In this document: in pieces, positions 1 through 64,000 of the stretch | Layout of the letters: each line of letters opens with the position of its first letter | How positions within the stretch are numbered: position 1 is the stretch's first letter | The notes under the pieces: generated by a model | The model's database searches: none | What the model saw: the letters and a program-made list of their open reading frames with translations, nothing else | Told to the model about the DNA's origin: nothing | Source: a virus | Reading direction: 5' to 3' (one strand) | Length of the DNA: 64,000 bases | IMG/VR virus record: IMGVR_UViG_3300009105_000002 | Span: 31,320-95,319 of that record | Program-made: the position numbers and the translations under genes

Positions 1-483
1 CAGCAGAAATCTTTTGATAATATGAAGCGAGTTTTAGCCGGGGCCGCTCAGGAAAGTAAGGCGGCAGCGGTTGCTTTGTCAGCAATAAGAATTGGCGAAG
101 CGATTATGAATACAGCGGCAGGTGTTACATTTGCATTGGCTTCATATCCACCGCCAATAAGTTATGTGTGGGCAGCTATTACAGCAGCTATGGGCGCAAT
201 TGAAATTGCTACAATTGCATCAGTAGGTTTCGCAGAAGGGACTGATGAAATTCCTGCAAATGTATCTCCAGGAGAGATGATTGTGCCAAGGACATTTGCC
301 TCAGCTATCAGGTCAGGAGATATTACAGTTGCAGGCCCTGAGGGAAGCAATTCAGGAGGCAAGATAATTCAAGAATTAAATATTATATTTGAAGGTGATC
401 TTAAATTAGAAAATGATACAGACATAGAAGACCTTGCAGAACAGTTAGGCGATGAAATAGAACGCAATTTGAGGGTCGTATGA
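1..483 (+). CDS. Tail tape measure protein, C-terminal part (5' end outside window)
   Basis: Ala-rich helix followed by GFAEGT...PANVSPGEMIVP, typical of tape-measure C-termini; directly precedes a Dit-like gene. Confidence 0.75.
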   Translation, partial: QQKSFDNMKRVLAGAAQESKAAAVALSAIRIGEAIMNTAAGVTFALASYPPPISYVWAAITAAMGAIEIATIASVGFAEGTDEIPANVSPGEMIVPRTFASAIRSGDITVAGPEGSNSGGKIIQELNIIFEGDLKLENDTDIEDLAEQLGDEIERNLRVV

Positions 484-1220
484 TATATACATTAATGTTT
501 GGGTCTTATACATTTCCAAATCAAACCTTTGAAGTAGAAAGTTTACCTCTGGTCAATAATATTAAACAAAATACTGTACCTCGCAGGCATGGTAGTATTA
601 TTCAGGATCCATATCTTAAAGCGAGAAAGATTAAAGTAAAAGGGACTATTCATAATGCCACCCGGGCTACTGCATGGACAGAATTTATGGATATGCAGGA
701 AGCGTTATTGGCAAGCGAAGATAAATTTTATCATCGCGCAGATAGGTATGTAAATTGTTGTTGCAATAAAATAACTCCTAAATTTGCAGAAGGGACAGAT
801 AAAGGTGTTATTAATATAAATATAGATTTTATATCACAGGATCCGTTTTTTTATATGGCAGCGGCATCTTATAGCGATGTCAATAATCCTGTAGGAGTAA
901 CATTATCTTTTAATATAAATGGATTAGGTAATGTTTTTGCTGAACCTATAATTTACATATGCGCGACAGGTGGAACGATAACAGATGAGATTCAGCTTGA
1001 AAACCAGACAACAAAAGAACTCTTTGTATTTAATGGCGTAGTTAATAATGGCGTAACCTTAGAAATAGATACCAAGGATTTTACGGTAGAAAACAATGCA
1101 GTTGACGGGATAAGTGAATTTGGAGGAGATTTTTTAACTGTAGCAGCGGGTTCAAATTTATTTAGATTTGTAGGAGCTACATGCAGGGTTACAGTGGAAC
1201 ATAAATCAAGGTGGTATTGA
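480..1220 (+). CDS. Distal tail (Dit)-like protein
   Basis: 246 aa after the tape measure; VPRRHG, R.I.V.G, DPFFY and a C-terminal G.N.F pattern typical of siphovirus Dit. Confidence 0.7.
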   Translation: MIYTLMFGSYTFPNQTFEVESLPLVNNIKQNTVPRRHGSIIQDPYLKARKIKVKGTIHNATRATAWTEFMDMQEALLASEDKFYHRADRYVNCCCNKITPKFAEGTDKGVININIDFISQDPFFYMAAASYSDVNNPVGVTLSFNINGLGNVFAEPIIYICATGGTITDEIQLENQTTKELFVFNGVVNNGVTLEIDTKDFTVENNAVDGISEFGGDFLTVAAGSNLFRFVGATCRVTVEHKSRWY

Positions 1221-2329
1221 TGAGGCACAGGATAGAAATCAGAGATACGAATTTTGATATATTGGAAGTATTAGAAAAAGAAGCAACGAAAATCCAATGG
1301 GAATATAAAAGGATAGGTGGATGTGGAAATTTTTCATTTATATTACCAAGGAAATTTGATGATGTAGGATACGTTCGGGGTGATTTTAATATTCGGATTT
1401 ATAAGAGAACAGGAGCTGGGACATTTAGCCTTTGGTATCAGGGACTGATAGAAGATAGGTCGCCTGCATTGGGAGATAATGAAAAGGTGCAAGTCAGAGG
1501 ATTTGGATATTCATCACAGCTTGAAAGGATACATGTTAGTAAAACTTATACATCGGATGAAATAAGCGTCATAGTAAAAGATATCCTCGATACTTATGTT
1601 ACGCCAAATACAAATATTGCGTATGATGCAGGAGATATAGAAGCTACTTCATTTACAGCAGATAGTTTAGAATTTAAAAATGTCTCAGCAGCTAGTGCAT
1701 TTAAGACGTTAGCCGATCTTGTAGGAACAAGAGAATGGGGAGTCGGAAAAGATAGAAAATTTTTCTTTAAGGCAAGATCTACAGCAGTTAATTATAGATT
1801 CTGGTTGGGGAAAAATATCACAAAAGTAAATCAACTTGATACATTTAGACAAATAATCAATAGGATGCTTATAGAAGGCGGTGATGTTGCAGGCACAAAA
1901 TATACGAGAACTATTAACAGGGCAGCTAGTCAGGTTAAATATGGACTCAGGGAAAAGGTTATCCAAAATGCAGCCATAGTGACAAATACAGTAGCAGATC
2001 AATATGGAAGCGCGGTCCTTGATGAAAATGAGAATATGTCGCGCAGGGTGACATGTGAACAGATAGATAATGAAACTTTAATAGAGGATAGCGTTCCATT
2101 AGGAATGGCGGTTATAAAGGAAGCAGGTATAAGGTATAGTGAGAAATATTACGGAGTATTTTTGTACGCAGGAGTCATTGAATATCAAATCAATAAGATA
2201 TTGTATAAGTTAGATGACAGCGGAGGTTTATCAAAAAAATTCAGTTTAGGGAAATTGAGGCCAAGTACTACTGAGAGCTTAAAGGGAATAGAATACGAAA
2301 TTGAGCAGCTTAGAGCTGCGAGGGAGTAA
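1220..2329 (+). CDS. Baseplate hub / Tal-like tail protein
   Basis: Follows Dit; G.FSFILP, QGLIE and SQVKYGLRE motifs typical of gp27-like hubs; ATG overlaps the upstream TGA. Confidence 0.65.
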   Translation: MRHRIEIRDTNFDILEVLEKEATKIQWEYKRIGGCGNFSFILPRKFDDVGYVRGDFNIRIYKRTGAGTFSLWYQGLIEDRSPALGDNEKVQVRGFGYSSQLERIHVSKTYTSDEISVIVKDILDTYVTPNTNIAYDAGDIEATSFTADSLEFKNVSAASAFKTLADLVGTREWGVGKDRKFFFKARSTAVNYRFWLGKNITKVNQLDTFRQIINRMLIEGGDVAGTKYTRTINRAASQVKYGLREKVIQNAAIVTNTVADQYGSAVLDENENMSRRVTCEQIDNETLIEDSVPLGMAVIKEAGIRYSEKYYGVFLYAGVIEYQINKILYKLDDSGGLSKKFSLGKLRPSTTESLKGIEYEIEQLRAARE

Positions 2330-2330
2330 A

Positions 2331-2564
2331 ATGGAAAATCCATATCAGCCTTTAAAAGTAGAAGATGTTGAGGAAAAGATAAAACTTAATGCAAAAAAAG
2401 GAATAAAAATAAGAAAGTTACGGGATTTATTATATGAAGAATTATTTAAAGCAGAGAGAACGCTTTTGAAAATTCAAGCATCACTGCATTCGATAGAAAT
2501 ACAAAATCAGAATTTACGGGAACAGATTAAAATTATAGAAAGGAAGATAAATCATGGCAGCTGA
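2331..2564 (+). CDS. Small coiled-coil hypothetical protein
   Basis: ATG after GGGAG; heptad pattern. Confidence 0.5.
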   Translation: MENPYQPLKVEDVEEKIKLNAKKGIKIRKLRDLLYEELFKAERTLLKIQASLHSIEIQNQNLREQIKIIERKINHGS

Positions 2565-3276
2565 TTATCCTGGAAGTATAAAAACATTTACAACGAAGAC
2601 TGACAAAGTTGACCTTGTAATGGCAGCTCATGTAAACGATATCCAAGCAGAAGTCGTAGCCATAGAAACAGAGTTAGGCGCGGATGTCGCAGGCAGCGCA
2701 ACGGATTTAGTTACTAGGCTTGCCATTTCACTGGCAGATAGCGGAGCTTTGGCGCAGGGGACAAGTATGCCTGGAACTCCAGTTATAGGCCAGCCGTTTT
2801 ATCGAACAGATGAGGATATTTTTTATATATATGATGGCGCAGCGTGGGATGCCATAGGTATGCCTACGGCAACCGCAGGTGATATATTATATGCTTCTGC
2901 GGAAAATACGTGGTCAAAACTTACTAAAGGAACTTCTGGACAATTTCTTAAAATAGGAGCAACAATTCCCGCATGGGCTCATCTAATTGCTAAAGGAACA
3001 TATACAGGCGACGGAAATGCCACTAAAGCAATAACAGGCGTGGGATTTCAACCTACTGCTCTTATTGTATGGGGTAGAACTGGAGCTGCGTTTGATATGG
3101 GTATAAAAACTTCTGATGACATAGGATTAAGTTCTGCGATAGTAGGTGCTGCAATAAGTGATGACCAGATTCGATCTCTTGACGCAGATGGATTTACAGT
3201 TGGAGATGGGACAGATGATGCTAATAGATTAAATATTAACGCTGAGTCATATAACTATATTGCTTTAAATATATAA
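2554..3276 (+). CDS. Tail fibre / receptor-binding protein
   Basis: N-terminal A.HVNDIQ.EV.AIE shoulder, GDILYA fibre repeat, C-terminal GTYTGDG...GFQPT domain. Confidence 0.65.
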   Translation: MAADYPGSIKTFTTKTDKVDLVMAAHVNDIQAEVVAIETELGADVAGSATDLVTRLAISLADSGALAQGTSMPGTPVIGQPFYRTDEDIFYIYDGAAWDAIGMPTATAGDILYASAENTWSKLTKGTSGQFLKIGATIPAWAHLIAKGTYTGDGNATKAITGVGFQPTALIVWGRTGAAFDMGIKTSDDIGLSSAIVGAAISDDQIRSLDADGFTVGDGTDDANRLNINAESYNYIALNI

Positions 3277-3301
3277 AATGAACAAACAAAGGGAGGGTAT
3301 C

Positions 3302-4552
3302 ATGAACAAGTTATTAGTATTGATTTTTGCAGCTTTGTTAATGGTTCCGGGCATTGCAGGAGCATCGGATAATGCCAGAGACATCGGAAATACTGGGTAT
3401 ATAGATACTGCTGTTGTGATAGCTGACGTAACGACCGCTAATACGGCCGCAGTCAATACGAGCAATCAGTTAGAAGTAAAGTCCAATGTAGATGATGAAG
3501 CAGATAGTACTTACTACCAAGATGATGCAGATTGGACAGATAATACCTCAGATCATCAGTTGATAGGTGGCATATATCAAGGCACGCCTCATTCTATTAC
3601 TGATGGGGATACCGGGCCGATATCTTTGACAGCAAATGGATTTGTAAAGGTTAGTGATGGTGGGACAGATTTAAACGTGGAAGTTACAGAAACTTCTTTT
3701 GACGCTACACAAGCAACGCATGACAGCTTAAATTGTAATGCTAATATTCAGCAGGGTGATGCTGATATTGCTTCTGATAATGAATTATATGTAAGGGGTT
3801 CTGGAACAGCCGGCACTGCTGATGAAGCAGTCCTTACAATTCAGGGAATAACTTCCATGACACCGGTGATTGTAACTGGTGACTCGGCAGGTTCTTTAAC
3901 AGTAGATCAAGCGACTGCTACCAATTTAAAGGTACAGATTTTTGGTGATGATATAACCTCTGCTATAAATACTGATGCAACAGGAGATCTACAAATCGAC
4001 GTGGCCACTATTGCCGCAGGGGATAATAATATAGGAAATGTCGATATAGTGACTCTACCCTCTGGCAATTTAGGCCAACAGGCAATGGCCGCATCACTAT
4101 CAATTGTACCTGCGAGTGATATTACTGATACAACATATATAGGTGATATAAAATTCGGAGAAGCATTGCCTGCAGGTTCAAGCAATATAGGCGATGTAGA
4201 TGTTCTTACGCAAGGCATGGCGCTTGCAAGAAAGGAATCTACGCAGGATTTAAATGTCGGGGCATTAAGCTATACGACGAACTTTGCAGCTAAAACGAGA
4301 GTAAAACAGATATTATTTACTGCATCGGGATCGATAACTCAAACAGTTACCTTTACATTTGATAGCACAACAGGCGCAACTTATGACACGGTGATTGCAA
4401 GTGAGGATTTAGTAAGTGAAACAAATTATACATACATTCCCTCAGGAGAACTAATATTGGCGAGCGGCGATGAGATTCTTATTGCATGTACTAATTCAGG
4501 GACACCTGCGGTTAATGCTTATGTAACGGTCATAGGAGAAACTTTAAATTAA
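3302..4552 (+). CDS. Signal-peptide-bearing beta-rich fibre/adhesin-like protein
   Basis: RBS GGGAGG; MNKLLVLIFAALLMVPGIAGA signal peptide; N.IG.VD repeats; Thr/Asp-rich. Confidence 0.55.
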   Translation: MNKLLVLIFAALLMVPGIAGASDNARDIGNTGYIDTAVVIADVTTANTAAVNTSNQLEVKSNVDDEADSTYYQDDADWTDNTSDHQLIGGIYQGTPHSITDGDTGPISLTANGFVKVSDGGTDLNVEVTETSFDATQATHDSLNCNANIQQGDADIASDNELYVRGSGTAGTADEAVLTIQGITSMTPVIVTGDSAGSLTVDQATATNLKVQIFGDDITSAINTDATGDLQIDVATIAAGDNNIGNVDIVTLPSGNLGQQAMAASLSIVPASDITDTTYIGDIKFGEALPAGSSNIGDVDVLTQGMALARKESTQDLNVGALSYTTNFAAKTRVKQILFTASGSITQTVTFTFDSTTGATYDTVIASEDLVSETNYTYIPSGELILASGDEILIACTNSGTPAVNAYVTVIGETLN

Positions 4553-4586
4553 CGAAAAAAGAAAACAGATTAAAAGGAGGACAGAC

Positions 4587-6290
4587 ATGAAAAGTAAAAT
4601 TTTGATATTGCTCTTGGCATTGGCATTTGTTGCATCTAGTTCATTTGCTGATGAGAAAAGAGTTGACGGGAAAAAGGTAGAGACCTTCAAGCGTATCACA
4701 GTAGATACTATTAGAGGGGACTCTACAAATGGTTTATATATTGATTCGGATAGGGATGGGGTGACCGAGGCAACAGTTACGGCTTCAGGAGACATAACTG
4801 CAACAAGTTCTTTTATTATTGGCTCGGCTGATATAAATGAAACTGATTTAGAAAAACTTGATGGTATAACTAATGGAACAGCAGTAGCCAATAAAGCCTT
4901 GGTGACCGATGTAAATATTGACATAGATTTAGGTACTGGTGATATGGATGTTACTAATTTAGTCGCAGATGGGACATCAAATCTTATTGGTGCAGTTACC
5001 ATAGGAACTGCTACATCAGCCGCAGGCAATCTTTCAATGTATGACGCAGGGACTCTTACTCTTTATGAGGATGGTGATAATTTTAATGTTACCTTGCAAT
5101 GTAATTCAGGGGAGGCAGTAGGAACACTTACTGGAGGCTTAGATGTTTCAGGTGTAATAACTTCAACGTCTCCCGTATTTACCACGCCTAATTTGGGAAC
5201 GCCATCGGCCTTAGTAGGAACAAATATATCAGGAACAGCGGCAAATCTGACAGCAGGCTCAGTAACAAATGCCACCTTAACGACTGCTCTTACTGTAGAT
5301 ACAGGCACGGTTACATTAACTGGTAACGTAGCAAATAGTTCTGTTTTAACTATTGGTGCCGGGGCAGTATCAGTATCAGGAAGTAATACCGGTGACAATT
5401 CAGGAACAGATGATCAGACTTTAGCTGAAGTATTAGCGAGTGGCGCTGACGGGAACGATGTAGATATAACTTCACTCGGTAAATTAGAGTTCTTTGACGC
5501 AGGATTATATTTAGACGCTGACGCTGACGGGGTAATGAATATAACCTCGGATAATACACTTGAATTACATTCTGCTGACTGGGATATATCTACAACTGGT
5601 GCGATTACTAATGCCGCAATAGATGCAGACAATAATACTGTTACCAATATAGTTATAGGTGCGGAATGCACAGGAGCTTCTACTTCATTAACTGACACAG
5701 CAGATATTTTTTATGACGCTGAATTGACAGCGGCAGCAGTAGAGGCAGCACTTACAAATGACGCGATAGATTTTGGAACAGGCGTTGTAACAGCTGCTGG
5801 ATTTACTCTTGCTGCCAATGAAAATATTACTCTTGGTGCTCAGACATTAGACCATGACGGAACTGATTTTGTATTCAATGACAGCGTAAATGCTGGGGCA
5901 AATGCTATCAAATCAACCGTCAATATGCCTGGAGTGCCTCATCATTTAATCTTCAACGTGGCTAATCCCAATGTCAGGGCTACAGCGGATACCCAAATAT
6001 GTATCTGGCCATTAACGCCTGCGGCATTTAATATAGATAAAATAGAAGTAACGCTTGACGCTGCCGGAAATGAAGTAGCGGGGGATTTAAAGTATGCGGA
6101 CACTTTTATAGGCTTGGCAAATCCAGTATTAATAGAAACTTTTGACACTACAAACGGTGTCCGTAGTGATAGCTCTATGTCTGGGACTGCTGATGTTCCT
6201 GCATCAAAGTGTCTATACATACAATTTGACTCTGTTCCTAATGCGGCTATTTTGCAAATGTCGGTAGACATAACTTTTAATTACGATTAA
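4587..6290 (+). CDS. Signal-peptide-bearing long fibre/adhesin-like protein
   Basis: RBS AGGAGG; MKSKILILLLALAFVASSSFA signal peptide; SP.FTTPNLGTPS fibre motif; Thr/Gly/Asp-rich. Confidence 0.55.
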   Translation: MKSKILILLLALAFVASSSFADEKRVDGKKVETFKRITVDTIRGDSTNGLYIDSDRDGVTEATVTASGDITATSSFIIGSADINETDLEKLDGITNGTAVANKALVTDVNIDIDLGTGDMDVTNLVADGTSNLIGAVTIGTATSAAGNLSMYDAGTLTLYEDGDNFNVTLQCNSGEAVGTLTGGLDVSGVITSTSPVFTTPNLGTPSALVGTNISGTAANLTAGSVTNATLTTALTVDTGTVTLTGNVANSSVLTIGAGAVSVSGSNTGDNSGTDDQTLAEVLASGADGNDVDITSLGKLEFFDAGLYLDADADGVMNITSDNTLELHSADWDISTTGAITNAAIDADNNTVTNIVIGAECTGASTSLTDTADIFYDAELTAAAVEAALTNDAIDFGTGVVTAAGFTLAANENITLGAQTLDHDGTDFVFNDSVNAGANAIKSTVNMPGVPHHLIFNVANPNVRATADTQICIWPLTPAAFNIDKIEVTLDAAGNEVAGDLKYADTFIGLANPVLIETFDTTNGVRSDSSMSGTADVPASKCLYIQFDSVPNAAILQMSVDITFNYD

Positions 6291-6349
6291 ACAAGTTGGA
6301 TTGAACGACTGAAATTTTTTAAGTTAACGACAAGACAAGGGGATCTCAA

Positions 6350-7213
6350 ATGAAAATACTTAAAATTGCATTAGGACTTTTGTTATTGTTTTCGACATCG
6401 GTCTATGCTTTTACCCCGCCTACAGAAGAATACACTTCTGACGAGTATACTAGACTGCTGCTTCATATGAATAATGACGCGTGGGCTGATGACGGGGAAA
6501 CTGGGCATACCCCAACAGCGGAAGGTGACCCCGCATTTGACGCCGTCAATAAGAAGTTTGGTTCTCATTCAGGAGAGTTTGACGGGAATGACTACATAAC
6601 TTATCCAGATCACGCTGATTGGTATTATGCAACAGGTCTTCTCACCATAGATTATTGGATAAGATTCGCAACCGACCCTACAGCATTATCTACGACATTG
6701 ATGTATGAGCAGTATGAAGATGGTTCTAATTATGCTCAAATAGCAATTGATGGTAGTGGAAAATTATACCTTTATTACTTTGAGGGAGCAGCTTCTACTG
6801 CTGTGGCTTTTAATACTTCGAGCGCAGTCTTTTTAGCTGCCGACACTTGGTATCACGTCGCAGTAGTTAGATATGGGACAGGCGAAAACAATATGTATGT
6901 GTTTATAGATGGCGATTCAAAATCTTTATCTTGGGCTGCGACCTTAGCAGCAAATGAGGAACTCGGGGATATAGCAGCTCTCATAGCTATTGGCGCGGAA
7001 AACGGCGGGACAAAGGGGTTAAATGGATTGCTTGATGAATACAGGATAAGCAAGGGCATCGCAAGGGATTGGATCCCTCCTGACATAGGAAATGTGATGA
7101 TGATACAATGTGTTAAAAATTACATCAATAATTTAAACCCCGATAAGATAGGCACTCCAATGTGGAGCTGTAAGATAAAGTTAATGTGTTGGTGGAAAAA
7201 TTTGAAAGGATGA
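6350..7213 (+). CDS. Signal-peptide-bearing LamG/ConA-like lectin-domain protein
   Basis: TIDYW, W.HVAVVR and G.LDEYRISKG LamG motifs; signal peptide ending SVYA. Confidence 0.8.
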   Translation: MKILKIALGLLLLFSTSVYAFTPPTEEYTSDEYTRLLLHMNNDAWADDGETGHTPTAEGDPAFDAVNKKFGSHSGEFDGNDYITYPDHADWYYATGLLTIDYWIRFATDPTALSTTLMYEQYEDGSNYAQIAIDGSGKLYLYYFEGAASTAVAFNTSSAVFLAADTWYHVAVVRYGTGENNMYVFIDGDSKSLSWAATLAANEELGDIAALIAIGAENGGTKGLNGLLDEYRISKGIARDWIPPDIGNVMMIQCVKNYINNLNPDKIGTPMWSCKIKLMCWWKNLKG

Positions 7214-7512
7214 TCATGCCTCCAGAACAGGTTTGTAATAAACATGACGAAACCATGACGCGTTTATTCTCAAAGATAGAAGAGAATGAAAAAGCCCAAG
7301 CAATATTTGTAGCTGAAGTAAAAGGATATATTCAGAACACAAATTCCTTTATACAAAAAGCGGACAAGGTTTTATTCGGAGACGAAAGAGGCAATGGGAT
7401 CATTACTCAGCTTAAGGTTTTATTGAAACATGTAAGTATTCAATGGACCTTAATTATTATCATATTAGGCGGTATAGTAGGAATAGGAATTAAAATGGTG
7501 TGGGGTGGATAA
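7210..7512 (+). CDS. Holin/antiholin-like protein (coiled coil plus C-terminal TM helix)
   Basis: Position after the fibre genes; single C-terminal TM helix. Confidence 0.45.
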   Translation: MIMPPEQVCNKHDETMTRLFSKIEENEKAQAIFVAEVKGYIQNTNSFIQKADKVLFGDERGNGIITQLKVLLKHVSIQWTLIIIILGGIVGIGIKMVWGG

Positions 7513-7769
7513 TGATGAATGTTTGGACATTTCTTTCAATAGTAGTTCTAGCGATTGTCGCATTAGAAATAATCAAAATCAAACCTGAACCGCCTTTCGA
7601 TCAACTTCTCAAACCCCGATCACTCTACGCTGGGATGATCTATTTGACATTCTGTTATCTTGCAGTTGTGGGAAAGATAGAAGCCCGTTTTGTAGTGGAA
7701 ATAGTAATGTTATTAATGGCATTTTATTTCGGCTTTAAGGCCGGACAAAAAACAGGAGGTGTAAAATGA
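7512..7769 (+). CDS. Putative holin (3 TM)
   Basis: Three hydrophobic helices, FYFG motif, basic C-terminus. Confidence 0.55.
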   Translation: MMNVWTFLSIVVLAIVALEIIKIKPEPPFDQLLKPRSLYAGMIYLTFCYLAVVGKIEARFVVEIVMLLMAFYFGFKAGQKTGGVK

Positions 7770-8167
7770 AAGCATTATGTATTGTGATGGTTTCAATCAT
7801 GGTGTTGTGTGGTAGTGCTTTGGCAGAAGATTTATCAATTGAAGATTCATTAAAGAAATTACCTGCTCTTAAGCAAGGCATTGCATATTCTTTAATGGAA
7901 CACGATATCCATTATCTTAGCACTCTGGAATTAATCAACTGGAAAGGTATAGCTTTTGAGGCCGGATATTCTTCAAAGGATAAGGTTGTAGGAGTTATAA
8001 GTTATGAACTTCTAAAACTTAAGGATCTCGGGGTAACAGTACCAGTATTAGATCTTATCGAATGCAGGGTAGGCACTTATGCAGGCTGGGGTAGGCTTGG
8101 CGTAACAAAGGGCAATAATGAGTATGATTATGGACTTTCGGCTACCCTTATAAATATTAAGTTTTAA
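7766..8167 (+). CDS. Exported small beta-rich protein, possibly outer-membrane
   Basis: Signal peptide ending SALA; alternating beta pattern; ends in Phe (LINIKF). Confidence 0.45.
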   Translation: MKALCIVMVSIMVLCGSALAEDLSIEDSLKKLPALKQGIAYSLMEHDIHYLSTLELINWKGIAFEAGYSSKDKVVGVISYELLKLKDLGVTVPVLDLIECRVGTYAGWGRLGVTKGNNEYDYGLSATLINIKF

Positions 8168-8218
8168 AGGGTTTTAAGGGGCGTATTTTAATGATCTATG
8201 GTCCGGAGGTGATAAGAT

Positions 8219-8431
8219 ATGGCAGGATGGGGTTCTTTTTTAGGCGGTTTAATGGAAAAACTGCCTATCCAAGGCAGGGTAGAGCGGTGGAAAAATAAAC
8301 TTGAGAATCTGGAAAAGAAGAGAAAGGAGCTACTTAAAAGTGAATGGACTCCTGAAAAAGGTAAAATGCTCGATCGTATTGATCGCGATATTGACAAGCT
8401 CAATCAGCTGCTCAAGAACAAGGCCAATTGA
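8219..8431 (+). CDS. Putative i-spanin-like coiled-coil protein
   Basis: RBS GGAGGT; short hydrophobic N-terminus then coiled coil; overlapped by a lipoprotein ORF. Confidence 0.4.
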   Translation: MAGWGSFLGGLMEKLPIQGRVERWKNKLENLEKKRKELLKSEWTPEKGKMLDRIDRDIDKLNQLLKNKAN

Positions 8432-8540
8432 TACGGAACCTATAAGGTCTATGTGGGGTAGCAAAGAGCAAGTAATAGAGTTTTTACAGAGCCCGCAAGC
8501 TCAGGCAGAGAGATGGCTTGTGCAGGCATTGGGGGATTAA
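8340..8540 (+). CDS. Putative o-spanin-like lipoprotein (overlapping frame)
   Basis: GTG start; KKVK-CSIVLIAILTSSIS-C lipoprotein-type signal overlapping the 3' part of the previous gene. Confidence 0.4.
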   Translation: MNGLLKKVKCSIVLIAILTSSISCSRTRPIDTEPIRSMWGSKEQVIEFLQSPQAQAERWLVQALGD

Positions 8541-8541
8541 G

Positions 8542-9015
8542 ATGAGCGAATATGACATTATTTGGCTGGCAAGCGGATCTGGAATAGGTCTTGTTATTGC
8601 TTCTACGCTTTACTCTATTGGAGGTCGGGCAAAGAAGATAATACGACGATTAGGTGGAGCTCTTGTTTTAGCATTGACCGTTAATATAATCTCTGGATTT
8701 AAAGGTATATGGACAGGGCAATTGCTTTTAATACTACCTTTATTATTCGCGGGATTTAGCATGGGATATGGTGCAGATTTTGTCCCAATGAAAATATTAA
8801 GACGCACTCTTTATATGCTCGGGGTATGTGCTTCTGGTGCTATATTTATCTGGGCATTCGGTGGCAATGCTTGGTGGGTTTTCATTCCACACATTGGGAT
8901 AGGAGCTTGGTCGATTTATTTAGGGGTTAGAAATCCTATCGATGCAGCTGCAGAGGAATTTTTTATCAGCATGCTCTTGAATCTAGGACTTTGTATGTAC
9001 CCGTTTATTGCCTAG
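8542..9015 (+). CDS. Multi-pass membrane protein
   Basis: About five hydrophobic helices; K..RR.G and GYG motifs shared with 22439-22915. Confidence 0.6.
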   Translation: MSEYDIIWLASGSGIGLVIASTLYSIGGRAKKIIRRLGGALVLALTVNIISGFKGIWTGQLLLILPLLFAGFSMGYGADFVPMKILRRTLYMLGVCASGAIFIWAFGGNAWWVFIPHIGIGAWSIYLGVRNPIDAAAEEFFISMLLNLGLCMYPFIA

Positions 9016-9717
9016 CTTGATTAAAATCTTCTGGTATATATTTTTTATAGCTTCAGGTGATGAAGGGCTGACTCCACAATAATGCTTCTTGCTTCCAGGA
9101 GAAGTGCTTATACCGATTGTTAAATGCCTACCGTATACCTCAATATATTCCCAATCAGAATCTATGTTAGGATTAACCGTTTCAGGAAAGACATCAAGAA
9201 CCTGGAACATTAGATCTATGTTTAAAGCTGGACAAAATCTAAATCGGTGAGTATTTGCTTTAAGGTAATGCCCTATTTTTTTCTTATCAAATATAAATGT
9301 CCCGTCAACATCAAATTGTCCGTAATGAAGCCACTCTGTATCATTGCTTAAAGGCATCATAGTTTGAAGGCATCCCCAGGGATTAAAGGCCGGATATTGC
9401 CTTGAATCTCCTGTGCAATACTCAATAGGATCGTAGGCCTGCTGCCTCAGCCTATAACACCAATTATAATGAAAAACTTCAGGCCAAGGCATTTCTTGGT
9501 TATCTACATATACGCGCTTATTCCTGACATTTTTAAAGCATTCTATTAATTTGTGCAGGGCTTTAAATTCTCTTCTTTTATAACTAACAGTATACACTGA
9601 AGCCTTGCCTGAATCTATTTGCTTAAAGGAAAGTTGTGTCTGGGCTTCTTCAAGGGCAAATTTAAAGGCAGGGGAGAAGGAGTGGTGAAATTCTATAGTT
9701 ATGGTTCGGTATGACAT
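8983..9717 (-). CDS. Hypothetical moron protein with spaced cysteines
   Basis: 244-aa ORF opposite to the late operon; no recognised family. Confidence 0.55.
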   Translation of the reverse strand: MSYRTITIEFHHSFSPAFKFALEEAQTQLSFKQIDSGKASVYTVSYKRREFKALHKLIECFKNVRNKRVYVDNQEMPWPEVFHYNWCYRLRQQAYDPIEYCTGDSRQYPAFNPWGCLQTMMPLSNDTEWLHYGQFDVDGTFIFDKKKIGHYLKANTHRFRFCPALNIDLMFQVLDVFPETVNPNIDSDWEYIEVYGRHLTIGISTSPGSKKHYCGVSPSSPEAIKNIYQKILIKLGNKRVHTKS

Positions 9718-9723
9718 GAAGAA

Positions 9724-10167
9724 CTACGGAGACGGCTTAAGATTTACGCTTACTAATTTCCATTCGCCATTGCCATGGTATTCCATTATGACGCTATAAC
9801 GATTTCTTATTAAAGCTCCAAAAGCATTTTGCGCATCCACATAAGAAGTAACTTTGTATCTATTGCCTGTATTAATTACTTTATGAACATCAGAACCCCA
9901 GGGAAACTTTGCAGTTTTAGGAGCCAAGAGCTCTTTGAGTACAAATTCATGAGCCACTGTATAGGCTTCTATCTTATCTGGAACATCTACTTTAACTTGT
10001 TGTATTTGTTGTTTTTTAAGACGGGTTTTTGATTTGATTTCTGGCGTTATCAACGATAAAAAGAATGCAGTTATACCTATCAAAAAGGGGATCCCTAAAA
10101 ATATTATCCCTAAAGCCATTATAGGAGTAGACACAACTTTTCTCTTATTCTTGATTTGTTCAGCCAT
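9724..10167 (-). CDS. Membrane-anchored moron protein (L.AP.TAKF...VDAQNAFGA type)
   Basis: RBS AAGGAGG; N-terminal TM helix; motif common in prophage accessory proteins. Confidence 0.6.
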   Translation of the reverse strand: MAEQIKNKRKVVSTPIMALGIIFLGIPFLIGITAFFLSLITPEIKSKTRLKKQQIQQVKVDVPDKIEAYTVAHEFVLKELLAPKTAKFPWGSDVHKVINTGNRYKVTSYVDAQNAFGALIRNRYSVIMEYHGNGEWKLVSVNLKPSP

Positions 10168-10267
10168 AGTTAAGATTTCCTCCTTATGAAGACTGGAATT
10201 GCTTTCCAATGGTAAGTTAATTATATCATACGAATGGCCCCTTTGTAAAGAAATTAAAAAATAATTC

Positions 10268-10297
10268 TTGACAGAACTGTTATACTTGTATTATACT
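10268..10297 (+). promoter_or_regulatory. Sigma70-like promoter TTGACA-18-TATACT
   Basis: TTGACA 10268-10273, TATACT 10292-10297, upstream of the RHH ORF. Confidence 0.55.
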
Positions 10298-10330
10298 ATA
10301 GTAAACAATTAACGTGAGAAGGAGGTACTT

Positions 10331-10507
10331 ATGCCGAGAATAAAAAAATATGGCAAGGCTCACGCAGTAAGGTTTAAAAAGGATGTTGAAAAAAAGCTCC
10401 TTCAGGTCTGCATTCAAAAGGAAGTCAATAAATCCGACATCATTCAGAATGCCGTAGAGTGTTATCTCTTCAACAAAAAATGCTTTGCAAAGAGAAGATC
10501 GCTGTAA
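10331..10507 (+). CDS. Ribbon-helix-helix regulator (58 aa, absent from the ORF track)
   Basis: RBS GGAGG at 10321; MPRIKKYGKAHAVRFKKDVEKKLLQVCIQKEVNKSDIIQNAVECYL, CopG/Arc pattern. Confidence 0.7.
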   Translation: MPRIKKYGKAHAVRFKKDVEKKLLQVCIQKEVNKSDIIQNAVECYLFNKKCFAKRRSL

Positions 10508-10520
10508 AGAGAGGGCTATC

Positions 10521-10943
10521 ATGCAAAAAATGTTCAATATGATTATACATAAAGTATCAAAAAAGGGTAAATCTAATTTAACATACTCGTATCCTGAATA
10601 TAAGCTTGTTTTTAAAAGAGGGGCTGTGGCAGCGATCAAGAAAGCAAAAGGATGGAAAAGCGACAACAAGATGGCAATGGCCTTAGGGATCACAAGGGCA
10701 ATGCTTTCTGGCATGAAAAGTCAGAAATTAAACGTTACTCATAAGATAATGACGAGGCTGGCATACCAGCTCAGCAATACAAGAGGCAATTGGTGGACAC
10801 ACTTTGAAATGGTAGAATGGGGACATATACCGCAGAACCACCCATTATACAACCACGACAAGTACATGGGTCGGATACCTTACACAGAACATAGCCCAGC
10901 AGCTGCTTTTAGAAGCTTAGATTATGAGGCAGAGAGCTTGTAG
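10521..10943 (+). CDS. XRE/Cro-type HTH protein with an unknown C-terminal domain
   Basis: SDNKMAMALGITRAMLSGMKS helix-turn-helix; RBS GAGGG. Confidence 0.65.
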   Translation: MQKMFNMIIHKVSKKGKSNLTYSYPEYKLVFKRGAVAAIKKAKGWKSDNKMAMALGITRAMLSGMKSQKLNVTHKIMTRLAYQLSNTRGNWWTHFEMVEWGHIPQNHPLYNHDKYMGRIPYTEHSPAAAFRSLDYEAESL

Positions 10944-10980
10944 GATTCGGGTGGATCCTAAAAAAATCGGGAAAAAGACC

Positions 10981-11009
10981 TTGACAGGGAAAAGACCATC
11001 AGGTAAACT
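10981..11009 (+). promoter_or_regulatory. Sigma70-like promoter TTGACA-17-TAAACT
   Basis: TTGACA 10981-10986, TAAACT 11004-11009. Confidence 0.65.
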
Positions 11010-11015
11010 ATTAGG

Positions 11016-11178
11016 TGAAAAGGAGAGAAGCGCATGAAACACAAAGCCCCCAAAGTCGAATTTGAAAAGCGTGGATTTTTTCTGTCCATTAAATCCCTGT
11101 CTCTGAAAGGAACAAGACCACGCTACCTGAAAAGGTTAATGGCTTTGGGGCCCGAGTAAGAGCAGGGCTTTTTTATTT
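11016..11178 (+). ncRNA. Putative structured small RNA / leader
   Basis: Nested stems CCCCAAAGTC/GGCTTTGGGG, AGCGTGG/CCACGCT, ACCT-GAAA-AGGT, AAAGCCC/GGGCTTT followed by a T-tract; promoter immediately upstream. Confidence 0.45.
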
Positions 11179-11344
11179 GTGAAATGAGAGAGGACCGTAA
11201 AAGAGTCTTTAGAAACTGAATGGGTAGCGCCGAGAAGGCAGTACGGAGATTAAGCCGTCAGGAGTAGGCCGCAAGGTCGATTAAAACCGTAAGGGCTACA
11301 AAGCAAGGGCAAAATAGCTTGCTTGGCGTGACTTGGGTAAAGTG

Positions 11345-11406
11345 TTATCCACACGATTCTAACAATATATCGTAACTTGTTGAAAGACTTACAGTTACGC
11401 ATATAT
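11345..11406. promoter_or_regulatory. DnaA box plus IHF-like palindrome next to the dif-like site
   Basis: TTATCCACA 11345-11353; TAACTTGTTGAAA 11373-11385 (1 mismatch to YAANNNNTTGATW) within the CGTAACT...AGTTACG inverted repeat. Confidence 0.4.
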
Positions 11407-11420
11407 TTTTTAAATACCCA

Positions 11421-11448
11421 AGTTAACATAAGATACATTATAGGCGGT
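11421..11448 (-). other. dif-like XerC/XerD site with canonical XerD arm; left att of prophage 2
   Basis: Minus strand ACCGCCTATAA-TGTATC-TTATGTTAACT versus E. coli dif GGTGCGCATAA-TGTATA-TTATGTTAAAT (XerD arm 10/11, spacer 5/6). Confidence 0.85.
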
Positions 11449-11460
11449 TCGGACATACCA

Positions 11461-11489
11461 ATATTACCACAAGCCTTTATGTTTGTCAA
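11461..11489 (-). promoter_or_regulatory. Outward-facing sigma70-like promoter TTGACA-17-TAATAT (extended -10) pointing across the left att
   Basis: Minus strand TTGACA aacataaaggcttgtgg TAATAT. Confidence 0.65.
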
Positions 11490-11508
11490 GGGCAAGCTAA
11501 AAAAATCA

Positions 11509-11793
11509 CTACCTTCCTTTTAGATAATAACCCTGATGGGCGTCTTTTTCCTGACGATTACCGTTATTACCAAGCAACTCAAAGATCCTACCTCTCCATT
11601 TCTTGATTTTGCTCGATAATGGCAAATCAGGAAACTCAACCTGCAGCTCTGAATAGAAAAGCCTTGTAAGTTGGCTTACAGAAATGTGGTTGAATTTGCA
11701 GAACTCCACTACGTAGTCCTTTAGCCATACAGGTAGTGTTACAACAATCTTCACGGTTTCAGTCTCATAGCGACTCATTACCATTGGTATCAC
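11509..11793 (-). CDS. RHH/CopG-like DNA-binding protein
   Basis: KIVVTLPVWLKDYVVEFCKFNHISVSQLTR pattern; RBS AAAGGAG. Confidence 0.6.
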   Translation of the reverse strand: MIPMVMSRYETETVKIVVTLPVWLKDYVVEFCKFNHISVSQLTRLFYSELQVEFPDLPLSSKIKKWRGRIFELLGNNGNRQEKDAHQGYYLKGR

Positions 11794-11825
11794 TCTCCTT
11801 TTGGACTTGTGGCAGAGAATAAGTT

Positions 11826-11987
11826 TTATTTAAATCTTTTTCGATAAGCAAGAAAATTAGCAAGGGCCTTCCGCATGATGTCGCTTTCGTTCCAACCCAT
11901 TTCCTTTGCTAATTTCGCAACGCGCTTCTTTTGCTTTTTAGGAAGGCGAAATGTTATTTTGGAATGGTAGTTTGTGATGTCTGTCAT
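11826..11987 (-). CDS. RHH/CopG-like repressor (53 aa, near-leaderless)
   Basis: KITFRLPKKQKKRVAKLAKEMGWNESDIMRKALANFL. Confidence 0.75.
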   Translation of the reverse strand: MTDITNYHSKITFRLPKKQKKRVAKLAKEMGWNESDIMRKALANFLAYRKRFK

Positions 11988-11997
11988 ATGTAAGACA

Positions 11998-12062
11998 AGT
12001 TTATCATATAACCATAACTTTGTCAAGAAAATTGTTGCTATTGAAAAAAGGCATGGTATAAT
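11998..12062. promoter_or_regulatory. Divergent promoter pair
   Basis: Minus: TTGACA(12026-12021)-17-TAAACT(12003-11998). Plus: TTGCTA(12035-12040)-16-TATAAT(12057-12062). Both have an extended TG and lie a few nt from their start codons. Confidence 0.6.
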
Positions 12063-12067
12063 TAGAA

Positions 12068-12874
12068 ATGATGGGTAAATTTGGATTGTTATTACTCCTC
12101 TTGTTTTTTATAAGTGGTTGCGCTACGCTCAATTTTTCTGCCAATTATTATTCCCCTCCATCTAATTATAAAAGTGAAGTAAATAACTTGTGGACAGAAA
12201 TAAATTCTAACTTTTCTCTAAAATATAAATACACATTACGCATTGTTGATGACAATGAATGTCAAATGCCGGGTATCCCCGAAAACGACAATGGAGTTGT
12301 TAAATTGCCAGTTAATTATTTAAAATATGTATATCAAAATTATTACGATAATAGATTTACGATATTAACATGTTTAATTGTTCATGAATTATGCCATAGT
12401 GAATATGATTTACCTGACAACCCACCAGAAACTCATTTCCAGACTGATTTAAAAGCAATTTCTTTGTTATCCTGCTATACTACTATTTCAGCAGAAGATT
12501 ATTACAAAAGCATATATGTAGTAAAAAACTATTGGTTTGCCCGCAAGGGTATTGCCGGACATGCCTTTAATGTTGGTTGGAACGCTCTCCAAATAGTATC
12601 TTTAGTCAATGGAGGTTCTTATTGTTTTATGGATTGGTTTGCTACAGATTTAGATGTGCGCCTAAACCTATTATCAAGCAAATATGAAAAAATGCCACCT
12701 TGTTTTGCTATTACCAAGGATTCTAAAAATAATACTAATTCAGAAAAATCAGATTTTAAGTTTGCTTTTAAAAAGACAGACTACTATAAAATAGAAAGCT
12801 TAATTTATCCTGACTATACTGCGGGATTGGATGTATCTGAAAAAACAAGCATTAACATAGTGGGTGAAAAATAA
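12068..12874 (+). CDS. Lipoprotein with a zincin HExxH motif (moron)
   Basis: Lipobox FISG-C; LIVHELCH; AT-rich; opposite strand to the structural operon. Confidence 0.7.
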   Translation: MMGKFGLLLLLLFFISGCATLNFSANYYSPPSNYKSEVNNLWTEINSNFSLKYKYTLRIVDDNECQMPGIPENDNGVVKLPVNYLKYVYQNYYDNRFTILTCLIVHELCHSEYDLPDNPPETHFQTDLKAISLLSCYTTISAEDYYKSIYVVKNYWFARKGIAGHAFNVGWNALQIVSLVNGGSYCFMDWFATDLDVRLNLLSSKYEKMPPCFAITKDSKNNTNSEKSDFKFAFKKTDYYKIESLIYPDYTAGLDVSEKTSINIVGEK

Positions 12875-12877
12875 AAA

Positions 12878-15800
12878 CTAAGGGGAGATTTTAAGTTCCA
12901 TGTATAGGGCTTTAACGTCTTCTTCTATTGGTTTATCGGCATCTCTGTATTTCTTTCGTAAAACAGGGAGAATTTCTTTTCTTTCATCATCAGTAGCTAT
13001 CGAATAAACATTCAATCCTTCTTCAAGGGTGAGCCTTTTAAACGACTCCACGAAAGGAGTTAAGCGCGAATCTTTTGCAAGCTTCCTATAGCCGTCCCTC
13101 CCAAGCACCTCTATGGCCTCCTCTTTAATCTGCCATGGCCGAACCTCTCCTTTTCTGATTCTGTCTTTCTGCACCTTGCGATACAAGGTTTTTGCAAAAT
13201 CCGCTTCTGTGCGAGTAGTATCCGGCATCCTTTCAGAGATATAGCGATACATAAGTTTCTGCGCATTGCTCCGGGCAACATAGGAAGGCGCCGCGATTAT
13301 GCCGGTAATGGATATCAAAATATTTAACAGCGGATCAGGAGAGGTGAGTTGCATTCTTTCATAGTTCTTAAAAGAAAACGGTTTGGCGTAATTCTTTATG
13401 TGGATTGTCCTATCATAAAGTTGCTCCATTAAACCATCCTTTTCATCATAAAGCATGACATTATAAAAATCCTTATTCCTAAACTGCTCCATGGAAAGTC
13501 CGATTAGGGGGTGCCTTTTGCTGACAAATGTTTGTAAAGGCCTTGTAGCGTAGGCATATATATCCTTTGCGTAAGTAGGTAGAGATAACCGTTCGTCGGA
13601 TCCATCGGGGTTCTTTCTGCCAGTTCTTGGGAAGAAATAGTCCCTTATTTCTCTTGGGCGCTCCCCTGACAAGACATATGTTGCAATTGCCCCTATGATC
13701 ATATATACTATCATCGCGCCGATCCCATACGCCATTTTATGGCTTAATAGCTTATCTCCTGCTCTTATACGGGCTCCTGCAGTTCCTAAATCAACAGGTA
13801 TGCCCCCATATTCCCTCCAAGAGCCCAAATTCCACCCTACCGACCTCACAGAGGCCATCAAAACGTCTTTTAAGGTCTTATTCCAGAACAGGTTGTCATA
13901 TATCAGCGATCCCATGCGGTTATCCACGCTATCCCATACCTTTGTAAGCATATACCACAATTGCTCGTCGTTTATTTCTCCGGAGGCAGCACGCTCCATT
14001 TCGCTTTGTGCGAGTTTAGAAAATAGCCCTAATTTGCCGGTAGGAACATACCACTCCATAATCGGCTTGGCAGCGGTTTCTAAAATGGATCCAAATATAT
14101 TTAAAGGTAATTTCGCCATAGCAGCTATCTTCTCTATGCCCGATCCTACCAAAATATCCTTAAATGTCTTCTGTAACGCCTTGATTTGTTGGTTATAATA
14201 GAACACATCTATCCTATCTCTGCCTCCAGCTCTTATCATCGTATCTACTTTAAGCCTTAATTTCGGATCCTGTATAGTATCCATTTGTTGCTTATATGCC
14301 CTCTTAATCCGCGAGCCTTCCCATAAGACCTTAATAGGTGCTATTGGAAATGTAATCAAATCTTTCAATCCTTGATAGAGCTGTCCTTTTATAGTCAGTT
14401 TCCGAAGCCCTAATCCTACCGTAGAAGCCCAAACATCAGTAGTAACGTTTAAGCCGTGAAAAGCCGACAACGATAAATTGACTTGATTTAGTATGTTTCC
14501 AAACCCCCTCACTAAGTTATATCCTGTCGCTATGAGCTTATTGTCGCTTGTCCTTAATCCCGGCGAAAGGTGATTATTTATGATTAAAGCCACATCTTTA
14601 GGTGCGTAATAATGTCCCAACGTAGTGAACCCGGGTATCTTTATCTTGGCGTCAGCCTCCCCTAATACCAGAGAAGGTCTTATGTCAAGGATCGGCCTTA
14701 ATTGACCGTGCTCATTTAAAAACTTCGTGAATAATTCGTATATATCCGGCGCTAATTTCTTGAATTCCTCCGGCGCATGGATCAGCGCTTCCAGTAAAAC
14801 AGCCTCTTTTTCCCTGTATTTCCTTACATAGTTTTTATAACTCGCAGGTGCGTCTATACCTTTATACCTTGCATCGGCAAGCGCTCGCCATTGCTCGTTT
14901 ATATTTTTTCTCCACTCAATCGCCTCTTTGGTAGGCTTTACTTCTTCTGTTCCTACCTTCTTGCCCTTGACATAGGTGTGGACATAGGTGTCTTTATACG
15001 CCGTGAAAGTATTGAACAGGTTGAACCTATACCCTAAAATATGCCCTATTTCGTGGGCCAATACACTTTCCGGACTGGCAAATTTAGTCCTTACTGTTGA
15101 AGGCCATTGCGCATACCCCCAACGAGTGCCTCCTATGGTTACAAACCTCTTGGTATCTATTTCAAGGGATTTCGCCACATCCATAAGTTGTTCCACTAAA
15201 ATGCTGTCAAACGCCTCTTTCTTCGTTATCTCCGGAGGCATATAGACAGTAAAAGCGGTGTCGTTTATCTTTGCAAACCCTTGAGGTGGCGTCTTGCGAG
15301 AATATACAAACCGGATCATACCCCTATTTTTTAAATCCCTTATGACGTTTTGCGCCATTACATACCGGTCTACTTCGTGGAGTTTTAGCAATACAAGATC
15401 AACAGGATTATTGCTTACCGGTGTAAGCCCGGCCTCAAGGCCTTCTTTAATCGTCATATAAGTTCGTTCTTTAAGAAAACCCTTCGTGCCTTCCAACCTC
15501 TTTTTCCCCATAATCTTTGCTATCACGCCTTTTGCGTGCTCAAATCTCTCCCATATATGAGGAAAATAATTCTTATAAAAGTTTTGTAATTGCCCTTTCC
15601 CAAGATTTTGAACCGACTCTCGCCTTTCATCAAGGAGTTTTCTCATTACGTCGCTGAACGCTTGAAGTTTTTCATTTTCTTGAGGAAGGCCTTTTTCCAT
15701 ATTATCTATGAATTTATAACTATCCTCCTTGTTCATCCAAGTAAAGGCGCGGTGGGCTTTCTTTAACGCCTCAATAGCAGTAACGTCTTTATGTGCCAAC

Positions 15801-18800
15801 TTCGCTAATCCACCCCGCATAACTTGAGAGGTTACTTGCGCGAGATTTGATACCGACGCCGGAGATAGGATTTTAAGAAATTCCTTGATATAGTTTATTC
15901 TTTCAGGAGGAGGCATACCTGCCTCTACCTTTACTCTATCTGTTATTCTTACTTTTTCCTCTTTTGATTCGATCGTGCCGTATCCTTTTGGTGCTTTAGA
16001 GGCGACAGATGAACCGCCTGCGCCACCGCCTTTGACCGGTTTTTTATAAAAACCCACTGTAACTCCATAAATAAAATCTTTATCAGGTGTTTCTACGAAT
16101 TCCCCCCCGATCAGTTCTAACCCTTTTTCTTTAGCTTTTTGTTGCAATATTTTAGGCGTCATATCCTCAGCATAATTAACTTTCTCCTGTGCTTCATATT
16201 CTCCAAATCCTGTGCCTGCGTAGCATTTATCACACCACCCCTCGACATATACATTGCCCTCCCAATAATTTATCTTATTGGGATTATTTACATCAGGAAC
16301 TTTATCAGTAATTGCTTTAGCGCCCATCTCTTTACTTGGGGTTTCGGCGGCTTTCTCAACCCTCGGCTTAATATGTTCCTCTACTGCTTTTTCGGAAATC
16401 TCTACGCCCACACCCTTTCTGCCGGTAGCAACGGCTTGTTCTATCGTTACGCCGGAACCAGCGAAAGGATCAAAAACCACTTCGCCTTGTTCAGTAGTCA
16501 TTTCGATCATAGCTTTTAACATCTTGCGGGGTTTCTCGGTTTGATATCCCCTCGGCCTCACAAGTTTAAAGTTAAGATTTTTTATAGGTTTTGTGAGTTT
16601 CCCGCTAAAATTAAAGACAATTATTCCTTCCGGCTCGATTATATCGCCCCTCATATTACGAACTCTTGTAATTCCGTCTTTTTGTAATTTAGTATATTCA
16701 CCCTTACCGACGGCAATCATTTCTAATCTATTGAATACATCTGTATATCTCTGCATTTCCTTTAATCCGGATTTGGCTTGGGAATACATATAAATCAAAG
16801 GAGTATCTGATGTGCGCATTACTTGTCCAAGCCTTTCAACCATAGTATAAAATTGTTCAGGCGTTATATAGTCATACTTAATCCCTCTATTGCCTCCGAT
16901 AACTGCCGGTGTTTTATACGGGACGTCGAGGAATATCATATCAGCTTTAAATCCTTGATCTACGAGTTTCGGCACAATTTCAAGAGCATCGCCGGTATGT
17001 ATATAGGCAACATCTCGCCCTTGATTACGCAGAACATATACGCCCTTACCTACTCTTTTAAACGTGCCTTCCTTGGCGCCTACGCCTACGATCCTGCGAA
17101 CATTAGGTTCGAGGATTTCAGTTTCTTTGGCTATCTGCTTTATGGATTTAGGTTCTTCCTTGACGGCTTCTTTGACTTTTTCTTTTTGAACGATCTTGCC
17201 TTTTTCAAATACAAACTCTTTTTGTGTAGCGTCGGGCTTTTCTGCTTTTAATTCTTTTATTAAATCTTTATGCTCAACCTGTTCCTCGGTAGGTCGGAGA
17301 GGCGTCGGAGACATTTTGGCTTCCGGCGCAAGGGAGGGTTTAACAATCCGTGCCTTATCCTCATTTAAAACTATAATCTGATCTGCAAGAATTGCTTTGA
17401 AAAACTTATGGTCGGTTTCTTTTGCGATTTTCCGAACATTTTTAAAAACTACTGCGTCATACTTTTTAGCGAGTGCGTCAAAAAACTCTTTCTCTTGATG
17501 AAGTGCCGGATGTCCAACCTCTGCCTCGGCTTCCCTATATGCCTCAATACTGTCAACAACCTTTATCTTCGCCCCTTTATCTATCTCGTATTCAACAGAC
17601 TCAAGGTTTTTTATTACCTGTTTTGCGCCTACCTTAGCCATCCATTTCTGCTTATCGTAATCATAAAAGGTTTCAGCACCAGCTTTTTTCAACTCTTTTA
17701 AATGTTCTAATCCCCCTACTTCAACAATTTTATCTTCGCCTTCCCTAATAGAAGTTTTTCCCCATATCCTATCTTCTAATGAAAGATATATCCTGTCCCC
17801 AGCAAATCTACCAAGTTTTTCCTCCCCTCCTAATGATCCTGTGCCGTGAATAGGTTTCTTGGTAAAATCAAACCTTTCCCCTCGTTCCAATGCTTCCTTG
17901 CCTTCTTTTGTTGTGAAATGTTTAGCGCGGAGAGGCTTTTCTTCTGATTCACCCGGTTGCTTTTCTGTTACCCATTCGGGTTCTCGTTCTGTATCTTTCT
18001 TGCTTGCGCCTTCAGGATCCCCCTCTGCTTCCCCAGCTCGTAGAGTTTTTTCAATCTCGGATTCTGAGACTTTTTCTTTCCTGAGTTGCTCTCGTTCTTC
18101 TCTGATTCGTTCTTCATTTCCGTATCCCTCCGATAGATTTTTGTAAATCTGTTCTTGCTTTTCTGTTAATTTTTCACCCTTCTCTTTCTTGTCTATTATA
18201 TCAAGTGCTTTCTTTTTAGTCAAATTTGTCCAAGCATCTCTGAACCATTGCGGAAATGTAGATCCTTGACCAATCCATTCGCCTGTTTCTGTCTTTATGC
18301 GCTTGCCGGCTTCTCCCCTTTCTATCTCGGATTTCATACCCATAATTAAATCTTTTTCTTCTTGAGGGATTTTCGGTGCAGAAGGCTCCACTTCCTTAAC
18401 CGGCTTAAACTTCTTCTCGCCCTCTTTAGCCCACTCTTTTACCCATTCAGGGATTTCGGGCTTCTCTTTTGCAGATTTAACAATCTGATTATATTGTTTA
18501 TCAATCAATCCGCGTGCAAATAATTCATCTATAATCCTATCTTCACTATAACCTCCTTCGCCCTCCCCGAAGGCATCGCCCTTTAAAAATGTTACCATTC
18601 TCCATAGGGGGGAATCTGGATTTTTTAATTCTATAGCTACTAACTCCCGTATTTGTTCTCTTTGTGATTCCTGCAATTTGTTGAATTTGTGATGGCGTCT
18701 TTCGTGCTCAGCTATATATTCTTTATCAGCAATGTTTTCTTTATTTATTATTATAACATTATCATTAGGGCTTATATCTCCCAAGTCAAAATCTATAACC

Positions 18801-19942
18801 CCTGCTCTCCGAGCCATAATAAGAGAATTGCCATCTATTGCCATACCACCCACTGGTCTTAAATTTCCCATTTGTTTGATTTGTGCAGGAGATAATTCTA
18901 ATATTTTTTCCCCTCCCTCGCTTGATTTAATTTCAGGCTTAACCGGAGGTAGCGGAATAGGTTGAGGGGTAACAGCTTTGACGGCTATCTTGGGCGGCGT
19001 AACTTTCACACCTTTTGCGGCTTGATCTAAAAGTTGTTGAGAGGGAGGCCCAAGTTCTATCGGCTTAACTACCTGCTGAACACCGGGTATATTGGCTGTT
19101 GGGCCGGTTATGGTTTGTCCGGCACCTGCTGTATATTCCGGAGTCGTTTTTACAATCTTATACATTTCCCTTGAAAGTCGAGATATTTTATCAAAGGTTC
19201 TTGGATCAAGCGTCCGCTTTAATTCCATTATGGCTTTTCTATCAAGAACACCTTGTTTTATGGCTCTATTTATATTGTCACCAACCTCAAATGTAATTTC
19301 TTTTGCGTTCCGGATTTGCTTTACAGTTTCATATTTTGCGAATTTATAGGCAGAAGGGCTTACCGCCATAAGATATAGATATCCAGAGGGGGTTCCTACG
19401 GCGTTCCCTAAAACTGATAATGCTTTTGAGGCACCGGGATTATATCCTAATTCATTGAATAATTGCTCATAACTATAAGGGTGTCCTTCATCTGCTTCGG
19501 CTAATCCTTGTCGCCAAAACCCCCTTACTCTTATGGGTGTTAATGGCTTAAAAGTTTGTCCGGAAATAGCTTTCCCCCACTCCTGCATTACTCTCGCTGA
19601 TCCGCTTGACTCTCGGGTTTGTGCTGCACCAAGTTCTTTTAAAGGAAACGCTTTAGCCGGATAACTTAACCCGGCTGTCAATACTTCGTGCATACCCATT
19701 TTAGGTATATTTGTGCCTTTGTATTTCTCGGGGGAAATCATTGGCATTAAGACTTTATTAAGGGCTATTTTTGAGGTTGACTCTGCTGCTGGACGGAGTT
19801 TTTCCGGCACGGCTTCTTCTACCTTTTTGACAGAAGCCATCTGTTCTTCGCTTTCACGCAGATATTTTTTACGAGGATCTATGTCTTCCCTGACAGGTTG
19901 GAACCCAGCAAGCCCTACTTCTTGAACGGGGATAAAAGGCAT
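12878..19942 (-). CDS. 2354-aa polyvalent ejection protein (two HExxH zincin motifs, ART-like domain, HTH, beta-class amino-DNA methyltransferase)
   Basis: HERRH 18692-18706; HEIGH 15041-15055; DVPY 16916-16927 precedes FAGSG 16451-16465; last gene of the structural operon. Confidence 0.8.
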   Translation of the reverse strand: MPFIPVQEVGLAGFQPVREDIDPRKKYLRESEEQMASVKKVEEAVPEKLRPAAESTSKIALNKVLMPMISPEKYKGTNIPKMGMHEVLTAGLSYPAKAFPLKELGAAQTRESSGSARVMQEWGKAISGQTFKPLTPIRVRGFWRQGLAEADEGHPYSYEQLFNELGYNPGASKALSVLGNAVGTPSGYLYLMAVSPSAYKFAKYETVKQIRNAKEITFEVGDNINRAIKQGVLDRKAIMELKRTLDPRTFDKISRLSREMYKIVKTTPEYTAGAGQTITGPTANIPGVQQVVKPIELGPPSQQLLDQAAKGVKVTPPKIAVKAVTPQPIPLPPVKPEIKSSEGGEKILELSPAQIKQMGNLRPVGGMAIDGNSLIMARRAGVIDFDLGDISPNDNVIIINKENIADKEYIAEHERRHHKFNKLQESQREQIRELVAIELKNPDSPLWRMVTFLKGDAFGEGEGGYSEDRIIDELFARGLIDKQYNQIVKSAKEKPEIPEWVKEWAKEGEKKFKPVKEVEPSAPKIPQEEKDLIMGMKSEIERGEAGKRIKTETGEWIGQGSTFPQWFRDAWTNLTKKKALDIIDKKEKGEKLTEKQEQIYKNLSEGYGNEERIREEREQLRKEKVSESEIEKTLRAGEAEGDPEGASKKDTEREPEWVTEKQPGESEEKPLRAKHFTTKEGKEALERGERFDFTKKPIHGTGSLGGEEKLGRFAGDRIYLSLEDRIWGKTSIREGEDKIVEVGGLEHLKELKKAGAETFYDYDKQKWMAKVGAKQVIKNLESVEYEIDKGAKIKVVDSIEAYREAEAEVGHPALHQEKEFFDALAKKYDAVVFKNVRKIAKETDHKFFKAILADQIIVLNEDKARIVKPSLAPEAKMSPTPLRPTEEQVEHKDLIKELKAEKPDATQKEFVFEKGKIVQKEKVKEAVKEEPKSIKQIAKETEILEPNVRRIVGVGAKEGTFKRVGKGVYVLRNQGRDVAYIHTGDALEIVPKLVDQGFKADMIFLDVPYKTPAVIGGNRGIKYDYITPEQFYTMVERLGQVMRTSDTPLIYMYSQAKSGLKEMQRYTDVFNRLEMIAVGKGEYTKLQKDGITRVRNMRGDIIEPEGIIVFNFSGKLTKPIKNLNFKLVRPRGYQTEKPRKMLKAMIEMTTEQGEVVFDPFAGSGVTIEQAVATGRKGVGVEISEKAVEEHIKPRVEKAAETPSKEMGAKAITDKVPDVNNPNKINYWEGNVYVEGWCDKCYAGTGFGEYEAQEKVNYAEDMTPKILQQKAKEKGLELIGGEFVETPDKDFIYGVTVGFYKKPVKGGGAGGSSVASKAPKGYGTIESKEEKVRITDRVKVEAGMPPPERINYIKEFLKILSPASVSNLAQVTSQVMRGGLAKLAHKDVTAIEALKKAHRAFTWMNKEDSYKFIDNMEKGLPQENEKLQAFSDVMRKLLDERRESVQNLGKGQLQNFYKNYFPHIWERFEHAKGVIAKIMGKKRLEGTKGFLKERTYMTIKEGLEAGLTPVSNNPVDLVLLKLHEVDRYVMAQNVIRDLKNRGMIRFVYSRKTPPQGFAKINDTAFTVYMPPEITKKEAFDSILVEQLMDVAKSLEIDTKRFVTIGGTRWGYAQWPSTVRTKFASPESVLAHEIGHILGYRFNLFNTFTAYKDTYVHTYVKGKKVGTEEVKPTKEAIEWRKNINEQWRALADARYKGIDAPASYKNYVRKYREKEAVLLEALIHAPEEFKKLAPDIYELFTKFLNEHGQLRPILDIRPSLVLGEADAKIKIPGFTTLGHYYAPKDVALIINNHLSPGLRTSDNKLIATGYNLVRGFGNILNQVNLSLSAFHGLNVTTDVWASTVGLGLRKLTIKGQLYQGLKDLITFPIAPIKVLWEGSRIKRAYKQQMDTIQDPKLRLKVDTMIRAGGRDRIDVFYYNQQIKALQKTFKDILVGSGIEKIAAMAKLPLNIFGSILETAAKPIMEWYVPTGKLGLFSKLAQSEMERAASGEINDEQLWYMLTKVWDSVDNRMGSLIYDNLFWNKTLKDVLMASVRSVGWNLGSWREYGGIPVDLGTAGARIRAGDKLLSHKMAYGIGAMIVYMIIGAIATYVLSGERPREIRDYFFPRTGRKNPDGSDERLSLPTYAKDIYAYATRPLQTFVSKRHPLIGLSMEQFRNKDFYNVMLYDEKDGLMEQLYDRTIHIKNYAKPFSFKNYERMQLTSPDPLLNILISITGIIAAPSYVARSNAQKLMYRYISERMPDTTRTEADFAKTLYRKVQKDRIRKGEVRPWQIKEEAIEVLGRDGYRKLAKDSRLTPFVESFKRLTLEEGLNVYSIATDDERKEILPVLRKKYRDADKPIEEDVKALYMELKISP

Positions 19943-20641
19943 TTAGATATCCTCCCATTCTCCGTTCCCTTTATACCTTTTTGAGACACCTTCGGCATTT
20001 TTATAAACCCTGCCGACTACCAAATTTTCTTCTGGAATCGGCTTTTTCTGAAACGCCCCTTTGACTTTATCTACTATTTCTCTAATGTTAATACCACCCT
20101 TTTTTTCAACAACAGGTTCTGGTGTTACTTCTTCTTGAACCTCTGGATATTTCGCATCAAAGAGATTGGCTAAATCTGCGTCTATCCCACGCCAATCAGG
20201 GCCAAGTTTACGCATTATATAATTCTCGGCTTCTATCCGTGCTTGTTGCCCTATTCCAAACTCCTCTTTATAACCAGAAGGATCAATATAGCCGCCGGCT
20301 GCAATTCCACCTTTTATTGCTTCTATCTGCGCCGGAGTAAACTTACGCTTAATAGACAGATCTCCTGATCCGGTTACATCTAAATACCGATTACCTGATC
20401 CACCTTCAACTTGGAAATCATCAAGGACGCCTGTTAAATGCTCTTTTTTTACGCCATATTCTGCCTTTGTTTTCTTTTTATGGAGCTCCGCTTGGAACGC
20501 CATTTCTTTGCCTAATTCCACGTTCTTATTATAAGCGTCCACGACACTATTTATGGCGTCGCCGGTTGGATTGACACCCGGCATTTGCGCCATTTGGACA
20601 CCTGTTTGAAACTGCTCCATAGGTAATCTTAATCGTCCCAT
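19943..20641 (-). CDS. Putative ejection / internal virion protein
   Basis: Second of three genes after the tail module; C-terminal VGRVY..A.G...RYKG.G.WE mini-domain. Confidence 0.55.
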   Translation of the reverse strand: MGRLRLPMEQFQTGVQMAQMPGVNPTGDAINSVVDAYNKNVELGKEMAFQAELHKKKTKAEYGVKKEHLTGVLDDFQVEGGSGNRYLDVTGSGDLSIKRKFTPAQIEAIKGGIAAGGYIDPSGYKEEFGIGQQARIEAENYIMRKLGPDWRGIDADLANLFDAKYPEVQEEVTPEPVVEKKGGINIREIVDKVKGAFQKKPIPEENLVVGRVYKNAEGVSKRYKGNGEWEDI

Positions 20642-20653
20642 ATTTTACCTCTC

Positions 20654-22117
20654 TTATGTGTAAGATACTTTGTCTAATCCAAGACCTTTCTGCATCATCA
20701 TACCTCCAAATTTACCGAAGATCTCCTTGAATTGTGCCGCTGTTGCATAATCTATGCCGTATTCAAGCATAATCCTGTCCAGATCCAATTGTGCTATATC
20801 GGCATATCTATTAAAGGTTTGCTCGTCTACGCCTAAAGCGGTGCGCATATCCTCGGCCTCTCTGGTCAAAAATTCCTGTTGGTGTTGGTGTTCAAGGTTT
20901 GCTATATAATTCGATTTCTTCTGTGCCCAATCGCTTTCCAATTTCATCATATCTTTTCTGAAAGCAGAATCGGTTTCTATATCGGCACCCGGTCGCAATT
21001 GCTTGTAGCGAGATACAAGGCTATCTTTTGCATCTTTATAAGCGTTATCAAAATTCGCTAACTGCGCTGTCTTGTAGTCTTCCGGTAATCCTGAATATTC
21101 TGCCCCTAAACGGCCTGTAAGTTTTTCAAGTCCCAATGTTCCAATCGGTGTAACAGCGCCATCTCCTCCTTTTATCTTTTCAGAAAGACTGGCGACTTCT
21201 GCCGATTCAGGCATTTCCGGTTGTTTCATGCCCTGCGCCGCCATAGGAATTGCAAAACCGGCTAAAGTTTTTGGCCAGCTTTTGCCCAGCAATTTTGTCA
21301 TAATACCGCCTTGAGAGGCGGCTGATGATGTTTGACCTGCACTTGGTAATCCTGCCTTTGCTACTGAGGGAGCCGGCCCTCCGTATAAACGACTTACATT
21401 ACCGGTAGTGGCAGGCTTTGCTATACCCTGCGCTCCAATTGAACCCGTTGATTTTGGCACCGCTGGCGTTGTTGTTTTTGGGATACTAAACGCGTCTAAT
21501 GCACCTGCAGTTTTTCCTGCTGTTGCAGTTTTTCCTGCTGCTGCTGCTGTTAATCCTGTGCCTGTAGCAGCCGTTTTTCCTGCCGTCAATCCTGCGCCTG
21601 CGGATCCTGCAAGTGATCCTGCACCTGCAGCCCCCACGGCTGCGCCTCCTGCAGTTAAAGTCGGAGCTGCAAACATTTGTCCTGCCGTAGCCATATTACC
21701 TCCGGCTCCTATGCCGCCTGCCGTATAACCGGTAGCAGGGGCAGCTCCTCCATATAAAGTAGTTCCAGTGGCAGCAGTGGTTGTTCCAGTTCCAGTAGCA
21801 GCTGGAGCAGCAGCCGCTCCTCCTCCGGCCATAAGGCCTCCCCCTAAAGCAGCGGTAAGGATTCCAATAGTAGCATTTCTCCAAGTTTTCTTATGCTTAT
21901 ATCTAATCCCGTCTTCATCTTCATGGTTGCTATATTTCGCTATCATTTCGTCCATTTCGTGATCAAGAGTCAACCTGTTAAGCCGGCCATCCCCTAAGTC
22001 CATAAGGAAAATTTTACCGTTTTTCCTATCACAAAGACCGAACGAATCTTTCGCATAGCGATAGGGCAAATTTTCAAATTTTTCCGGACTCATAACTTCA
22101 ATTGTAAACTTTGCCAT
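20654..22117 (-). CDS. Putative pilot/ejection protein, Gly/Ala/Thr-rich
   Basis: Long low-complexity AGAT region plus C-terminal helices; RBS AAAGGAG. Confidence 0.6.
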   Translation of the reverse strand: MAKFTIEVMSPEKFENLPYRYAKDSFGLCDRKNGKIFLMDLGDGRLNRLTLDHEMDEMIAKYSNHEDEDGIRYKHKKTWRNATIGILTAALGGGLMAGGGAAAAPAATGTGTTTAATGTTLYGGAAPATGYTAGGIGAGGNMATAGQMFAAPTLTAGGAAVGAAGAGSLAGSAGAGLTAGKTAATGTGLTAAAAGKTATAGKTAGALDAFSIPKTTTPAVPKSTGSIGAQGIAKPATTGNVSRLYGGPAPSVAKAGLPSAGQTSSAASQGGIMTKLLGKSWPKTLAGFAIPMAAQGMKQPEMPESAEVASLSEKIKGGDGAVTPIGTLGLEKLTGRLGAEYSGLPEDYKTAQLANFDNAYKDAKDSLVSRYKQLRPGADIETDSAFRKDMMKLESDWAQKKSNYIANLEHQHQQEFLTREAEDMRTALGVDEQTFNRYADIAQLDLDRIMLEYGIDYATAAQFKEIFGKFGGMMMQKGLGLDKVSYT

Positions 22118-22448
22118 GTTCCACTCCTTTCGTGTAAGTGCAAAACAAATCGTTTTTATTTCCATTAAATCTGAACCAACAAACTGATTCGATTTGTGGA
22201 AATCTTGTCTTAAAATAATGCCACATCTTCCCTTTTTTAATTGTAACGCCTCTCGAAACTATCTTGTCTAAATAAATAAACCTTCCGTTTAAATCTTCTT
22301 TTACAATAGACCACATTGGACGCTTATAGCATTTCTTGACATCATTTGTAACGAAATAAGTTACGATAGCCTTCCTTCTTTCTAACGGAATTACCCTCCC
22401 CTTTAATTTCATCACCAAAAAATACCAAAGCATTTTCATTAAAGACAT
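22098..22448 (-). CDS. Hypothetical protein (tail-assembly position, possibly GNAT-like)
   Basis: Lies between tail and ejection genes; FIYLDKIV...V.WFR. Confidence 0.35.
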   Translation of the reverse strand: MSLMKMLWYFLVMKLKGRVIPLERRKAIVTYFVTNDVKKCYKRPMWSIVKEDLNGRFIYLDKIVSRGVTIKKGKMWHYFKTRFPQIESVCWFRFNGNKNDLFCTYTKGVEHGKVYN

Positions 22449-22915
22449 GCGCACCCGCCCATTATTGCGTAAATGATTATCTCCTCTGTATTTAAAACCT
22501 TGCCAAAAACTTTTATTTGCGGTTCCGTTTTGATAACTGCTCCAAAAAGCGGCATAGTAATTCCGAGAATAGGTATAGGCCATATATTCCGAACCACAAC
22601 AGCGATAGTGCCTCCGAGCAAGACTCCAATAACCAATCTCGTGCACACCGCAGCCCAAAACGGATTCTCTTTAGTAACCTTGTAATAAAAGAACCTGCCA
22701 ATTAAACTCCCTTGGTCTAAAGGCGGAGGGCCGTCGGGGATTCCATACCCTAATCGTAATGGCGCTGCGCTTAACAGCCCCCACCAATTCCATTTCGCCA
22801 AAGCAATTATTACCGGTATTCCTATTCGTCTCCAATTTTTACTCGTCCCTTCTGCTCCTGCCCAACCTCCTAAAAATCCACAAGTTATTATCAAAATTGT
22901 ATTTAGAATAATCAA
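22439..22915 (-). CDS. Multi-pass membrane protein
   Basis: Hydrophobic; KNWRRIG and LGYG motifs as in 8542-9015. Confidence 0.6.
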   Translation of the reverse strand: MIILNTILIITCGFLGGWAGAEGTSKNWRRIGIPVIIALAKWNWWGLLSAAPLRLGYGIPDGPPPLDQGSLIGRFFYYKVTKENPFWAAVCTRLVIGVLLGGTIAVVVRNIWPIPILGITMPLFGAVIKTEPQIKVFGKVLNTEEIIIYAIMGGCACL

Positions 22916-23748
22916 TTTATCACCGCTATTTTAAAAGGCGTTCCGTTGACTATTAAATTAACGTATGCCGCTGAACTTACTACTGCTGCGCCGGCCATTG
23001 TATCTACTGCTACTCCAAAATCCCATCTATTTGTGCCTCCGTCAGTTGCTATTGGCCCTGTAAAATCCCCTGTCCTTGCCGTAAAATCCCCTGTCGCTGT
23101 AAGGTCTCCGGCAAAATTACCAGTTCCGGCTCTAAAATCGTGCGTGCCTATATTAACTGCCGTGCTCGCACTTGCATAAGGAACGATCCCTGTTAAACCG
23201 GTTCCAATCCCAAGATATGAAGCAGCGTTTATACTACCAGTCGTTAAGATATGTTTTGCCCCTAAATTAAGATTTGAAACCGCTCCTACGTATGGAAGTA
23301 TCCTTAGCCCTGTATCTACTTTTAAACCAGTCGCACTCTTTGAAAGCGTAGTGCCGTCTAAATTAAGGGCCATATAAAAATTAAGATTAGCACCGCTGTC
23401 AGCCGTAGCCAAACCCTCCCCGGCCGTTAAAATCCTTTCATACGCAAGATCGCCGTGCGTTGAAACCATTAAGTAAGTGCCATCAAGAGGAGCTCCTCCG
23501 TAGCCGGATCCGGCGAACCTCATCCACACCCATCCAGAATTGATCCAGAAGTATGTCCAAAAATCATTTCCTCCGGTAGAATTAGCCGATACCCTATAAC
23601 AAAATTCCCCTTCCCTGCCTGTCCAAGTTGGTGCAGCAGTAACTATCTGTGAAGAATATTTGCCGTAATCAAGGAGTAGCGTTACTTTATCCTTAAAATC
23701 TATGACCTCTTGAGGCATTTTATAGAAATCGTAATCGCCTACTTTCAT
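22912..23748 (-). CDS. Tail fibre/spike protein
   Basis: ER.LTAGEGL and VPY.GA...NLG.H fibre motifs; follows the nozzle gene. Confidence 0.6.
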   Translation of the reverse strand: MKVGDYDFYKMPQEVIDFKDKVTLLLDYGKYSSQIVTAAPTWTGREGEFCYRVSANSTGGNDFWTYFWINSGWVWMRFAGSGYGGAPLDGTYLMVSTHGDLAYERILTAGEGLATADSGANLNFYMALNLDGTTLSKSATGLKVDTGLRILPYVGAVSNLNLGAKHILTTGSINAASYLGIGTGLTGIVPYASASTAVNIGTHDFRAGTGNFAGDLTATGDFTARTGDFTGPIATDGGTNRWDFGVAVDTMAGAAVVSSAAYVNLIVNGTPFKIAVIN

Positions 23749-25217
23749 GCTTTTCCCACTCCAAAGTCCGTGCTCATTAAATCTGTCCTATTGAGGTTCC
23801 ACGGATTTGCCTTACTACTGTCAGATGTAAGTTTATATTGATATACATTGCAAGTTATCGGAACGTCTATGAATTTTACAATCTGGTTAACGGATCCAGA
23901 TACAGCTAATTTAACAGTGTCTCTGTTTCTAAAAGTCCTATCGAAATTAAGGGCTTCACTATAGGTCAGAGTTCCAGAAGAAGTTTCCTCAAAATACATA
24001 CACATCTTACGTTGCTTTGAAACTACATTGGGGGCCTTATTGAACATGAACGGGCTCTCATACCACTCGTTTACCCCTGTGGCTCCCACGCCATTTCCAC
24101 TATCCAACATCCAGCAATACCCTTGATAATCAAACGCCATAAGATACTGCCTATTAGCGCTTTCAGCCATCGTCATATGAAAGAAATCCTTACCATACCT
24201 GTAAGGGAACCAAGCCCCTGTCCGGAGGTTTAAACACGCCATATGCGTAATTTTGCTTGATGGTGTAATCGCTACGGCTATTTTATAGAAGTTTTCATTG
24301 GTGTCCACTTCCGCAAAAGAGTTGGGAAGCTGACTATCGTCTATTTTTTCTAAGGCAAATTCACACATTTTATTATCGTTCTCGATCGCACCGGAAACTA
24401 TTTCGTCGTTAGATCCGTCAAATATCCTCACTCGCCTATCCCAACAAAGCATCATTATTACTTCGCCATAGTCCTTATAATTCACTTTCTTAATCGTGCC
24501 GGGAACGGCTCCAAAATCTTTCATTTCCTTATAATCGAAGTCCGGGTTGCCTCCAACATATGAAACCTTAAAAATCTTATATTTGGTCATTATGTAAAGA
24601 AGTCTTCTGTAAAGAACGGCTCCTGTAATTTCATCATCTTTTGAGGAAGGGAGACTGAACGAATTATCCCAATCGCCGTTTATCATTGAATTAAAATCCT
24701 CATAAGATACGAGCCTCTTATCAGCTTGGGAGTTCATTAAAAAAGCAAATCCTTGAAATTCTATTGAATATTTACAGTTATTCGCCGAATTTGAAAGAAC
24801 GGTCATTTGTGTTCCTGAAGTTCCGGCCCAATACAAAGGAACATCATAACTGTCGTTGGTAGCAATCAGGTAAGCCTTGATCCTATCAAAATACATTCTG
24901 CTTGCAGTTTGACTTGTTGCTATATGAGTAAAAGTGCTTCCTAAATTTGTTGAATAAAAAATGCCTGTTCCGGCCCCTACAATTAAATTTCTCGTGGAAG
25001 CGCCGGATCCGAAGTCAAAGCTCCCCCACCCTCCGGTATTTGCGGTAATGGCCCCGTTCATGGATTTAGCACCGTAGATTTTCTGCAATGAGCCATCCTG
25101 AAACTTCATATTCATACAGTTAGGCGACTGTCCTTCGCTTAAGGAAAATACATTCCTTATAGTGCTTAACCCGTCATTGTATTCTTTAGTTGAGGCGTCG
25201 CGAACTTTCTGTATCAT
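23745..25217 (-). CDS. Tail nozzle / tubular protein B-like (beta-propeller)
   Basis: 490 aa, all-beta; N-terminal GL...L..G.SP...N pattern; podovirus gene order. Confidence 0.65.
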   Translation of the reverse strand: MIQKVRDASTKEYNDGLSTIRNVFSLSEGQSPNCMNMKFQDGSLQKIYGAKSMNGAITANTGGWGSFDFGSGASTRNLIVGAGTGIFYSTNLGSTFTHIATSQTASRMYFDRIKAYLIATNDSYDVPLYWAGTSGTQMTVLSNSANNCKYSIEFQGFAFLMNSQADKRLVSYEDFNSMINGDWDNSFSLPSSKDDEITGAVLYRRLLYIMTKYKIFKVSYVGGNPDFDYKEMKDFGAVPGTIKKVNYKDYGEVIMMLCWDRRVRIFDGSNDEIVSGAIENDNKMCEFALEKIDDSQLPNSFAEVDTNENFYKIAVAITPSSKITHMACLNLRTGAWFPYRYGKDFFHMTMAESANRQYLMAFDYQGYCWMLDSGNGVGATGVNEWYESPFMFNKAPNVVSKQRKMCMYFEETSSGTLTYSEALNFDRTFRNRDTVKLAVSGSVNQIVKFIDVPITCNVYQYKLTSDSSKANPWNLNRTDLMSTDFGVGKA

Positions 25218-25219
25218 TT

Positions 25220-26323
25220 TTACTCCCTGTAATCATATTCCTCAAAATCGCCCTCTAAATCAACCGAATCCAAGCGAGTTAGATACCTTACCTTTGCGTC
25301 CGTCATTATGGTTGCTGTTTTAACATGATGATAAGCATACATAGGATCATCTTGGTTACCTATCAATTCCCGCACTGCTCCGTGCAATACGGCCAAGTGC
25401 ATAAACGCCGGCATATCAGGAACAGAGCTGATAACATATTCTGCGCCTGCAACGGAAGAATTTGTGAAAAGAGTTGATACGGTCAGGGAGGAGTCGTGAG
25501 TAATGCCATTTATCCTGAACCACTCGCTATCCTCTTGTATGCCATTAGCGTTTACCCTGATATAATCGCCAGTATTCGCCTCTAAAAAGCGTGATCCTGT
25601 GCCTGTAACGGTGCTTGTGGATCCTGTAATAGTAATCGTGCCCATAGAAGTTTGTCGTAGAGGTTTTGCAACTCGGAAATAATCATACCCTAAAGCAATC
25701 CCATATTGAGGAGGAGGGATCAATTCTACTTGAGGGTTCCCCGCAGTATCATTTGATACAATCCGGCAACAGCTTGGAGTGCCCGGCGAGGCAGAATATT
25801 CCCTGTAATACTGAATATGTCGCTTTTCCGGAATAATAGTTTTCTTCCCACCTTGCCATAAGATAAGGCCTCCCTTGATTGGAAACCTATCAAAATCCGG
25901 CGCTAATGCGTATATAGGTTGAAAGATATTATAGCTTTGGCTTGAAATATTTGTAGTGCCGGCAATAGGAGGATTAACTGTGCCTCCCGTAGTATCGGTA
26001 AAAGTAAAATCATATACTACATCATTTCCTGAAATCTTAATTTTTCTGCCTGTCATACCTGCAATAAGCGTGGTTCCTGAAAAAGTCAACTGTGTTGCGC
26101 CTGTATTCGCTGAAACTGTGCCGGTGTTATATTTCTGGTCGCAGGTAATCGATGAACTTGCCTTCATAAACTCCCAATCAAATTTACCGCTTATCTCCTT
26201 CGTGGCCATATCGTTCACTGATCCACGCACTCTTGGTCGATCATTTTCAGAACCGGAACGTGAGATTTCGGCGGCGCGCTCAATGAGTTCAGTATAAGGG
26301 ATTTCGTTAATATTTTTGCTCAT
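25220..26323 (-). CDS. Head-tail adaptor / tubular protein A-like with inserted beta domains
   Basis: WEFM, YAL..DF and .ELIPPP adaptor motifs; T.GTVS/VTGTGS.F inserts. Confidence 0.6.
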   Translation of the reverse strand: MSKNINEIPYTELIERAAEISRSGSENDRPRVRGSVNDMATKEISGKFDWEFMKASSSITCDQKYNTGTVSANTGATQLTFSGTTLIAGMTGRKIKISGNDVVYDFTFTDTTGGTVNPPIAGTTNISSQSYNIFQPIYALAPDFDRFPIKGGLILWQGGKKTIIPEKRHIQYYREYSASPGTPSCCRIVSNDTAGNPQVELIPPPQYGIALGYDYFRVAKPLRQTSMGTITITGSTSTVTGTGSRFLEANTGDYIRVNANGIQEDSEWFRINGITHDSSLTVSTLFTNSSVAGAEYVISSVPDMPAFMHLAVLHGAVRELIGNQDDPMYAYHHVKTATIMTDAKVRYLTRLDSVDLEGDFEEYDYRE

Positions 26324-26434
26324 ATCAAAACCTCACTTTGAATTTAAAACCTACGTATCTCTCTCCACTTGGAGTAGTTAAATTACCTATCTTTGTATGA
26401 GAACCTACAAAATAGATGACTTTCCCGACCCTAA

Positions 26435-26647
26435 CTACTCCCCGAATTTTTTTAACAGTTCTTGCCCCTTAAACAAAATCTTTTGTATCTTCTCTAAGGT
26501 GTCAGCTATTTTGTTTACGAGATGATCTTCTGCCGGTTGAAATACATTTATAATTCCGGCGAGCAATTTTAAAATAGCGCCTATAATACCCGTTGCCATG
26601 CTGATTACTTTAAGCAACCATGCGATTCTGTTGGTTATAAATCTCAT
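26435..26647 (-). CDS. Putative holin
   Basis: 70 aa, one long hydrophobic helix, basic C-terminus. Confidence 0.4.
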   Translation of the reverse strand: MRFITNRIAWLLKVISMATGIIGAILKLLAGIINVFQPAEDHLVNKIADTLEKIQKILFKGQELLKKFGE

Positions 26648-26649
26648 AA

Positions 26650-26844
26650 TTACCTCCCGTTTTTTAACATAAAATCTTTTAAATCTTCTATCCTTGAATT
26701 CACGTCATCTATTCTTGTATCAAAATGACCTCGTAAGCCCTGAACACTTTCTTTTATACTATTTTGAGCTTGGTGACATTCTCGCGTTTTAACATATTTG
26801 CCATTCTTTCCCGAAAAAGTAACGTCAAAACCAAGTAAATTCAT
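26650..26844 (-). CDS. Small coiled-coil protein
   Basis: RBS GGAGG; YV...EC followed by a coiled coil. Confidence 0.45.
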   Translation of the reverse strand: MNLLGFDVTFSGKNGKYVKTRECHQAQNSIKESVQGLRGHFDTRIDDVNSRIEDLKDFMLKNGR

Positions 26845-28082
26845 TACTTACCTCCCATCCATTTCCCTCGACTCGTTTCCTGCCACACCGAGTTGTCAGT
26901 TTGATAGACAAGGTTCAAAACAAAACCTGAACCCATTACATATGCGCCTCCACCCATCAGAGAAATACCGGTTCCATCTCTAATCCTCAGTTTAGGGGTA
27001 TCTGTTGTATGGTGTATAGTTAATAAATCTCCGGTTTTACCTGCGGAAATTTGAGGATTTTTGGAAATTTCAACTATTGTTTCGTCGCCGCCTCCTGATA
27101 GGGCAAAGGGTTGTTCTGACGGGGTTACAGTTTCTATTAAAGTTTTAGTAAAACCCTTACCGACATTAGCATCAGAAGGAGTAGCTGTATCTAAAAGCGA
27201 CGTCTTAACAACGGCTTTAAGTATGACCTCTGAAAGAGTAGTCGTATCTGTCATAGGAAGCTTTACTATGGCTTTAGCCCCAAAGGGTTCGGAGGTAGTA
27301 ATGGTTTCCGCCACAGACTTTCCTATGGCTTTAGCCCCAAAGGGTTCGGAGGTAGTAATGGTTTCATTGATAGTTTCAGTATATTCTGATAAGTTATTAT
27401 ACGCAGCAGTGGGGGGTGTAAAGTTAGAAGTCCATCTTGCTACACCCTTGCTTATACGAAATTCGTCTATCCAACCAACGACGCCCTTACTTCCTCCGTT
27501 TTCTGCGCCGATGGCTAATATTGCCGCTATATTTCCGAGTTCCTCGTTCTCTGCTAAAGCTGAACCCCAATATATGCTTTTTGAATCTCCATCTATAAAA
27601 GCATACATGTTGTTTTCGCCAGTGCCATATCTAACTACTGCGACATGCTGCCAGTCAGTTGTAAAAACAGCACTGTTAGTATTGAACGCAGCAGCAGTAG
27701 TTGCACCACTTTCATAGTAATAAAAATATAGTTTCCCGTTATAGCTGAGTATTTGAGCATAGTTGGTGCCATTTTCATATTGTTCATAAAACATAAATGT
27801 TGACGCGACCACAGGGTCAGTATTAAATTTAACCCAAAAATCTATGGTGAAGTTTCCTGTTCCATAATACCAGTCGTCATCGTCCGCATAAGTTATATAA
27901 TCGTCTCCGTCTAACAATAAACTCGCAGTTCCAAATTTCTTCTGCGCCGTGTCTAATTGAGCATCGTTTACGCAGGTAGCATTACCGTGACTGCCCCCCA
28001 CAGAAGTATCTGGAACAGTCGTTGACGTATCCGATCCATCACACGCAAGCAATAGTTTTGTATTACTATCGTTACCCGGCAT
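26844..28082 (-). CDS. LamG/ConA-like domain virion protein with Thr-rich repeats
   Basis: FTIDFW, WQHVAVVR, G.IDEFRISKGVARW...FTPPT. Confidence 0.8.
   Translation of the reverse strand: MPGNDSNTKLLLACDGSDTSTTVPDTSVGGSHGNATCVNDAQLDTAQKKFGTASLLLDGDDYITYADDDDWYYGTGNFTIDFWVKFNTDPVVASTFMFYEQYENGTNYAQILSYNGKLYFYYYESGATTAAAFNTNSAVFTTDWQHVAVVRYGTGENNMYAFIDGDSKSIYWGSALAENEELGNIAAILAIGAENGGSKGVVGWIDEFRISKGVARWTSNFTPPTAAYNNLSEYTETINETITTSEPFGAKAIGKSVAETITTSEPFGAKAIVKLPMTDTTTLSEVILKAVVKTSLLDTATPSDANVGKGFTKTLIETVTPSEQPFALSGGGDETIVEISKNPQISAGKTGDLLTIHHTTDTPKLRIRDGTGISLMGGGAYVMGSGFVLNLVYQTDNSVWQETSRGKWMGGK
27266..27365. repeat. Perfect 43-bp direct repeat x2 (period 57 bp) in the LamG gene
   Basis: CTATGGCTTTAGCCCCAAAGGGTTCGGAGGTAGTAATGGTTTC at 27266 and 27323; encodes ETITTSEPFGAKAI. 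Confidence 0.9.
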
Positions 28083-28090
28083 AAATCTCC

Positions 28091-28567
28091 TTAGGCGATT
28101 TTTATATTATGCGTTATTTGCAATGTATCTCCGGAGTTCATTGTTACTGCCCCGAATGTTTGCACGGCTAATATCCAACCTCCAGCGTCAGTTTGCATAA
28201 TAGCTTCCTCTTGCACGCTTTGATTATCTGAATTACAGGTAAAAGTCTTTACGTATCTCGTAGTATCTCCGCTTGTGGTTGTGAGCGTGTTTGAAGTTGT
28301 CGCTACTGCCCTCACAAGTCCTGCACCGTCGGCTCCAATATACTCTCCGATTGCAGTCGTGGAAGTAGTAATTGAAGTGAGGTTTGAGCCCAAGGCCATG
28401 TATTGTCCGCCCGAGTTGTCCGTAGTAAGACCAAGCAACATAGCGCAAAGACGCTTGCCGGAACTGGTAATAAGGTTTGTAACTTTCCTTGTTGCAAAAA
28501 CCGATCCGTCCGGGTGCCTTGCTACAATCTCTACTTCCCCCATCATTTTCATCATTTCTCCAAACAT
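28091..28567 (-). CDS. Virion structural protein
   Basis: NLIT..G...YMALG...E...GDTLQIT pattern of phage structural proteins. Confidence 0.6.
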   Translation of the reverse strand: MFGEMMKMMGEVEIVARHPDGSVFATRKVTNLITSSGKRLCAMLLGLTTDNSGGQYMALGSNLTSITTSTTAIGEYIGADGAGLVRAVATTSNTLTTTSGDTTRYVKTFTCNSDNQSVQEEAIMQTDAGGWILAVQTFGAVTMNSGDTLQITHNIKIA

Positions 28568-28577
28568 AACCCCTCCC

Positions 28578-28898
28578 TTAGTTTGATAGTATCCAACTCA
28601 CATAAGTCGACGACGCTGTAACCAACATCCACGGAACATTTAGGTTTAAGGCAATTCCGCCTGAATTTGTTATATACTGCACCACCCTTGCGCTTTCAGG
28701 AGGAACAGTCGTCGTAGTTGAGTTAGCTCTTTTTTGACTTGCGCCTATTTCGCCCTCGCCCCCTAAAGATTTTTTAGAGGGCTTAGGTGTATCGTAACAT
28801 TCCTCATCAAGCCATAGACCGTCTTTCTGTTTAAGGACGTTCTTATGAAAAACAAACCCACAGCGATCGCATTCTCGTAATTGTAATCTATTACTCAT
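28578..28898 (-). CDS. Hypothetical protein with ECDRCG zinc motif
   Basis: ORF inside the structural operon. Confidence 0.5.
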   Translation of the reverse strand: MSNRLQLRECDRCGFVFHKNVLKQKDGLWLDEECYDTPKPSKKSLGGEGEIGASQKRANSTTTTVPPESARVVQYITNSGGIALNLNVPWMLVTASSTYVSWILSN

Positions 28899-28944
28899 AA
28901 TAGTATATAAAAATGCAAGGGGAGGTTTTGGCCCCCCCCTAATG

Positions 28945-29928
28945 TTACGGTGCTATTCTACCAGATCTATTTCCGCAAAGTTGCCATTGACCGCCAAAGC
29001 CATTGACAAACTGCCAATAAGCGCCTGATACACATACCATAGCGCCTGTTGACTCTGCGTCATACATACAAGTTGGCCCGGCAGAAGTTACAATAATTAC
29101 TGCCGAATTAGGAGCATAGACAGTAACTACTTGCCCGGGAACTCCGCCTTGTAAGTTTCTTAACTGTGTTGCGGTGCCACCAGAAGCATTCATGTAAATC
29201 ATCTTTGTTTCTTTGTTGATCGTCACTACATGATTTGCAGAAGTTGCCCCTTTAGGTGGCAGAGCCACCACATTTGTATCTGCATTGAAGTTTGAAGCAA
29301 CCTCAAACCATTGGCCGCCGTTCTTTACCAATTCAAGCGTGCCTGAATTAGCCAATGCAAGGTTGCCCGACCCCATTAGGTTAATCGCGCCAACGGAATT
29401 GACTACTGCTACCGCAGAACCTAACGCCAATACAGTTACATGCTGTCCATCGTAACCATTTGAAAGACTATCAATGTTAACAGGCGCACCTGTTGATGTA
29501 TTTACGGCAATTTGTGTTTTGCCGTTCACATTGATAACATCGGCAGCGATATTACTCCCCGATTGAACCGAGAGAACATAGCTTGTCTGGTTTTGACTTC
29601 TCGATATTTCATACCAAGAAGTGTTGTGTTGTATCAGGGATATTACATTGTTGTTTCCGGAAAAATCACCGGAACCGGCTAAAACAAGCTCGCCGGAATT
29701 TGCTACGCTTGTTGAACCTCCGTCAATCATTATAAGCGTTATGACCTGACCTTCCTCGCCACCATCAAAATCGGTTATAACCGTAGCGCCTGTATTGACG
29801 GCATAAAAAACTGAACCTAACGTAACATCCGGCGTTGCATCGGATTGAGTTAACAGATTATCCGACCGCGCTTGGAAGTTTTTGTAAGGCCCGTAAGCAT
29901 GCGCATATCTGGTTCTATCTGCGCTCAT
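28945..29928 (-). CDS. Virion protein with three tandem beta domains
   Basis: G..GQ.(I/V)T...W.E domain repeated about three times; RBS AAGGAGG. Confidence 0.6.
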   Translation of the reverse strand: MSADRTRYAHAYGPYKNFQARSDNLLTQSDATPDVTLGSVFYAVNTGATVITDFDGGEEGQVITLIMIDGGSTSVANSGELVLAGSGDFSGNNNVISLIQHNTSWYEISRSQNQTSYVLSVQSGSNIAADVINVNGKTQIAVNTSTGAPVNIDSLSNGYDGQHVTVLALGSAVAVVNSVGAINLMGSGNLALANSGTLELVKNGGQWFEVASNFNADTNVVALPPKGATSANHVVTINKETKMIYMNASGGTATQLRNLQGGVPGQVVTVYAPNSAVIIVTSAGPTCMYDAESTGAMVCVSGAYWQFVNGFGGQWQLCGNRSGRIAP

Positions 29929-29998
29929 TCAATCCTCCTTGTGAGATCCAAACCGCTTTTACGGAAATATGGACGCTGTTAAGCATTACCTCGGTAAG

Positions 29999-30033
29999 TG
30001 CGAGGCGGGAACAATTAAGCCCCCGCCTCGCAC
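29999..30033 (-). terminator. Stable hairpin after the capsid gene
   Basis: GTGCGAGGCGGG...CCCGCCTCGCAC inverted repeat; weak U-tract. Confidence 0.45.
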
Positions 30034-30036
30034 AAT

Positions 30037-30957
30037 TTACTGCCCTGTTGAATGATAAAGATTCGATGGCTTGTTAACTTCCACGCTAAATCTAAATGTT
30101 ACTTTAAATTTTGCGTCGCCTGTTTCAAAATCTCCATCCTTCGCAAAGGTAATCTTGCGTCTTAGAAACGCGATTGGCCCTGACTTTCTATTTGGAGGCA
30201 TAGCAACAAAAGTAAAGGCGTCGGTATCCGTCAGATACGGACTTGCTATCGGCGAAATCCCTATTCCCTTAATAGTATTGACCGCGTTATTGCTTGACTC
30301 TGGATCATAGCCCGAATTTAACAACTCCTTTGCTTTCCAAAGGTTATTCGGGTGAACCCAAAGCTCTTTAACCTTTATGATTTGATACTTTCCAGTATCG
30401 TCCTTCGTCGTCGTGAAGTTATCATAAGCGGTTTGAAAACTTGTTACGCCCAAATCCGCGCCCGGCGTTAAGAGATTTGACCATGTTCCACCCCTAAGTG
30501 CCGTATGTGAATTTGAGAATACTGCTAAACCATCGCCTGCTGTATGGTTCGTGGTTGCCGTGCCATTGTTGATAAGATCGTGAACAAGAGTTTCCAAAGT
30601 CTCTCTTGCTGACGAGCCCAACTCCGCAGTAATATCTCCCATTTCCGTAGGAATATCCGGATATCTCGCGTCATCGATAAGTTCCTCACTTACCTTTCCG
30701 CCCAAACCATAAGTGATGTGGTTCCACCTTTTGGTCGGCCCTTGAACCATATCGTCGTAGACTATTCCCTGCGACTCTGGTTTTTTAGGTATCTTTCCAT
30801 ATCCCGCGAAATACGCAGCTTCTTCATACGCGTTTTTGGAAGGCAATACTGTTACAAGACGTTTCCAGATCTGTTCACTATTCTTCGGCCTATACGCACT
30901 AACCGCAATAGCAAACAAACCGGGAACGACTGATTTATTAAACGTAGATCTATTCAT
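30037..30957 (-). CDS. Major capsid protein (HK97 fold, Mu gpT-like)
   Basis: 306 aa after scaffold and cement genes; YGLG..VSEELIDD, DG...FS..H, .SPYLTD.DA, GDF.TG. Confidence 0.8.
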   Translation of the reverse strand: MNRSTFNKSVVPGLFAIAVSAYRPKNSEQIWKRLVTVLPSKNAYEEAAYFAGYGKIPKKPESQGIVYDDMVQGPTKRWNHITYGLGGKVSEELIDDARYPDIPTEMGDITAELGSSARETLETLVHDLINNGTATTNHTAGDGLAVFSNSHTALRGGTWSNLLTPGADLGVTSFQTAYDNFTTTKDDTGKYQIIKVKELWVHPNNLWKAKELLNSGYDPESSNNAVNTIKGIGISPIASPYLTDTDAFTFVAMPPNRKSGPIAFLRRKITFAKDGDFETGDAKFKVTFRFSVEVNKPSNLYHSTGQ

Positions 30958-30966
30958 CGTCCCTCC

Positions 30967-31545
30967 CTATATGCCTGCGGCATTTAAGCCGGTAGTGATA
31001 AGTTTCTGGTGCCTGTTGATCTTAACACGCCACTTACAATAATCGCCGTAATCGTTGTCGCCATCGGCCGCATACATCGGGCCTAACAACAAAAACTGCC
31101 CTGACGAAGTTTGCACTCCGCTACGGTCTAATACTGCATTACTTAATCCGGTTGTCGTATTCCCTGTCGTAGCCAAATAGGTAAAATCTGCCAAATTGCC
31201 TACTTCACTGACAGTCAAAGCTGTTCCTCCCGTATCCTCCTCAATTATAAACTCTTGATTAGGATCGTCCGCGACACCTACAAAAACCGGTGGTATCGTA
31301 GAACCAATTCCTTTCAGATACGGTGCGTCCTCGTAAGGACAGCTCAAACCGTCTTTTAAAAAGAGTTCCGCAGAACCTAAAATAGCATTCGCAGAACCGC
31401 ATGTAGCCGGTATGACTTTACCAGTATTGTCTAAGGCAACGGGTTGATGTAGATACATTGCTTTCGCTGTGTCCGCGCGATAGTAATTTATCTTCACAGC
31501 ACCGGGGCCCGCAGGGAATAAGCCTTTTGTAAATTGAACGTTCAT
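30967..31545 (-). CDS. Capsid cement/decoration protein
   Basis: Immediately upstream of the capsid gene; V.DDP...F, GNTTTG.S, V.IN.H. Confidence 0.6.
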   Translation of the reverse strand: MNVQFTKGLFPAGPGAVKINYYRADTAKAMYLHQPVALDNTGKVIPATCGSANAILGSAELFLKDGLSCPYEDAPYLKGIGSTIPPVFVGVADDPNQEFIIEEDTGGTALTVSEVGNLADFTYLATTGNTTTGLSNAVLDRSGVQTSSGQFLLLGPMYAADGDNDYGDYCKWRVKINRHQKLITTGLNAAGI

Positions 31546-31547
31546 GC

Positions 31548-32261
31548 TTACTCCTCCTTTGTTTCGTCTTTACCGAAATCTCTCCCTTCCTGCAAGCCAG
31601 GGGTAGTTTCATCGTTCTCCTCGGCCTTGGAAAGTGTCGGCTTATAAAATTTCTTTGGATCTTCTTCGTGCTTACGAATCTGCACGTTTACCATATCGCT
31701 ACTTTTCTGTTGAGCCTCTCTTGTTTTTGCTTCGGCTCTCCTTCTGCCCATACACGCCAATATCAAATCGCCTTTCTCTATCGCACCCGCAACAGAAAAT
31801 AGGTAATTCGGCAGTTTTGGAAAAAGTTGCCTATTTACAAAAACCCATCCTTTGTCAATTGCTTCATCAATAGCCCTCTTACTGCGGAGGATCCAATGAA
31901 AAGCAAATTCTTGAGTATGACGCTCAAGTGGTTTTGGTAATGATAATCTGTGCCGGCCCGGCTCTTTTTCAGGCGCGGCAACCTTGGTAACTTCTTCCAA
32001 GGTTTGAGGTTGTGTTTTCATACGCTCCGTCAAATACGTATCAACCTCAGTTATCAAAACACTTTTCGTCACATCGGGAGGCGGAGTAACCCCCTTTGGT
32101 TCAACAGGTGGAACTTTTTTTTCTTCCTTTACGGCAGGAGTAGCCTCCGGCTTTTTCTTTTTCTCTGGAAAGCCGAAAACAGGTTTTTCTTCTTTTTTGT
32201 CTTTCTTTACGCCCACGACATCTTCCGGTGTTACTATGTCGGTTTTATTTTGATCGTCCAT
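31548..32261 (-). CDS. Head-module protein
   Basis: F.WI....GW.FV....GDLILA motif; located between scaffold and cement genes. Confidence 0.5.
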   Translation of the reverse strand: MDDQNKTDIVTPEDVVGVKKDKKEEKPVFGFPEKKKKPEATPAVKEEKKVPPVEPKGVTPPPDVTKSVLITEVDTYLTERMKTQPQTLEEVTKVAAPEKEPGRHRLSLPKPLERHTQEFAFHWILRSKRAIDEAIDKGWVFVNRQLFPKLPNYLFSVAGAIEKGDLILACMGRRRAEAKTREAQQKSSDMVNVQIRKHEEDPKKFYKPTLSKAEENDETTPGLQEGRDFGKDETKEE

Positions 32262-33088
32262 TATTGAACCTCTACTTTCTTTTCACCTGAATTTAATCTT
32301 TTCAGGGTAGCCGCGTAATTCTTGAGCGGTATATTATTGTGCTTACAGAAAATTATTTGCTCTTGCGTGAGAACTACTTCCCCTCCACCCGGCTTAGTCT
32401 TCGCTCCGGGCTTTAAACTTGTTTGCCTGACGTTCGTGCGCCTACTGACTTCCTTTTCAATTACCTTTTCTGCGTTAACGCCTTCCTCTTTCACTTTCAA
32501 CCCTTGTTTGCGGCACTCGTCTTCCATATCCCTCATTAACATCAAAGGCCCCAAATAATTTGTTTTATAATGAGGTTTTTTATCTAAAAGCTCGAACCAG
32601 ATCTTTGCGTAATCAGAAGTTGGGTCATTTAACTCCGGATATTTCTCCAAAACCCCCTGTTTGTTTGTTTCCATCAAGCTAATCTGCCTCGTTTGTTCCT
32701 TCTCAATTTTCTCTAATTCGGATTTCTTGCTTTCCTGCTCTTTCTCTGCCTTTCTTTGACGCTTATAAATCTCTGATACGCCAGCGACCAAATCCTCGTT
32801 GATCAGCTTTACAAGTTCCTCATCACTTTTTACAGGCTCGCCGGTTTCTGTTTTAGTCGTAACTGATTTAGACTTAATCAAATCAGCCACTTGTTTCTGG
32901 AGATTTTCGATAATCCTATACGAACCCGCCGTATGGTTCACGGATCTCTCGAGCTTGCCAACCGTTTCCTTGAGGGCTTTTATCTCCTCGTCTTTAGGAT
33001 CCGGCTTCTCGACAACTTCTTCTTTTACGGTTCCGGAGGTTTCTTCCACCACTACGACAATATCATCTTTTTCTTCCGGTTCAGGCAT
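32261..33088 (-). CDS. Scaffolding protein
   Basis: Acidic coiled coil; C-terminal LT.EQ...C....I....YA. Confidence 0.7.
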   Translation of the reverse strand: MPEPEEKDDIVVVVEETSGTVKEEVVEKPDPKDEEIKALKETVGKLERSVNHTAGSYRIIENLQKQVADLIKSKSVTTKTETGEPVKSDEELVKLINEDLVAGVSEIYKRQRKAEKEQESKKSELEKIEKEQTRQISLMETNKQGVLEKYPELNDPTSDYAKIWFELLDKKPHYKTNYLGPLMLMRDMEDECRKQGLKVKEEGVNAEKVIEKEVSRRTNVRQTSLKPGAKTKPGGGEVVLTQEQIIFCKHNNIPLKNYAATLKRLNSGEKKVEVQ

Positions 33089-33125
33089 AACTCCCTCTCT
33101 TTCCACCGCTCTCGCGGGTATGAAA

Positions 33126-33380
33126 CTATTCGTCTTCTGGTTGATCCAATTCGCGCATATAGTTCTCTATATGCACCGGCACTTTTTCTATGCCATCTAT
33201 TTCACCTTGCATAAGAACTGCGTCGTGCAAGGAACCTTTACGGAGTCGGTTTGACCTCTCCACTTTTTTTCTCTGACATACTCTCTCCAAGAGCCGGAGA
33301 CATACCGCCCAACCTGGACTCTTGCGTAGATCCTGCAGATCCTTCAACTCCCGCCGTTTCTCCTCCTGACTTATTTCCAC
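33126..33380 (-). CDS. Small post-portal protein
   Basis: SPGW...QG.IDG pattern; overlaps the portal 3' end; RBS AAAGGAGG. Confidence 0.55.
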   Translation of the reverse strand: MEISQEEKRRELKDLQDLRKSPGWAVCLRLLERVCQRKKVERSNRLRKGSLHDAVLMQGEIDGIEKVPVHIENYMRELDQPEDE

Positions 33381-35466
33381 CTTCTCCTCCTTTTATCATT
33401 AACATCCTTTGTATCATTGCTTGCATCATCATCTGGTGCTCGCCCATATGATTTTGGTTATACAGTAACACCTGTTCCCTTACTCCATCCGGGAGAAATG
33501 CTATTGTAGGCGACGACATCAACTCATTGTGAACCTGTAAATGCCAAATATGGTTCTCTGTAATGAGTGCCCTTACTTTATTAAACTCCCCTTGGATCAT
33601 TAACGTATTCTCGTCCTCGGGCGCATCAGTATCCTTTTCCTCCGGAGCCGGCCCTAAAAATCTTTCAGCTTCATCTCTTGAACTATGAGAAGCAACGAGT
33701 TTAAATGTCGCCTTGTAAATCTTAACAGGATCCGTTCCTACAATCGGGTTCGCTAAGAGTTGTCCATACAAAAATCCGGCTATCTGCCGTTCCATATCTT
33801 TTGATCCACCCGAGGAGTCTTCTAATAAAAAAGCGTCAAATTCTCCGGAAATACCTTCGTCAGTAAGTTCGCCGGCTTGGAATATCGGATCACCTTTCTC
33901 TCCAAGTATTCTTGTCTCAAACCCCGGCGGGATATTAAGTTGTATCTTATCCAATATCTGCGTTAATATCCTTGAAGCACCCGCTCGTAATCTTTCTCCG
34001 GGTCTCTGAAAACGTTCCTGCGCGTTCGAGAGAATAGCGTTGGTTCTGGTGGCAGTTCCAGAACCACCCACTATTTCTGACTCCTTGCCCATGACATAAC
34101 TCGAGGCAGCGGTTAATCTCTCTACAAACTCCAATACAAGCTTAATAGCATTTATAAGGCGTTCTACAGGAATATCAAAGTCGGGGAAATACACGTTCTT
34201 TTGAGGATCTGAAACCGGTATAAGCTTTCGAGGGGATAGGTATATAGTTGAGGGATTTAAGTCGCCGGAAGGATCGTAAAAGCCCGGCCTCATCATTGAA
34301 TAAGTATTACCGTCAGTCATTTGGTTAAAGCACGCGTCAATTTCTCTCGCCAACTCCTCAACCATTTCCAAAGTGCCTAATCCGTCTAAGCCGTCAACCT
34401 CATTTAATCTCGGCAGGAATTTTGTCCACTCTATCGGCCTCATTGCTCTCTTAGAAAGGTTTTTTACCTCCACTCCTCCAAGATAAATTTTATTATCCAT
34501 ATCGATTATGACGCGGATATCTTCTGCAAATCCGTCGCCGTCAAAATCGTATTTCATATATTCAACAAGGCAATTGATAGGATAAACCCTCACCTTCACC
34601 TCTTTAAGCATTTTGACTTCTTCTTCGGTAGCCGACGCGTCAGCCGAGATCACGACCTTTTCTTCCACTTTCGGACGTAGCAAGGTTTGGACATTTACCA
34701 ACTGCTCCTCGATTTCCATTTGCTCAAGGTCGCCGAATTTATAATCGTCCTTTACGACAACAGGATCATTGTAGATATTCTTCTGCCCTTTTTGGAGAAA
34801 GACATTTTCTTTAGGTATGATATTGCACTTTGTTTTTTCGATAAGTTTTAACACCTTGTCTTGAAAAGAGTCTAATTCTTCGCCATTAGGGCCTCTGATA
34901 ACAGTGGTTTCTGATTCGCCTATATCCTTATACTCGACATCCCAAATTACCTCAACAAGAGAGTCGCCGTAACCGGCCGTTACCATTACCCAATTATCAA
35001 AAAACTCCCTCATTTTTGTCCATACCCTGATCCACCAATCCATAAACTTCGTTATGCGCTCGACTTTCTCAAAGTCATTTTTCTCGCCCGGACGCCATCG
35101 GCATAGGTCTTCATTGTAAACCGCCGGAAAAAGTTTTGAGCATAGCATTTCGAGGATTGCCATAGCAATGCGCATACTTCTATTGGAACAGTTTTTCCAC
35201 GGCTTATCCTTCGGCTTTCTTTTCCCAAAATAAAGATTGTTAAGCGATTCCATATGTTGCTCAAAATGCAGCACGTCGCCCTTAGAATTAGTCCGGTATT
35301 CTTTTGTATCGCGATTTTCCTTGCCGGATCGGTAATCCTGCAAAACCATTTCAACGAGAGTTTTTTCCTGCGCCTCGGATATCTGAATCTGCATGCCGGG
35401 CTTTGCTACTTGGGGCGTAGGCTCCATCTCCTCGTTTTGAATTCCTTCCTTGACCTCTCGTGCCAT
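33238..35466 (-). CDS. Portal protein
   Basis: 742 aa after the terminase genes; DFDGDG.AED, G.GTAT, C-terminal H..H Gln/Met-rich barrel. Confidence 0.8.
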   Translation of the reverse strand: MAREVKEGIQNEEMEPTPQVAKPGMQIQISEAQEKTLVEMVLQDYRSGKENRDTKEYRTNSKGDVLHFEQHMESLNNLYFGKRKPKDKPWKNCSNRSMRIAMAILEMLCSKLFPAVYNEDLCRWRPGEKNDFEKVERITKFMDWWIRVWTKMREFFDNWVMVTAGYGDSLVEVIWDVEYKDIGESETTVIRGPNGEELDSFQDKVLKLIEKTKCNIIPKENVFLQKGQKNIYNDPVVVKDDYKFGDLEQMEIEEQLVNVQTLLRPKVEEKVVISADASATEEEVKMLKEVKVRVYPINCLVEYMKYDFDGDGFAEDIRVIIDMDNKIYLGGVEVKNLSKRAMRPIEWTKFLPRLNEVDGLDGLGTLEMVEELAREIDACFNQMTDGNTYSMMRPGFYDPSGDLNPSTIYLSPRKLIPVSDPQKNVYFPDFDIPVERLINAIKLVLEFVERLTAASSYVMGKESEIVGGSGTATRTNAILSNAQERFQRPGERLRAGASRILTQILDKIQLNIPPGFETRILGEKGDPIFQAGELTDEGISGEFDAFLLEDSSGGSKDMERQIAGFLYGQLLANPIVGTDPVKIYKATFKLVASHSSRDEAERFLGPAPEEKDTDAPEDENTLMIQGEFNKVRALITENHIWHLQVHNELMSSPTIAFLPDGVREQVLLYNQNHMGEHQMMMQAMIQRMLMIKGGEGGNKSGGETAGVEGSAGSTQESRLGGMSPALGESMSEKKSGEVKPTP

Positions 35467-35515
35467 TAGTTACCTCGCTCGTCTTCGCTTTTTTTTAGGT
35501 TTGCATTTCCACATA

Positions 35516-36013
35516 CTATTCTCCTGTCGTGTCAATTACTTCCGCCCTTGGTTTCACTCCCAGTTTATCAAGTTTATTAAGAAGGTTTTGTTTTTCTTGT
35601 TCAAGCTGATCATCCGACATGTTGTTGATTTGAGCAAAGACCACATTGCCGATAGCGGTTGATTTTCCGCCCTCAACTTCTTCCCTGACAGAATCGAGGC
35701 AAGCTTTAGCTGCGCTAATTTTGTTCTGTGCAATTGCTTTCTGATAGAGTTCGTCATATCTCCTTAGCCTCACTCTTTTTTGCGCGATTGCTTCTTCCAT
35801 AGTAGTAGCCAAATATTGTGCGCGCATATCCGTTACAATCACATTCCATCGCGTTCCCTTTTTCAAAAAAATTTCATTTATGTATTGAGGCGTGGTATCA
35901 ATGTTATATGTTTCCTTCACATACCTCACGGCTTCGGCAGGGCTCATATATTGAGCAACTTCCCTTGCTATGTCTAGCTTCTTCTTGCGGGAAAGATTTC
36001 TCTTGTTAGACAA
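35516..36013 (-). CDS. Terminase small subunit (DUF2280-like)
   Basis: N-terminal HTH; IA.K.VRL, A...L...REEVEG. Confidence 0.6.
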   Translation of the reverse strand: MSNKRNLSRKKKLDIAREVAQYMSPAEAVRYVKETYNIDTTPQYINEIFLKKGTRWNVIVTDMRAQYLATTMEEAIAQKRVRLRRYDELYQKAIAQNKISAAKACLDSVREEVEGGKSTAIGNVVFAQINNMSDDQLEQEKQNLLNKLDKLGVKPRAEVIDTTGE

Positions 36014-37466
36014 CTGCGCCCTCCAAATCTGGCTCCAACACTTTTCGGGCCTTGTAATAAGGCTTATCTATGACTAAATACCTCACGGTATCTGCACCGT
36101 GGGCGTCTTTTTCTTTCGCCTGTTCGTTGGGGTTTTTATCTTGGCTTGAAGATCCCCTGTCTTCTTTATACTGGTAATTCCGCATACTCCGGATAGTTTC
36201 CGGGCAACGCCTCTTGTGGAAGTATATCTTTGGTTTATTGGTAATGTCTATTGTTCGGGAAGGATCAAACCGGAGGCGTTCTTTTACGAGCAAGTGCCCT
36301 GTTTCTCTATCATCGTTTCCGAGGAACGTGGAACAGCCATAAAGCGACAACTGTTTCTGAACGGTTATATTTACGCCGACCTTGTGAGGTTTTGCGCCAA
36401 AATTAGGATCAAGGAGCCGTTTCCGCATATTGTATCCCCGGAAATGTTCCCTCGCCTTGATTGCGGCCGCGAGTTCCATAAGATCCCCGTGTATCAGGAG
36501 TTCATCATCTACAAACAAATCCCCTATCTTATCCACGAATGCCCAAATAACATGGTGCTTGAGCCGGTCGTGCGGATCTGCCACGCACCATACCGGCGCG
36601 TCCTCAAAGCCCTTATCGGTATATTCCCACTCCTGACAATGCACGCTTGAGAAATTCTTATAAATCATGCCCCTCAAGTGGAAGAACTTGCCGTGAATGC
36701 GGCTTTCTATGTCGTCTGGATCCAACGAGAGCAGGAACTCCTCAATGGCTTCATCTGTAAGGATCTGATTGCCCTTGATATCACGCTTATTGTCATAAAT
36801 CGACGCTGTAACCATATCAATACGCTTGCCGTCCGCCTTATCGCACAACTTTTCCTTCATCCACGGCTCGATCAATGGCGTAAAAGTCAGCACTACCCGG
36901 CCCATGCGGTCGACAAGACCTCTCTGGATTGCCTTGTATTTCGCCTGATCCTGCGGTTCGTCCCCCCAGTAAAAATCCCAATCTGCTGACTCAAAGGCCA
37001 TGGTATCCATTTCATTGGTCAGGATATCAACCGTGCCCCCGTCCTTCATAATGATTTTCTGTAAGTAACCTTGAGGGGTTCGTTTCCACTTCAAAACCTT
37101 ATCTTTGGGTAGATAAGTCATTATCTTTTTCTCTATTACTCTTTCAATCACCGGGAAATTCGTAGCGACAACTACTGCCTTGATCGGGCCGTAGAACCTG
37201 CGATCCCGCGGATACCACTCCGGATATTCCCTTGTCATATGCCAAGCAAGCTCAACTGCCCCGAACACGGTCTTGCCGGAACGATTGCCCGCGCAGAATA
37301 TCTTAATCCGGGCCCTTGACCGGAACAGGCAGAACTGCTTCTCGTTCGGCATGTAATACTTAATACCGTTCTCTTTCTGCCGGCGGTCAAGCTCGCGCGT
37401 AATGGCGTCAAGCTTCACAAGTGCTTGCCGTAACTCAACTTGTGGCATTTCCAGAGTATTTTCCAT
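36006..37466 (-). CDS. Terminase large subunit
   Basis: Walker A AGNRSGKT, Walker B WGDE, TFTP coupling motif, RNase H-like domain ADPH...DP...H..D..RY. Confidence 0.9.
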   Translation of the reverse strand: MENTLEMPQVELRQALVKLDAITRELDRRQKENGIKYYMPNEKQFCLFRSRARIKIFCAGNRSGKTVFGAVELAWHMTREYPEWYPRDRRFYGPIKAVVVATNFPVIERVIEKKIMTYLPKDKVLKWKRTPQGYLQKIIMKDGGTVDILTNEMDTMAFESADWDFYWGDEPQDQAKYKAIQRGLVDRMGRVVLTFTPLIEPWMKEKLCDKADGKRIDMVTASIYDNKRDIKGNQILTDEAIEEFLLSLDPDDIESRIHGKFFHLRGMIYKNFSSVHCQEWEYTDKGFEDAPVWCVADPHDRLKHHVIWAFVDKIGDLFVDDELLIHGDLMELAAAIKAREHFRGYNMRKRLLDPNFGAKPHKVGVNITVQKQLSLYGCSTFLGNDDRETGHLLVKERLRFDPSRTIDITNKPKIYFHKRRCPETIRSMRNYQYKEDRGSSSQDKNPNEQAKEKDAHGADTVRYLVIDKPYYKARKVLEPDLEGAVV

Positions 37467-37468
37467 AC

Positions 37469-37897
37469 CTATCCTACGTATGACGGTGGTATAATCTTAA
37501 AGCACCTTGCGCAATCTCCGCAATAGCCCTTGTATTCAGGGGGGCCCGGCAACTGCAGGCAATTCTTTGTGAGACATTTAGGGGGAGCGGCCTTCTTCTT
37601 CTTTGGTTCGGCGGCAACAGTTACCGTGGTGGTAGTGGCCGCAGTGGTTGTTTCGGGCTCGGTAATTATTTTAACATCCATTTCCGGCTCTTTTCCCTTC
37701 TTCTCCTTCTTGGCTCCTCGCCTCAGTATAGACATCTTGGCCTCCTTTTTCTTCTTCTCCTTTTTGGTGTAAGTCGTTACGATTATATCACTTCTGCCAT
37801 CGCCATCTAAATCTACCCTATGGCGTTTCCGGTTGCGTGGGGGGAGTTTCTTCTTGGGGGGTTTCTTCGCTACCTTCTTTTTCGGTTTCTTCTTCAT
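37469..37897 (-). CDS. Lys-rich protein with a Thr tract and C-terminal Cys motif
   Basis: RBS AAGGAGG; internal RBS/ATG at MSILRR suggests a second start. Confidence 0.5.
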   Translation of the reverse strand: MKKKPKKKVAKKPPKKKLPPRNRKRHRVDLDGDGRSDIIVTTYTKKEKKKKEAKMSILRRGAKKEKKGKEPEMDVKIITEPETTTAATTTTVTVAAEPKKKKAAPPKCLTKNCLQLPGPPEYKGYCGDCARCFKIIPPSYVG

Positions 37898-37909
37898 TCG
37901 GGCCTCCTT

Positions 37910-38227
37910 TTAGGTTTTTAAGTAAACCCAACCAGTGCAAGACGTTACGACATTTGCTGATACACCGCTTAAAATACTCTTTATCGGCCAGTAGTTATAC
38001 GCATCTTTACCAAGATCAAGAGTGGATGAAGCGGGTTGGACATTGTGGAATATCGACCTCGCGGATCCGGACGAAGCGTTCGCGGTAAGCTGCAGCTCTG
38101 CCAACACCGCGGTAGAAATACTATACATCCCAATGCCTTCGATATTTATTGCCTTCCCGGCGTTCAACACAAACGGCCCGGAAGTCAACATATACATACC
38201 ACCTACTTTAATCGGTTCCTCAGCCAT
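37910..38227 (-). CDS. Small beta-sandwich virion-type protein
   Basis: RBS GAGGAGG; late operon. Confidence 0.5.
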   Translation of the reverse strand: MAEEPIKVGGMYMLTSGPFVLNAGKAINIEGIGMYSISTAVLAELQLTANASSGSARSIFHNVQPASSTLDLGKDAYNYWPIKSILSGVSANVVTSCTGWVYLKT

Positions 38228-38399
38228 TATTTCCTCCTCTTTCTGGTTTCACAATTCCGTTTAGTTTTCGTCTCCCGCACAAACGCGCGGTCTATAACCG
38301 CTATGGCGGCCTGCATCTCACTCCGCGCCGCTTTCAAATGCGCACCCGCCAATTCCAAGTCCTCCAATATCCTGCGGGTAAACTTTATCTTCTTCATTT

Positions 38400-38618
38400 T
38401 TATCCTTTACGCAATCTCCACTGATGTTTTGGATCTGGAACATAAACCAAACTCTCAGGGATATCTCTGCCTATCTTTGTTTGGGGATTCACCCATGCAA
38501 CCACGAGCCAACCGCCAAAAATCTTAAGTCTCGCGCAACCGGCGAATCGATCATCACATATTTCTTCCCACTTCCTTGGATATTTCTTCATCTTCTTCAT
38601 AACCCAACCATACCACAT
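38400..38618 (-). CDS. Hypothetical phage protein
   Basis: R.KIFGGWLV...YVPDP.H.W motif. Confidence 0.55.
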   Translation of the reverse strand: MWYGWVMKKMKKYPRKWEEICDDRFAGCARLKIFGGWLVVAWVNPQTKIGRDIPESLVYVPDPKHQWRLRKG

Positions 38619-38793
38619 CTTTTTTTAACAGCGTCGATACACAGGGGGGGGGAGGGGGGCCCCACACAAGCAGAACTTATTAAAGAAGTAAAAAGAACTT
38701 TATATACACATATACGTTAAGGCTGACCCATTTATTCACGAAGTGCTTCGGTATTAAATCCAACAGGGTGTATGCCCTCCGGCGTTCTCTCTT

Positions 38794-38821
38794 GGGATAT
38801 ATAATATTTGTTATGTTAACT
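38794..38821 (+). other. Internal dif-like site
   Basis: GGGATATATAA-TATTTG-TTATGTTAACT; XerD arm identical to that at 11421-11431. Confidence 0.7.
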
Positions 38822-39080
38822 ACGATCACCGCATATGGTAGTTGATAACCCTCCTCTCCACAACGCAAAACATACCACAATATCTTGTATGTTTTTTCAC
38901 TAAAAACAGCGATCCTTTGGCTTTTATAATTTCTCATCATACAATTTCGCAAACCCCTCCCCCCTCCCTTTTTCCACAAATCCACAACTCAAAAACCCCT
39001 GTAAGTATTTACACCACAAAACAAAAATGGCGACAACTGTCGCCAAACAATATCTTTTTAAAGAAAGATATATAAAAGGT

Positions 39081-39108
39081 TTTTTTTAAAAAAAACGACA
39101 GCTATATA
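39081..39108 (+). repeat. 28-bp inverted repeat, left copy
   Basis: T7A8CGACAGCTATATA is the reverse complement of 60021-60048. Confidence 0.9.
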
Positions 39109-39430
39109 AGATATAGACTGGCTTATATACTTGTGTTGTATTTGATGTTGAGTTGTCCGGCTTGTGTTTGAAGATTTTTTGTGCTTTTGGATATGTCTGG
39201 TGTTTTTGGTGCTTTTTGAGTTGCTTCTGGATTGTGCTTTGATTAATATGGCTTGATTATGGGTGTTTTGGTGCTTTTCCTGCACTTGCTTGGATTTGGC
39301 TCGTTTTTTTGCGTCAGGATCAATTCTCCTGCACTTTTTTGGCTCAAGACATAGTTGAGTATGGGAGTATTTACGCTTGAGTAATTGTGTTGTTTGAGTA
39401 TATGCGATATACGATTTTTGAAAAAATACC

Positions 39431-39459
39431 TTGACAAATAAAGGAGTTGAGTATATACT
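39431..39459 (+). promoter_or_regulatory. Sigma70 promoter TTGACA-17-TATACT with TTGAGTA boxes
   Basis: TTGACA 39431-39436, TATACT 39454-39459; ATG at the expected +1. Confidence 0.75.
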
Positions 39460-39465
39460 TATGGT

Positions 39466-39621
39466 ATGGCAAGGGTTAATTTCAACATTGACAATGACGA
39501 CTACAAAGAGCTGAAAATCTTTTCAATCCGGCAGGGCTTTGTTACCTTGACGGATCTTTTTAAATCGTGGATCAAGACAGCACTTCATCAGCAACGGGAA
39601 CAGGACAAAAACAAGAAGTAA
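39466..39621 (+). CDS. Leaderless RHH regulator (51 aa, absent from the ORF track)
   Basis: MARVNFNIDNDDYKELKIFSIRQGFVTLTDLFKSWIKTAL, ParG/CopG pattern. Confidence 0.7.
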   Translation: MARVNFNIDNDDYKELKIFSIRQGFVTLTDLFKSWIKTALHQQREQDKNKK

Positions 39622-39774
39622 TTTTTTTTGCGTGTCGTGGAGTAATTACTCAATGGATAAATTAGAAATGGAATTGATGAGATATTATTGCAAATGGTCA
39701 ACGATTATCAGCATTGTTTTGGCGATATTTTTTTTGTGTTGCGTGGTGTAACTACTCAAACGAAAGGAGGCAAA

Positions 39775-39933
39775 ATGCAGTTACTTCAACAGCCACGGCG
39801 TATCAAGGTATTGGAAACAAAAACATACCGGAAGTATGTCAGGGGATTAGTGTTGTTGACAAAGGTCAGCAAGGTTTTAGTGTCGGTTCGTGGGATCACT
39901 AAAATTGAAACGGAAGTGGATCACCTTATATAA
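39775..39933 (+). CDS. Small hypothetical protein
   Basis: RBS AAAGGAGG. Confidence 0.5.
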   Translation: MQLLQQPRRIKVLETKTYRKYVRGLVLLTKVSKVLVSVRGITKIETEVDHLI

Positions 39934-39945
39934 AGGAGGGGAATT

Positions 39946-40386
39946 GTGATTTATGAAATTGAAACGATCAAGGTGAAACTAAAAATCAGGGAGGAAACAC
40001 AGCAATCAGTCAATAGTCCGGCAGAGGTTGCCCGAGTAGCAAGAGAAATCTTCACACTCTTAGACGCAGATCAAGAGCATTTTATCCTTTTGGCGTTAGA
40101 CAGTAAAAATCAAATAAAAGGATATAAGGTAATCTCGTCAGGAGGTCAAGCGAGTGCTGATCCGGATATGAAAATTGTTTTCAGATCTGCCCTGTTTTTA
40201 GGTGCTATTTCAATAATCGTGGCACATAATCACCCGTCAGGCGATCCAGAGCCAAGCGAGGAGGATCGTCAGTTTACCAAAAAACTCAAAGAGGCAGGGG
40301 AGTTATTGACTATTAGAGTGCTGGATCATTTAATTATTGGCGATAATGACAGATGGTATAGCTTTTCAAATGAAAGGGGGTTATAA
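39946..40386 (+). CDS. RadC-like stand-alone JAB/MPN domain protein
   Basis: QEHF, AHNHPSGDPEPSEED, VLDHLIIG. Confidence 0.9.
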   Translation: MIYEIETIKVKLKIREETQQSVNSPAEVARVAREIFTLLDADQEHFILLALDSKNQIKGYKVISSGGQASADPDMKIVFRSALFLGAISIIVAHNHPSGDPEPSEEDRQFTKKLKEAGELLTIRVLDHLIIGDNDRWYSFSNERGL

Positions 40387-40387
40387 A

Positions 40388-40591
40388 ATGGAAATCACAG
40401 CAATCAAAAAAATCGTAGGCAATTACTCTATCGTTGAAACAAGGCCCATTGTATACCGCATTTGGAACACAGACGCTCAAACTTTTGAAAGGTGTAAAAC
40501 AACTGGCACGATAATTCAAGACAATAACTATGCCGCCATTGAGGACATTGTAGAAGATTTAGCGGCAATGCTTGCATCAGAAAGGAGTTAA
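40388..40591 (+). CDS. Small hypothetical protein
   Basis: ORF coupled to the JAB gene, RBS AAGGGGG. Confidence 0.45.
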   Translation: MEITAIKKIVGNYSIVETRPIVYRIWNTDAQTFERCKTTGTIIQDNNYAAIEDIVEDLAAMLASERS

Positions 40592-40925
40592 AAAATGTAT
40601 ATGATACTTTGGTGGAAAGATGATGGCAACTATTTAACACATGTTGAGAATGAAAACAAAAGCATAAAACTTTTTGATACGCTCATGGGCGCCTCCACTT
40701 ATGTCGCAGGATTTGGACTGGGCAACCCTGATAATTTAAGGGTAATCTCAATTGAGGGCGTAACTGAATAAAGGAGAGTAAATTATGATAAATATATTTA
40801 ATAATCCAGAAATTGACAACGAAAGGATATATTTTTTTAGTATCGGAAAATATTGGCTTAAACTTTACAAAAGACCCAAACGCTTACGGATATTTTGGGG
40901 TATTTTTTGATGATAAGGAGGCACA

Positions 40926-41474
40926 ATGAAAAAAAATCTCTGTAAAAACTGTTTAGGCAAATTGAGCAACTGGGCCTATAAAATCCAAAAGGTGCACAGG
41001 GAACAAAACGGAAATGTCCTTGCAAGAGTAATCACATGGCGCACAAAGAAAACTATCTATCTATGCAAGCATTGTTGGGACAACTATATTGATTTTTCAA
41101 AGGTAGTAGTGTTTTTGGTTGTCTTAACCCTATCCTCTTTGACTTCGGCCCACGCAATACCTGAAAACAAAGCAGTCAGGGCCATAATTGGTGAGGCCGC
41201 CGATCAGGGCTATCGCGGTATGCTTGCTGTGGCCTGTGCAATCCGCAATCGCGGCCATTTAAAAGGCGTTTATGGCCTTAAAGCTAAACACGTTGACAGT
41301 GAACCCGAATGGATTTGGAACATAGCCAAAATAGCTTGGCAGGAAAGCGCCTCGTGTGATATTGTCAACGGTGCGACGCATTGGGAAAACCTAACCTATG
41401 GCACGCCATATTGGGCTAAATCAATGGAAATTGCCTGCAAAATTGGCGCGCATACATTTTTCAAGGAGAACTAA
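40926..41474 (+). CDS. SleB/Hydrolase_2-like lytic transglycosylase with a TM/signal segment
   Basis: IIGEA (catalytic Glu), AVA..IRNR, GATHW, P.W, IGAHTFFK. Confidence 0.8.
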   Translation: MKKNLCKNCLGKLSNWAYKIQKVHREQNGNVLARVITWRTKKTIYLCKHCWDNYIDFSKVVVFLVVLTLSSLTSAHAIPENKAVRAIIGEAADQGYRGMLAVACAIRNRGHLKGVYGLKAKHVDSEPEWIWNIAKIAWQESASCDIVNGATHWENLTYGTPYWAKSMEIACKIGAHTFFKEN

Positions 41475-41659
41475 AATGTTTTATTGTAGAAAATGTGATG
41501 ACAATGTAGAAGTTGTTTTTGATGAGGAGTTAAACGCTTTTAGATGTAAACTATGCGGCACATTAGTTGAAGCTGTTTAGAATAGGGTTTTAAATGAGAA
41601 AGTTAATTGAGGTCATATTGGTAGCAGTATGTTTGGTATTGGTAATTTCGTTTTTCAAA

Positions 41660-42454
41660 TTACTTTTGTTTTAAACGACATACATAAATCCTACCCCTTG
41701 CAAACAACGCCGGAAACTTATCGGCTATAAACCGCCAAAAGGTGTCCGGTATTTTCTTGGCTATCTTGCCGATCCACTCTCCACGACTTTTGTGCATATC
41801 CGTTGAGATATAACTGCCTTCCTCCACGATCTTGAAATACTCGCTTATGAACCGGCGTTGTTGCCGGATCGTCGGAAAATGAACGTGCTTATAATCCTTG
41901 AACGCTTGGGCGTCGCACCCTATCCCTATCGCCATAACTATCCGGTGATAAAGGGTATTTTCATTAGGTAAACTGAAACAGATCACGCCGTCTTTCGCAA
42001 GGGATAACTGAAATGCTTTCATAATCGCCGTGGGATATAGGATATGCTCTACGATTTCCAAAGCGAAAATCAAATCGTATTTTTTATCCAAAAACTCCAA
42101 TTTATAATTAGGAAATTGGTTTAAATCTATCCTAATAATATCCTCGTGTTTTTCGAGCATATCAATGCCGGTGTAAGAACAATAGTTAGGCAAGTGATTA
42201 CGCACTTCCATAGTGTAACACCCCACATCTAAAACGTGAGGATTATGCCCTTCGTATAAACTATATGCCATAACAACAGCTCTATGAACCCTCAACCTTG
42301 AATATTTGTCGGAATTATACATATCGCCCCACGGTCTAATAGGGTTATTTTTTAACATATTATAAAGTTTTAAATGTTTCTCGTGATTTTCGTTAATGCG
42401 TCCACTTTTTTGGGGAGTATTTCCTTTCCGTTTTCGGTCTTTGGGAACGCGCAT
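41660..42454 (-). CDS. Class I SAM-dependent methyltransferase
   Basis: VLDVGC, YDLI...EIVEHI..P, G....SLPN, H.HF. Confidence 0.85.
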   Translation of the reverse strand: MRVPKDRKRKGNTPQKSGRINENHEKHLKLYNMLKNNPIRPWGDMYNSDKYSRLRVHRAVVMAYSLYEGHNPHVLDVGCYTMEVRNHLPNYCSYTGIDMLEKHEDIIRIDLNQFPNYKLEFLDKKYDLIFALEIVEHILYPTAIMKAFQLSLAKDGVICFSLPNENTLYHRIVMAIGIGCDAQAFKDYKHVHFPTIRQQRRFISEYFKIVEEGSYISTDMHKSRGEWIGKIAKKIPDTFWRFIADKFPALFARGRIYVCRLKQK

Positions 42455-42711
42455 ATGCCTCCTTACATTTTTTATTACAGAATATATCCTCTTTCAAATT
42501 GCCCTTTCGTATGAACAAGCCACAACCGGAACAAAATATATCCTCGCCGTTAGTGCTCATATCTACTTCGGCTGAATTTTTATATTCATTGTTTTATCCT
42601 GCCAATCAATAGTTATTTCTCTAAAATCACCCCACCCATCTAAAAAATTACTTACCTCTAACATAATTTCTCTCATTGCTGTTAATGGTATTTGATTTCT
42701 AATAGTTTTTT

Positions 42712-43689
42712 TCATCGCCCCGCCCTTCCCTGTTTTACATAGGTCATAAACCTATTAAAGTAATAACTGAAACGTGTGGCTCGAAAGATATATGGAAGTA
42801 TGTCCTTGTCTTTTTTAAGGCGTATAAAGCGATTTATATGTGACTTTTTCCAAAGTATTAAAGGAAAGTGCCTAAAAATATAATAAAGCCCTTGGAAAGT
42901 AAAGCCGGCTTTAATAAATTCGCCCTTTAAAACGAAGATAAAGGCCACCATTGTCCATACCAACAGGTGTTTTGGGAGGATCCACGCCAAGTTATGCCAC
43001 TCCAAATTCTTGATCAACATAGTAATATAGTTTTTACAACCGTGATAATGGATCGTGTGTTGCGAGTAGTATTGTTTCTTATCTTTTAAAGGCGTGTTGA
43101 AAGCGTGGTAAGCAATGGCTTTCGGCGCAAACCTAACCTCACGACCTAACAGCCATACCCTCCACGATAGGTCAGTTTCCTCGCCGAACATAAAGAAGTC
43201 GCTATCAAATCCTCCTACTTTTACAAATGTGTTACGCATAATCATGCAGGAGGCAGACTTCCCAGCGAGGATCCGCTTCTTATAATCAAATTGCCCTCTA
43301 TCCTCCACATTACCGGAACGCTCTATCAGAAATCCCCACGATCCGAGATAACTACCGGCGTCGTCAAACTTATTTGTGCCCATCGTGATAATCTTGGAAT
43401 AAACCATTACCGTATCCATATTGATAGCCAACCACATCTGTTTTAAACACTCCTTGTCCACTTCGGTATCATCATCAAAGAACGCGAGGTATTCGCCGGT
43501 AGCAAAGCACGCGCCTAAATTACGCTTAAACGCCGGCCCTCCGTGGTCGTGGATAACGCTGCACCCCTCAATGTGCAGATTTTCGTCGCTGACAATAATA
43601 ATCTCATATTCAACGCCGACAGATTTCCTAATACTCTTGACGCACTTATAGATAAAGTCGCCGGTGTGATGGCAGATGATACAACTTAT
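42712..43689 (-). CDS. GT2 glycosyltransferase (WbbL/rhamnosyltransferase-like) with an ATA start
   Basis: Frame stays open upstream of the called GTG: ISCIIC...RNLGA...GEYLAFFDDD; C-terminal VGGFD..FF..EETDLSWR. Confidence 0.8.
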   Translation of the reverse strand: MSCIICHHTGDFIYKCVKSIRKSVGVEYEIIIVSDENLHIEGCSVIHDHGGPAFKRNLGACFATGEYLAFFDDDTEVDKECLKQMWLAINMDTVMVYSKIITMGTNKFDDAGSYLGSWGFLIERSGNVEDRGQFDYKKRILAGKSASCMIMRNTFVKVGGFDSDFFMFGEETDLSWRVWLLGREVRFAPKAIAYHAFNTPLKDKKQYYSQHTIHYHGCKNYITMLIKNLEWHNLAWILPKHLLVWTMVAFIFVLKGEFIKAGFTFQGLYYIFRHFPLILWKKSHINRFIRLKKDKDILPYIFRATRFSYYFNRFMTYVKQGRAGR

Positions 43690-44081
43690 GATGTTGACCT
43701 CGCTTTCTTATGCGGACATATCCCATATCTCGCTTTCGCTAAATTACAGTTATTGCATAATACTTGATAACCCTTTGGATAATTATTCCTTTTTAACCAC
43801 GGATAAAATTCACTTGGAGGAACTACTTTTCTATGTTCTTTTCCGTCATTGTTTATGTGATCCATTGCCAAAAATTCAATTTGATGTTCTCCGCAACAGG
43901 CGCATGCTTCCCCATAAGCAGATATAACTTCCTCTCTTAATTTATGACGCCTTATTTTATCCATTTTTCTATGATGATCTCGAAGTTTTGCTACATATTT
44001 ATTTCGCCACTTTCGTTTCGCCTTAATGTTTTTATGATAATAATATCTTTGACGCACATTTTCTTCCTTTTTCGTTCTCAT
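43686..44081 (-). CDS. HNH endonuclease
   Basis: CACCG...DHI..DG..H...LC.NCN..K. Confidence 0.85.
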   Translation of the reverse strand: MRTKKEENVRQRYYYHKNIKAKRKWRNKYVAKLRDHHRKMDKIRRHKLREEVISAYGEACACCGEHQIEFLAMDHINNDGKEHRKVVPPSEFYPWLKRNNYPKGYQVLCNNCNLAKARYGICPHKKARSTS

Positions 44082-44470
44082 AAAACCAACGCCAAAATTG
44101 CCTGAAGTTTAGCCGGTGAAACCTCTACGCCTAACCTCTGTATCATATCAATATCCTTCTGCCTGTTATCAGGATCTAAACCTCCGCCTGTGCCTATCTT
44201 AATTATTCTGCGACCGGCTTCCGTCATAAAAACGATTATGCCTATCGGTCTGCCTTGATTGCCCTCTGTGAACCATTGCTGATGCAAGACTTTCATATAT
44301 CCTCCTTGTGATTTCCACCATACCCAATTAGATAGCCGTTCCCATACGCTTAATCCCTCCCAATCAAGCCAATCTATATAAAGGTGTCCGCACCGACGAC
44401 ATTGCGTAGGCCCCGATTTACCTACCCACCTATGCCCACATTTTTGACATTTATATTTGGCTAACGGCAT
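44078..44470 (-). CDS. Zinc-ribbon hypothetical protein
   Basis: CQKCGH.W...C..CG; internal RBS suggests possibly two genes. Confidence 0.45.
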   Translation of the reverse strand: MPLAKYKCQKCGHRWVGKSGPTQCRRCGHLYIDWLDWEGLSVWERLSNWVWWKSQGGYMKVLHQQWFTEGNQGRPIGIIVFMTEAGRRIIKIGTGGGLDPDNRQKDIDMIQRLGVEVSPAKLQAILALVL

Positions 44471-44979
44471 ATTGATAAAATAACTTCTTGGCCTCTTTAT
44501 CTTTTCTTTGCTTTACAAGAATAACCCATTTCTTATACCATTTATCAGGCATAACAAAACTCATCATACCAAAATATGCGCCGTGTTTTTTCATACCCTT
44601 TTTCATTTGAGACATACTCATTACTCCGCCACATATACTACTGCCCATAAGCCCTCCTTACTCGTAGCCGACATTATAAATTTTCTTGATATAAGGGATA
44701 TGGTCGGTCTTTCTTTTATCGACGGGTTGTAGCTGTGCAAGGGGAGTGTCTGCATTTTTCTCCTTCTTGGTGACCAACGAATAGTCGTTGCCTAAGCACT
44801 CTTTCGAGTCGCCCACACTAACCATTTTTAAACCATACCCCCCGGATTATTTTTCCTTATAATTTTATCCACGCACACTCCAACAGGAATAGATAGCACT
44901 ATTAAAAGCATAGCCAACAACAGTTGACCACGCAATATACATATCGTTCCTACGCCCATTAAAACAATCAATAATATTT

Positions 44980-46056
44980 TCATTTTAACGCCCTCCTTAT
45001 TCCCTTATAAAGATACTTTATATCAGCAACGCTCCGGATACTGAATATCCTGTTAATCCAAAACCTCGGATCGTAGCCGACATTGTAAATTTTTCTAATG
45101 AACTTTTGAGCAGACATATAGGTATTTACCCCTTGTATATAAGCAGTTGTTTTACCGAAACGACGAGCACTCATCATAATTCTTTCCTTATCAAGTTTAG
45201 GATTATAGAAACTTGCCTGTGCCGTCTTGGCATATCCTTTCCTTAATAGATAATGAACAAGTTTCAAGGTCTTTATAGCGTCCTTATGGCTTTCCCACGG
45301 ATAACCGAACATCACGGCAATGTGGGGATCGAGCCCAGCTTTAGCACTACGCTTAATATAATCAATAGCACTGTAAATATTTACACCTTTATTTATCTTG
45401 TCCAATGTCGCTTGATTAGCACTCTCGAGCCCATACAGGATCATACGGAAGCCGGCACGCCTAATGTCTTTCAACCCCTTAAGGTTAGGGTGATTATAGT
45501 CCAAGCGCATATTGCACCCTATCCGAACTTTCTTATTCAAACCACTCTTAATCATTTCCTCACAGAACACCATAAGCCAAGCACCTTTCGGGAAAGTGCC
45601 GCTATCGTCAAATATTTCCTTAAACCCCATATCCACGCACTCTTGAACTTCGGCTATCATAGTCTTTACCGGCCTTGTGTAGCATTTAGGGTATTGTTTT
45701 GCCCAACGGCAAAAGGTGCATTTGCCATACCAACAATCTAATGAAGCTTGCATATAGGTAGCCGGCAGGTATTTAAAGTTGCCGTTCTCTTGGTATTTAG
45801 GATTAAAGGCGTTTGTAAACCTCCTATCCGGCGATGGTAATTCTAAAAATGGCACATCTATTTGAGTTTCACTTTCAATATTCTCAGCAAAATCACACTC
45901 TATTCTTTTTTCCGTCTTTTTCCAATCCCATAAGATTTCATGTCCTTTGTTTTTTAAATAAGTCGCATACATAGCCAACAGCACAGGGTATATCCATACC
46001 TTTTTCTCGTGTTGCCGTTGCTGACTATATTGATTGGGCTGAAATAATATTTTCAT
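44980..46056 (-). CDS. Radical SAM protein (Cx4Cx2C), reduced B12-binding-like N-terminus
   Basis: CWYGKCTFC, GLESANQ.TL..INKG, MFGYPWE. Confidence 0.85.
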   Translation of the reverse strand: MKILFQPNQYSQQRQHEKKVWIYPVLLAMYATYLKNKGHEILWDWKKTEKRIECDFAENIESETQIDVPFLELPSPDRRFTNAFNPKYQENGNFKYLPATYMQASLDCWYGKCTFCRWAKQYPKCYTRPVKTMIAEVQECVDMGFKEIFDDSGTFPKGAWLMVFCEEMIKSGLNKKVRIGCNMRLDYNHPNLKGLKDIRRAGFRMILYGLESANQATLDKINKGVNIYSAIDYIKRSAKAGLDPHIAVMFGYPWESHKDAIKTLKLVHYLLRKGYAKTAQASFYNPKLDKERIMMSARRFGKTTAYIQGVNTYMSAQKFIRKIYNVGYDPRFWINRIFSIRSVADIKYLYKGIRRALK

Positions 46057-46315
46057 TTATAAAATACCTCTTAAATTCGTTTCTGATTATCTGTGGATCA
46101 TAGCCCATACAAAAACTCGCTAACATATAGTCAAGACCGGAAGATTGGATAAACAAGTAATGGTCGTTAGCGACTTGAGAACTGTGCGTAAATATTGGAG
46201 AAGCCCCTTTCAAAATGCCGACCAAAATTTCCTCGCCCATAATTGACAATGCTTCCGGCGTAGGTTTTTTACCCTTATAAATAATAACTGTTTGGCTACT
46301 TATTATCTTTCTCAT
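46025..46315 (-). CDS. Hypothetical protein
   Basis: ORF with RBS GAGG, in operon. Confidence 0.45.
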   Translation of the reverse strand: MRKIISSQTVIIYKGKKPTPEALSIMGEEILVGILKGASPIFTHSSQVANDHYLFIQSSGLDYMLASFCMGYDPQIIRNEFKRYFINENIISAQSI

Positions 46316-46352
46316 ACTGCCTCAAGTTTATCGAGTAGTGCATAGGTCTCGC

Positions 46353-47519
46353 CTATGAACTCTTTTTCCGGAAGCACCCTTGATATCCTCCTGTTACGAT
46401 ATGGTGTATCTGTCCTTGCGCCGTCGGCCATTTGCCTGTATATTCCTTAAATGCCTCGCTTGGTTTGATCCACGGCTGCGTAAAAGGCCAGTAGGTAATA
46501 AGGTTTGAGTTTTCCAATAAGCATAAAGCCGTTATTCCAATTGCCCCCCACTGTATTGGAACAGAGAATTTGCTTATTCCAGAGATTGTAGTGAAGATTA
46601 GCCCTACCGTTACCATATGCCCCCAACGAGCCGGTATTCTGTGCATAAAAAACTGCCAAATTTCAAATATATAACGCCAAAATAGAAACATAGAGGCAAA
46701 TACAACCACAAGCCACCAATTACCTTTCCCCCAAAAACTGAACAACACGACAGGCGACATATAGAACGACATTTCCCAAAATCCCACGCCGTTGATATAG
46801 TGCCGGAAATTCATAGGCAGAAAGAAATCAAGCATTTTCCATTTAGGAACACAGCCGATCCTCATTTTACTTTGGGCGGTGGCCTCTCTCAAGACACTCC
46901 GAGAATAGCGTCTTCCCACTATGCAGAGGAAAGGGGAGGCTATTAAGAGGCCACAAATCGCCCCTAATGGGTTCATAAATACGAAGAAATAGGTAAAATA
47001 GATAGCTATGGGTAGGTAACCGGCTAAAAACGCCATAGAGAGGCAAATAGCGGGCAAAAACACTCCTTTAAAAGCCAATGCCCAAGGGATCCACGCCATT
47101 GTAGCCACTATCGGAGGGTAATGCTTGACCATATACCCCGAATAGCCAAACAATAGCCCTCCGATCAGCCCTAACGGCCCGCCCCCGAACAAGACATAGC
47201 CTCCGACACTCGCAACCAAAAAGTGGGACAAGAACACATACATTTGTAACGCAAACGCTTTATTTAATGATAACTTACGCATGACAATTGACAGGACAAT
47301 ATTGGGAGGATAACACACGCTTGACATAGCTGCGCCCATAATATCGTCTTGGTAGAAATAAGAATCACGGGGCAACTTGCCCTTACTCCAATACTCTCCG
47401 GCAAGCATTATATTAGGGAAGCACTCGCTTAAGACCTCGGCAGTAGCCAAGCGGAATGGATTTATAAGCTCCTTCCGGAAAAAAAACAACCAATATAAGA
47501 TTAAAAATATTATTTCCAT
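46353..47519 (-). CDS. YfhO-like GT-C membrane glycosyltransferase
   Basis: Many TM helices; G.LP...MG......YPP, H...A..G.Y, WIPW, R.PARW patterns. Confidence 0.6.
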   Translation of the reverse strand: MEIIFLILYWLFFFRKELINPFRLATAEVLSECFPNIMLAGEYWSKGKLPRDSYFYQDDIMGAAMSSVCYPPNIVLSIVMRKLSLNKAFALQMYVFLSHFLVASVGGYVLFGGGPLGLIGGLLFGYSGYMVKHYPPIVATMAWIPWALAFKGVFLPAICLSMAFLAGYLPIAIYFTYFFVFMNPLGAICGLLIASPFLCIVGRRYSRSVLREATAQSKMRIGCVPKWKMLDFFLPMNFRHYINGVGFWEMSFYMSPVVLFSFWGKGNWWLVVVFASMFLFWRYIFEIWQFFMHRIPARWGHMVTVGLIFTTISGISKFSVPIQWGAIGITALCLLENSNLITYWPFTQPWIKPSEAFKEYTGKWPTAQGQIHHIVTGGYQGCFRKKSS

Positions 47520-47755
47520 TTTTATTATACTAAGCCAAAGGGAGCTCTCGATTAATCGCCTCATAGACTTCCATAAGCCACCTTTTTTCCCATGTAGACC
47601 AATAAGGCTCCCCAGTGTTAGTTTTCCCTGTTGGCTTCAACTTAAGTAATTTAGATATTTCATCCCTATACCAGTTCATTGTTTTGGGTTTCTCTGTTAC
47701 GCGAGAATTGCAATACGGACAATAATCTTTTGCCTCACTCATAAATCCTCCTTCT

Positions 47756-48559
47756 TCATTTCTTTTGCCATTTGAACCACATATCCGGATAAGTTTGCCA
47801 ACAATTACAATTTGAGCAGATACCCTCTGTTATGCCCTTTAACTGCTGACACCTTAAACTTTTCATTTTTGCCGAAGTCCACGCTTCGCTTAAACCCATA
47901 TCCTTTATATTGCCGAGTTTTGTTTTGTGGTGTGGATCATTACAGCAAATAAGGATATCTCCGTTCCAAGCAATGGCGGGGGCAAGCCAAAGATGGTAAC
48001 AGGGATACCACTCCCTCGAAGTGCCATGGCCTTCTCCTTTGACATTGCCTCCGTAATTATGATAAGGTTTCCTTTCAACACGCCAACCTTTTGGGATATG
48101 GTAATCTTTAAAACACCTCAAGGTGATCTTATACCTCCACTCCTCTTTTGTTTCAAGGTTAAGGCCGGGGCGATATGTAATTATAATATGGTCAACAGCG
48201 TCAAATACAGCAGGCGTATTGATCGTTCCGTTGGTAGTTAATATAACATTATGCTTATTAAATTTAAGTATATCTATTTTTGTTAATAGTTCCTCGTCAA
48301 GCAAGGGTTCTCCGAATAGGTGTAAAGATATGCTCCTCGACTTATGCCTGTCCAGATCGTCCACCGTCCTCATGAAAGTGCGGACATCCATATCCTCCTC
48401 TATCTTGGGGCGAGGACACATCTCACAGGACAGATTACATTTTGTGGTCGTCTCTATGTGGATATGGCGTGGGTATTTGTCTATATACAACTGCGCGCCT
48501 ATCTTGTATATCCACGACGGTAATCGCTTAAGCAAGAGGGTGTGGTTAAAGGGGTTCAT
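47756..48559 (-). CDS. Radical SAM protein with SPASM/twitch domain
   Basis: CNLSCEMC, GEPLL, TTNG; C-terminal C...W...G....CC.D...GN...C..C. Confidence 0.9.
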   Translation of the reverse strand: MNPFNHTLLLKRLPSWIYKIGAQLYIDKYPRHIHIETTTKCNLSCEMCPRPKIEEDMDVRTFMRTVDDLDRHKSRSISLHLFGEPLLDEELLTKIDILKFNKHNVILTTNGTINTPAVFDAVDHIIITYRPGLNLETKEEWRYKITLRCFKDYHIPKGWRVERKPYHNYGGNVKGEGHGTSREWYPCYHLWLAPAIAWNGDILICCNDPHHKTKLGNIKDMGLSEAWTSAKMKSLRCQQLKGITEGICSNCNCWQTYPDMWFKWQKK

Positions 48560-48827
48560 AAATACTTTTCTTTCTGGCTCCGTAATCTTCCATCCATTGT
48601 TCCGTATTCAGTTTTAATTAAAAGCTCACCTGTCGTAAATAAAGAAAACATCGAAATGTAGTCTTGATGTGCAGGCATAAGTTCTACAATAATAACTTTA
48701 TCCAATGCGTCATATTTAATGAAGGGTTCGATAAAACGCTGTAATCGGCTTCGGCTGTTCTGCCAATGAAGTAATTGATGTGGAAAGCCATCAACTATTG
48801 TCGCTGAATTTGTTACTTTTATAGTTT

Positions 48828-50171
48828 TCATTTTATCAACTCCAATCCTGCATGAATATACCGTTTCAACTGTTTATAACTCCTCACTCCTCGAACTTTA
48901 TTCCATATTGATCTTGGGTGGAGATAATGTGCTTTATAAATTTTAGAAATAATTCCTCTAAGGTCTTCTCTGCTGAGATATTCATTCCAAACAGGAGGTT
49001 GGAAATCTTGAGTCGGTCGTAAGGCGAACTCTTGCCATACGTCCTTATCATTTCTCTCACACCAGTCGGCGAAAGATTTTGTTGCAGGGAATGGAGTAAA
49101 GATGGTGAACTGTGTAAAATCAGGATCGAGTCTTTTAGAAAATAGACAACTTTCATTGATGTCCTCCTTTGTTTCGCCGGGATTGCCAATCATAAAATAA
49201 GCAAATGTCTTAATATCTGCCTCTTTAGCCCATTTAAAAGCGTTATTGACTTGCTCTAATGTAATGCCTTTATTGAGATTATCTATTACCCTTTGAACGC
49301 CACTTTCTACGCCGAAATGTATGCGATTACAACCGGCGTTTGCCATAGCACACAACATTATTTCATCTACGGTATCTACTCTTGCCCTAACGTCCCATTT
49401 AACCTTAAGGTTTCTACGGACAATTTCAGAACAAATATCAAATACCCTTTCCCTGTCCACCGTAAATGTATCATCATAGAAAAGGATTTCCTTAATCTCT
49501 TGTTGAACACACTCCTCCATTTCGTCCACTACATTTTCAGGGCTTCTCGCCCTAAACTTCTTGCCCATAGCAGGGCGATCACAGAAATTACATTGGTAAG
49601 GGCAACCTCTGGAGGAAAACATAGTTGTCATTGGCTCGGGAGTTAGAATAGAATAGTATTTGTCGTTATGAGTTCGATAAGGGAAAGGTATAAGGTCAAG
49701 ATTGTCCGTAGACGAGCCTTTAAATAATATCGAATAAGGCTCTAAAATAGCCGTTGCCATTGCTTTTTCACCCTCACCTATTACTATTTTATCAGCTCCT
49801 AATCTTGCTGTTTCGTCTGGATATATGGTAGCGTGAGGCCCTCCGACGACAATTTCCGTGTCCGGAGAAACCTCCTTGATAAGCATAATGGTCATTTTTA
49901 GATCCATAAGCCCTAATGTAATTGAAGTTATCCCTATAACATCAAACTGCTTATTAGATAGATAGATTGCTAAATTCACATAATCAACCCTCAACGCTTG
50001 GCAATCCAACAACTCTACCTTGTGTTTGGTATATTTTTTAAGATAACTTGCTATATACATCAAGCCCAACGGTGGATAAAACCCTCCGTGTCTTTTAAGG
50101 ATAGGCGGATCGTTCCCCTCTATCTCGTTCTCATTAGGAATATTTAAGAGTAAAACATTAAGAGGTCTCAT
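48828..50171 (-). CDS. Cobalamin-dependent (class B) radical SAM methyltransferase
   Basis: YPPLGL.YIAS, GGPHAT, GEGE, SRGCPYQCNFC, GVESG. Confidence 0.9.
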   Translation of the reverse strand: MRPLNVLLLNIPNENEIEGNDPPILKRHGGFYPPLGLMYIASYLKKYTKHKVELLDCQALRVDYVNLAIYLSNKQFDVIGITSITLGLMDLKMTIMLIKEVSPDTEIVVGGPHATIYPDETARLGADKIVIGEGEKAMATAILEPYSILFKGSSTDNLDLIPFPYRTHNDKYYSILTPEPMTTMFSSRGCPYQCNFCDRPAMGKKFRARSPENVVDEMEECVQQEIKEILFYDDTFTVDRERVFDICSEIVRRNLKVKWDVRARVDTVDEIMLCAMANAGCNRIHFGVESGVQRVIDNLNKGITLEQVNNAFKWAKEADIKTFAYFMIGNPGETKEDINESCLFSKRLDPDFTQFTIFTPFPATKSFADWCERNDKDVWQEFALRPTQDFQPPVWNEYLSREDLRGIISKIYKAHYLHPRSIWNKVRGVRSYKQLKRYIHAGLELIK

Positions 50172-50406
50172 ATAATTCCTTAATTTTTCTATAATCGCCT
50201 CTTTTTCCAGTCGCTAAAATATGATAACGATTATGTGTAGGGTAAACATCTACCTTTCCATCTATACGGAACTGATAAGGCGTTAACTGCTTAACTATAT
50301 GCCCCTTTAAAGACAAAATTTCATTTGTCCTCTTAGATAAGCGATTACTTCTTCGCTCTTGTTGGTCTTTTCTATAATCTTTCCACATCTCAGTTGTTTT
50401 ATTCAT
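50158..50406 (-). CDS. Hypothetical phage protein
   Basis: Basic 82-aa ORF in operon. Confidence 0.45.
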   Translation of the reverse strand: MNKTTEMWKDYRKDQQERRSNRLSKRTNEILSLKGHIVKQLTPYQFRIDGKVDVYPTHNRYHILATGKRGDYRKIKELYETS

Positions 50407-50408
50407 AA

Positions 50409-50897
50409 TTAGGAATATTTAGCAACAAGACGCTTAAAGGTCTCATAAGCCCTTTCAGGTTGTGAATACCATAGTTTACAGAATAGCGACGGTGCTTTTG
50501 TCTTTGGCTTTACTATATCAAAGGGGTGCATATAAAAAATATCTCGTATCGGTTGTCCATACCACATATGGCGAAGTAAAGAAGTATGATTTTGAGGGGA
50601 GGAGTAGGGTAAATGTTGAGGTAAGATAACCGCAAATTTATGAAATCTAACAGGTTTATTGTCCAAGCCCGAAGTAAAATTATCCTTTGGGTGATATCCA
50701 ATTTTATGTCCATGGTTCTCAATGGTTTCCCTCACGCCGTCGTAATAATGAGGGAATAAAAAGAAGATGCCCTTAACCCCATATTCTTTAAACACATCTA
50801 ATATCATAGGAACACCCTCACACATGCCTTCATTTCCGTTTGTTCGCCAACCCCAATCCGGCTCTACGTCGACTGTCCAAATAACTTTCTTTTCCAT
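50409..50897 (-). CDS. Polysaccharide deacetylase-like (CE4/NodB fold), short
   Basis: TVDVE.DW, GH.IG.H, YMHP.D. Confidence 0.7.
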   Translation of the reverse strand: MEKKVIWTVDVEPDWGWRTNGNEGMCEGVPMILDVFKEYGVKGIFFLFPHYYDGVRETIENHGHKIGYHPKDNFTSGLDNKPVRFHKFAVILPQHLPYSSPQNHTSLLRHMWYGQPIRDIFYMHPFDIVKPKTKAPSLFCKLWYSQPERAYETFKRLVAKYS

Positions 50898-51550
50898 TTC
50901 CTTACCGTCCTTGTTCGCAATGCAAACCCTATCCTCGTAATATAATAAAGCGTGATTAAGCCGTGTTTTATCGTCCTGACCTTACTCTTGCCCTGTATCC
51001 GCTTCTGAACCTTTATAGGCATCCACTCAACTTTATATCCATCTATGAGGAACATCAGCGTAAGCGTGGTCGTAAAGGAATATGTATCGCACAGGATAGA
51101 CATATAACTCATAGCCAATTCACGCCGGAATATCCTCAAGCCCGAGTTTAAATCCATTAGCCATCTATTAGCCCAACAGGACGCTATTAAGCTAAGCCCT
51201 TTCCTGCCGAAGTATCGCATTAGGCTGACTTCCGTGATCTTCCGGACGCCTACTATCATATCCGTTTCTATTAGGTTAAAATAAAGCCACAATCTTATGA
51301 CATCTTCTACCAAGTGCTGACCGTCGCCGTCCATAGTGAGAATGTAATCCCTCGTAGCAAGCCGTATCCCTGTCTTGAGTGCCGCACCATACCCCATATT
51401 CTTTTCGTGCCGGATAGTCGCCTCCGGTATAGGCACATCTGATCCGTCGTCAACGATAATGACCTCTATATTGTAGAGTTCAAACTCCTTAATTGCGTCA
51501 GCGACTTTAAATTCGTTAAAACAGGGAATTACGACAGATAAATTAGCCAT
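50864..51550 (-). CDS. GT2, Dpm1/polyprenol-phosphate glycosyltransferase-like
   Basis: VVIPCFNE, VDDGS, N.GYG.A, MDGDGQH, D..SG.R, R..G.SK. Confidence 0.9.
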   Translation of the reverse strand: MANLSVVIPCFNEFKVADAIKEFELYNIEVIIVDDGSDVPIPEATIRHEKNMGYGAALKTGIRLATRDYILTMDGDGQHLVEDVIRLWLYFNLIETDMIVGVRKITEVSLMRYFGRKGLSLIASCWANRWLMDLNSGLRIFRRELAMSYMSILCDTYSFTTTLTLMFLIDGYKVEWMPIKVQKRIQGKSKVRTIKHGLITLYYITRIGFALRTRTVRKWKRKLFGQST

Positions 51551-52799
51551 AAATATTTTTGATAAACGCCAATGCTTTTCGCCATTTAAAAGTTCTGTCT
51601 ATTTTTTGGACGTCCTGCATTACTTTTTTAAAATCTTTTTTATCCACGCTTAATAATAAAGGATAATCCGTATAATGAGAAAGTTGACTCCAAGAAGGCA
51701 CCCCTGTCAATTTACCCCACCACTCTGTTCCCGGAAAAGGCGTCGCCACAAAAGCCCACAACCTCTGGACGCCTTGTTTGATAGCCCACTTCATAAAGCC
51801 TATTGTTTTTTGCATATCCTCAATGGTTTCATTGGGGTTTCCAAATATCACGCTGCCCTGAACTTTTAGACCATGCTTATGGCAAATCTTGATAGCTTTT
51901 TTATTATCCCCTACTGTGCATGTATCTCGTTTTAGGTATCTCAAGGTCTTGTCGCTTCCTGACTCAAAGCCAAAAATACAGGTCGTTACACCCATACCTT
52001 TTAAAATTCCGCATAATTCGTCGTCTATAAGGTCAGTTCTCGGTTGGCAGTTAAATTTCATACCGGGCCTTGGGATAATTTGCTTCAAACGCTTTCTGTT
52101 GATAGTGAACAAATCATCCCATATCTGCACGAGGTTTACACCTTTTACCCATAAGTCGTTTATCATCATATTTACATATTGCGCAGAGTGAAATCTTGGC
52201 TCTCCCCACATCTTTTTCGTGCTGCAAAAAACACAATTATAAGGGCAACCTCTGGAAGTTATCATCACGCCTGATATACCAAATTCAGCAAAAGTTGTAT
52301 TGGCTTTTTCCTTGAAGTAGCGAGGATCTACCAAAGACCAGTCAGGGCGAGGAAGGTCGTCAAGGTTTTCTATTGGTTCATGTTGCCATATAGATTTAGC
52401 AACTCTATTAATTTTAAGTGTCTTTACAAGTTCAACAAAAGCCAATTCACCCTCTCCTATTACTGCATAATCAAATGCTGTCTGATCAAAGCTTTCTATC
52501 CAATCAGAAGTAGATATATGGACACCACCTATAACTATCAGAGGGGCATTTTTCTTTAGTTTTATCTGTTTGCCTAATTTTATCGCTTCTCCGTAATGCA
52601 CCGTCATAGCAGATATTCCCACAACATCAAATTTAGAATATCCTCCCTCAAACATCATATAGTTTTTAGTGTCGTCCCAATTAGCGTCTATAATCTCCAC
52701 TTCCACGTCTAAATGCTCTTTAAGGTAAGTCGCAAGATAGACAAGTCCAATTGGTGGACAACCACTTCCTTTGGCAAGAGAAATTAGGGCTATTTTCAT
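51543..52799 (-). CDS. Cobalamin-dependent (class B) radical SAM methyltransferase
   Basis: PPIGL.YLA, GGVH, GEGE, TSRGCPYNCVFC, GFESGS. Confidence 0.9.
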   Translation of the reverse strand: MKIALISLAKGSGCPPIGLVYLATYLKEHLDVEVEIIDANWDDTKNYMMFEGGYSKFDVVGISAMTVHYGEAIKLGKQIKLKKNAPLIVIGGVHISTSDWIESFDQTAFDYAVIGEGELAFVELVKTLKINRVAKSIWQHEPIENLDDLPRPDWSLVDPRYFKEKANTTFAEFGISGVMITSRGCPYNCVFCSTKKMWGEPRFHSAQYVNMMINDLWVKGVNLVQIWDDLFTINRKRLKQIIPRPGMKFNCQPRTDLIDDELCGILKGMGVTTCIFGFESGSDKTLRYLKRDTCTVGDNKKAIKICHKHGLKVQGSVIFGNPNETIEDMQKTIGFMKWAIKQGVQRLWAFVATPFPGTEWWGKLTGVPSWSQLSHYTDYPLLLSVDKKDFKKVMQDVQKIDRTFKWRKALAFIKNIYG

Positions 52800-52941
52800 A
52801 ATTCAGCTTTTAATCTTTCTATCTCCTCGTTTAATTGCTTTTCCACTTCATCCCTTTCTTCCATAAGAAGACAAAGCGGACATTCGTTACCCTCGTAGCA
52901 AATTTCGTCGTGGCTATTATACCTACTTCCTGAACATAAAT

Positions 52942-53349
52942 TCATACTCTCCTCCTAAAAATATAAAGTCCGTTAAGCCCGAACATAAAAGGGCGGTAGA
53001 AAGCAAGATAAAACCCCCCGTCTTTAAAAGCCCCTTCTACCCTTTCTTTAGGAAAACCTCTAAAAACATTGCGACAGGTAATAATAATTTGTCCATCTTC
53101 TTTAAGGTAATCCTTAAAATGTAAACCCCACCAATTTTGCTCGTCTTCTGTCATATAATTTAAGGAGGCAACGAGAGTGATTGTGTCATATTTGTTTTTT
53201 AAGGGCACCCCTTCATTTTTTTCGCACCCTATGCCATTGCCATATTTCTTAACCAATTTATTGTTTCCACACCCTATATCTAACAATCGACCGCGAATAT
53301 GAGGCATTACAGTTTTAATACGTAGCCATTGAAACATACAATCCTCCAA
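52942..53349 (-). CDS. Minimal class I SAM methyltransferase
   Basis: GRLLDIGCG, YDTIT, L...G..II. Confidence 0.7.
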   Translation of the reverse strand: MEDCMFQWLRIKTVMPHIRGRLLDIGCGNNKLVKKYGNGIGCEKNEGVPLKNKYDTITLVASLNYMTEDEQNWWGLHFKDYLKEDGQIIITCRNVFRGFPKERVEGAFKDGGFYLAFYRPFMFGLNGLYIFRRRV

Positions 53350-53569
53350 GATAAAACATACCGATAGCGCAAATAGAAATAAAAATAGTCAAAAGTAGGG
53401 ATTGGAATTTCACTATTTCATTATGGAGAATATCCTCTGTGATCTTTTCTACATCTTTTTTAGTAAATTCCAATTCTTTAAACATCTTAAGCATATTATT
53501 GACTTTCTCTACGAAGGGTTGCATATGGTTAGTAATTACAGCGACAATAGTTTTTTCGAGTTCAATCAT
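53315..53569 (-). CDS. Small protein with C-terminal TM helix
   Basis: ORF in operon. Confidence 0.4.
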   Translation of the reverse strand: MIELEKTIVAVITNHMQPFVEKVNNMLKMFKELEFTKKDVEKITEDILHNEIVKFQSLLLTIFISICAIGMFYLGGLYVSMATY

Positions 53570-53909
53570 ATCCCCTCCAACTTTCTGGACTCCAAGTCAT
53601 TAGTTTAAACTTTAATAAACCTGTTTTAATCGCCTCGTGAAACTTTATTACCATTTTTGATAAATAAGCACAGGCTTCTATGAAATCATTAAAAGGAACA
53701 CCTATGTGCCAACTATCACAGCTACCACCACTATCAGACCATTCGTAACCTAATTCTTTGATATATTCTTTTACATTGGTAGGTAAGTTACCTCTTTCGC
53801 CTATAAACTTTTCAAGATTTTCGTGTGTAATATCATTACCTACAAGGTTTTCCATCTTTTCTTCTGACGCTTTTTGTTCACCAACAACATCACACATCCA
53901 TTTACTCAT
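53562..53909 (-). CDS. Hypothetical protein
   Basis: RBS GGGAGG before MSKWM. Confidence 0.45.
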   Translation of the reverse strand: MSKWMCDVVGEQKASEEKMENLVGNDITHENLEKFIGERGNLPTNVKEYIKELGYEWSDSGGSCDSWHIGVPFNDFIEACAYLSKMVIKFHEAIKTGLLKFKLMTWSPESWRGYD

Positions 53910-54181
53910 ACGCCCTCCCCTATTGCCAAACAATCGCACTCTTTCACTAAAATCGTATTTTCTTCTCGCTCAAAATCCTGATAACTAAACCTGCCGAAGA
54001 TTACACGCCTACCTACCTTGATATCCTCATCCTTGACTTTAGGGCCAACAGCAAGTATTTCGCCTCTATCTTGAACCTTATAGTGGCTTCCTGCAAACCG
54101 TTCAGGCAGATGAATAAGCCCGACCTTGTTTTCAGGTAAAGGATCACGCTTGATCAAGACATTATCGTTTAGGATTTTCAT
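53906..54181 (-). CDS. GroES/Cpn10-like co-chaperonin
   Basis: MK.L.D.VLI, GLI.LP, GEILAVG, IKVG..V.F. Confidence 0.85.
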   Translation of the reverse strand: MKILNDNVLIKRDPLPENKVGLIHLPERFAGSHYKVQDRGEILAVGPKVKDEDIKVGRRVIFGRFSYQDFEREENTILVKECDCLAIGEGV

Positions 54182-54389
54182 TATCTTTCTTCCACTCCTC
54201 TCCTTGGTCTAAATCTTCTTCCATTTTGTCTATCAATTTTTCAGTTTTTTGTGTCAAACCTGCGATTGCCATTTGTCGCCATAGAAAATGCCTCATTAAA
54301 CAAGTAATATCCATTTCTAGTATAGTTTGCAGGCAAGAAATGGTTTTATTAGGATTGTCCTTGCGATATTCGCATTTAGAGCATTTCAT
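54162..54389 (-). CDS. Cys-containing hypothetical protein
   Basis: MKCSKC; RBS GGAAGG. Confidence 0.45.
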   Translation of the reverse strand: MKCSKCEYRKDNPNKTISCLQTILEMDITCLMRHFLWRQMAIAGLTQKTEKLIDKMEEDLDQGEEWKKDNENPKR

Positions 54390-55147
54390 TTTATCCTTCC
54401 TTTCCACCATAAATACCTCCCGTAAAGCCTTTTATAAAGCTCTAATTGCCAACATTGTTCTAAATGCTTGTCAGAAAATCTTACATAATTGCGGTATCTG
54501 TGGGAAGTGTCTAACCGATCCTTGTATGCGCCGGCCTGCGTAGGCATGTGAAATAGCCAACAAAGAGGGTGAAACAAAAGTTCTCCATAAAGCCGGCAAC
54601 GCATAGCCATATCCACCTCGCTCCATTCAGAAGTTTTTTCATAAGATAAGTCGAATCCGCCTGCTTTTTCTATCACTTCTCGCCTCAAAGCCATATTGCA
54701 ACATTCCAAATAATCCACAAAACCCCAATATTCCTTACTAAAATTAGAAAACATGCTTGGTGCACCCCATTTAGAAAAGTATCCCGGGCGTTCAGATTTA
54801 TTGAATAGTTTATACAGCGAAAAGAACCTAAAAATATCCCTGTTCTGCTTATGCCGTTCAGGAACAAGTGTCGGGCCTGTTACACCAACAACCCTTGAAT
54901 TAACCATAAAAGCTCTCATAATGTTTTCAAGCCAACAAGGAGGACAATCTACGTCATCGTCGATAAAAACTATGATTTCTCCAACCGACTGCCTCCAACC
55001 GTATTCCCTACACTTCGCTAAATCCCAATCCTTATCCACAACAATAGCCTCAAAGTCCTGAAACATCTGTTGTTTTAAAGAGAGTTGGCATTTATAAAGT
55101 TCGTCCGGACGCCCCTTGCTACACACAACCACACTTGCTTTAGGCAT
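54386..55147 (-). CDS. GT2 glycosyltransferase
   Basis: SVVVC, VFIDDD, NMA.RR...GGFD, SEVD...R. Confidence 0.9.
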   Translation of the reverse strand: MPKASVVVCSKGRPDELYKCQLSLKQQMFQDFEAIVVDKDWDLAKCREYGWRQSVGEIIVFIDDDVDCPPCWLENIMRAFMVNSRVVGVTGPTLVPERHKQNRDIFRFFSLYKLFNKSERPGYFSKWGAPSMFSNFSKEYWGFVDYLECCNMALRREVIEKAGGFDLSYEKTSEWSEVDMAMRCRLYGELLFHPLCWLFHMPTQAGAYKDRLDTSHRYRNYVRFSDKHLEQCWQLELYKRLYGRYLWWKGRIK

Positions 55148-55983
55148 AATGCACCATAAACCCAAACCGTTATAAAACAAATTATAGGGTGGAGAAACCA
55201 AGCTCTATCTTTTATTTTTAAATACCCCCAGCAGCCTCTCAATAGTGGCTCTATCCATGTGATACTCAAAACAACAAACAAAAGTAGTTTTAATACATCT
55301 TTTGTGTTTCCTACCATGTGCCATCTTCGGTTTTTTCCGAGACTTTCCGCGTAATGAAACCTTTTTTTTATCCATAACCATAGCGAGTCTCCTGTCTGAT
55401 GATGGACTGGATAAGTCAATAATGCATAATGATAATAGCCCATCCTTCTTAAATCTTCGCAATTATCTATGTGAGAATAGTGCTCTAAATCTGTTTTCAT
55501 AATCAAATCTCTGCGAATAAAAAATCCATTATCCCCTAATGTATCAACGCTTTTTTTGAAGAAATTTATTCTATGAATTATTTGTTTTTTATAATAAGGG
55601 AATCTATCGCATTTACTTAAATAGAAAGGCACGGGATCATTGCAACCAAATAATGCAAAATAACGATTTAAAATAGGATCAAATTGGATATATTCATAGT
55701 GGAACGAATAAGCCCCAATAGCATACGAGCCATCAAGTAGTTGTTCAGCTTCTTTAAATGAGTTTTTATGCAAAAATTCACAATCACTCGCCATAAAACA
55801 CACTATCTCACCTGTTGCTTTTTTCAAGCCAATAGCTTTAGCAGACTCAGGAGTGCCTTCGGTAATTACCAAGACTTCTACTAAATCTTTCGGATAGTCT
55901 TGCGTTTCGATAGACCGAAGACACTCCTTGAGTTTTGGATCGTCATTAGATTTGCTTGCGATGATGATACTAATTTTTTTCAA
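55075..55983 (-). CDS. GT2 glycosyltransferase with C-terminal TM helices (degenerate DxD)
   Basis: ISIII, L.SI..QDYP, G...ATGE..CFMASD; TTG start after GGGAG. Confidence 0.8.
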   Translation of the reverse strand: MKKISIIIASKSNDDPKLKECLRSIETQDYPKDLVEVLVITEGTPESAKAIGLKKATGEIVCFMASDCEFLHKNSFKEAEQLLDGSYAIGAYSFHYEYIQFDPILNRYFALFGCNDPVPFYLSKCDRFPYYKKQIIHRINFFKKSVDTLGDNGFFIRRDLIMKTDLEHYSHIDNCEDLRRMGYYHYALLTYPVHHQTGDSLWLWIKKRFHYAESLGKNRRWHMVGNTKDVLKLLLFVVLSITWIEPLLRGCWGYLKIKDRAWFLHPIICFITVWVYGALCLKQVWLCVARGVRTNFINANSL

Positions 55984-56290
55984 GCATATCTCCCGTGCTC
56001 GAAAGTGCGCAAAGCATGGTTCCGTTTTTATATTCAAGATTTATTCCTCCAGTAGCAAGTCCAACTTCTTGTGTTCCTGCTCCTGCACAAAGATATTTCG
56101 TCTGTGGGTAATCCCAATACCAATGATATGGATAATGGTGATGGTCTTCTCGTATAACTTCCCTTACCACCTTTTCACCGAACATATCTTCCAACGCCTT
56201 TTTAAGCTTTCGTGCGTCAGTTACTGATAGGGTAATTTCTTTCTTCCCCAAGAGTATCTTGATTTCAGTAATTTCAACATTCTTTTCCAT
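55970..56290 (-). CDS. Hypothetical phage protein
   Basis: RBS GAGGAGG. Confidence 0.5.
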   Translation of the reverse strand: MEKNVEITEIKILLGKKEITLSVTDARKLKKALEDMFGEKVVREVIREDHHHYPYHWYWDYPQTKYLCAGAGTQEVGLATGGINLEYKNGTMLCALSSTGDMLEKN

Positions 56291-56326
56291 ATCTCCTCCT
56301 CGTTGGGCTATGGCGCAACGCCACAG

Positions 56327-57289
56327 CTAATCCGCCTCCACCATTTTTTTAACCATTTCTGCAAAGCCCATTTTCGGAAACCAATTTAATTCTTCGCCAG
56401 CTTTTGTCGCATCACCCTTAAGGCAATCTACTTCCGCAGGGCGCTTAAATTTATCGCTTATTCTGGTATGTTTTTCCCAATCTACAATTCCAATACATCT
56501 AAAAGCGACTTCTATAAAGTTTTCTACAGAATTAGCGGTTCCTGTTGCAAACACATAATCATCTGCAATATCTTGTTGTAGCGTTTTCCAAAAACCCTTC
56601 ACATAATCCGGCGCATAGCCCCAATCTCTTTTAGCGTCGATATTGCCAAGGACGAGTTGACTTTTTATTTCTCCGTGCGTAAGGAGCTCTCTTTTCATCT
56701 GAGCAACTGTCTTGCTAATTTTCCTTGAGACAAATTCTTCGCCACGCCTTTCTGACTCATGATTAAACGATATCCCACAACATATAAACAGGTTGTAAGC
56801 TTCTCTATAATTAACCATTACCCTATGAGCAAAACACTTCGCGCAGCCATAAGGTGAGCGGGGATAAAATGGGGTGGTTTCCTTTTGAGGCGTTTCTTTG
56901 ACCTTGCCGAACATTTCGCTTGAAGAAGCATGAAAGACCTTGCTATCTTTAGAAGACTGTCTTACTGCCTCTATGAGCCTCAAAGCACCCAAACCTGTAA
57001 CGTCGGCAGTATATACCGGCTCGTCAAAAGAGAATTTGACAAAACTCTGTGCTGCAAGATTATATACCTCGTCAGGCTTTATAAGGGCAAGGTTCTTACG
57101 CAAGCTTTCAGATCTCGTTATATCCCCGCTTACAAGCTCGATCCTATTAAGGATATGTCGGATCCTCCATAAAGAAGGCGTTGAGTGCCTTCTTATAAGT
57201 CCATACACCTTATAATCCTTTTCTACTAACAGATCTGCCAAATGTGATCCGTCCATACCAGTAATGCCTGTGATAAAAGCTATCTTCAT
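56327..57289 (-). CDS. gmd: GDP-mannose 4,6-dehydratase
   Basis: ITGITG.DGS.LA, PDEVYNLAAQS.V..SF, ASSSEMFG, PFYPRSPYG.AK, NHES.RRG..FV.RKI, RDWG.A.DYV, RPAEV. Confidence 0.95.
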   Translation of the reverse strand: MKIAFITGITGMDGSHLADLLVEKDYKVYGLIRRHSTPSLWRIRHILNRIELVSGDITRSESLRKNLALIKPDEVYNLAAQSFVKFSFDEPVYTADVTGLGALRLIEAVRQSSKDSKVFHASSSEMFGKVKETPQKETTPFYPRSPYGCAKCFAHRVMVNYREAYNLFICCGISFNHESERRGEEFVSRKISKTVAQMKRELLTHGEIKSQLVLGNIDAKRDWGYAPDYVKGFWKTLQQDIADDYVFATGTANSVENFIEVAFRCIGIVDWEKHTRISDKFKRPAEVDCLKGDATKAGEELNWFPKMGFAEMVKKMVEAD

Positions 57290-57733
57290 CTATTTACCTC
57301 CATTAAGTTCTTTAGCGATAGCAGATGCAATTGCTTCTTTACATTGTTCTATTTGTTCTCCGTCTAGAGTGATAATATGGCCTTCAAAAGAGGCGACACA
57401 TTGATAAGCTAATCGTTCCATTACCTTCTCATCAACCCTCGGTGCGGAGAATTTAAGAGTTCCAATAGCCTCTCTAGCCATATCAAAACCCTGTCTTATA
57501 AAAGAATTATACTTTTCATCAAGGCTATCTTTAGGGAAATTTGGTAAATCTTTTACTAATTTATATTTGGGTGCAGAGAATTTACTGACTATGGCTTGGG
57601 CAATATCCCTACTACCTAAACATCGTTCTATGCTGCATACATTTTCTAATATAATTTCTTCTACCTTCTCCACATCTAAACCCTGTCTACCACACTTATC
57701 GCATTTCCCTGTCTTCATAGTTACCTCACTCAC
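57290..57733 (-). CDS. Hypothetical phage protein with an internal KFSAP repeat
   Basis: ORF in operon. Confidence 0.45.
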   Translation of the reverse strand: MSEVTMKTGKCDKCGRQGLDVEKVEEIILENVCSIERCLGSRDIAQAIVSKFSAPKYKLVKDLPNFPKDSLDEKYNSFIRQGFDMAREAIGTLKFSAPRVDEKVMERLAYQCVASFEGHIITLDGEQIEQCKEAIASAIAKELNGGK

Positions 57734-58116
57734 TTTAAGGTCGGATTATTGGGCATTGCGTCCTCTTTATGTAAATCCGGATTACGTGAATCAAACGCCT
57801 TTGAATAGCCGACCAATAGTTTTGAGAAACTTGCCGCATTGGTTATCGTATGAATATCCATAGGTTCAACCACAAAAACTTCCCCCTCAACAAACCGCGT
57901 CGTAACGCTGGCAACCGCATTTACCCTCTTGATATAAACGTCAACCTCTCCGTCTAAAACATAAAAATACTCGTATTTGTTTTTATGGTAATGATTTCCC
58001 CACGGCTCTTTGTTCGCCATTTCTAAGATGTTGATTTGCTTGAGCCTTGTTGTAAAGAGTTGGAGGAGCCTGCCTCTTGAGTCTTCCCGAACAAGTTCAA
58101 TTCGTTTTCTGCGCAT
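57730..58116 (-). CDS. Cupin, NDP-sugar isomerase/epimerase-like (WxcM/FdtA/RmlC type)
   Basis: D.RG.L, GNHYH....EYFYV..G, P...H. Confidence 0.75.
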   Translation of the reverse strand: MRRKRIELVREDSRGRLLQLFTTRLKQINILEMANKEPWGNHYHKNKYEYFYVLDGEVDVYIKRVNAVASVTTRFVEGEVFVVEPMDIHTITNAASFSKLLVGYSKAFDSRNPDLHKEDAMPNNPTLK

Positions 58117-59651
58117 GATTTTATCTCCTTATCAAGTAAATTTAAGTCTTTTTGAATCATGTCCTTAAACACGTTTGATTGTAAAGTGTCTTCATAAAAC
58201 GGTGTTTTTGTTTGTTCGGCAAGTGTTCGGATAAGGTAGATTCTCGCCTCATACAGCTTCATTTGGGATTTCAGCATTAAAAGTTGATTGTAAAAAGCTA
58301 CCTCCTTATCAAAACCTCTTAATTCTCCTTCCCACCTTTTTCTGAAATGGCTTACCGGCGACTGAATTGCTTTTACAAGGTTATCCCGCGCCATACCCCA
58401 TTGCTTCTGTGCTCTTAAAACCGAATAGAGGTTGTAATAAGGGACATCATATTGTGGGTTGATCCTCGTAGCGACATTCCACATATCTACGGCGGATCCA
58501 GTTAACCCACACTTCATATAGGTTGCCCCGAGATTTGCTAATGCTACTTCGGATCGTGGGAAGTTCCATACGTTAGACTGGTAAAAAGTAATCTCGTTCT
58601 GATATGCCGGTAGTTGCTGCCACGTCCTCATTAGGTAAAGACCTATTACGAAAGCCAAGGCCACGGGATAAGGCGCGAGGAATTTCGCCATGATTATCCA
58701 TAGCCCTATGCTTGCGATATATACATACCTTTCCGCAACAAACTGGTGAATTGTGATCCAATTGAGGTAAATCCAAAGAAAAGCAAAATACCATACTATT
58801 CCAAACCTCACTACGCTATCACCGAAATAAAATAAGCACCCAAACCCTATTAGGAGCAAAACCCCGAGCCAAAAGCGATTATTCTCTTTTTCTAAAACAG
58901 GAGTATAATGAAAGCCCCACACATGGTAAAGCCCCATATTCGACGGAAAAAGCGCTAATTTTGTATAATAAAGGAGGCTTTTTGTCGCCACAATGATTTT
59001 TCGCCAACTCAATTTTGTTGAATTCCCCATACCTTGCGACTCAAAAGTATCCGTCCTTAAATTTATAGTATGCCTCACGATCTGAAAACCCATGGCCAAG
59101 GAAAGAAGTGCGCCTAAAATAATATACGAATAATGACCGAGCCATAATGTTATTACAAAAGTGGCAAGCATTGTAAAATTGCCTATGATCGCCAATGCAA
59201 GGAAGATAGCATAGAGAATTATGGAAATTCCCCAAGCGTCCGGAATGCCTAATGTCGGAATCTGCAAGGCCACTAAAGCCATAAAAAGCCCTACAATATA
59301 CCCTATTCCAGAAACCCAGCCTACTGTTTGAGCACCTAACGGCGTTACTGCGAACAAAAGACAGGTAATCCACGCCAAATGCTCTCCTATTATGTTCCTT
59401 AAGAAAAAATAAAGCATGACACAGGCGGCGTTCTTTAGGATCACGTTAAAACAATGATGATGTCGAGGGTTTTTATCGGCTACCTTAAAGCGCAGGTGTT
59501 TAAAATAATCGCCATAATAAGCATTTGCCGGCAGTTTACCGTCATACCGCACTATGCCTTCCATATCGTCAATTACAAAACCTCCCTTCCAAACAATATA
59601 CGAATAAGTCAGCCATACAAGCGCTGTAATAGATATGATATGCAAGATCAT
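58023..59651 (-). CDS. TMTC-like GT-C membrane glycosyltransferase with C-terminal TPRs
   Basis: FVIDD in the first loop, H..NV.L, LFA..P....V.W, AERY.Y..S.G, then TPR-like ALANLG..Y...G....A. Confidence 0.8.
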   Translation of the reverse strand: MILHIISITALVWLTYSYIVWKGGFVIDDMEGIVRYDGKLPANAYYGDYFKHLRFKVADKNPRHHHCFNVILKNAACVMLYFFLRNIIGEHLAWITCLLFAVTPLGAQTVGWVSGIGYIVGLFMALVALQIPTLGIPDAWGISIILYAIFLALAIIGNFTMLATFVITLWLGHYSYIILGALLSLAMGFQIVRHTINLRTDTFESQGMGNSTKLSWRKIIVATKSLLYYTKLALFPSNMGLYHVWGFHYTPVLEKENNRFWLGVLLLIGFGCLFYFGDSVVRFGIVWYFAFLWIYLNWITIHQFVAERYVYIASIGLWIIMAKFLAPYPVALAFVIGLYLMRTWQQLPAYQNEITFYQSNVWNFPRSEVALANLGATYMKCGLTGSAVDMWNVATRINPQYDVPYYNLYSVLRAQKQWGMARDNLVKAIQSPVSHFRKRWEGELRGFDKEVAFYNQLLMLKSQMKLYEARIYLIRTLAEQTKTPFYEDTLQSNVFKDMIQKDLNLLDKEIKSCAENELNLFGKTQEAGSSNSLQQGSSKSTS

Positions 59652-59839
59652 TTAACCCTTCCTTTCTTTAATGTTCGGCAGATAGGACACGGTGTCCACA
59701 TTCGTCCATGCCGATATTGTTTACCCCTCCCGCAATGGGAGCAGGTTTTTACAGTGCCTTCCAATTCCTCTGGATTATGTGCTTTTTTATAGCGTTTCAA
59801 TATTGATGGATCGTTAGTTCCTAATTCTCGAATACCCAC
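59648..59839 (-). CDS. Zinc-finger small protein
   Basis: CSHCG...CPIC. Confidence 0.5.
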   Translation of the reverse strand: MGIRELGTNDPSILKRYKKAHNPEELEGTVKTCSHCGRGKQYRHGRMWTPCPICRTLKKGRVK

Positions 59840-60020
59840 TTCATTCCTTTTTTGGCACTATCTCAACGCCATCTGTTATTCCCAAATCATTAAGCGCCTT
59901 TTCTAAATATGGCAACACACCTCTTTCACAATGAAGAACAATTAAGAGGTCGGATTTATCCCAACCCTCTTGTGTCCTTATCTCCTCAAGCATTTCTTTT
60001 AACTCTTTACTCATAGCATA

Positions 60021-60048
60021 TATATAGCTGTCGTTTTTTTTAAAAAAA
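60021..60048 (-). repeat. 28-bp inverted repeat, right copy
   Basis: Reverse complement of 39081-39108; ends 6 nt before an ATG at 60014. Confidence 0.9.
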
Positions 60049-60107
60049 GAGTTATTTACATAACTATTTATTTAAATACAAAACCCTTTAAACAGGTTTA
60101 ATACACT

Positions 60108-60494
60108 TTAAACATCTTTAAAGAGTTTGAGGATTTTGTGCTTAAATCTACGACATTTGTCGGTATTTAGCATTACATCCTTATCTGTAAGCCGGCAGAG
60201 TTTAAACCCCCTTCTTTTCATAAGACGCTCTCTCTTTCCTTCATGTTCCCTCCAGCCCTTATTTCTGTTTGCATGTGAAGATCCGTCAATTTCAATGGCG
60301 ATTTTATGTTTAAGTATGCAGAAATCTATTAAAATAATAAAGGTCGAGGAATAAAAGAGAGGGTATTGGAATATGTGCTTGATTTTGTGTTTCTTTAGGA
60401 AAGTTCGGAACTTTTTTTCGGAGAAGGTAGCTTTCCGCCGGTTTTGCTTTATGTATTTTTGGCAAGTTTTTCTTATCGTTTTACGAAAGTCCAT
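60108..60494 (-). CDS. DUF559/Vsr-like endonuclease
   Basis: T.SE, FQ, IDF, IEIDG..H, G....R. Confidence 0.8.
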   Translation of the reverse strand: MDFRKTIRKTCQKYIKQNRRKATFSEKKFRTFLKKHKIKHIFQYPLFYSSTFIILIDFCILKHKIAIEIDGSSHANRNKGWREHEGKRERLMKRRGFKLCRLTDKDVMLNTDKCRRFKHKILKLFKDV

Positions 60495-60793
60495 TTCTCA
60501 TAATCCTTTTCAAGGCTCAATTTAAACTTACGAGGCCCTTTCCACTCTATGCGCACCATGCAAGAATGTTCCATTTCAATTAGGATATTTTTAATATACT
60601 CCTCCGAGATTCGCAATGTAGTCGCAAAAGAAGTAACGTTTGAGATAACTTCTTTCCTATTCCAACCATATGTCAGCCGGATAATAAGCAAAGCAACTCT
60701 AAGCCAAGTAGGATTTGTTATGTATTTATAAATAGCTTGTAAAAGCTCATTCGCTATTTTAGTATAGCCGTGTTCGATCTGCGGACTTGCCAT
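60473..60793 (-). CDS. Lambda O-like replication protein, N-terminal wHTH only
   Basis: MASPQ.E.GYT.IANELL...RLTYGWN.K...KDYE.W. Confidence 0.8.
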   Translation of the reverse strand: MASPQIEHGYTKIANELLQAIYKYITNPTWLRVALLIIRLTYGWNRKEVISNVTSFATTLRISEEYIKNILIEMEHSCMVRIEWKGPRKFKLSLEKDYEKWTFVKR

Positions 60794-60794
60794 T

Positions 60795-61094
60795 TTAATT
60801 GCCCCTTATGTTGAATTTACTATCTGCGTCTATCAAGCCCTTACCTTTAACAACAAGGTTTTCAAGCCATATTTCTCTATTGTGGTTTAAGGCGTCAAAT
60901 ACAGGTTGCCACCTTACAAAATTCCCCATGCCCGGTTGGAGGAAAGTCCTCCAAGACTTGCCTTCTGTATCCTTGAAGAACATCCAATACATCAGTTTTT
61001 TGTTGTATTTGCTGATGTCTTTTTGTATCGAATAGGTTTTGCGGTTACATATTTGTTGACAGTGGGGACAATGGAAGTCATTTCTGCCTCGCAA
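60795..61094 (-). CDS. Hypothetical protein
   Basis: ORF between RecT-like and RepO-like genes; true start uncertain. Confidence 0.4.
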   Translation of the reverse strand: MRGRNDFHCPHCQQICNRKTYSIQKDISKYNKKLMYWMFFKDTEGKSWRTFLQPGMGNFVRWQPVFDALNHNREIWLENLVVKGKGLIDADSKFNIRGN

Positions 61095-62190
61095 GGTCTT
61101 GACATCTGCGACAGAAAATTTTATTCATAAAGTTCTTTTTAGAATACTCCACTACCCTTGGATCGTTTATTACGGTTCCACACTTGCCGTTTTGACACAC
61201 TATAACCTCCGGCGCCTTTTCCTCTGGAGGTAGCACTTCCGGCACTTCCTCCTTAGCGTTTAATTCAGCCATATAGTTTTGGCAATGTTCAGTAACTTGC
61301 GCCAGTTCCTTTTTGTTAAGGTCGCGCATCATCGCCTCTTGGTTGTTCTTAAAGTAGTTCATAAGTTCTTCGCCGGTTTTACAGGTGGAGGCACCTTCCC
61401 TATATTGATCAAGCTTGGTCTTGGGTGTGTTGCCGGTTACCAATTCGCTATATCGAGTAGCTATGGTTTCTTCTGCCACAAGCCTATCAGCGTCTATAAG
61501 TTGCTTTAATTCAGTATCTATGCTCCTCTTAAAGAGGTTGACTTTCTCCGGATCCGTTATCTTGGGGAGTTCTTCGCGAATTGTGAACATCAGTTCCGAA
61601 TAGTGCTCTTGATACTTCTCGCCTTGGAGCATTTCCTCTGACTTTTCAACAGTAACGGCTATTTCTTCATTGTCTAAATGAGCCTCGATTTCTTCTGGAG
61701 TGTAAATGCCTGCGATAACGTCGGGAGCAACTACTCTCGCACACATAGAGATAGCCCTTGCTCTGCACATATTCTTTGGATATTTCTTCCAATTATCCTT
61801 GTAGTTAAGGCCGGCATTTCTTGCGTCGTCCAGAGAAAAAGTAACCGTGTAAGGCGACATACCTTTTCTTTTCATCATAACCGTGCATTTCTTATCCGTA
61901 TCGTCAATTTTGATATCCTCAAGTTTCTCGCTTTTATAGAGGAGTGAAAGCATAAGTTGAGACGCCAAAGCAGTCTTGTTATCTACGATAAAGATATTCC
62001 GGATCGCCTCCATAGGGGGAAGCCCAAGTTCTCTGCCTGTCTCCATTACCAATACTGCCTGTTGCGCTGTCCGGATTTGTTTCGGCAGGAACCCTGTCTT
62101 GACCATTTGATCTGCCACCGCAAGATTTTTATTCCAATTTGTTGATAGGTCGTTCTCGCTCCTTACTGCCAATCCTCTTTCTCCGTTCAT
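61078..62190 (-). CDS. RecT/Red-beta-like ssDNA annealing protein
   Basis: G.ELGL.PM.A, A..AGL....W..YP..M..ARA, G.YT.EE; C-terminal zinc ribbon. Confidence 0.85.
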   Translation of the reverse strand: MNGERGLAVRSENDLSTNWNKNLAVADQMVKTGFLPKQIRTAQQAVLVMETGRELGLPPMEAIRNIFIVDNKTALASQLMLSLLYKSEKLEDIKIDDTDKKCTVMMKRKGMSPYTVTFSLDDARNAGLNYKDNWKKYPKNMCRARAISMCARVVAPDVIAGIYTPEEIEAHLDNEEIAVTVEKSEEMLQGEKYQEHYSELMFTIREELPKITDPEKVNLFKRSIDTELKQLIDADRLVAEETIATRYSELVTGNTPKTKLDQYREGASTCKTGEELMNYFKNNQEAMMRDLNKKELAQVTEHCQNYMAELNAKEEVPEVLPPEEKAPEVIVCQNGKCGTVINDPRVVEYSKKNFMNKIFCRRCQDLARQK

Positions 62191-62474
62191 AATTCAATCC
62201 TCCTGTTTAAGTCAAGAAGAAGGTGGTTTGTGTTTAAAATTCTTGTCTTTATTTCCTTCAATACGTCAGTTAATGTTGCACTTGGAGGGGGAGGGGGTTC
62301 TTTAGCAATAGCTTCCCCTGGTGTAGGAGGGGTGGGAGTCAACGCCGATTGAATTTTTCCTTCAAGCTGTGCTACAAAATTTGACTGCTGATCCAAGACA
62401 TTTAAAATCTGCTCAACTTCCTTAGTTACTTTACTTTGAGTCTTTTCCGTTGTTAGCCCTCCTGTTCCATTCAT
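62187..62474 (-). CDS. Hypothetical protein
   Basis: RBS AGGAGG; Pro-rich linker. Confidence 0.5.
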   Translation of the reverse strand: MNGTGGLTTEKTQSKVTKEVEQILNVLDQQSNFVAQLEGKIQSALTPTPPTPGEAIAKEPPPPPSATLTDVLKEIKTRILNTNHLLLDLNRRIEL

Positions 62475-62632
62475 AAAACCTCCTATTGTTTATTGAAACT
62501 TTTTTCAATTTCCAAAGCCTCGTCGCGTGATTTAGTTACTTCAACGCGAATCATTTTAAATATATTCTTATAAATTTGACGCGTCTCTTTGATTAAATCT
62601 ACGACTTCCAGCATCGCGGATTCTAAATTCTG

Positions 62633-62839
62633 CTACACATCTGCTTTTGATATTTTCGCCTTTCGAGGTTTTCCTTTTTTTTCGATACCAAGAAGGCGCC
62701 GGACAACTTGTATTTTCCAAGACGGGAGAGCAATGCCATAACTCTTGAAATGCTGTATTATGTCCTTTGGTTTCCTTTGCTCCCTAACCATACTTTCCAA
62801 TTGTTGCTGATGAACGTCAGATAAAATAAGCTTCGCCAT
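62633..62839 (-). CDS. Small basic putative DNA-binding protein
   Basis: RBS AGGAGG; HTH-like helices. Confidence 0.45.
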   Translation of the reverse strand: MAKLILSDVHQQQLESMVREQRKPKDIIQHFKSYGIALPSWKIQVVRRLLGIEKKGKPRKAKISKADV

Positions 62840-62849
62840 AATAACCTCC

Positions 62850-63476
62850 TTATATTCTTACCGAGAGTTCATCCTCTTGGTAGACTTCAATTCCATCTAT
62901 CTTAAGATCGTTAGACGCGACACCGTGGACATTTTTAGAGTGAGCCCTCAAAAGTCCGTTAATCTTCTTCTCGTCTAATATCCAATATTCCTTAGGGATT
63001 TTGCTTTCATCTGCCACTTTCCACTTCCATACTTTCTTGGTAAAAGACTTGCCAAGCCCTGAATCTATCGTTACCTTGGGCTTTTCGTTGACAGTAACGG
63101 GCACATTGGAAGTATCAGTCTCAAGAAAACTACTGGTAATCTCTCTTTTTTCCTTTTCTTCCTGTGCTTTCCGCGCCTGTTCTATCCTTACCCAACCGAG
63201 CAGTTTATCCTTAAGGATTGCCTCCACCTCTTTTAACGGCGAAGTAATTACCTTGAATAGATCGTTGATGGTCTTAACGTGATCCTGCAACGGCTTGACA
63301 AAAAACTTTCTCCTGTCTTCTGCTATCTTAAAATACTTCTTACACTCCAAGAGAAGATTATTGGCGTGTTTTGACTCTAACTCCGTTTTCACTTCCATTG
63401 ACTTTGCTTTGGTGATCAAGGCAGGAACATTTTTCTCAACAATTTGGACTTGTTGATCATTGCGAATATCTTCCAT
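62850..63476 (-). CDS. Coiled-coil early protein (Gp157/Gam-like position)
   Basis: E..RK....P......IN..F; C-terminal W.W.V.D..KIP.EY...I.G. Confidence 0.55.
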   Translation of the reverse strand: MEDIRNDQQVQIVEKNVPALITKAKSMEVKTELESKHANNLLLECKKYFKIAEDRRKFFVKPLQDHVKTINDLFKVITSPLKEVEAILKDKLLGWVRIEQARKAQEEKEKREITSSFLETDTSNVPVTVNEKPKVTIDSGLGKSFTKKVWKWKVADESKIPKEYWILDEKKINGLLRAHSKNVHGVASNDLKIDGIEVYQEDELSVRI

Positions 63477-63485
63477 AAACCCTCC

Positions 63486-63599
63486 TTAGTTTAAAAAGAA
63501 ACTTATCGTTATAATCACGGTCGCTAATAAAATACAAACACCCACAACTTTTGCATTAAACGGAGCTTCTTCTAAGCGTCTTTTGTAATAGTCGTCCAT
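63486..63599 (-). CDS. 37-aa single-TM peptide (absent from the ORF track)
   Basis: RBS AAAGGAGG; MDDYYKRRLEEAPFNAKVVGVCILLATVIITISFFLN. Confidence 0.55.
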   Translation of the reverse strand: MDDYYKRRLEEAPFNAKVVGVCILLATVIITISFFLN

Positions 63600-63731
63600 A
63601 AAACCTCCTTTTTAGCGTGGTGAATAAAAGGTGAAAAAATGGTGAGGCGAAAGGTGTCCGAGGAGCATTGGTGCTAACCAACGCTTGTGGGGGAAAGCCC
63701 CACCCTTCCGCCCCATGTTGAAGGCGGACAT

Positions 63732-63772
63732 AAAAAAAAAGAGAGGATAGAGTAAAATCTATCCTCTCTTTT
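63732..63772 (-). terminator. Intrinsic terminator, possibly bidirectional
   Basis: AAAAGAGAGGATAG/CTATCCTCTCTTTT stem; T9 follows on the minus strand. Confidence 0.7.
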
Positions 63773-63872
63773 ATTTGTGTAGGTGAATTTTTTTTTACCC
63801 TCAGACATATTTTCGTTACCTTCTATTCTCTTTATGTCCGAAGGTCTATTTAATTCTGGTGAATTATTTTAA

Positions 63873-63900
63873 GTATCTGTCAAGATACATTATAGGCGCT
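63873..63900 (-). other. dif-like site with degenerate XerD arm; right att of prophage 2
   Basis: Minus strand AGCGCCTATAA-TGTATC-TTGACAGATAC; same spacer and near-identical XerC arm as 11421-11448. Confidence 0.8.
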
Positions 63901-64000
63901 TTGGCTTCACCTCGAATACAGCTAGTTTATAGGGTTCAAGCTCTGCTCAGGTGTCTACGCATCCCTTTATAAACCGCTGAGCGAAGCGAAGTAATTTTTT

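Follow-up and report, generated by a model that had tools for sequence, protein, structure and literature searches.

How does a tailed phage of 52 kb, in which no recombinase can be recognised, come to lie in the dif site of a bacterial chromosome? The question arises from a 64-kb window (the whole stretch of DNA analysed here), which is the terminal part of the 95-kb IMG/VR record IMGVR_UViG_3300009105_000002. The record carries three dif-type 28-mers, all in the same orientation, in the order site A (dead), prophage P1, site B (live dif), prophage P2 and site C (dead). P2 is a complete 52.4-kb Caudoviricetes genome between B and C (window 11449-63872), P1 is a 42-kb tailed prophage between A and B that is almost unrelated to it, and phage genes end exactly at the repeats. 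P2 is taken as the second member of a tandem array because a third half-site (A) was found outside the window. We regard the array, tailed dsDNA phage IMEXs in tandem, as a real feature, with its Xer dependence and excision inferred only; an identical P2 TerL is on record on five contigs.

The initial annotation had bounded P2 by a 17-bp direct repeat, and this stands: its copies lie at 11430-11446 and 63882-63898, each inside a dif-like 28-mer with the spacer TGTATC (11421-11448 and 63873-63900), and the XerD arm of the right-hand site matches at 3 of 11 positions, as had been stated. Site B (11421..11448, minus strand; ACCGCCTATAA-TGTATC-TTATGTTAACT), with a phage-type XerC arm and a canonical XerD arm, is the only complete dif among the array sites and presumably the functional one. 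Site C (63873..63900, minus strand; AGCGCCTATAA-TGTATC-TTGACAGATAC) combines a host XerC arm with a degenerate XerD arm and is predicted to be inactive in FtsK-driven resolution, while in site A (contig 461-488, outside the window; ACTTTTTAAAA-TGTATC-TTATGTTAACT) it is the XerC arm that is degenerate. Position 2 of the XerC arm is not the same in B and C, and the B arm was therefore not copied from the host arm beside C. The P2 attP pattern agrees with the host site at 10/11 positions in the XerC arm, 6/6 in the spacer and 3/11 in the XerD arm. The length of the 17-bp repeat alone is at chance level (two further unrelated 17-mers are repeated once in the 95-kb record); the repeat is significant because site B and attB equal the Omnitrophota dif and because its copies sit where phage genes stop.

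The attP is known only as a reconstruction from the two junctions. Searches of IMG/VR, JGI metagenome contigs and SRA turned up neither an attP junction nor an empty attB from this population, and the circular form and the reconstructed attP are thus inferences. The exact attP pattern had no match in IMG/VR, where half-site patterns gave one other record only, and the degenerate attP/attB pattern gave only two empty dif sites in JGI metagenome contigs, both from other Omnitrophota species. A word search of SRA returned two marine runs with 5-6% of the words. Their contigs on window 1-20000 were scattered over both prophages, identical, 150-250 nt long and of a depth of about 2, and the runs also gave two contigs that began exactly at the 30-nt dif word and continued into host-type flank on the XerC side; since there was no joint and no junction evidence, these data are neutral on excision.

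The reconstructed attB is letter-for-letter the dif of many Candidatus Omnitrophota genomes: it equals that of one of them (G002) at 28/28 positions and that of 16 of the loci listed, and the 28-mer of site B occurs identically in nine of the Omnitrophota loci listed. The 25-nt dif core is present in 25 GTDB species genomes, nearly all Omnitrophota, and TATAA-N6-TTATGTTAA in 195 of 401 Omnitrophota genomes, nearly always once. Single copy in 5/5 genomes (with up to 3 mismatches allowed), dif lies exactly at the plus-to-minus switch of GC skew (the cumulative maximum) on host contigs of 176 kb and 224 kb. All five host genomes have FtsK-gamma and a match to the XerD model above the family cut-off, and four of them a second Xer-type match of 327-340 bits. 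The expectation that attB would be the host's single dif at the GC-skew terminus is hence met in related genomes but not in the host itself, of which the record holds only 460 and 100 bases of flank, all host evidence coming from related species. A tRNA, tmRNA or other RNA gene was rejected as the target, there being no tRNA or Rfam gene at the site, and second 16-mer matches in three genomes (G406, G414 and G311) were set aside as other dif variants or chance.

On their outer sides, A and C are bordered by sequence that matches conserved host flanks; in related genomes these flanks lie contiguously around a single dif. Phage content does stop at 63900, as had been proposed: bases 63901..64000 (unstranded), where the record ends, are host flank and belong to the conserved Omnitrophota module of the XerC side (75/95 identities to locus L027). 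On the XerD side, a module was recognised by aligning 23 host dif flanks together with sites A and B, the flanks of A and B being compared pairwise. P1 bears a copy of this host module beside the XerD arm (11336..11420, minus strand), with a palindrome and a DnaA-box-like TGTGGATAAC (plus-strand 11344-11353, 76 bp from the XerD arm); P1 and the host dif flank have about 100 bp in common at roughly 70% identity.

Judged from its predicted proteins, P2 is a tailed phage, with TerL (36006-37466; PF03237), an SU10-type portal (33238-35466; PF23899), an HK97-type major head protein (30037-30957; PHROGs 371 and 4523), a depolymerase-like protein (28945-29928) and tail and fibre proteins (25220-28082; tail fibre and baseplate PHROGs), all on the minus strand in a virion and packaging module (19943..37897). 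A podovirus-like nature is plausible from the match of the portal to the SU10 portal family, though not proven. To the left of this module lie a gene for a 2354-aa protein with an N6/N4 DNA methyltransferase domain (12878..19942, minus strand; PF01555, E 6e-16; phrog_67), a moron-like gene for a lipoprotein with an HExxH motif (12068..12874, plus strand), which is not a recombinase and has no Pfam or PHROG match, and, beside the att site, genes for two small ribbon-helix-helix-type proteins (11509-11793 and 11826-12026, minus strand). The protein of 11826-12026 matches PF01402 RHH_1 (E 1.4e-6) and Arc/CopG PHROGs, that of 11509-11793 was assigned from its sequence pattern only, and the pair (11509-12026) is a candidate for the lysogeny regulators. 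To the right, a cluster kept across the P2 family (glycosyltransferase, B12-radical-SAM, SPASM, methyltransferase and GDP-mannose dehydratase; 41660..59651, minus strand) is followed by the early module beside site C (59648..63476, minus strand), which encodes a zinc-ribbon protein common to P1 (59648-59839), an HNH/DUF559 protein, a RepO-like protein (60473-60793), RecT (61078-62190), the HTH-like orf68 (62633-62839) and an exonuclease-family protein (62850-63476), and neither an integrase nor an excisionase. A sigma-70-like promoter match (11461..11489, minus strand; TTGACA-17-TAATAT with TG, by consensus only) points out of P2 across B. That integration severs the early operon from this promoter was considered, and is weakened by a strong terminator-like hairpin (63737..63772, minus strand), consisting of a 15-bp stem plus a T run, that separates the early genes from site C. 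Megablast with 24 kb of P2 gave no match to GenBank phages.

The claim that no ORF encodes a recombinase survived HMM scans, within the limit of known families. There was no six-frame match to PF00589, PF00239, PF07508 or PF00665 in the whole 95-kb record, HMM search of the 95 kb detected no DDE transposase domains, and per-ORF Pfam and PHROG scans found no recombinase among the P2 ORFs of about 120 aa upwards and most smaller ones, or among some twenty P1 ORFs (near the ends and in the packaging module). Lack of HMM matches does not exclude a recombinase of unknown family; unannotated ORFs of over 150 aa are mostly in the virion and glycan modules. P1 (contig 489-42739, beginning outside the window; its right 11.4 kb is 1..11420, plus strand), which had been raised as a possible source of a trans-acting enzyme, yielded none. 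It is without an integrase, its PHROG assignments comprise exonuclease, RecT, ParB-like, Rep, TerL and portal, and its last gene encodes an XRE-type HTH protein (10485-10943). Exonuclease and RecT lie beside att sites in both phages. Of the 63 P1 proteins only 5 resemble one or another of the 74 encoded by P2, those in common including a hydrolase, a tail domain, a zinc ribbon of 63-68 aa and a small HTH protein.

Beyond P1 and P2, a third phage fragment in IMG/VR, with no PF00589 match, adjoins a full Omnitrophota dif. The TerL Pfam families gave no match in the 25 MAGs holding the dif, which therefore contain no further examples, and a search with RecT alone as query retrieved no related loci. 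Capsid relatives of P2 exist in 3 of 401 Omnitrophota genomes; being too distant, and not on the contig that carries dif, they were uninformative.

Since P2 has no recombinase gene and sits in dif, it most likely borrows the host enzymes, and we consider it likely that P2 is a temperate, recombinase-less tailed phage of Omnitrophota inserted at dif by host XerC/XerD. This reading builds on what was observed, namely the anatomy of the array, the identity of the site with dif, the Xer machinery encoded by related genomes and the lack of any known recombinase family. The P2 attP would consist of an XerC arm and 6-bp spacer that mimic those of the host dif, with unrelated sequence in place of the XerD arm. 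Host XerC/XerD would bring it into synapsis with the chromosomal dif, and strand exchange would take place within the common spacer or next to it, producing the dead site C (host XerC arm and phage pseudo-arm) and the full dif B (phage XerC arm and host-side XerD arm). P1 would be the mirror image on the other side of the same dif, contributing a degenerate XerC arm, the spacer and a perfect XerD arm, and dimer resolution at B could continue with neither phage excised. XerCD catalysis of integration, the arm cleaved first and the escape from FtsK control are all inferred.

By analogy, the architecture of B and C is that of the TLC-phi and gonococcal-island class of IMEXs. The TLC-phi site has a good XerC arm and no proper XerD arm. 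Likewise, the dif-like site of the Neisseria GGI has a good XerC arm and a degenerate XerD arm, and the inserted island is flanked by one functional dif and one dead dif-like site, an arrangement that prevents its FtsK-dependent excision (PMC6744903). Like these elements, P2 lacks a recombinase gene and its XerD arm is degenerate, but it is a 52-kb tailed dsDNA phage rather than a small satellite or conjugative island, and its host belongs to Omnitrophota rather than Proteobacteria. It also lacks the DUF3653/XafT of the TLC-phi type: a six-frame search with PF12375 returned nothing at E of 0.1 or less, and Pfam at E up to 5 revealed no XafT-like domain in four small att-proximal proteins, so that an activator, if there is one, would have to be of a different type. 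CTX-phi, VGJ-phi and other filamentous IMEXs, and the gokushovirus prophages of E. coli, also use host XerCD, regenerate dif and stack in arrays, but are ssDNA phages, unlike P1 and P2. The attP of CTX-phi is folded ssDNA; in VGJ-type attPs both arms are retained and the spacer is partly mismatched. DJR (PM2/corticovirus-like) phages are much smaller than P1 and P2. The list of IMEXs in the initial annotation (filamentous phages, satellites and islands) is out of date in that non-tailed dsDNA DJR/corticovirus-like phages and microviruses are now reported or suspected (PMC12715192; bioRxiv 10.64898/2026.02.19.706829). The dif-type DJR prophages of Vibrio are dsDNA elements without integrase, whose attPs are full-length, left-armed or right-armed 17-bp mimics, and tandem arrays of IMEXs are common (PMC12715192). 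P1 and P2 compare with them as a right- and left-armed tandem pair; the Vibrio prophages, however, are non-tailed, with rstR and xafT as terminal genes, whereas P1 (42 kb) and P2 (52 kb) are tailed phages of the HK97 fold and have neither of these genes.

Could each phage instead have its own site-specific recombinase, from a family not yet recognised, that happens to act on dif? Many ORFs of P2 and P1 cannot be placed in any family (for example the 244-aa P1 ORF at 8983-9717, poorly modelled and without informative neighbours), and HMM absence is no proof. Yet such an enzyme would be needed separately in two almost unrelated phages, the few proteins common to them are not of recombinase size, the orphans of the P2 early region are all under 150 aa, and identity stops exactly at the bounds of Xer half-sites (an arm with its spacer, 17 bp), the pattern of known IMEXs; we regard this explanation as unlikely. 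Homologous recombination by the phage Exo/RecT through short dif-like homology, without Xer catalysis, is to our minds very unlikely. The exonuclease-RecT pair are the first genes beside the outer att sites of both phages, and P1 has its stretch of similarity to the host dif flank, but such genes beside attP are normal for a lambdoid early-left region and call for no explanation of their own. Perfect identity, moreover, extends over only 17 bp (P2) and 21 bp (P1), much shorter than the substrates that RecT uses efficiently, the homologous stretch coincides exactly with a dif half-site, and a degenerate arm at exact Xer spacing would be left unexplained.

We give very little credence to a recombinase acting in trans from elsewhere in the host genome, or to integrases lost after insertion. 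The host genome is unknown, related MAGs have up to three tyrosine recombinases beyond the two Xer-type ones, and integrase-bearing relatives of P2 exist; but the att core is dif, whose resident enzymes are XerC/XerD, loss would be needed independently in P1, P2 and the third fragment, and the integrase of the relatives is upstream of TerL and not at the junctions used here. That two free phage genomes and host fragments were joined in assembly via dif-like words seems extremely improbable, even for a metagenome-derived record and with Logan contigs and many MAG contigs breaking exactly at dif, which makes the site a graph branch point. The exact words in common are only 17-21 bp, below the k-mers of final contigs, and three chimeric junctions would be needed, in the sole order and orientation that yields both a perfect half-site logic and host sequence at either outer end. 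The presence of the identical TerL on five contigs also speaks against it.

P2 belongs to a family of ~50-kb phages that bears on its proposed integration by host XerC/XerD. A tyrosine integrase lies 1.5-3 kb upstream of TerL in 2/16 P2-family records (those behind L077 and L081), which resemble P2 in size and have 25 proteins in common with it, those of the virion module and of the glycan/radical-SAM cluster among them. In P2 this place is taken by a dif-like site, and the P2 early module, which holds the attP used, is different. In integrase-less G426, G433 and P2, an exact dif-like site occupies the family's integrase position, G426 (closed, with DTR) and G433 bearing it on the phage genome; these three exact matches in 438 kb compare with about 0.09 expected. 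In P2 the site is a full dif-like 28-mer (38794..38821, plus strand; GGGATATATAA-TATTTG-TTATGTTAACT), opposite in orientation to the att sites and with a different spacer, and sits where related phages have an integrase or their own dif-like site. It resembles the VGJ type, whereas the att site used here does not. The internal site is not the one used in the present insertion, and its role is unexplained.

No description of a tailed-phage IMEX was found in the literature searched, in which Xer hijack has so far been described only for small non-tailed phages and islands (filamentous, microvirus-like and DJR phages, satellites and islands) and tailed phages are presumed to need an integrase or transposase; IMEXs are treated as a trait of non-tailed phages (PMC12715192). 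Integrase-less tailed phages of 42 and 52 kb at dif would extend Xer exploitation to the dominant phage class, and they would be missed or wrongly delimited by prophage finders that demand an integrase or rely on att sites of the tRNA type. They would also open a first handle on lysogeny and dif/Xer in Omnitrophota, a phylum whose bacteria are ultra-small and largely uncultured. The absence of XafT points to an undiscovered mode of Xer activation, and mirror-image half-sites with one live dif between co-oriented prophages would be a natural case of stacking harmless to dimer resolution. A wider reading, in which Xer hijacking is a regular lysogeny strategy of large Omnitrophota tailed phages, is tentative and, taken whole, doubtful: at least three unrelated phages would use dif, the whole ~50-kb SU10-like family would have replaced integrase/attP by a dif mimic, XerCD would be freed from FtsK control by an activator not related to XafT (candidates being the P1/P2 zinc ribbon of 63-68 aa and the small HTH protein), and the phylum-wide DnaA-box/palindrome module copied by P1 would be an Xer accessory sequence.

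As to polarity, KOPS-like words point toward site B in both prophages, which is weak evidence, being confounded by the general purine skew of the host. The genes and GC skew of both prophages also run toward the live dif B, as the two replichores do.

The window covers positions 31320-95319 of an IMG/VR record of 95,319 bp. The initial annotation rested on a 17-bp direct repeat, which we confirmed; its copies lie inside 28-mers at 11421-11448 (site B) and 63873-63900 (site C) that read, on the minus strand, XerC arm, 6-bp spacer, XerD arm. Site B is a complete dif-type site; in site C the XerC arm and spacer TGTATC are preserved, and the XerD arm is unrelated (3/11 matches). Scanning the whole record revealed a third site in the same orientation, site A (contig positions 461-488), with spacer TGTATC, a perfect XerD arm and a degenerate XerC arm (6/11). 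Since two unrelated 17-mers also recur in the 95-kb record, a bare repeat of this length is at chance level, and the weight of the repeat comes from its identity as dif and its position, not from its length.

Among GTDB species genomes, 25 contain the 25-nt core, and almost all of these are Candidatus Omnitrophota MAGs or SAGs; TATAA-N6-TTATGTTAA was present in 195 of 401 sampled Omnitrophota genomes, almost always as one copy and mostly with spacer TATATC or TGTATC. The attB reconstructed from the junctions would join the XerC arm of C, the spacer and the XerD arm of A; that it is a normal dif, as had been proposed, is borne out by its identity (28/28) to the dif of the Omnitrophota host genome G002 and to the 28-mer of 16 listed loci. 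The further expectation of a single dif at the terminus holds in related genomes, which stand in here for that of the host: the core was single-copy in all five examined (≤3 mismatches allowed) and fell exactly at the positive-to-negative GC-skew switch on two long host contigs (176 and 224 kb), the cumulative GC-skew maximum being the position expected of the terminus. All five host genomes examined have a XerD-model match above the family cut-off and FtsK with a gamma domain, and four have a second Xer-type match (327-340 bits). No tRNA, tmRNA or Rfam family was found at the site.

Across the phylum, a conserved non-coding module surrounds dif (alignment of host dif flanks with sites A and B). 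Its XerD side contains dyads and, at a constant distance of 76 bp, a DnaA-box-like TGTGGATAAC; its XerC side contains a conserved 40-nt element. The presence of a DnaA box adjoining dif at the terminus is without explanation. Many MAG and Logan contigs begin or end exactly at dif (L009, L019, L020, L027, G407:C7 and G407:C52, besides those in Logan). A 28-30-nt dif word is common to different species, and probably to occupied and empty sites, hence assemblies are interrupted there and probably leave elements at dif under-reported.

The 100 bases outside site C match the XerC-side module (75/95 identities to L027, one of the compared loci), and the 460 bases outside site A align with the XerD side of the module and with host sequence beyond it (180/241 to locus L021). 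In related genomes and two metagenome contigs, a single dif is directly adjoined by both flank types. The outer flanks are thus host DNA; the inner DNA is phage. The end of P1, the 42-kb tailed prophage between A and B, carries a diverged copy (~70% identical) of the host XerD-side module at 11336-11420 (compare L001:376-460, on whole-record coordinates), including the DnaA-box-like motif at the identical 76-bp distance, a hint that the module plays a part in the reaction.

Given this attB, the attP of P2, the 52.4-kb tailed prophage between B and C, must have the spacer between a good XerC arm and a pseudo XerD arm; in that of P1, the XerC arm must be the pseudo-arm and the XerD arm the good one, around the spacer. 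Entry of the two phages in either order would yield the observed succession of dead site, P1, full dif, P2 and dead site. The XerC arms of B and C differ at position 2, and the arm in B is therefore phage-derived rather than a duplicated host arm. Genes and GC skew of P1 and P2 both point to site B, like host replichores towards dif. This agrees with B being the working dif, although a general strand bias confounds the observation.

Almost all of the 74 ORFs of P2 lie on the minus strand. The encoded proteins include TerL, an SU10-type portal, an HK97-type major head protein, tail and fibre proteins, a RepO-like protein, RecT, an exonuclease-family protein, RHH regulators and a Cpn10/GroES-like co-chaperonin (53906-54181; PF00166, E 2.5e-9). 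The 2354-aa ORF of P2 (12878-19942), whose only recognisable domain is an N6/N4 DNA methyltransferase in mid-protein, recalls, by likeness only, the very large anti-restriction proteins packaged in virions, for example DarB of coliphage P1. An 18-kb cluster (41660-59651) specifies GT2/GT-C glycosyltransferases, a methyltransferase, GDP-mannose 4,6-dehydratase and four radical-SAM enzymes, of which two carry B12-binding domains and one a SPASM domain. Prophage P1 encodes an exonuclease, RecT, ParB-like, Rep, TerL and portal proteins and, as its last gene, an XRE-type HTH. Only five proteins are common to both prophages; one is a ConA-like tail domain whose 61% identity suggests a common host. 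A four-cysteine zinc-ribbon protein of 63-68 aa is 70% identical between P1 (L001:8567-8773) and P2 (59648-59839), and a small HTH is also common to the two (P2, 62633-62839; P1, L001:9492-9920); both are candidates for a common host-directed or Xer-related function.

The claimed lack of a recombinase ORF stood up to a six-frame HMM search of the whole record, which gave no match to Phage_integrase or Resolvase, nor to large-serine Recombinase, rve or DUF3653 (XafT, the Xer activation factor); per-ORF Pfam and PHROG scans were likewise without a recombinase. An unknown phage recombinase remains possible, as does an integrase acting in trans; two of 16 members of the P2 family do have a tyrosine integrase gene, which lies 1.5-3 kb upstream of TerL. 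Recombination driven by RecT is another possibility, and Exo/RecT are among the junction-nearest ORFs, with a lipoprotein, RHH proteins and small orphans. An assembly artefact is the last alternative. These four possibilities share the remaining probability, and we consider integration by host Xer to be the probable course, with catalysis inferred from sequence analysis alone. IMG/VR, JGI contigs and SRA yielded neither a circular attP junction nor an empty attB from the source population. A TerL identical to that of P2 is encoded on four other contigs. A promoter-like sequence beside B is directed outward, and a hairpin inside C resembles a terminator; both are mere consensus matches, and together they argue against a simple read-through switch. 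The feature is real, and its initial reading is supported as far as sequence analysis can go.

With a good XerC arm and a pseudo XerD arm, the reconstructed P2 attP is of the TLC-phi/GGI type, the site of the gonococcal genetic island (GGI) having a degenerate XerD arm (PMC6744903). Elements integrating at dif via host XerC/XerD (IMEXs) that searches of PMC and bioRxiv returned are inoviruses, double jelly-roll (DJR)/corticovirus-like phages, a gokushovirus, TLC-phi, GGI and Legionella LME-1. The DJR-phage IMEXs of Vibrio have left-armed and right-armed 17-bp attPs and form tandem arrays, and such non-tailed IMEXs have recently been set explicitly against tailed phages that encode an integrase (PMC12715192). 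We found no tailed-phage IMEX in that literature, although the search was incomplete and a prior description elsewhere is possible. IMEXs as such are already known; what is added here, from a candidate phylum, is a stack of probable IMEXs that are tailed dsDNA phages with mirror-image half-sites.

The P2 family comprises IMG/VR phages of 48-58 kb with ~50% identical TerL and 22-27 shared proteins, including the glycan cluster. That cluster is conserved in eight of nine related records examined (seven of ~50 kb and the 13.7-kb fragment G420) and is therefore a family trait, not a recent moron. P2 also has an internal full dif-like site (38794-38821, spacer TATTTG). Exact ATAA-N6-TTATGTTAA 28-mers occur in P2 and, syntenically, in the integrase-less relatives G426 (closed by terminal repeats) and G433, where the relatives G421 and G423 have their integrase; these three are the only matches in 438 kb, against ~0.09 expected. 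Their spacers are unlike the common host spacers. The sites may serve as VGJ-like attPs or in resolving dimers during phage replication, or may be mere relics. These relatives do not share the P2 early module that holds the attP used here. G/C-rich inverted runs (38641-38664 and 38955-38970) surround the internal site of P2, and assemblies of several relatives break near this region, some in poly-C runs, so that the phage genome may end close by.

A third phage fragment, the 16.6-kb IMG/VR record IMGVR_UViG_3300009105_000046, encodes a Sak4-like annealing protein as well as a tail fibre, with no PF00589 match over its length, and ends at a full Omnitrophota dif (16527-16554). Identity to a host genome is 93% in the flank on the XerD side of this dif and only ~75% in the 40 nt on its XerC side.

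Follow-up and report, generated by a model that had tools for sequence, protein, structure and literature searches.

The DNA analysed here, referred to as the window, is a stretch of 64,000 nucleotides from the IMG/VR record IMGVR_UViG_3300009105_000002 (bases 31320–95319 of the record); coordinates are those of the window unless given as contig positions. Three dif-like sites in direct orientation split the record, at contig 461–488, window 11421–11448 and window 63873–63900. The second, dif-type site (site 2, 11421–11448) is both attL of prophage 2 and attR of prophage 1, and reads on the plus strand as XerD arm AGTTAACATAA, centre GATACA and XerC arm TTATAGGCGGT. Site 3 (63873–63900), the attR of prophage 2, is followed by host flank from 63901 and has a degenerate XerD arm, GTATCTGTCAA, with the centre GATACA and the XerC arm TTATAGGCGCT; placing the right attachment site here corrects its position in the original prediction. 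Prophage 2 covers 52 kb (11449–63872) and encodes its own large terminase and major capsid protein.

The 24-mer TTAACATAAGATACATTATAGGCG was found as a single copy in each of 25 Candidatus Omnitrophota genomes, with strongly conserved flanks, and a shorter dif core was present in 56 of 401 genomes sampled from the Omnitrophota phylum. The left flank of the contig and the last 100 bases of the window match the host left and right dif flanks, and a junction free of phage 2 was recovered in a contig from the public marine metagenome run X1, in which AGTTAACAT is joined to 63882–64000 with no mismatch. The record encodes no tyrosine or serine recombinase (PF00589, PF00239) and no DUF3653/XafT protein (PF12375), and XerD-family genes scored above the curated cut-off in all five host genomes tested. 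From the sites, the flanks, the phage-free junction, the recombinase-free record and the host XerD, we conclude that two unrelated tailed prophages are arranged in tandem inside the dif site of a Candidatus Omnitrophota host. The reconstructed attP of phage 2 combines a good XerC arm with a degenerate XerD arm, and we infer that integration at the host dif is carried out by host XerCD. The exact attP junction had no match in IMG/VR. Two marine/seawater metagenome runs (X1 and X2) hold an identical 209-nt piece of phage 2 (59427–59635) together with the phage-2-free junction; these DNA runs cover only 59427–59635 and 63882–64000 of the window, and the search listed no RNA run containing it. Given both the phage piece and the phage-free junction, the population behind the assembly was probably mixed for phage 2.

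Prophage 2 is without a recombinase of its own and is bounded by dif-like sites at the host dif, as expected of an IMEX. IMEX of the TLCphi type lack an integrase and integrate at dif, with an attP whose XerC arm is good and whose XerD arm is degenerate (PMC6744903). Phage 2 shares the arm pattern, the missing integrase and the integration at dif, but it is a 52-kb tailed phage and has no DUF3653/XafT. IMEX membership is the context of the finding described below, not the finding itself.

The host ORFs nearest dif on the right lie on the minus strand, facing dif, in 19 of 21 genomes, and on the left plus-strand ORFs predominate next to dif. The genes on either side thus point towards dif, and transcription from the host would enter the early operon of phage 2. 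The host dif loci (L003–L027) share a module conserved at the nucleotide level, with ~110 nt on the left of the site and ~45 conserved nt on the right. Its left part, also present at window 11341–11420 and contig 381–460, holds a DnaA-box-like sequence, TTATCCACA, a plus-strand promoter-like TTGACG-17-TATACT that ends exactly 27 nt before dif in many genomes, and a hairpin with a T run, which shows covariation between two sequence forms. This module may be a transcription unit crossing dif, or may supply accessory sequences for Xer. The right end of prophage 1 carries its own copy of the host left module (73% identity between 11341–11448 and contig 381–482), which is closer to the variant of L007, L019 and L024 than to that of the present host.

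Promoters and regulators at the left end of prophage 2

A sigma-70-type promoter, here called P11489, lies on the minus strand at 11461–11489, directed leftwards and out of prophage 2. It consists of a TTGACA hexamer (11489–11484), a 17-nt spacer ending in TGG and a TAATAT hexamer (11466–11461). The −35 element matches the consensus at six of six positions, the spacing is optimal, and the −10 element matches at four of six, keeping A2 and T6, so that 10 of 12 positions agree, in addition to a TG at −15/−14. The predicted start (11454–11456, 5–7 nt past the −10 element) is 6–8 nt from the outermost base of the XerC arm at site 2 (11448), and the −35 element starts 20 nt past the stop codon of the RHH2 ORF described below. 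The original prediction of an outward-facing TTGACA-17-TAATAT promoter with an extended −10, starting ~6 bp from the XerC arm, is confirmed in both respects.

Sites were scored with a crude textbook-style matrix of our own, which is E. coli-like. On this scale P11489 scored 14.6–14.8 and ranked third among the sigma-70-like sites on both strands of the 95,319-bp record (190 kb of strand), where ~0.45 sites as good would be expected in shuffled sequence across the whole record. At three such sites per 190 kb of strand, ~8e-4 sites of this quality would fall by chance within 50 nt of a given point in a given orientation. The region is rich in promoter-like sequence, with 21 matches in 10500–13000 against 7.9 expected. 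None of the right dif flanks of 25 host genomes has a comparable minus-strand site, and the focal promoter is therefore specific to the phage. Inheritance of P11489 from the host dif flank was ruled out by its absence from the equivalent position in those 25 flanks. To our knowledge, Omnitrophota promoters are uncharacterised, and the host is uncultured.

A 9-mer, CTTGACAAA, is common to the promoters at 11489, 12026 and 39431, the three best of phage 2, and occurs four times in the window against 0.64 expected, which argues that the three form one functional promoter class. The third member (39431–39459, plus strand) precedes a 51-aa ORF (39466–39621) that appears RHH-like by eye only and had no match in Pfam or PHROGs. 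On these sequence features P11489 is most likely a genuine host-type (sigma-70) promoter, whose firing is predicted.

The last gene before P11489 is RHH2, a 94-aa ORF on the minus strand (11509–11793) that is weakly RHH/HicB-like. No homologues of RHH2 were found among 5.8 billion proteins, and a related-locus search with the protein was also empty, so that these searches gave no close relative of the left end. It is preceded on the same strand by an RHH_1 (CopG/Arc-type) regulator ORF (11826–12026, with a likely start ATG at 11987), which scores 28.5 bits in Pfam against a cut-off of 20.5, has PHROG matches to CopG-/Arc-like repressors and lies 340 nt upstream of P11489. In front of this RHH operon is P12026 (11998–12026, minus strand; TTGACA, 17 nt, TAAACT, with TG), second in the record on the same E. 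coli-like matrix. Since P12026 is equally strong and lies just upstream, P11489 is not the sole candidate promoter. No XRE/CI-type HTH (HTH_3) was matched anywhere in the record, so the original statement that no CI-type repressor is evident holds literally, but a CopG/Arc-type regulator is encoded upstream of P11489, and with RHH genes so close protein-based repression is available.

Several further features mark this end. No terminator was found after the RHH operon within the left end of prophage 2, and no plausible ORF crosses the att site (the RHH2 stop ends at 11509 and att begins at 11448). The motif ATGTCCGAA on the minus strand at 11448–11456 spans the predicted start of P11489, with further copies at 63723–63731 (minus strand) and 63834–63842 (plus strand). 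In its 9-mer form, ATGTCCGMM, it is present five times in the window (1.2 expected), and three copies cluster around att: one over the predicted start, one inverted, 61 nt before the terminator described below, and one just past the U tract of that terminator. These are candidates for an operator, or for the arms of an RNA stem around attP.

Back to back with P12026 is P12035 on the plus strand, which faces a lipoprotein-like ORF (12068–12874, plus strand) with a signal peptide and lipobox Cys and a HELCH motif, located in a 31%-GC patch. This ORF had no family match and is a candidate lysogeny-expressed moron. Beside the regulatory end lies a 2354-aa ORF (12878–19942, minus strand), in which DNA methyltransferase-like motifs (FLDVPY, FDPFAGSG) were recognised by eye in the middle of the protein. 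The best sigma-70-like site of the record (18223) is inside this ORF.

Terminator, leader and early operon at the right end

The opposite end of prophage 2 carries, on the same strand as P11489, the head of the early operon (60473–63599, minus strand). It opens with the ATG at 63599 of a 37-aa ORF (63486–63599), followed by an exonuclease-like gene of 208 aa (62850–63476), RecT (61078–62190) and a RepO-N/DnaD-like gene (60473–60793), all on the minus strand. Its place and strand are as originally described, and 273 nt separate site 3 from the first early ATG. An identical 208-aa protein is encoded in six contigs; a related-locus search with this protein alone returned nothing, and the early region had no blastn match in the phage database.

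With the E. coli-like matrix, by which weak promoters could be missed, no minus-strand sigma-70-like site above 8.5 was found in 59500–63900, against 14.6–14.8 for P11489, which upholds the earlier observation that no comparably good promoter precedes the early genes. Inspection by eye of 63600–63736 gave no convincing sigma-54-like or alternative −10 element. As the matrix is E. coli-like and Omnitrophota promoters are uncharacterised, the lack of an early promoter in these searches carries little weight.

Between attR and the early operon lies an intrinsic terminator on the minus strand (63728–63772, stem 63772–63737), with a perfect 15-bp stem, a 6-nt loop, a run of 9 U and a folding energy of −21.3 kcal/mol. 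From its sequence and position it is probably an insulator against host read-in, a role that makes sense given the convergence of host genes on dif. Downstream comes a structured leader of 137 nt (63600–63736, minus strand; folding z = −3.3), in which three TCACC repeats, two of them as TTCACC, are spaced by 11 nt (63618–63650, minus strand) upstream of the first early ribosome-binding site. These repeats may serve as iterons of the RepO-like initiator or as sites for an activator. More copies of TTCACC occur at 63782 and 63858.

Transcription from ~11454 in the reconstructed circle would run 134 nt before the terminator stem, ~179 nt to the end of the U tract and ~307 nt to the first early ATG. 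The proposal that circularisation joins the promoter to the early genes through attP, and that integration silences them, therefore stands as geometry, with both on the same strand and ~307 nt apart, but it had missed the terminator between them. With a strong terminator between attP and the early genes, P11489 cannot simply feed the early operon. A search of the window and both att regions against Rfam, at gathering and E-value thresholds, gave only sub-threshold matches from the terminator hairpin; between P11489 and the terminator no antiterminator was matched in Rfam, and the attP-spanning RNA belongs to no detectable family. Neither a tRNA nor a tmRNA was detected by ARAGORN. Each prophage has a gene for a SleB/Hydrolase_2-like cell-wall hydrolase whose N-terminus carries a membrane segment (40926–41474 and contig 542–1036), and in prophage 1 this gene is the very first after the att-proximal terminator.

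Relatives and other dif-linked elements

The closest relative of the early genes (locus L049) has 64% identity and is followed by a RecT-like gene (by eye). It has a TTGACA-17-TATACT promoter 160 nt upstream of the early gene and no terminator. In a second relative (L052) a TTGACA-17-TATTAT with TG lies 52 nt upstream of the early gene, and in a third (L054) a TTGACA-17-TATATT is found at −718, with a 70-aa ORF between it and the early gene. The early genes of this phage group are thus normally served by consensus host-type promoters. Alignment of the upstream-region and leader DNA of L049 to phage 2 was uninformative, and the large upstream protein of L049 has no detectable relation to the 2354-aa protein. 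The small ORF of L054 was considered as RHH-like by eye and set aside, as it has no Pfam support and is unlike RHH1 and RHH2. One further genome (G004) holds fragments of a relative only, without the upstream region.

Prophage 1 has the mirror-image layout, with a plus-strand gene array from contig 579, and a 13-pair terminator (contig 521–552) lies between site 1 and the ATG at 579; the 17 nt from this terminator to the ATG leave no room for a promoter. At its right end, promoter-like sites are directed across site 2. An unrelated viral contig, G405, has an intact attP, ACCGCCTATAA-TGTATC-TAACCTCAATT, located between tail-fibre-like genes and genes for Erf and an exonuclease. On one strand, G405 has in order TTGACA-16-TATACT, an 88-aa HTH-like gene, attP, a 17-pair terminator and the early ATG. 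Here attP begins 18 nt past the stop of the HTH-like gene, the early ATG follows 18 nt past the terminator, and the promoter lies 520 nt upstream of attP, with none beside it. The HTH-like gene had only Pfam matches below the cut-off.

An 11-kb element in a further genome (G162; locus L109, G162:C3:194600-207200) is flanked by direct dif-type sites at 805 and 11784. An HTH_17 gene stands directly before the junction and the gene array starts directly after it. As in phage 2, the XerD arm of its attR is degenerate and ends in GTCAA. One of its ORFs contains a P-loop ATPase motif, and the element may be an Omnitrophota IMEX resembling a filamentous phage. Prophage 1, G405 and the G162 element lead us to conclude that, as judged from gene and motif order, a layout of regulator and promoter, attP, in some cases a terminator, and a promoterless array is recurrent in dif-linked elements of Omnitrophota.

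Possible transcription across attP

State-dependent transcription across att is already known for ICEs. In integrated Tn916 the conjugation genes are without a promoter, and circularisation is needed to bring them under Porf7, which lies at the other end; a terminator, T1, positioned just within the promoterless end shields them from host promoters, and canT, a cis-acting RNA downstream of Porf7 established by experiment and having no defined motif, lets the element's own transcripts through (PMC11658703). Phage 2 likewise has outward same-strand promoters at the opposite end (P11489 and P12026), which the circular junction joins to the early genes, and a terminator that lies just within the apparently promoterless end and faces read-in from the host. 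It differs in being a tailed phage at dif without its own recombinase, in having no canT-like antiterminator found in Rfam, in having RHH proteins as its regulators and in a second promoter that abuts the att site. Promoter switching that depends on the state of the element is described for ICEKp1, ICEclc and ICEEc1, where only excision lets a 3′-end promoter transcribe through the joined ends and where stem-loops in the 5′ UTR attenuate read-in from the host; these elements make use of a host tRNA promoter, and the gene served is that of the integrase (PMC13023037). Phage 2 has no integrase, and its entire early operon would be the target.

Two further precedents come from a phage and a plasmid. 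Integration-dependent immunity is known from mycobacteriophage BPs and its relatives; the attP of BPs is situated within the repressor ORF, next to the integrase gene, and a degradation tag is lost on integration (PMC3694055, PMC4557955). Both BPs and phage 2 are temperate tailed phages in which integration at attP itself alters, or would alter, the regulatory state, but the attP of phage 2 is intergenic, from 60 nt past the RHH2 stop, and cuts a transcription unit rather than a protein. Integration-dependent immunity of the BPs type was accordingly rejected for phage 2, whose attP is outside the repressor ORF and which has no adjacent tyrosine integrase (PF00589, PF00239). In the cer site of ColE1, Pcer lies inside the Xer site and makes a short RNA, Rcd, in a system that senses plasmid dimers; in the model for its control, the proximity of XerCD represses the promoter (PMC4393325). 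Both cases pair a short transcript, predicted in phage 2, with a promoter that lies beside or within the XerCD-bound arms and may be damped by the bound proteins. The sequence and target of Rcd are unrelated, and in phage 2 the transcript would run across the site and perhaps on into genes. In a limited literature search we did not find state-dependent transcription across att described for tailed phages or for XerCD/dif elements.

As the architecture matches the experimentally established design of Tn916, we read P11489 as a real promoter of an early transcription unit that is cut by attP, such that integration would uncouple the two and the terminator would insulate the early genes, and we give this reading a probability of about 45%. 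The circle would carry, on one strand, P12026, RHH1, RHH2, P11489, attP, the terminator, the structured leader and the promoterless early operon. Integration at dif would cut this unit at attP and leave the promoters and regulators at the left prophage end, pointing outwards, with the early genes at the right end, facing a convergent host gene and shielded by the terminator. P11489 would fire, transcripts from it or from P12026 would get past the terminator by leak or by a cis-acting antiterminator as in Tn916, and in the lysogen XerCD bound to the full dif site (attL, +7 to +34) would damp P11489. The passage of phage-started transcripts through the terminator would be the decisive step. Against the proposed reading stand the terminator with its 15-bp stem and U9, 134 nt past the predicted start; the RHH regulators and the repeated ATGTCCG motif, which suggest that conventional protein repression may carry the switch; and the possibility that the terminator simply ends the RHH operon.

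This last point leads to an alternative that we regard as rather unlikely, in which P11489 is real, its transcript ends at the terminator and the early operon uses an unrecognised, perhaps activator-dependent promoter in 63600–63736, for example at the TCACC repeats. P11489 would then yield an attP-spanning RNA of ~180 nt, made only from the circle, which could be a regulatory RNA like that of Pcer/Rcd or the 3′ end of the RHH operon. With no terminator in the left end, the one across attP would be the natural end of that operon. It is strong and has its U tract on the minus strand, the 11-nt-spaced TCACC repeats and the structured leader stand upstream of the first ORF, and Pcer provides a precedent for a short RNA made from within an Xer site (PMC4393325). 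However, only 17–18 nt lie between terminator and ATG in G405 and prophage 1, which argues against a separate early promoter there, the phage-2 leader has no sigma-70-like site, and the attP-spanning RNA has no detectable family.

That the P11489 match is non-functional, or a relic in A+T-rich intergenic DNA to which early transcription is unrelated, we consider unlikely, given the ~8e-4 such sites expected within 50 nt of a given point in that orientation and the extended −35 context common to two promoters that precede small genes (RHH_1, and the 51-aa ORF that is RHH-like by eye only). In its favour is the excess of promoter-like matches in 10500–13000 (21 against 7.9 expected), and the location of the top-scoring site of the record inside the 2354-aa ORF indicates that high scores are possible with no obvious role. 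A main function in recombination appears very unlikely. RNA polymerase at P11489 would cover the XerC arm (+7 to +17) and exclude XerCD, so that promoter activity against XerCD binding would set the timing or direction of integration and excision. The evidence for this is positional: the predicted start is 6–8 nt from the XerC arm, the conserved promoter-like site in host left flanks also aims at dif from 27 nt away, and in attL the host-type and phage promoters would face each other across the site, in keeping with the Pcer model of repression by XerCD proximity (PMC4393325). In G405, on the other hand, the promoter is 520 nt upstream of attP and not beside it. Such a role would also be compatible with P11489 as the promoter of the interrupted early unit and does not exclude it.

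A broader and rather doubtful proposal is that lysogeny in the dif phages of Omnitrophota is held largely by topology, not by CI/Cro, with Xer recombination at dif as the switch. Only in the circle would transcripts from phage promoters carry whatever passes the terminator, and the terminator at the end would kill convergent read-in. The design would be that of Tn916, evolved independently in tailed viruses and seen in at least three unrelated phages.

If P11489 does drive an early unit cut at attP, the early genes of tailed phages could be silenced by being cut from their promoter at attP, and recombination would itself be the lysis-lysogeny decision. Induction of such prophages would have to start with excision, and they would appear repressor-less to annotation pipelines. 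The principle known from Tn916 and other ICEs, of an end promoter, an insulating terminator and antitermination, would extend to viruses and to elements that borrow XerCD. That three dif-linked phages of an uncultured phylum have this layout suggests that the strategy may be general among bacteria with small genomes.

What the first reader, a model, noticed from the sequence alone, without database searches (positions are those of the whole stretch)
38644..38968. Third dif-like site inside the phage, with converging KOPS-like motifs
Seen: GGGATATATAA-TATTTG-TTATGTTAACT at 38794-38821 has a perfect XerD arm, a different spacer, and the opposite orientation to the att sites. GGGGAGGG lies on + at 38649-38656 and on - at 38955-38962, both pointing at the site. 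Known: KOPS (GGGNAGGG in E. coli) guide FtsK to dif, and non-matching spacers block recombination between sites. Inference: a dedicated dimer-resolution site for the episomal form, insulated from att, or a landing pad for other IMEXs. Caveat: G-runs match KOPS easily and the host's KOPS is unknown.
Basis: partly seen in the sequence, partly recalled or inferred. Interest (0 to 1): 0.75.

Follow-up and report, generated by a model that had tools for sequence, protein, structure and literature searches.

The report
Phage-borne Xer site beside packaging genes
An integrase-less tailed prophage sitting in its host's chromosome-untangling site (dif) keeps a second, complete dif look-alike next to its DNA-packaging genes, and so do most sampled relatives; its middle bases do not match the host site, so the phage probably uses the host XerC/XerD enzymes on its own DNA rather than to integrate.

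Summary
GGGATATATAA-TATTTG-TTATGTTAACT lies at 38794-38821 (+), inverted relative to the two att sites. Its XerD arm is identical to the host dif arm.

The site is conserved. The closest relative has a dif-like site at the homologous position. In 80 metagenome relatives, 29 high-scoring sites lie within 1.6 kb upstream of the terminase gene and none in the other 342 kb.

The arms follow Omnitrophota dif arms. The 6-bp centre does not: 33 different centres occur among 38 sites, and none is the host TGTATC or TATATC. Host dif centres are nearly uniform across 401 genomes. Phage genes lie on both sides of the site wherever the far side could be identified, so it is not a prophage junction.

Best reading: a Xer site that recombines only with copies of itself, for multimer resolution or circularisation. 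This is unproven.

The KOPS reading is not supported. The two G-runs are real and unique in the contig, but GGGNAGGG shows no extra polarity around Omnitrophota dif sites. The proximal run keeps its orientation to the packaging operon, not to the site.

Earlier notes of this scan report similar sites beside packaging genes in other integrase-less tailed phages.

The parts
38794..38821 (+). dif-like XerC/XerD-type site: XerC-like arm 38794-38804 (GGGATATATAA), central region 38805-38810 (TATTTG), XerD arm 38811-38821 (TTATGTTAACT)
   Evidence: A homologous site sits in the closest relative. The site recurs across the family upstream of TerL.
38744..38792 (-). Conserved block next to the XerC-side of the site. 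It contains the family motif CCYDTTRGATT (38757-38767, read on the - strand). Candidate late promoter/activator site or packaging signal.
   Evidence: 86% identical to relative L003 over 50 nt, against about 72% in coding DNA. The motif lies between the site and TerL, in fixed orientation to TerL, in many relatives.
38644..38659 (+). Proximal G-run (G9-A-G6); C-rich on the packaging-operon strand, 26 nt upstream of the first packaging-operon ORF
   Evidence: Runs at the same relative place in L031, L045, L058, L068, L094.
38954..38968 (-). Distal G-run (GGGAGGGGGGAGGGG on the - strand)
   Evidence: Also present in L031 and L080.
39028..39045 (-). Terminator-like hairpin with a T-tail. It closes leftward transcription before the site region.
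   Evidence: weak MicA-like hairpin hit below threshold
39431..39459 (+). Strong sigma-70-like promoter (TTGACA-17-TATACT) for the divergent rightward genes (RadC-like JAB protein, cell-wall hydrolase)
36006..38618 (-). Start of the packaging operon: four small ORFs, then the large terminase (36006-37466)
11421..11448 (-). Complete host-type dif (left att site of this prophage), at the GC-skew switch
63873..63900 (-). Right att site: host XerC arm plus spacer TGTATC, followed by a degenerate XerD arm

Best explanation
The 28-mer is a genuine XerC/XerD-type site that this phage family keeps in the non-coding gap between its divergent early genes and its packaging operon. Its arms copy the host's dif arms, so host XerD, and more weakly XerC, should bind it (inferred). 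Its 6-bp centre is unlike host dif and unlike the phage's own attP. Because Xer strand exchange needs matching centres, the site can only recombine productively with another copy of itself (inferred from established Xer biochemistry). Such copies exist in three situations: a circular dimer or multimer made during theta replication or by the phage RecT/exonuclease; two sister chromosomes carrying the prophage; or the two ends of a terminally redundant virion DNA. The most likely job is therefore to convert phage DNA to unit circles with borrowed host enzymes, either by multimer resolution (as cer or psi do for plasmids) or by circularisation after injection (as loxP/Cre does for P1). It is not the integration site. 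Shown here: presence of the site, conservation, position, host-like arms, free centre, and internal location. Inferred: binding, recombination, and the biological use.
For: The exact core occurs twice in the window against 0.02 expected. The closest relative (TerL 78% identical) has ATCGCCTATAA-TACAGG-TATTGTTAACT at the aligned position, with a better XerC arm. In 80 metagenome loci, 29 sites scoring at least 14/17 lie within 1600 nt upstream of TerL (66 kb searched) and 0 lie in the remaining 342 kb. Of 42 loci with at least 700 nt of upstream sequence, 25 have such a site, and 31 do at the looser cut-off of 13/17. In the profile of 38 distinct sites, arm positions that were not used for scoring still match the host: position 1 is A in 30/38 and position 5 is C in 33/38. 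Central positions 3-5 carry about 0.2 bits. There are 33 different spacers, and none is TGTATC or TATATC. Host dif sites in 301 and 401 Omnitrophota genomes have arms ..TCC[TG]ATAA / TTATGT[TAC]AA and centres almost always T[AG]TA[TC][CGA]. In the one case where the host dif is known (this window), the phage integrated through a different site that does carry the host centre. Phage genes lie on both sides of the site in relatives. There is no integrase in the contig. The phage has an O-like initiator, RecT and an exonuclease, so circular replication and recombination are expected. One complete relative carries a Xer-like tyrosine recombinase 2.6 kb from its degenerate copy of the site.
Against: Nothing here shows binding or recombination. 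No ParA-type partition gene was found in the window's contig or in three further family genomes (G002 and G006 complete, G003 about half), so a stable plasmid prophage is not indicated. Lytic growth by concatemer packaging does not need dimer resolution. No XafT (DUF3653) homologue was found, and FtsK dependence is unknown. The XerC-like arm in this window is weak: 5/11 to the host arm, with only the inner TATAA kept. The neighbouring conserved motif sits on the XerC side in some relatives and the XerD side in others, so a cer/psi-style accessory architecture is not conserved. Two complete relatives, G002 and G006, have no site or only a degenerate one. A site that only binds XerCD, without recombining, would leave the same sequence signature.
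Confidence: 0.45

Rival explanations
1. XerCD-binding site without recombination. Bound host XerCD acts as a regulator or roadblock in the control region just upstream of the presumed late/packaging promoter element, or stops FtsK translocation inside the prophage that lies next to dif.
For: The site lies 15-130 nt from the conserved motif CCYDTTRGATT that precedes the packaging operon. It works in either orientation (20 '+', 18 '-'). Arms are conserved while the centre is free, which is all that binding needs. No σ70-type leftward promoter was detected between 39028 and 38619, so a special control element is plausible.
Against: The outer central positions are still conserved (T 35/38, A 28/38, A 25/38 and never T), and the spacer length is always 6, as expected for catalysis. 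One relative pairs the site with its own Xer-like recombinase. No precedent for this use is known to me.
Confidence: 0.2
2. Alternative or ancestral attP. The family normally integrates at a host dif through this site by a one-sided (CTX/VGJ-like) strand exchange that tolerates a mismatched centre. The att pair seen in this window is a second, newer route.
For: The family has no integrase. Complete relatives lack a TGTATC-type attP. Most spacers begin TA, as in the common host centre TATATC. Three phage spacers (TATATA, TACATA, GGTATC) do occur among host dif sites. A few Omnitrophota have unusual chromosomal dif centres such as TAAACG, TCAGTA and TCAATA.
Against: In the only case with a known host dif, the site does not match it and was not used. 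35 of 38 spacers have no counterpart among several hundred host genomes, whose centres are nearly uniform. The third spacer position, needed for XerC-side pairing, is free. No relative shows host DNA next to the site. No TerL relative was found in 185,579 species genomes.
Confidence: 0.1
3. Module junction. Together with attP, which is inverted relative to it, the site divides the circular genome into a structural half and an early/accessory half. Xer recombination between phages that share a centre swaps these halves, as pdif modules move between Acinetobacter plasmids.
For: The site sits exactly where conserved structural genes meet highly variable early genes. attP and the site are in opposite orientation, 27.3 and 25.1 kb apart on the circle. 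L095 and L108 share a 24-nt identical stretch, namely the site including its spacer, in otherwise unalignable DNA and in opposite orientation. In relatives the replication module lies next to this site; here it lies next to attP.
Against: Only one such pair was seen. Mosaic borders at the early/late junction are common in phages without any site. Different spacers in most members would block exchange.
Confidence: 0.1
4. Not a Xer site: a binding site for a phage protein (small terminase, repressor or late activator) that resembles dif by chance or by convergence.
For: The position beside the packaging genes is where pac/cos and late control elements lie. The XerC-like arm plus the first spacer base reads TATAAT, a -10 hexamer.
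Against: An 11/11 match to the host-specific XerD arm recurs in at least 8 relatives whose flanks are unalignable. Arm variants in phages (TCCTATAA/TCCGATAA; TTATGTAAA, TTATGTCAA) mirror arm variants of host dif sites. The 11-6-11 geometry is kept.
Confidence: 0.1

Closest known systems
Plasmid multimer-resolution sites cer (ColE1) and psi (pSC101), used by host XerC/XerD
   Same: A Xer core site on a mobile replicon that has no recombinase of its own. It has a well-kept XerD arm, a looser XerC arm, and a centre that differs from chromosomal dif, so it recombines only with its own copies.
   Different: It is carried by a 52-kb tailed phage that is also integrated at dif. No conserved accessory sequence lies on a fixed side of the core. 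No PepA/ArgR/ArcA-type sites were identified. Recombination is untested.
loxP/Cre of phage P1
   Same: A site-specific recombination site in a tailed phage, used on the phage's own DNA for circularisation of terminally redundant DNA and resolution of plasmid dimers. My recollection that loxP lies near the packaging start is from memory, not checked here.
   Different: No phage recombinase here; the host Xer enzymes would do the work. Only relative G006 has a Xer-like recombinase nearby. Terminal redundancy covering the site is not shown.
IMEX attachment sites (CTXphi, VGJphi, TLCphi of Vibrio cholerae; PMC4246890, PMC6744903, PMC9226527)
   Same: dif mimicry by an integrase-less phage. The same prophage does own a TLC-like attP (host XerC arm plus host centre, degenerate XerD arm) that was used for integration.
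   Different: The site studied here is not at a junction. Its centre does not match host dif, and its XerD arm is intact. No XafT homologue was found.
pdif modules of Acinetobacter plasmids (PMC11705084, PMC12907356)
   Same: Several Xer sites of alternating orientation lie on one mobile replicon, delimiting gene blocks.
   Different: Movement of a block has not been shown here. The two phage sites have different centres.
Chromosomal dif with KOPS/FtsK
   Same: The same 28-bp architecture and the same XerD arm. G-rich runs on both sides point toward the site.
   Different: Not at a chromosome terminus. The centre is not host-like. GGGNAGGG shows no dif-centred polarity beyond base skew in Omnitrophota, and none across the phage.

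Membership tests
XerC/XerD core recombination site | Two 11-bp arms around a 6-8 bp centre, with the inner dyad TATAA / TTATG | tested here: met
   The geometry is kept in 38 relatives.
XerC/XerD core recombination site | XerD arm like that of the host's dif | tested here: met
   11/11 to the dif in the window and to Omnitrophota dif sites
XerC/XerD core recombination site | XerC arm like that of the host's dif | tested here: inconclusive
   Only 5/11 in the window (inner TATAA). It is 10/11 in the closest relative. The family consensus A..TCCTATAA equals the common host arm TCC[TG]ATAA.
XerC/XerD core recombination site | Bound and cut by XerC and XerD | not testable with these tools
   Needs a gel shift and a recombination assay.
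Chromosomal dif | Single site at the GC-skew switch, with the phylum's centre T[AG]TA[TC][CGA] | tested here: not met
   The site lies inside a prophage, 27 kb from the skew switch. Its centre is TATTTG, against the host repertoire.
IMEX attP | Centre homologous to host dif; split into hybrid sites at prophage-host junctions | tested here: not met
   The centre matches 3/6. The site is intact with phage DNA on both sides, here and in relatives. 0 of 38 spacers are TGTATC or TATATC.
cer/psi-type plasmid resolution site | About 180 bp of accessory sequence on the XerC side that imposes resolution selectivity | tested here: inconclusive
   A conserved block adjoins the XerC side here and in L003. 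In relatives with the opposite site orientation, the conserved motif lies on the XerD side.
KOPS / FtsK-orienting polar sequences | Strand polarity that switches at dif, beyond base skew | tested here: not met
   In 264 kb of Omnitrophota terminus arms, GGGNAGGG is 19 toward and 10 away, against GGGG at 837:367. In the phage, the four motifs between dif and the site point away from the site.
pdif-type module | A gene block bounded by oppositely oriented Xer sites and found in different replicon contexts | tested here: inconclusive
   Opposite orientation of attP and the site is met. Block mobility rests on one suggestive pair, L095/L108.
P1 loxP-like circularisation/resolution site | Site near the packaging start and inside the terminal redundancy; dedicated recombinase | tested here: inconclusive
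   Position beside the packaging operon is met. An own recombinase is absent, except in G006. Virion ends could not be determined.

The most novel reading that the evidence does not exclude
Integrase-less tailed phages commonly carry a private Xer site next to their packaging genes. With it they let host XerC/XerD circularise, resolve or reshuffle phage genomes: a host-powered equivalent of P1 Cre/lox that also marks the seam at which the early and structural halves are exchanged between phages.
Probability: 0.2. Interest if true: 0.8.

Novelty: new variant of a known kind. Interest (0 to 1): 0.62.

Why it matters
Host XerC/XerD are known to serve plasmids (cer, psi), small integrative elements (IMEX) and pdif modules. 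A conserved, host-insulated Xer site inside the genomes of a whole family of about 50-kb tailed phages would add large double-stranded DNA phages to the clients of this housekeeping system, for a purpose other than integration. This prophage also carries a separate dif-type attP, so one genome would use the same host enzymes for two insulated reactions. That makes it a natural system for asking how central-region identity partitions Xer reactions. It also gives a simple sequence marker for linking uncultured phages to hosts, because the arms copy the host's dif arms.

Tried and rejected
1. A viral-collection scan with the conserved 16-mer next to the site gave only one true relative; the other nine hits were chance matches.

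2. A TerL profile scan of 185,579 species genomes found no relative, so no integrated family member could be studied.

3. I searched for a second site with the same centre in the window and in a 48.6-kb relative. None was found.

4. Public reads: one run held a small share of the sampled words (0.19). Laying it and two sister runs on the region gave only tiny contig fragments, with no joints and no information on ends, dimers or inversions.

5. KOPS derivation from three Omnitrophota contigs with dif: many octamers are 95-100% polar because genes are strongly co-oriented, so the true FtsK motif could not be singled out. GGGNAGGG is not among them.

6. Folding 38636-38976 as RNA: the G-run and C-run pair, but z = -1.29, which is not distinctive. 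Rfam gave only a sub-threshold terminator-like hit.

7. The 101-codon ORF across the site (38680-38985, -) has no family hit. The alignment with L003 has indels that are not multiples of three, so I treat it as non-coding.

8. XafT/DUF3653, ParA and ParB in phage 2: none. The single ParB_N hit lies in the other prophage.

9. Contig ends of relatives do not pile up at the site.

I then computed the same profile by reading the sites from the stored loci by coordinate.

Full report
**Setting.** The window is the last 64 kb of a 95,319-nt IMG/VR contig. A complete host-type dif, ACCGCCTATAA-TGTATC-TTATGTTAACT, lies at 11421-11448 (-), exactly where the GC skew changes sign. A second site at 63873-63900 (-) keeps the XerC arm and the centre TGTATC but has a degenerate XerD arm. 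A mirror-image site (degenerate XerC arm, perfect centre and XerD arm) lies at contig 461-488. Two tailed prophages are therefore stacked on either side of dif. No tyrosine recombinase is encoded anywhere in the contig. The right-hand phage spans 11449-63872 (52.4 kb). Its packaging and structural genes run leftward from 38618, with TerL at 36006-37466 and an SU10-type portal at 33238-35466. A RadC-like gene and a hydrolase gene run rightward from a strong promoter at 39431-39459. An O-like initiator, RecT and an exonuclease lie at 60.5-63.5 kb.

**Observation.** The reported 28-mer is present as described. Its XerD arm is identical to that of dif, its centre TATTTG shares 3 of 6 bases with TGTATC, and it lies on the opposite strand. 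The core ATAA-N6-TTATGTTAA is found twice in the window (dif and this site), against 0.02 expected. They belong to the only two strongly G- or C-rich 16-mers in the 95-kb contig. The site lies in an 810-nt non-coding gap, bounded by a leftward terminator at 39028-39045 and the first packaging-operon ORF at 38618.

**Conservation.**
- The closest relative (L003/L031, TerL 78% identical) is syntenic across the region. At the aligned position it has ATCGCCTATAA-TACAGG-TATTGTTAACT: a better XerC arm, a slightly weaker XerD arm and yet another centre.
- The adjoining 50 nt are 86% identical, and both G-runs are present there too.
- A TerL profile recovered 80 metagenome loci, mostly from groundwater, with TerL 44-55% identical in the 79 loci other than L031 (the closest relative again, at 78%).
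- Each 28-mer was scored against the XerD arm plus the inner six bases of the XerC arm. Sites scoring at least 14/17 number 29 in the 66 kb that lie up to 1600 nt upstream of TerL, and 0 in the other 342 kb.
- Weaker but recognisable versions (ATGTCCGATAA..., AGGTCTGATAA...) occur in most of the rest.
- Homologues of window genes from the far side of the site, or phage replication genes (DnaB-like, AAA_24, Phg_2220_C), lie beyond the site in relatives. It is therefore an internal feature of the phage genome, not a phage-host junction.

**Sequence profile.**
- Among 38 distinct sites, the arm positions that were not part of the score still agree with host dif: position 1 is A in 30/38 and position 5 is C in 33/38.
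- The centre is always 6 bp. Its first two bases are mostly TA and its last is mostly A. Positions 3-5 are essentially free (about 0.2 bits). There are 33 different centres.
- Orientation relative to TerL is '+' in 20 and '-' in 18. A neighbouring motif, CCYDTTRGATT, always lies between the site and TerL in one orientation.

**Host comparison.**
- Pattern scans of 301 and 401 Omnitrophota genomes show one dif-type hit in most matching genomes, while the reversed-pattern control hits were rare for the longer pattern but about as frequent as the odd-centred hits for the shorter one.
- Host arms are ..TCC[TG]ATAA or ..GCCTATAA on the XerC side and TTATGT[TAC]AA on the XerD side.
- Host centres are nearly uniform. 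In one search, by my hand count, there were about 63 TATATC, 20 TGTATC, 14 TATATG, and a few TGTATA, TGTATG or TATATA. One search gave the same picture.
- Phage arms thus track host arms, including the variants, whereas phage centres do not. None of the 38 is TGTATC or TATATC, and only TATATA, TACATA and GGTATC occur at all among host sites.
- A caveat: a few Omnitrophota have full-armed sites with odd centres (TAAACG, TCAGTA, TCAATA) between convergent housekeeping genes. Host centres are therefore not absolutely fixed.

**Interpretation.** Xer strand exchange requires matching centres. This is established for dif, cer and psi, and is exploited or evaded by IMEX elements (PMC5357621, PMC4246890). 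Host-like arms combined with a private, freely drifting centre are what one expects of a site whose only partner is another copy of itself.

This argues against integration at dif. The window gives the direct case: the host centre is known, the internal site does not match it, and the phage integrated through a different, TLC-like attP that does match.

It fits multimer resolution or circularisation of the phage's own DNA by host enzymes. The fixed position beside the packaging operon recalls P1 loxP near pac (from memory, not checked here). One complete relative (G006) carries a Xer-like recombinase 2.6 kb from its degenerate copy of the site, which hints at recombination rather than mere binding.

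Nothing here shows binding or recombination, however. No partition gene and no XafT homologue were found, and a binding-only role would leave the same sequence signature. I put 0.45 on the self-recombination reading, and about 0.85 on the narrower claim that this is a selected Xer-type site.

**KOPS.** In 264 kb of clean terminus arms from three Omnitrophota contigs, GGGNAGGG points toward dif 19 times and away 10 times. That is no better than GGGG (837:367), while many other octamers are 95-100% polar. Across the phage, the motifs between dif and the site point away from the site.

The G-runs are nevertheless real and family-linked. In 24 loci, 11 of 12 G- or C-rich 14-mers lie within 300 nt of the site, and 9 of 10 point toward it. 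But the proximal run keeps a fixed orientation to the packaging operon, where it is a C-rich leader just before the first ORF, whichever way the site points. It is therefore more likely part of the operon's control or packaging region than an FtsK guide.

**Other readings.** The site and attP are inverted relative to each other and split the circle into a structural half (27.3 kb) and an early/accessory half (25.1 kb). The early side is highly mosaic among relatives. L095 and L108 share only a 24-nt identical stretch, the site with its centre, in opposite orientation. A pdif-like role in module exchange cannot be excluded. The 'landing pad' idea has no support: every sampled site is an intact 28-mer carrying both arms, with nothing inserted in the site.

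**Relation to earlier scan notes (unchecked leads).** Two notes on other genomes report dif-like sites beside packaging genes in integrase-less tailed phages. If they hold, this is a recurring phage feature. A full-text search found no published description of such a site in tailed phages. Plasmid prophages are instead said to carry their own Xer-like recombinases (PMC8026635).

Noticed in passing
window 38757-38767 (- strand) and loci L036-L108: The motif CCYDTTRGATT, often preceded by G/C-rich bases, lies 100-1450 nt upstream of TerL in fixed orientation across the family. It may be the late promoter/activator site or the packaging signal.
   Followed up: partly
L040 2245-3171 (-) = G006 contig 43.2-44.2 kb: One complete 52.8-kb relative encodes a 308-aa Xer-like tyrosine recombinase (best NCBIfam matches XerA/XerC/XerD, below cut-offs), 2.6 kb from its degenerate dif-like site (ATGTCCGATAA-GGTATC-AAGTGTTAACA). 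No other sampled relative has it.
   Followed up: partly
L095 5239-5262 and L108 5331-5354: A 24-nt stretch that is 100% identical (XerC arm, spacer TAATTA, start of the XerD arm) is the only similarity between the upstream regions of two phages whose TerL genes are about 65% identical. It is inverted relative to TerL.
   Followed up: partly
L266 7058-7132 (Omnitrophota genome G211, contig 26): A chromosomal dif (ACTTCCTATAA-TATATC-TTATGTTAACT) has a second, inverted dif-like site (CCCGCCTATAA-TACCCG-TTATGTTAAGA) about 19 nt away. This could be an IMEX junction or a CTX-style paired site.
   Followed up: no
L261 1770, L264 6475, L263 2262: Three Omnitrophota genomes have full-armed dif-type sites with unusual centres (TAAACG, TCAGTA, TCAATA) between convergent housekeeping genes. 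Two of them sit directly after a DUF134 gene. Some lineages have therefore changed their dif centre.
   Followed up: partly
window 39059-39108 and 60021-60070: A 50-nt AT-rich palindromic stretch (T8A8 core) is repeated in inverted orientation at both ends of the 21-kb accessory block, at 80% identity. It may be a shared bidirectional terminator or a module border.
   Followed up: no
window 60108-60793 (-): A short O-like replication initiator N-domain ORF (106 aa) overlaps a DUF559/HNH-type endonuclease ORF (128 aa). The initiator gene may be interrupted or truncated by a homing-endonuclease-like gene.
   Followed up: no
L237-L256 (Omnitrophota contigs with dif): Terminus arms show extreme strand polarity for many octamers (for example GGCAGGAT 22:0 and GAAGGCAG 19:0). 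These are candidates for the phylum's FtsK-orienting motif, but they are confounded by gene co-orientation.
   Followed up: partly

Follow-up and report, generated by a model that had tools for sequence, protein, structure and literature searches.

What does a phage do with a long run of glycosylation and radical SAM genes, and on what do their products act? The question was raised by a window of viral DNA, the whole 64,000-nucleotide stretch analysed here (positions 31,320 to 95,319 of IMG/VR record IMGVR_UViG_3300009105_000002).

The gene block and its place in the phage genome

The glycosylation and radical SAM genes occupy positions 41660-59651 of the window on the minus strand, and all gene classes listed in the original prediction were found there, mostly in overlapping ORFs (Table 1). 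The phage unit carrying the block is bounded by repeats and about 52.4 kb long. The predicted share of about a third of the genome holds for this unit and agrees with relatives of 48-58 kb, several of which are rated complete or have terminal repeats; it does not hold for the 95,319-bp record, of which the block makes up 19%.

The block does not form a separate moron: its genes lie downstream of RecT and RepO in a single run of the same orientation. This layout is in keeping with expression in the lytic cycle and agrees less with classical lysogenic conversion. A block of plus-strand genes (RadC, endolysin) lies between it and the structural operon, no structural protein gene is interleaved with it, and no compositional island was found at its position. 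A DNA methyltransferase domain is present in a 2354-aa protein of this phage. The record also contains an adjoining phage, unrelated to this one, whose head-tail genes include glycosyltransferases.

Table 1. Features of the block (window positions; all on the minus strand)
Feature	Position	Supporting data
Class I SAM methyltransferase	41660-42454	Methyltransf_23 E 1.6e-13
Full-length GT2 with C-terminal TM segment	42712-43698	PF00535 E 1e-11 from residue 6; FFDDD motif
HNH-endonuclease-like ORF	43686-44081	Cys pairs and H-N-N motif read from sequence
CX4CX2C radical SAM, B12-rSAM-like core	44980-46056	Radical_SAM E 9e-12
Minimal GT-C glycosyltransferase, rare family	46353-47564	AF2 pLDDT 94.0; gene-caller start 47519, 388 aa
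Short radical SAM with SPASM/twitch auxiliary-cluster domain	47756-48559	SPASM E 8.6e-12; Radical_SAM E 1.2e-6
B12-binding-domain radical SAM, type A	48828-50171	Radical_SAM E 9e-27; B12-binding E 9e-20
CE4-like deacetylase homologue	50409-50897	Polysacc_deac_1 E 0.003 alone
Dpm1/ArnC/GtrB-type polyprenyl-phosphate GT2, without C-terminal TM helices	50864-51550	PF00535 E 1.3e-18
B12-binding-domain radical SAM, type B	51543-52799	B12-binding E 3.8e-17; Radical_SAM E 1.6e-18
Shortened class I methyltransferase	52942-53349	135 aa; GCG motif only; Pfam E 0.037
GroES-type co-chaperonin	53906-54181	Cpn10 E 2.5e-9
Soluble GT2	54386-55201	PF00535 E 1.5e-10; DDD motif
GT2 with two C-terminal TM helices (248-266, 281-299)	55075-56037	PF00535 E 3.5e-5
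Gmd, a GDP-mannose 4,6-dehydratase	56327-57289	PF16363 E 7.5e-115; SSE and YxxxK motifs
Small metal-binding cupin, CapF/WbcJ C-terminal type	57730-58116	PF14667 E 2.7e-10; Cupin_2 E 2e-7
GT-C glycosyltransferase with C-terminal TPR domain (PMT/TMTC-like architecture)	58023-59651	AF2 pLDDT 91.4

A core gene block of a phage lineage

At least 30 contigs of viral and metagenomic origin, from several sites and many of them from Hainich groundwater, carry these genes in unchanged order, with identities of 25-57%. The order TMTC-(cupin-Gmd)-GT2-GT2-(GroES)-Dpm1-(CE4)-rSAM-SPASM-GT-C recurs in 13 contigs of IMG/VR and at 18 loci from metagenomes (11 kb or more each, a few duplicating the IMG/VR records). 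The block-bearing contigs carry the terminase and structural genes of this phage; the terminase is common to all 10 relatives tested (45-53% identity), and whole-genome comparison revealed nothing shared by the relatives other than the structural module and the block. Terminase and block genes fall into the same three sub-clades (Mantel r 0.27-0.50, p 0.055-0.004). The block is thus part of the core genome of a groundwater phage lineage of about 52 kb, a much stronger conservation than the original prediction of a phage-borne, domesticated cluster could know of.

Could the block instead be a host surface-glycan locus captured by chance, having no role for the phage? Recent host cargo was rejected on the strength of the syntenic contigs, the shared terminase and structural genes and the distance to cellular genes: no near-identical host locus was found, the best Gmd outside the lineage being less than 60% identical, and among 185,579 species genomes the GT-C/TPR protein has no close counterpart (best 21-25% identical). 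Catalytic motifs are retained across relatives, among them DxD and the cluster-binding Cys; in this genome the CE4-like protein and the small methyltransferase look degraded.

What speaks for passive cargo is damage in the present copy. The CE4-like motif reads GHEIGSHGHFH in relatives, whereas the window copy has GHKIGYHP followed by a deletion, loses the second His of the HxxxH motif (a metal ligand) and looks degraded. One of the two predicted class I methyltransferases stands, with orthologues in three relatives (G003, G004, G007; 38-40% identity). The other is a remnant, possibly degraded, of a protein whose orthologue has 206 aa (L074:16252-16872, Methyltransf_11 E 6e-11). The third further GT2 had been listed as 42712-43461; its frame is open from 43698 and full length, and tblastn with orthologues of 318-324 aa aligns across 43692-42736, but the frame has no ATG, GTG or TTG start. 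The stop codon of the HNH-like ORF overlaps its first codons. This ORF, which has no Pfam match and a 32% identical counterpart elsewhere in L005, is likely to be a selfish element inserted at the GT2 gene's 5′ end. Since a metal ligand, part of a methyltransferase and a start codon are missing, part of the pathway may be decaying here. For the block as a whole, conservation at several sites, retained catalytic motifs and co-divergence with the terminase largely refute the cargo reading, which we regard as very improbable.

A predicted lipid-linked sugar donor and two GT-C enzymes

The orthologue profile of the Dpm1-like GT2 matches ArnC (1.4e-14), DPMS (1.7e-12) and GtrB (3e-9). Matches to the PpgS, AglJ and ArnC models are weak, and the PHROG match is GtrB-like (E 5e-16, "GtrB-like O-antigen conversion"). 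Its DGD motif is found almost universally (two relatives have DAD), and an alignment of 11 sequences shows no variation at D74 and D76. In all relatives that have it, the CE4-like gene lies directly downstream of the Dpm1-like gene and is followed by the type A radical SAM gene. The family placement of the CE4-like protein as a deacetylase is upheld by a five-sequence profile, which matches PdaA (1e-9) and other CE4 deacetylases; the poor single-sequence match and the partly lost metal-binding motif weaken it for the window copy.

The soluble GT2 and the GT2 with two TM helices belong to the lineage core, being present in 13/13 IMG/VR relatives. The latter is 35-47% identical among them, and its profile matches GT-A GT2 structures (~1e-7).

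Structure prediction, rather than sequence, assigns both membrane proteins to the GT-C fold, with confident models. The GT-C/TPR protein had no Pfam match as a single sequence. Residues 1-366 of its model match Pmt1/2 (Z 16.8), STT3 (16.6), Pmt4 (16.5), PglB (15.6) and ArnT (14.9), the TPR part matches TPR proteins of the PDB, and bacterial PMT_2 and GT-C+TPR clusters of the Atlas match at TM 0.85-0.88. There are 137 metagenomic homologues; D28 and D29, an acidic pair in the first outer loop, and E307-R308-Y309 are invariant in 40 sequences. The minimal GT-C has no match in Pfam, NCBIfam or PHROG, and just 74 representative clusters of its family exist in a set of 1.84 billion proteins. Its top 20 structural matches are all GT-C (Z 16.5 to 6.1, the next unrelated one 3.8), led by AglB (16.5), STT3 (16.4), AftA (15.3) and ArnT (15.0).

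GT-C enzymes use lipid-linked donors at the outer face of the membrane. This bears on virion glycosylation, in which the cytoplasmic GT2s, methyltransferases and tailoring enzymes would decorate the capsid or tail and the GT-Cs would serve some component of virion or lysis that is exported. Such decoration is known from some actinophages and from chloroviruses, and it would agree with the joint conservation of block and structural module, co-divergence with the terminase, the GroES gene (which in several relatives again stands between the Dpm1-like and soluble GT2 genes) and the glycosyltransferases of the neighbouring phage. Tailed virions, however, assemble in the cytoplasm, which does not fit the two GT-C enzymes, and the RadC/endolysin block keeps the structural operon apart. 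We consider virion glycosylation unlikely, although the cytoplasmic GT2s might take part in it; of the two targets originally proposed, the host surface and the virion, the envelope is favoured.

DNA hypermodification, with glycosyltransferases, methyltransferases and radical SAMs building a glycosylated or alkylated base against restriction, is hardly credible. DNA glycosylation is known from phages (bioRxiv 10.1101/2023.12.21.572611), and the 2354-aa protein could be fitted into such a scheme, but it offers no place for a polyprenyl-phosphate GT or for two membrane enzymes of the GT-C type, and the block was seen to lack hydroxymethylase, TET/JBP, dNMP kinase and deazaguanine genes.

Radical SAM enzymes and the Gmd branch

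The type A enzyme scores 170 bits with the HpnJ model (below cutoff) and matches AprD4 best in the PDB (6e-25); type B matches 9CCB best (QCMT, 3e-12), and AprD4 at 2e-8. Both conserve CX3CX2C. Type B orthologues (50-52% identity) are confined to one sub-clade. The CX4CX2C enzyme matches QCMT best (3e-5) and B12-rSAM families weakly, in the core only; CW[WY]G[KR]CxFC is kept in three of its four orthologues (40-46% identical). The SPASM enzyme matches BtrN best (2.8e-9) and has CX3CX2C in 15/15 orthologues. AprD4 is a cobalamin-free sugar diol-dehydratase, BtrN an aminocyclitol dehydrogenase and QCMT a protein glutamine C-methylase. With AprD4 as the nearest solved relative of one of them, the B12-domain enzymes cannot be called methylases, and the predicted radical SAM methylation is not established.

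The solved relatives also bear on a division of labour within the operon, in which the glycosyltransferases would remodel the envelope and the four radical SAMs would modify protein or peptide (a RiPP-like product, or a phage or host protein that becomes C-methylated). QCMT is the best solved relative of two of them, the RiPP maturase models ApyD, rSAM_ocin_1, PapB and WgkB match weakly, and many small ORFs are interleaved in the block. These ORFs are not conserved (only two have weak matches in relatives) and therefore offer no conserved candidate precursor. The type A and SPASM enzymes always have the lipid-sugar synthase/CE4 pair on one side and a GT-C on the other, and the stronger PDB matches of the radical SAMs, AprD4 and BtrN, act on amino-sugars or aminocyclitols. 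Such a split is rather improbable.

The phage Gmd scores 393.6 bits with TIGR01472 (cutoff 415). Its closest homologues (71-73% identical) are on contigs holding the nearest lineage relatives, and named cellular Gmds are 55-59% identical. In the cupin H42, H44, E49 and H89 are invariant (nine orthologues), and its profile matches small cupins at ~1e-11 and, along the entire length, Cap5F at 1e-5. Gmd is followed by neither a reductase nor an aminotransferase. The deoxysugar branch is accessory, as Gmd is absent from 6/13 and the cupin from 5/13 IMG/VR relatives. With these absences and radical SAM relatives such as AprD4, BtrN and QCMT, the "methylated deoxysugar glycan" of the original prediction is not established.

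Proposed function

On balance, we think that the block probably is an expanded gtr/Arn-like lipid-linked glycosylation system that remodels the host envelope. The analysis establishes gene content, folds, motifs, conservation and co-divergence with the phage core genes; the order of steps, sugars, acceptors and benefit to the phage that follow we infer. At the cytoplasmic face, polyprenyl phosphate would be charged with a sugar, probably N-acetyl-hexosamine, by the Dpm1/ArnC-type GT2. The adjacent CE4-like enzyme could then de-N-acylate the lipid-linked sugar in ArnD fashion, and the B12-domain and SPASM radical SAMs with the class I methyltransferase(s) could add deoxygenation, oxidation, rearrangement or C-/O-methylation. 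GDP-4-keto-6-deoxyhexose from Gmd and the cupin may feed an optional side branch. Of the other three GT2s two are membrane-anchored; the three might supply additional lipid-linked donors or lengthen a lipid-linked glycan primed by the host. Since genes for a flippase of the GtrA/ArnEF type and for a priming phosphoglycosyltransferase are missing from the block, the system would depend on host functions, including flipping, after which both GT-C enzymes would transfer sugars at the membrane's outer face. The TPR-bearing PMT/TMTC-like enzyme probably targets envelope proteins, and the minimal GT-C may act on glycan, lipid or protein. The surface of the infected or lysogenic cell would thereby be rewritten, most likely with the benefit of receptor masking against superinfection and against loss of progeny.

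Comparison with known systems

The gene content supports the predicted logic of a lipid-phosphate sugar donor used by GT-C transferases outside the cytoplasm. A phage family gives about a third of a genome of about 52 kb to a probable host-surface glycosylation gene set. The three-component gtrABC and Arn systems share this lipid-carrier logic, and the succession of Dpm1-like and CE4-like genes mirrors ArnC-ArnD of the Arn operon. The phage block is several times larger than these systems and, to our knowledge, far larger than any phage surface-conversion cassette.

Gene content of the block

The window is the final 64 kb of a 95,319-bp IMG/VR virus record. All sizeable ORFs from 59,651 down to 41,660 lie on the minus strand and many overlap their neighbours. 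This block had been described from the sequence as a phage-borne glycosylation and radical-SAM methylation cluster, and domain searches agreed with the gene list of that original prediction.

Genes of the block in the order of transcription (window coordinates)
Feature	Coordinates	Strand	Remarks
Multi-pass membrane protein with TPR tail (GT-C/TPR protein)	58023-59651	-	first in transcription order
Small cupin	57730-58116	-	second in transcription order
Gmd	56327-57289	-	PF16363, TIGR01472
GT2 with two C-terminal TM helices	55075-56037	-	after Gmd
Soluble GT2	54386-55201	-	before GroES
GroES	53906-54181	-	between soluble GT2 and short methyltransferase-like ORF
Short methyltransferase-like ORF	52942-53349	-	135-aa remnant
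B12-domain radical SAM type B	51543-52799	-	PF02310 + PF04055
Dpm1-like GT2	50864-51550	-	profile: ArnC/DPMS/GtrB
CE4-like ORF	50409-50897	-	family profile: CE4 deacetylases
B12-domain radical SAM type A	48828-50171	-	PF02310 + PF04055
SPASM radical SAM	47756-48559	-	PF13186 E 8.6e-12 + PF04055
Second multi-pass membrane protein (minimal GT-C)	46353-47564	-	structure prediction
Radical SAM with CX4CX2C motif	44980-46056	-	after minimal GT-C
HNH-like ORF	43686-44081	-	precedes last GT2
Further GT2	42712-43698	-	PF00535 E 1e-11, FFDDD motif
Methyltransf_23 protein	41660-42454	-	last of block

Scanning for promoters and terminators gave a signal no better than in shuffled sequence, so expression timing was read from gene orientation only. 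As the block continues directly from the replication genes, expression in the lytic cycle is also to be expected.

Some genes are damaged in this copy. A deletion in the CE4-like gene takes out the second His of the H-x-x-x-H motif; four relatives have the metal motif (H-S/T-x-x-H, as SHGHFH). The small methyltransferase is what remains of a 206-aa Methyltransf_11 protein. The last GT2, listed as 42712-43461, has a frame that is really open from 43698 and is full length, with no ATG, GTG or TTG start. The HNH-like ORF is inserted there, its stop codon overlapping the first codons of the GT2; either a rare codon (ATC/ATA) serves to restart translation, or the gene is on its way to being lost.

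Elsewhere in the window, about 2 kb without a convincing ORF (38000-39900) separate the terminase side from a plus-strand RadC/endolysin block. In the candidate endolysin (40926-41474), a zinc-ribbon-like N-terminal segment is accompanied by a hydrophobic stretch resembling a signal anchor and by a weak cell-wall hydrolase domain of SleB type; close by, no spanin-like lipoprotein was seen. Downstream of the tail genes, a 2354-aa ORF (12878-19942) contains a DNA methyltransferase domain (residues 981-1216). This ORF is absent from most relatives, the only match being in the relative G004 (34%).

The block is a core module of a phage lineage

Single-protein queries of IMG/VR found almost nothing. 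An alignment-based scan succeeded, yielding 13 contigs (34-58 kb) that encode a GT-C/TPR protein 32-42% identical to that of the window, and a metagenome scan gave 108 further relatives. The closest metagenomic homologues are 64-74% identical and lie on contigs of 22.8 and 49.9 kb. In every locus long enough to judge, the gene order is GT-C/TPR-(cupin-Gmd)-GT2-GT2-(GroES)-Dpm1-(CE4)-rSAM(s)-SPASM-GT-C.

All ten relatives tested share the terminase (45-53% identity). Three of them, 52-53 kb long, carry terminal repeats. Set against four complete relatives, the record shares only the structural module (20654-37466) and the block; the RecT/RepO region, the 2354-aa protein and the record's first 42 kb fall outside the shared part. 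Pairwise identities delineated the same three sub-clades for terminase and block genes (Mantel r 0.27-0.50, p 0.055-0.004, with ten genomes only).

We looked for a near-identical host gene, which would be the mark of recent capture, and found none. The best Gmd matches (71-73%) come from the same contigs as the closest relatives in the lineage; for named cellular Gmds, identity levels off at 55-59%. Among 185,579 species genomes a relative of the GT-C/TPR protein appeared only at 21-25% identity. The block is thus a lineage-core module, not captured cargo, and it is hardly credible that it is passively carried.

Syntenic clusters were present in IMG/VR and metagenome contigs but not among 50,697 deposited phages, where neither the block (megablast) nor the GT-C/TPR protein (tblastn) had a match and the terminase had matches only at ≤25% identity. 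We found no description of the module in the literature; in groundwater virome papers, the gmd/rmd and glycosyltransferase genes of Patescibacteria phages receive only a general mention.

Genome unit and host

A 21-bp dif-like repeat occurs at record positions 459-479 and 42738-42770 (window 11419-11451). A third, incomplete copy, consisting of its right half, lies about 190 bp short of the record end (~95,130; window ~63,810), and the middle site is a mixture of the two flanking it. The repeats fit two elements integrated in tandem, the second of ~52.4 kb, a size that matches the genomes of the relatives. Four relatives showed no comparable dif-like site, so this genome may be peculiar in being integrated. 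The estimate that the block makes up a third of the genome holds for the ~52.4-kb phage unit (34%) but not for the 95,319-bp record (19%); in two relatives (G007 and G003) the homologous block takes ~15 kb of 52-53 kb.

Outside the window, the remaining phage-like half of the record, which is unrelated, has a glycan cassette of its own amid head-tail genes (G000:C1:21076-27463; locus L120:577-6964). It encodes two methyltransferases, a polysaccharide pyruvyl transferase, a GT4-type transferase and a 775-aa double-GT2 protein with TPR. Two different phages are here stacked in one host, each investing in glycan genes.

There were no tRNA genes to serve as a host clue, and the sole label of the Atlas clusters for the capsid protein was 'Viruses'. 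The named Gmd homologues at the 55-59% level belong to a mixture of phyla and include two from Patescibacteria MAGs. Contig names of many metagenome relatives refer to the Hainich groundwater wells H14, H41, H43 and H51, mostly to the 0.1-um fraction; these wells also appear in PMC12960796. Enrichment in 0.1-um fractions could reflect ultra-small hosts or, equally, trapped virions.

Two GT-C membrane proteins

Neither multi-pass membrane protein matched a family in Pfam, NCBIfam or PHROG, and the 'GT-C-like' assignment was therefore tested by structure. AlphaFold (AF2) models of both matched GT-C structures best, as predicted.

The GT-C/TPR protein (542 aa) has 137 metagenomic homologues, the close ones all on contigs of ≤56 kb. 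In a 40-sequence alignment D28-D29, just past the first TM helix, and E307-R308-Y309 are invariant. Exhaustive structural comparison of residues 1-366 of the model (pLDDT 91.4) gave Pmt1/Pmt2 (Z 16.8, 307 residues aligned), STT3 (16.6) and Pmt4 (16.5), followed by ALG12 (16.0), PglB (15.6), AglB (15.5) and ArnT (14.9); the nine best non-TPR matches are all GT-C. The part beyond residue 366 is TPR, and alignment to the whole PMT membrane domain would place these repeats on the extracytoplasmic side. In the ESM Atlas its neighbours come from bacterial PMT_2 and GT-C+TPR families, with TMTC_DUF1736 at rank 27; we use these feature neighbours (PMT_2 clusters) as a lead only. The Pfam families PMT, PMT_2 and TMTC_DUF1736 did not match the protein itself. 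One of 40 homologues matched PMT_2 (4e-5), none DUF1736.

The family of the minimal GT-C (388/403 aa) is very rare, with 74 representative clusters among 1.84 billion proteins. For its model (pLDDT 94.0) every one of the top 20 structural matches was a GT-C enzyme, with Z from 16.5 down to 6.1 over residues 1-388, led by AglB (16.5), STT3 (16.4), AftA (15.3) and ArnT (15.0); the first unrelated match had a Z of only 3.8. The co-encoded donor synthase is what marks both proteins as putative users of a polyprenyl-phosphate-linked sugar.

Sugar donors

A profile built from the Dpm1-like protein and ten orthologues matched ArnC (1.4e-14), archaeal DPMS (1.7e-12) and GtrB (3e-9). In PHROGs the protein is GtrB-like (PHROG 841, E 5e-16); it lacks the two C-terminal TM helices of GtrB. 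The CE4-like window protein by itself scored under the Pfam cutoff, but a five-sequence profile matched PdaA (1e-9), PgdA-type enzymes (~1e-8) and about 30 further CE4 chains. Wherever the CE4-like gene is present, the order Dpm1-like, CE4-like, type A radical SAM is invariable. The first two correspond to the ArnC-ArnD arrangement, and the succession of GT2, deacetylase and B12-domain radical SAM recalls HpnI-HpnK-HpnJ.

The identity of Gmd is clear (PF16363 E 7.5e-115 over 5-316; Ser/Thr-Glu and YxxxK catalytic residues present), its TIGR01472 score of 393.6 bits being just below the cutoff of 415. The cupin keeps the metal-binding His-x-His...Glu...His and resembles the C-terminal cupin of Cap5F/WbcJ over its full length. 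No reductase or aminotransferase was found after Gmd. Because Gmd is missing in 6 of the 13 IMG/VR relatives and the cupin in 5 of 13, the proposed deoxysugar branch is accessory in the lineage.

Radical SAM enzymes

Types A and B have an N-terminal B12-binding domain and a radical SAM core with conserved CX3CX2C, the domain layout of class B (cobalamin-dependent) radical SAM methyltransferases. The SPASM enzyme combines a CX3CX2C core, its motif kept in 15 orthologues, with a C-terminal auxiliary-cluster domain. Cluster cysteines are kept across the orthologues examined, the CW[WY]G[KR]CxFC of the CX4CX2C enzyme in three of four. In L015, a locus of a phage relative, type A is encoded by an 850-aa ORF (L015:18152-20704) with an in-frame insert of ~360 aa just before the CX3CX2C motif; the insert contains a LAGLIDADG domain and looks intein-like.

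No NCBIfam model reached its cutoff for the radical SAM enzymes of the block; the top model for type A was HpnJ (170 against a cutoff of 577 bits). The best solved relative of type A is AprD4 (6e-25), a sugar diol-dehydratase, which does not bind cobalamin (PMC12931638), and that of the SPASM enzyme is BtrN (2.8e-9). For type B and the CX4CX2C enzyme it is 9CCB, identified as QCMT, a protein C-methylase. Given these relatives and the NCBIfam scores, the 'radical-SAM methylation' of the original prediction is possible at most. The QCMT matches would also suit radical SAM enzymes acting on protein or peptide, which we consider decidedly unlikely. A RiPP reading was set aside, the small ORFs not being conserved.

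Proposed function

We lean towards reading the block as an expanded gtr/Arn-type system. A lipid-phosphate sugar would be made on the cytoplasmic face and de-N-acylated, and the radical SAM enzymes and methyltransferase(s) would then tailor it. Flipping would fall to the host, since the block has genes neither for a flippase nor for a priming transferase. On the outer face the two GT-C enzymes would transfer the sugar, the TPR enzyme probably onto proteins, and the other GT2s may build additional donors or lengthen lipid-linked glycans of the host. The phage probably benefits by masking receptors or altering the surface in some other way. That the block modifies DNA is highly improbable.

A bolder form of the gtr/Arn-type reading, which we regard as rather unlikely, is that this lineage of tailed phages has, as an indispensable component of its core, a self-contained periplasmic protein-glycosylation machine. 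Its parts would be a PMT/TMTC-like GT-C whose TPR domain recognises substrates, a phage-only second GT-C, a dedicated lipid-sugar donor synthase and radical-SAM enzymes that make an unusual amino- or deoxy-sugar on the lipid carrier. In infected cells, which might be ultra-small groundwater bacteria, it would rewrite the proteome of the host surface. If true, this would be the first viral GT-C-type protein O-glycosylation system and the first radical-SAM tailoring of lipid-linked sugars.

Comparison with known systems

PMT and TMTC are protein O-mannosyltransferases (GT39 and GT105), GT-C enzymes with luminal accessory domains, and TMTC carries TPRs. The GT-C/TPR protein shares with them the GT-C core, the acidic pair in the first loop and the C-terminal TPR array; it differs in having no MIR domain and none of their Pfam matches. 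Bacterial PMT_2+TPR proteins are numerous and uncharacterised; to these widespread cousins the block adds a viral PMT/TMTC-like enzyme, and it also has a new GT-C family confined to phage-sized contigs.

Although AprD4 and BtrN are the nearest solved structures to type A and the SPASM enzyme, and HpnJ the top model for type A, the block enzymes score far under the family cutoffs. AprD4, BtrN and Hpn proteins act in aminoglycoside and hopanoid pathways, whereas the substrates in the block are presumably lipid-linked sugars. The block radical SAMs are compact candidates for new sugar chemistry on such substrates, and the block possibly holds such chemistry.

With the virion-glycan systems of mycobacteriophages and of chlorovirus PBCV-1, which has its own Gmd, the block shares a virus-encoded nucleotide-sugar enzyme and several GTs, used in place of those of the host. 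To our knowledge those systems use soluble or cytoplasmic GTs and have no GT-C, lipid-phosphate donor synthase or radical SAM, and we consider it unlikely that the block glycosylates virions.

The Arn pathway of lipid A modification consists of the GT2 ArnC, the CE4-type deformylase ArnD, the flippase ArnE/F and the GT-C enzyme ArnT. ArnC is the best solved relative of the donor synthase, a CE4-family gene follows directly, and both GT-C proteins have ArnT among their top matches by structure. The block differs in lacking ArnA/ArnB-type sugar-nucleotide enzymes and ArnE/F and in adding radical SAM tailoring, and the structural alignments show low identities of 8-12%.

The surface-conversion modules known from phages consist of some three genes and are accessory rather than essential. 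A 15-18 kb module kept as faithfully as capsid genes implies a central, unexplored role of envelope remodelling in the life cycle. In gtrABC-type phage cassettes and bacterial three-component systems, a GtrB-type GT2, a GtrA flippase and a GT-C bring about extracytoplasmic glycosylation (PMC4728340, PMC11127046). The block likewise has a phage-borne polyprenyl-phosphate sugar synthase of the GtrB/DPMS/ArnC family and outer-face GT-C transferases. It has no match to a GtrA-type flippase and no small multi-TM ORF, its sole small membrane ORF having one TM helix. Its GT-C enzymes are two, both unrelated in sequence to known GtrC families; it comprises about 15 enzymes, four of them radical SAM, rather than three genes, and it is a lineage core inside a replication-side operon, not a moron beside an attachment site. 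The block is thus a new, much enlarged variant of the three-component principle (PMC11127046, PMC4728340).
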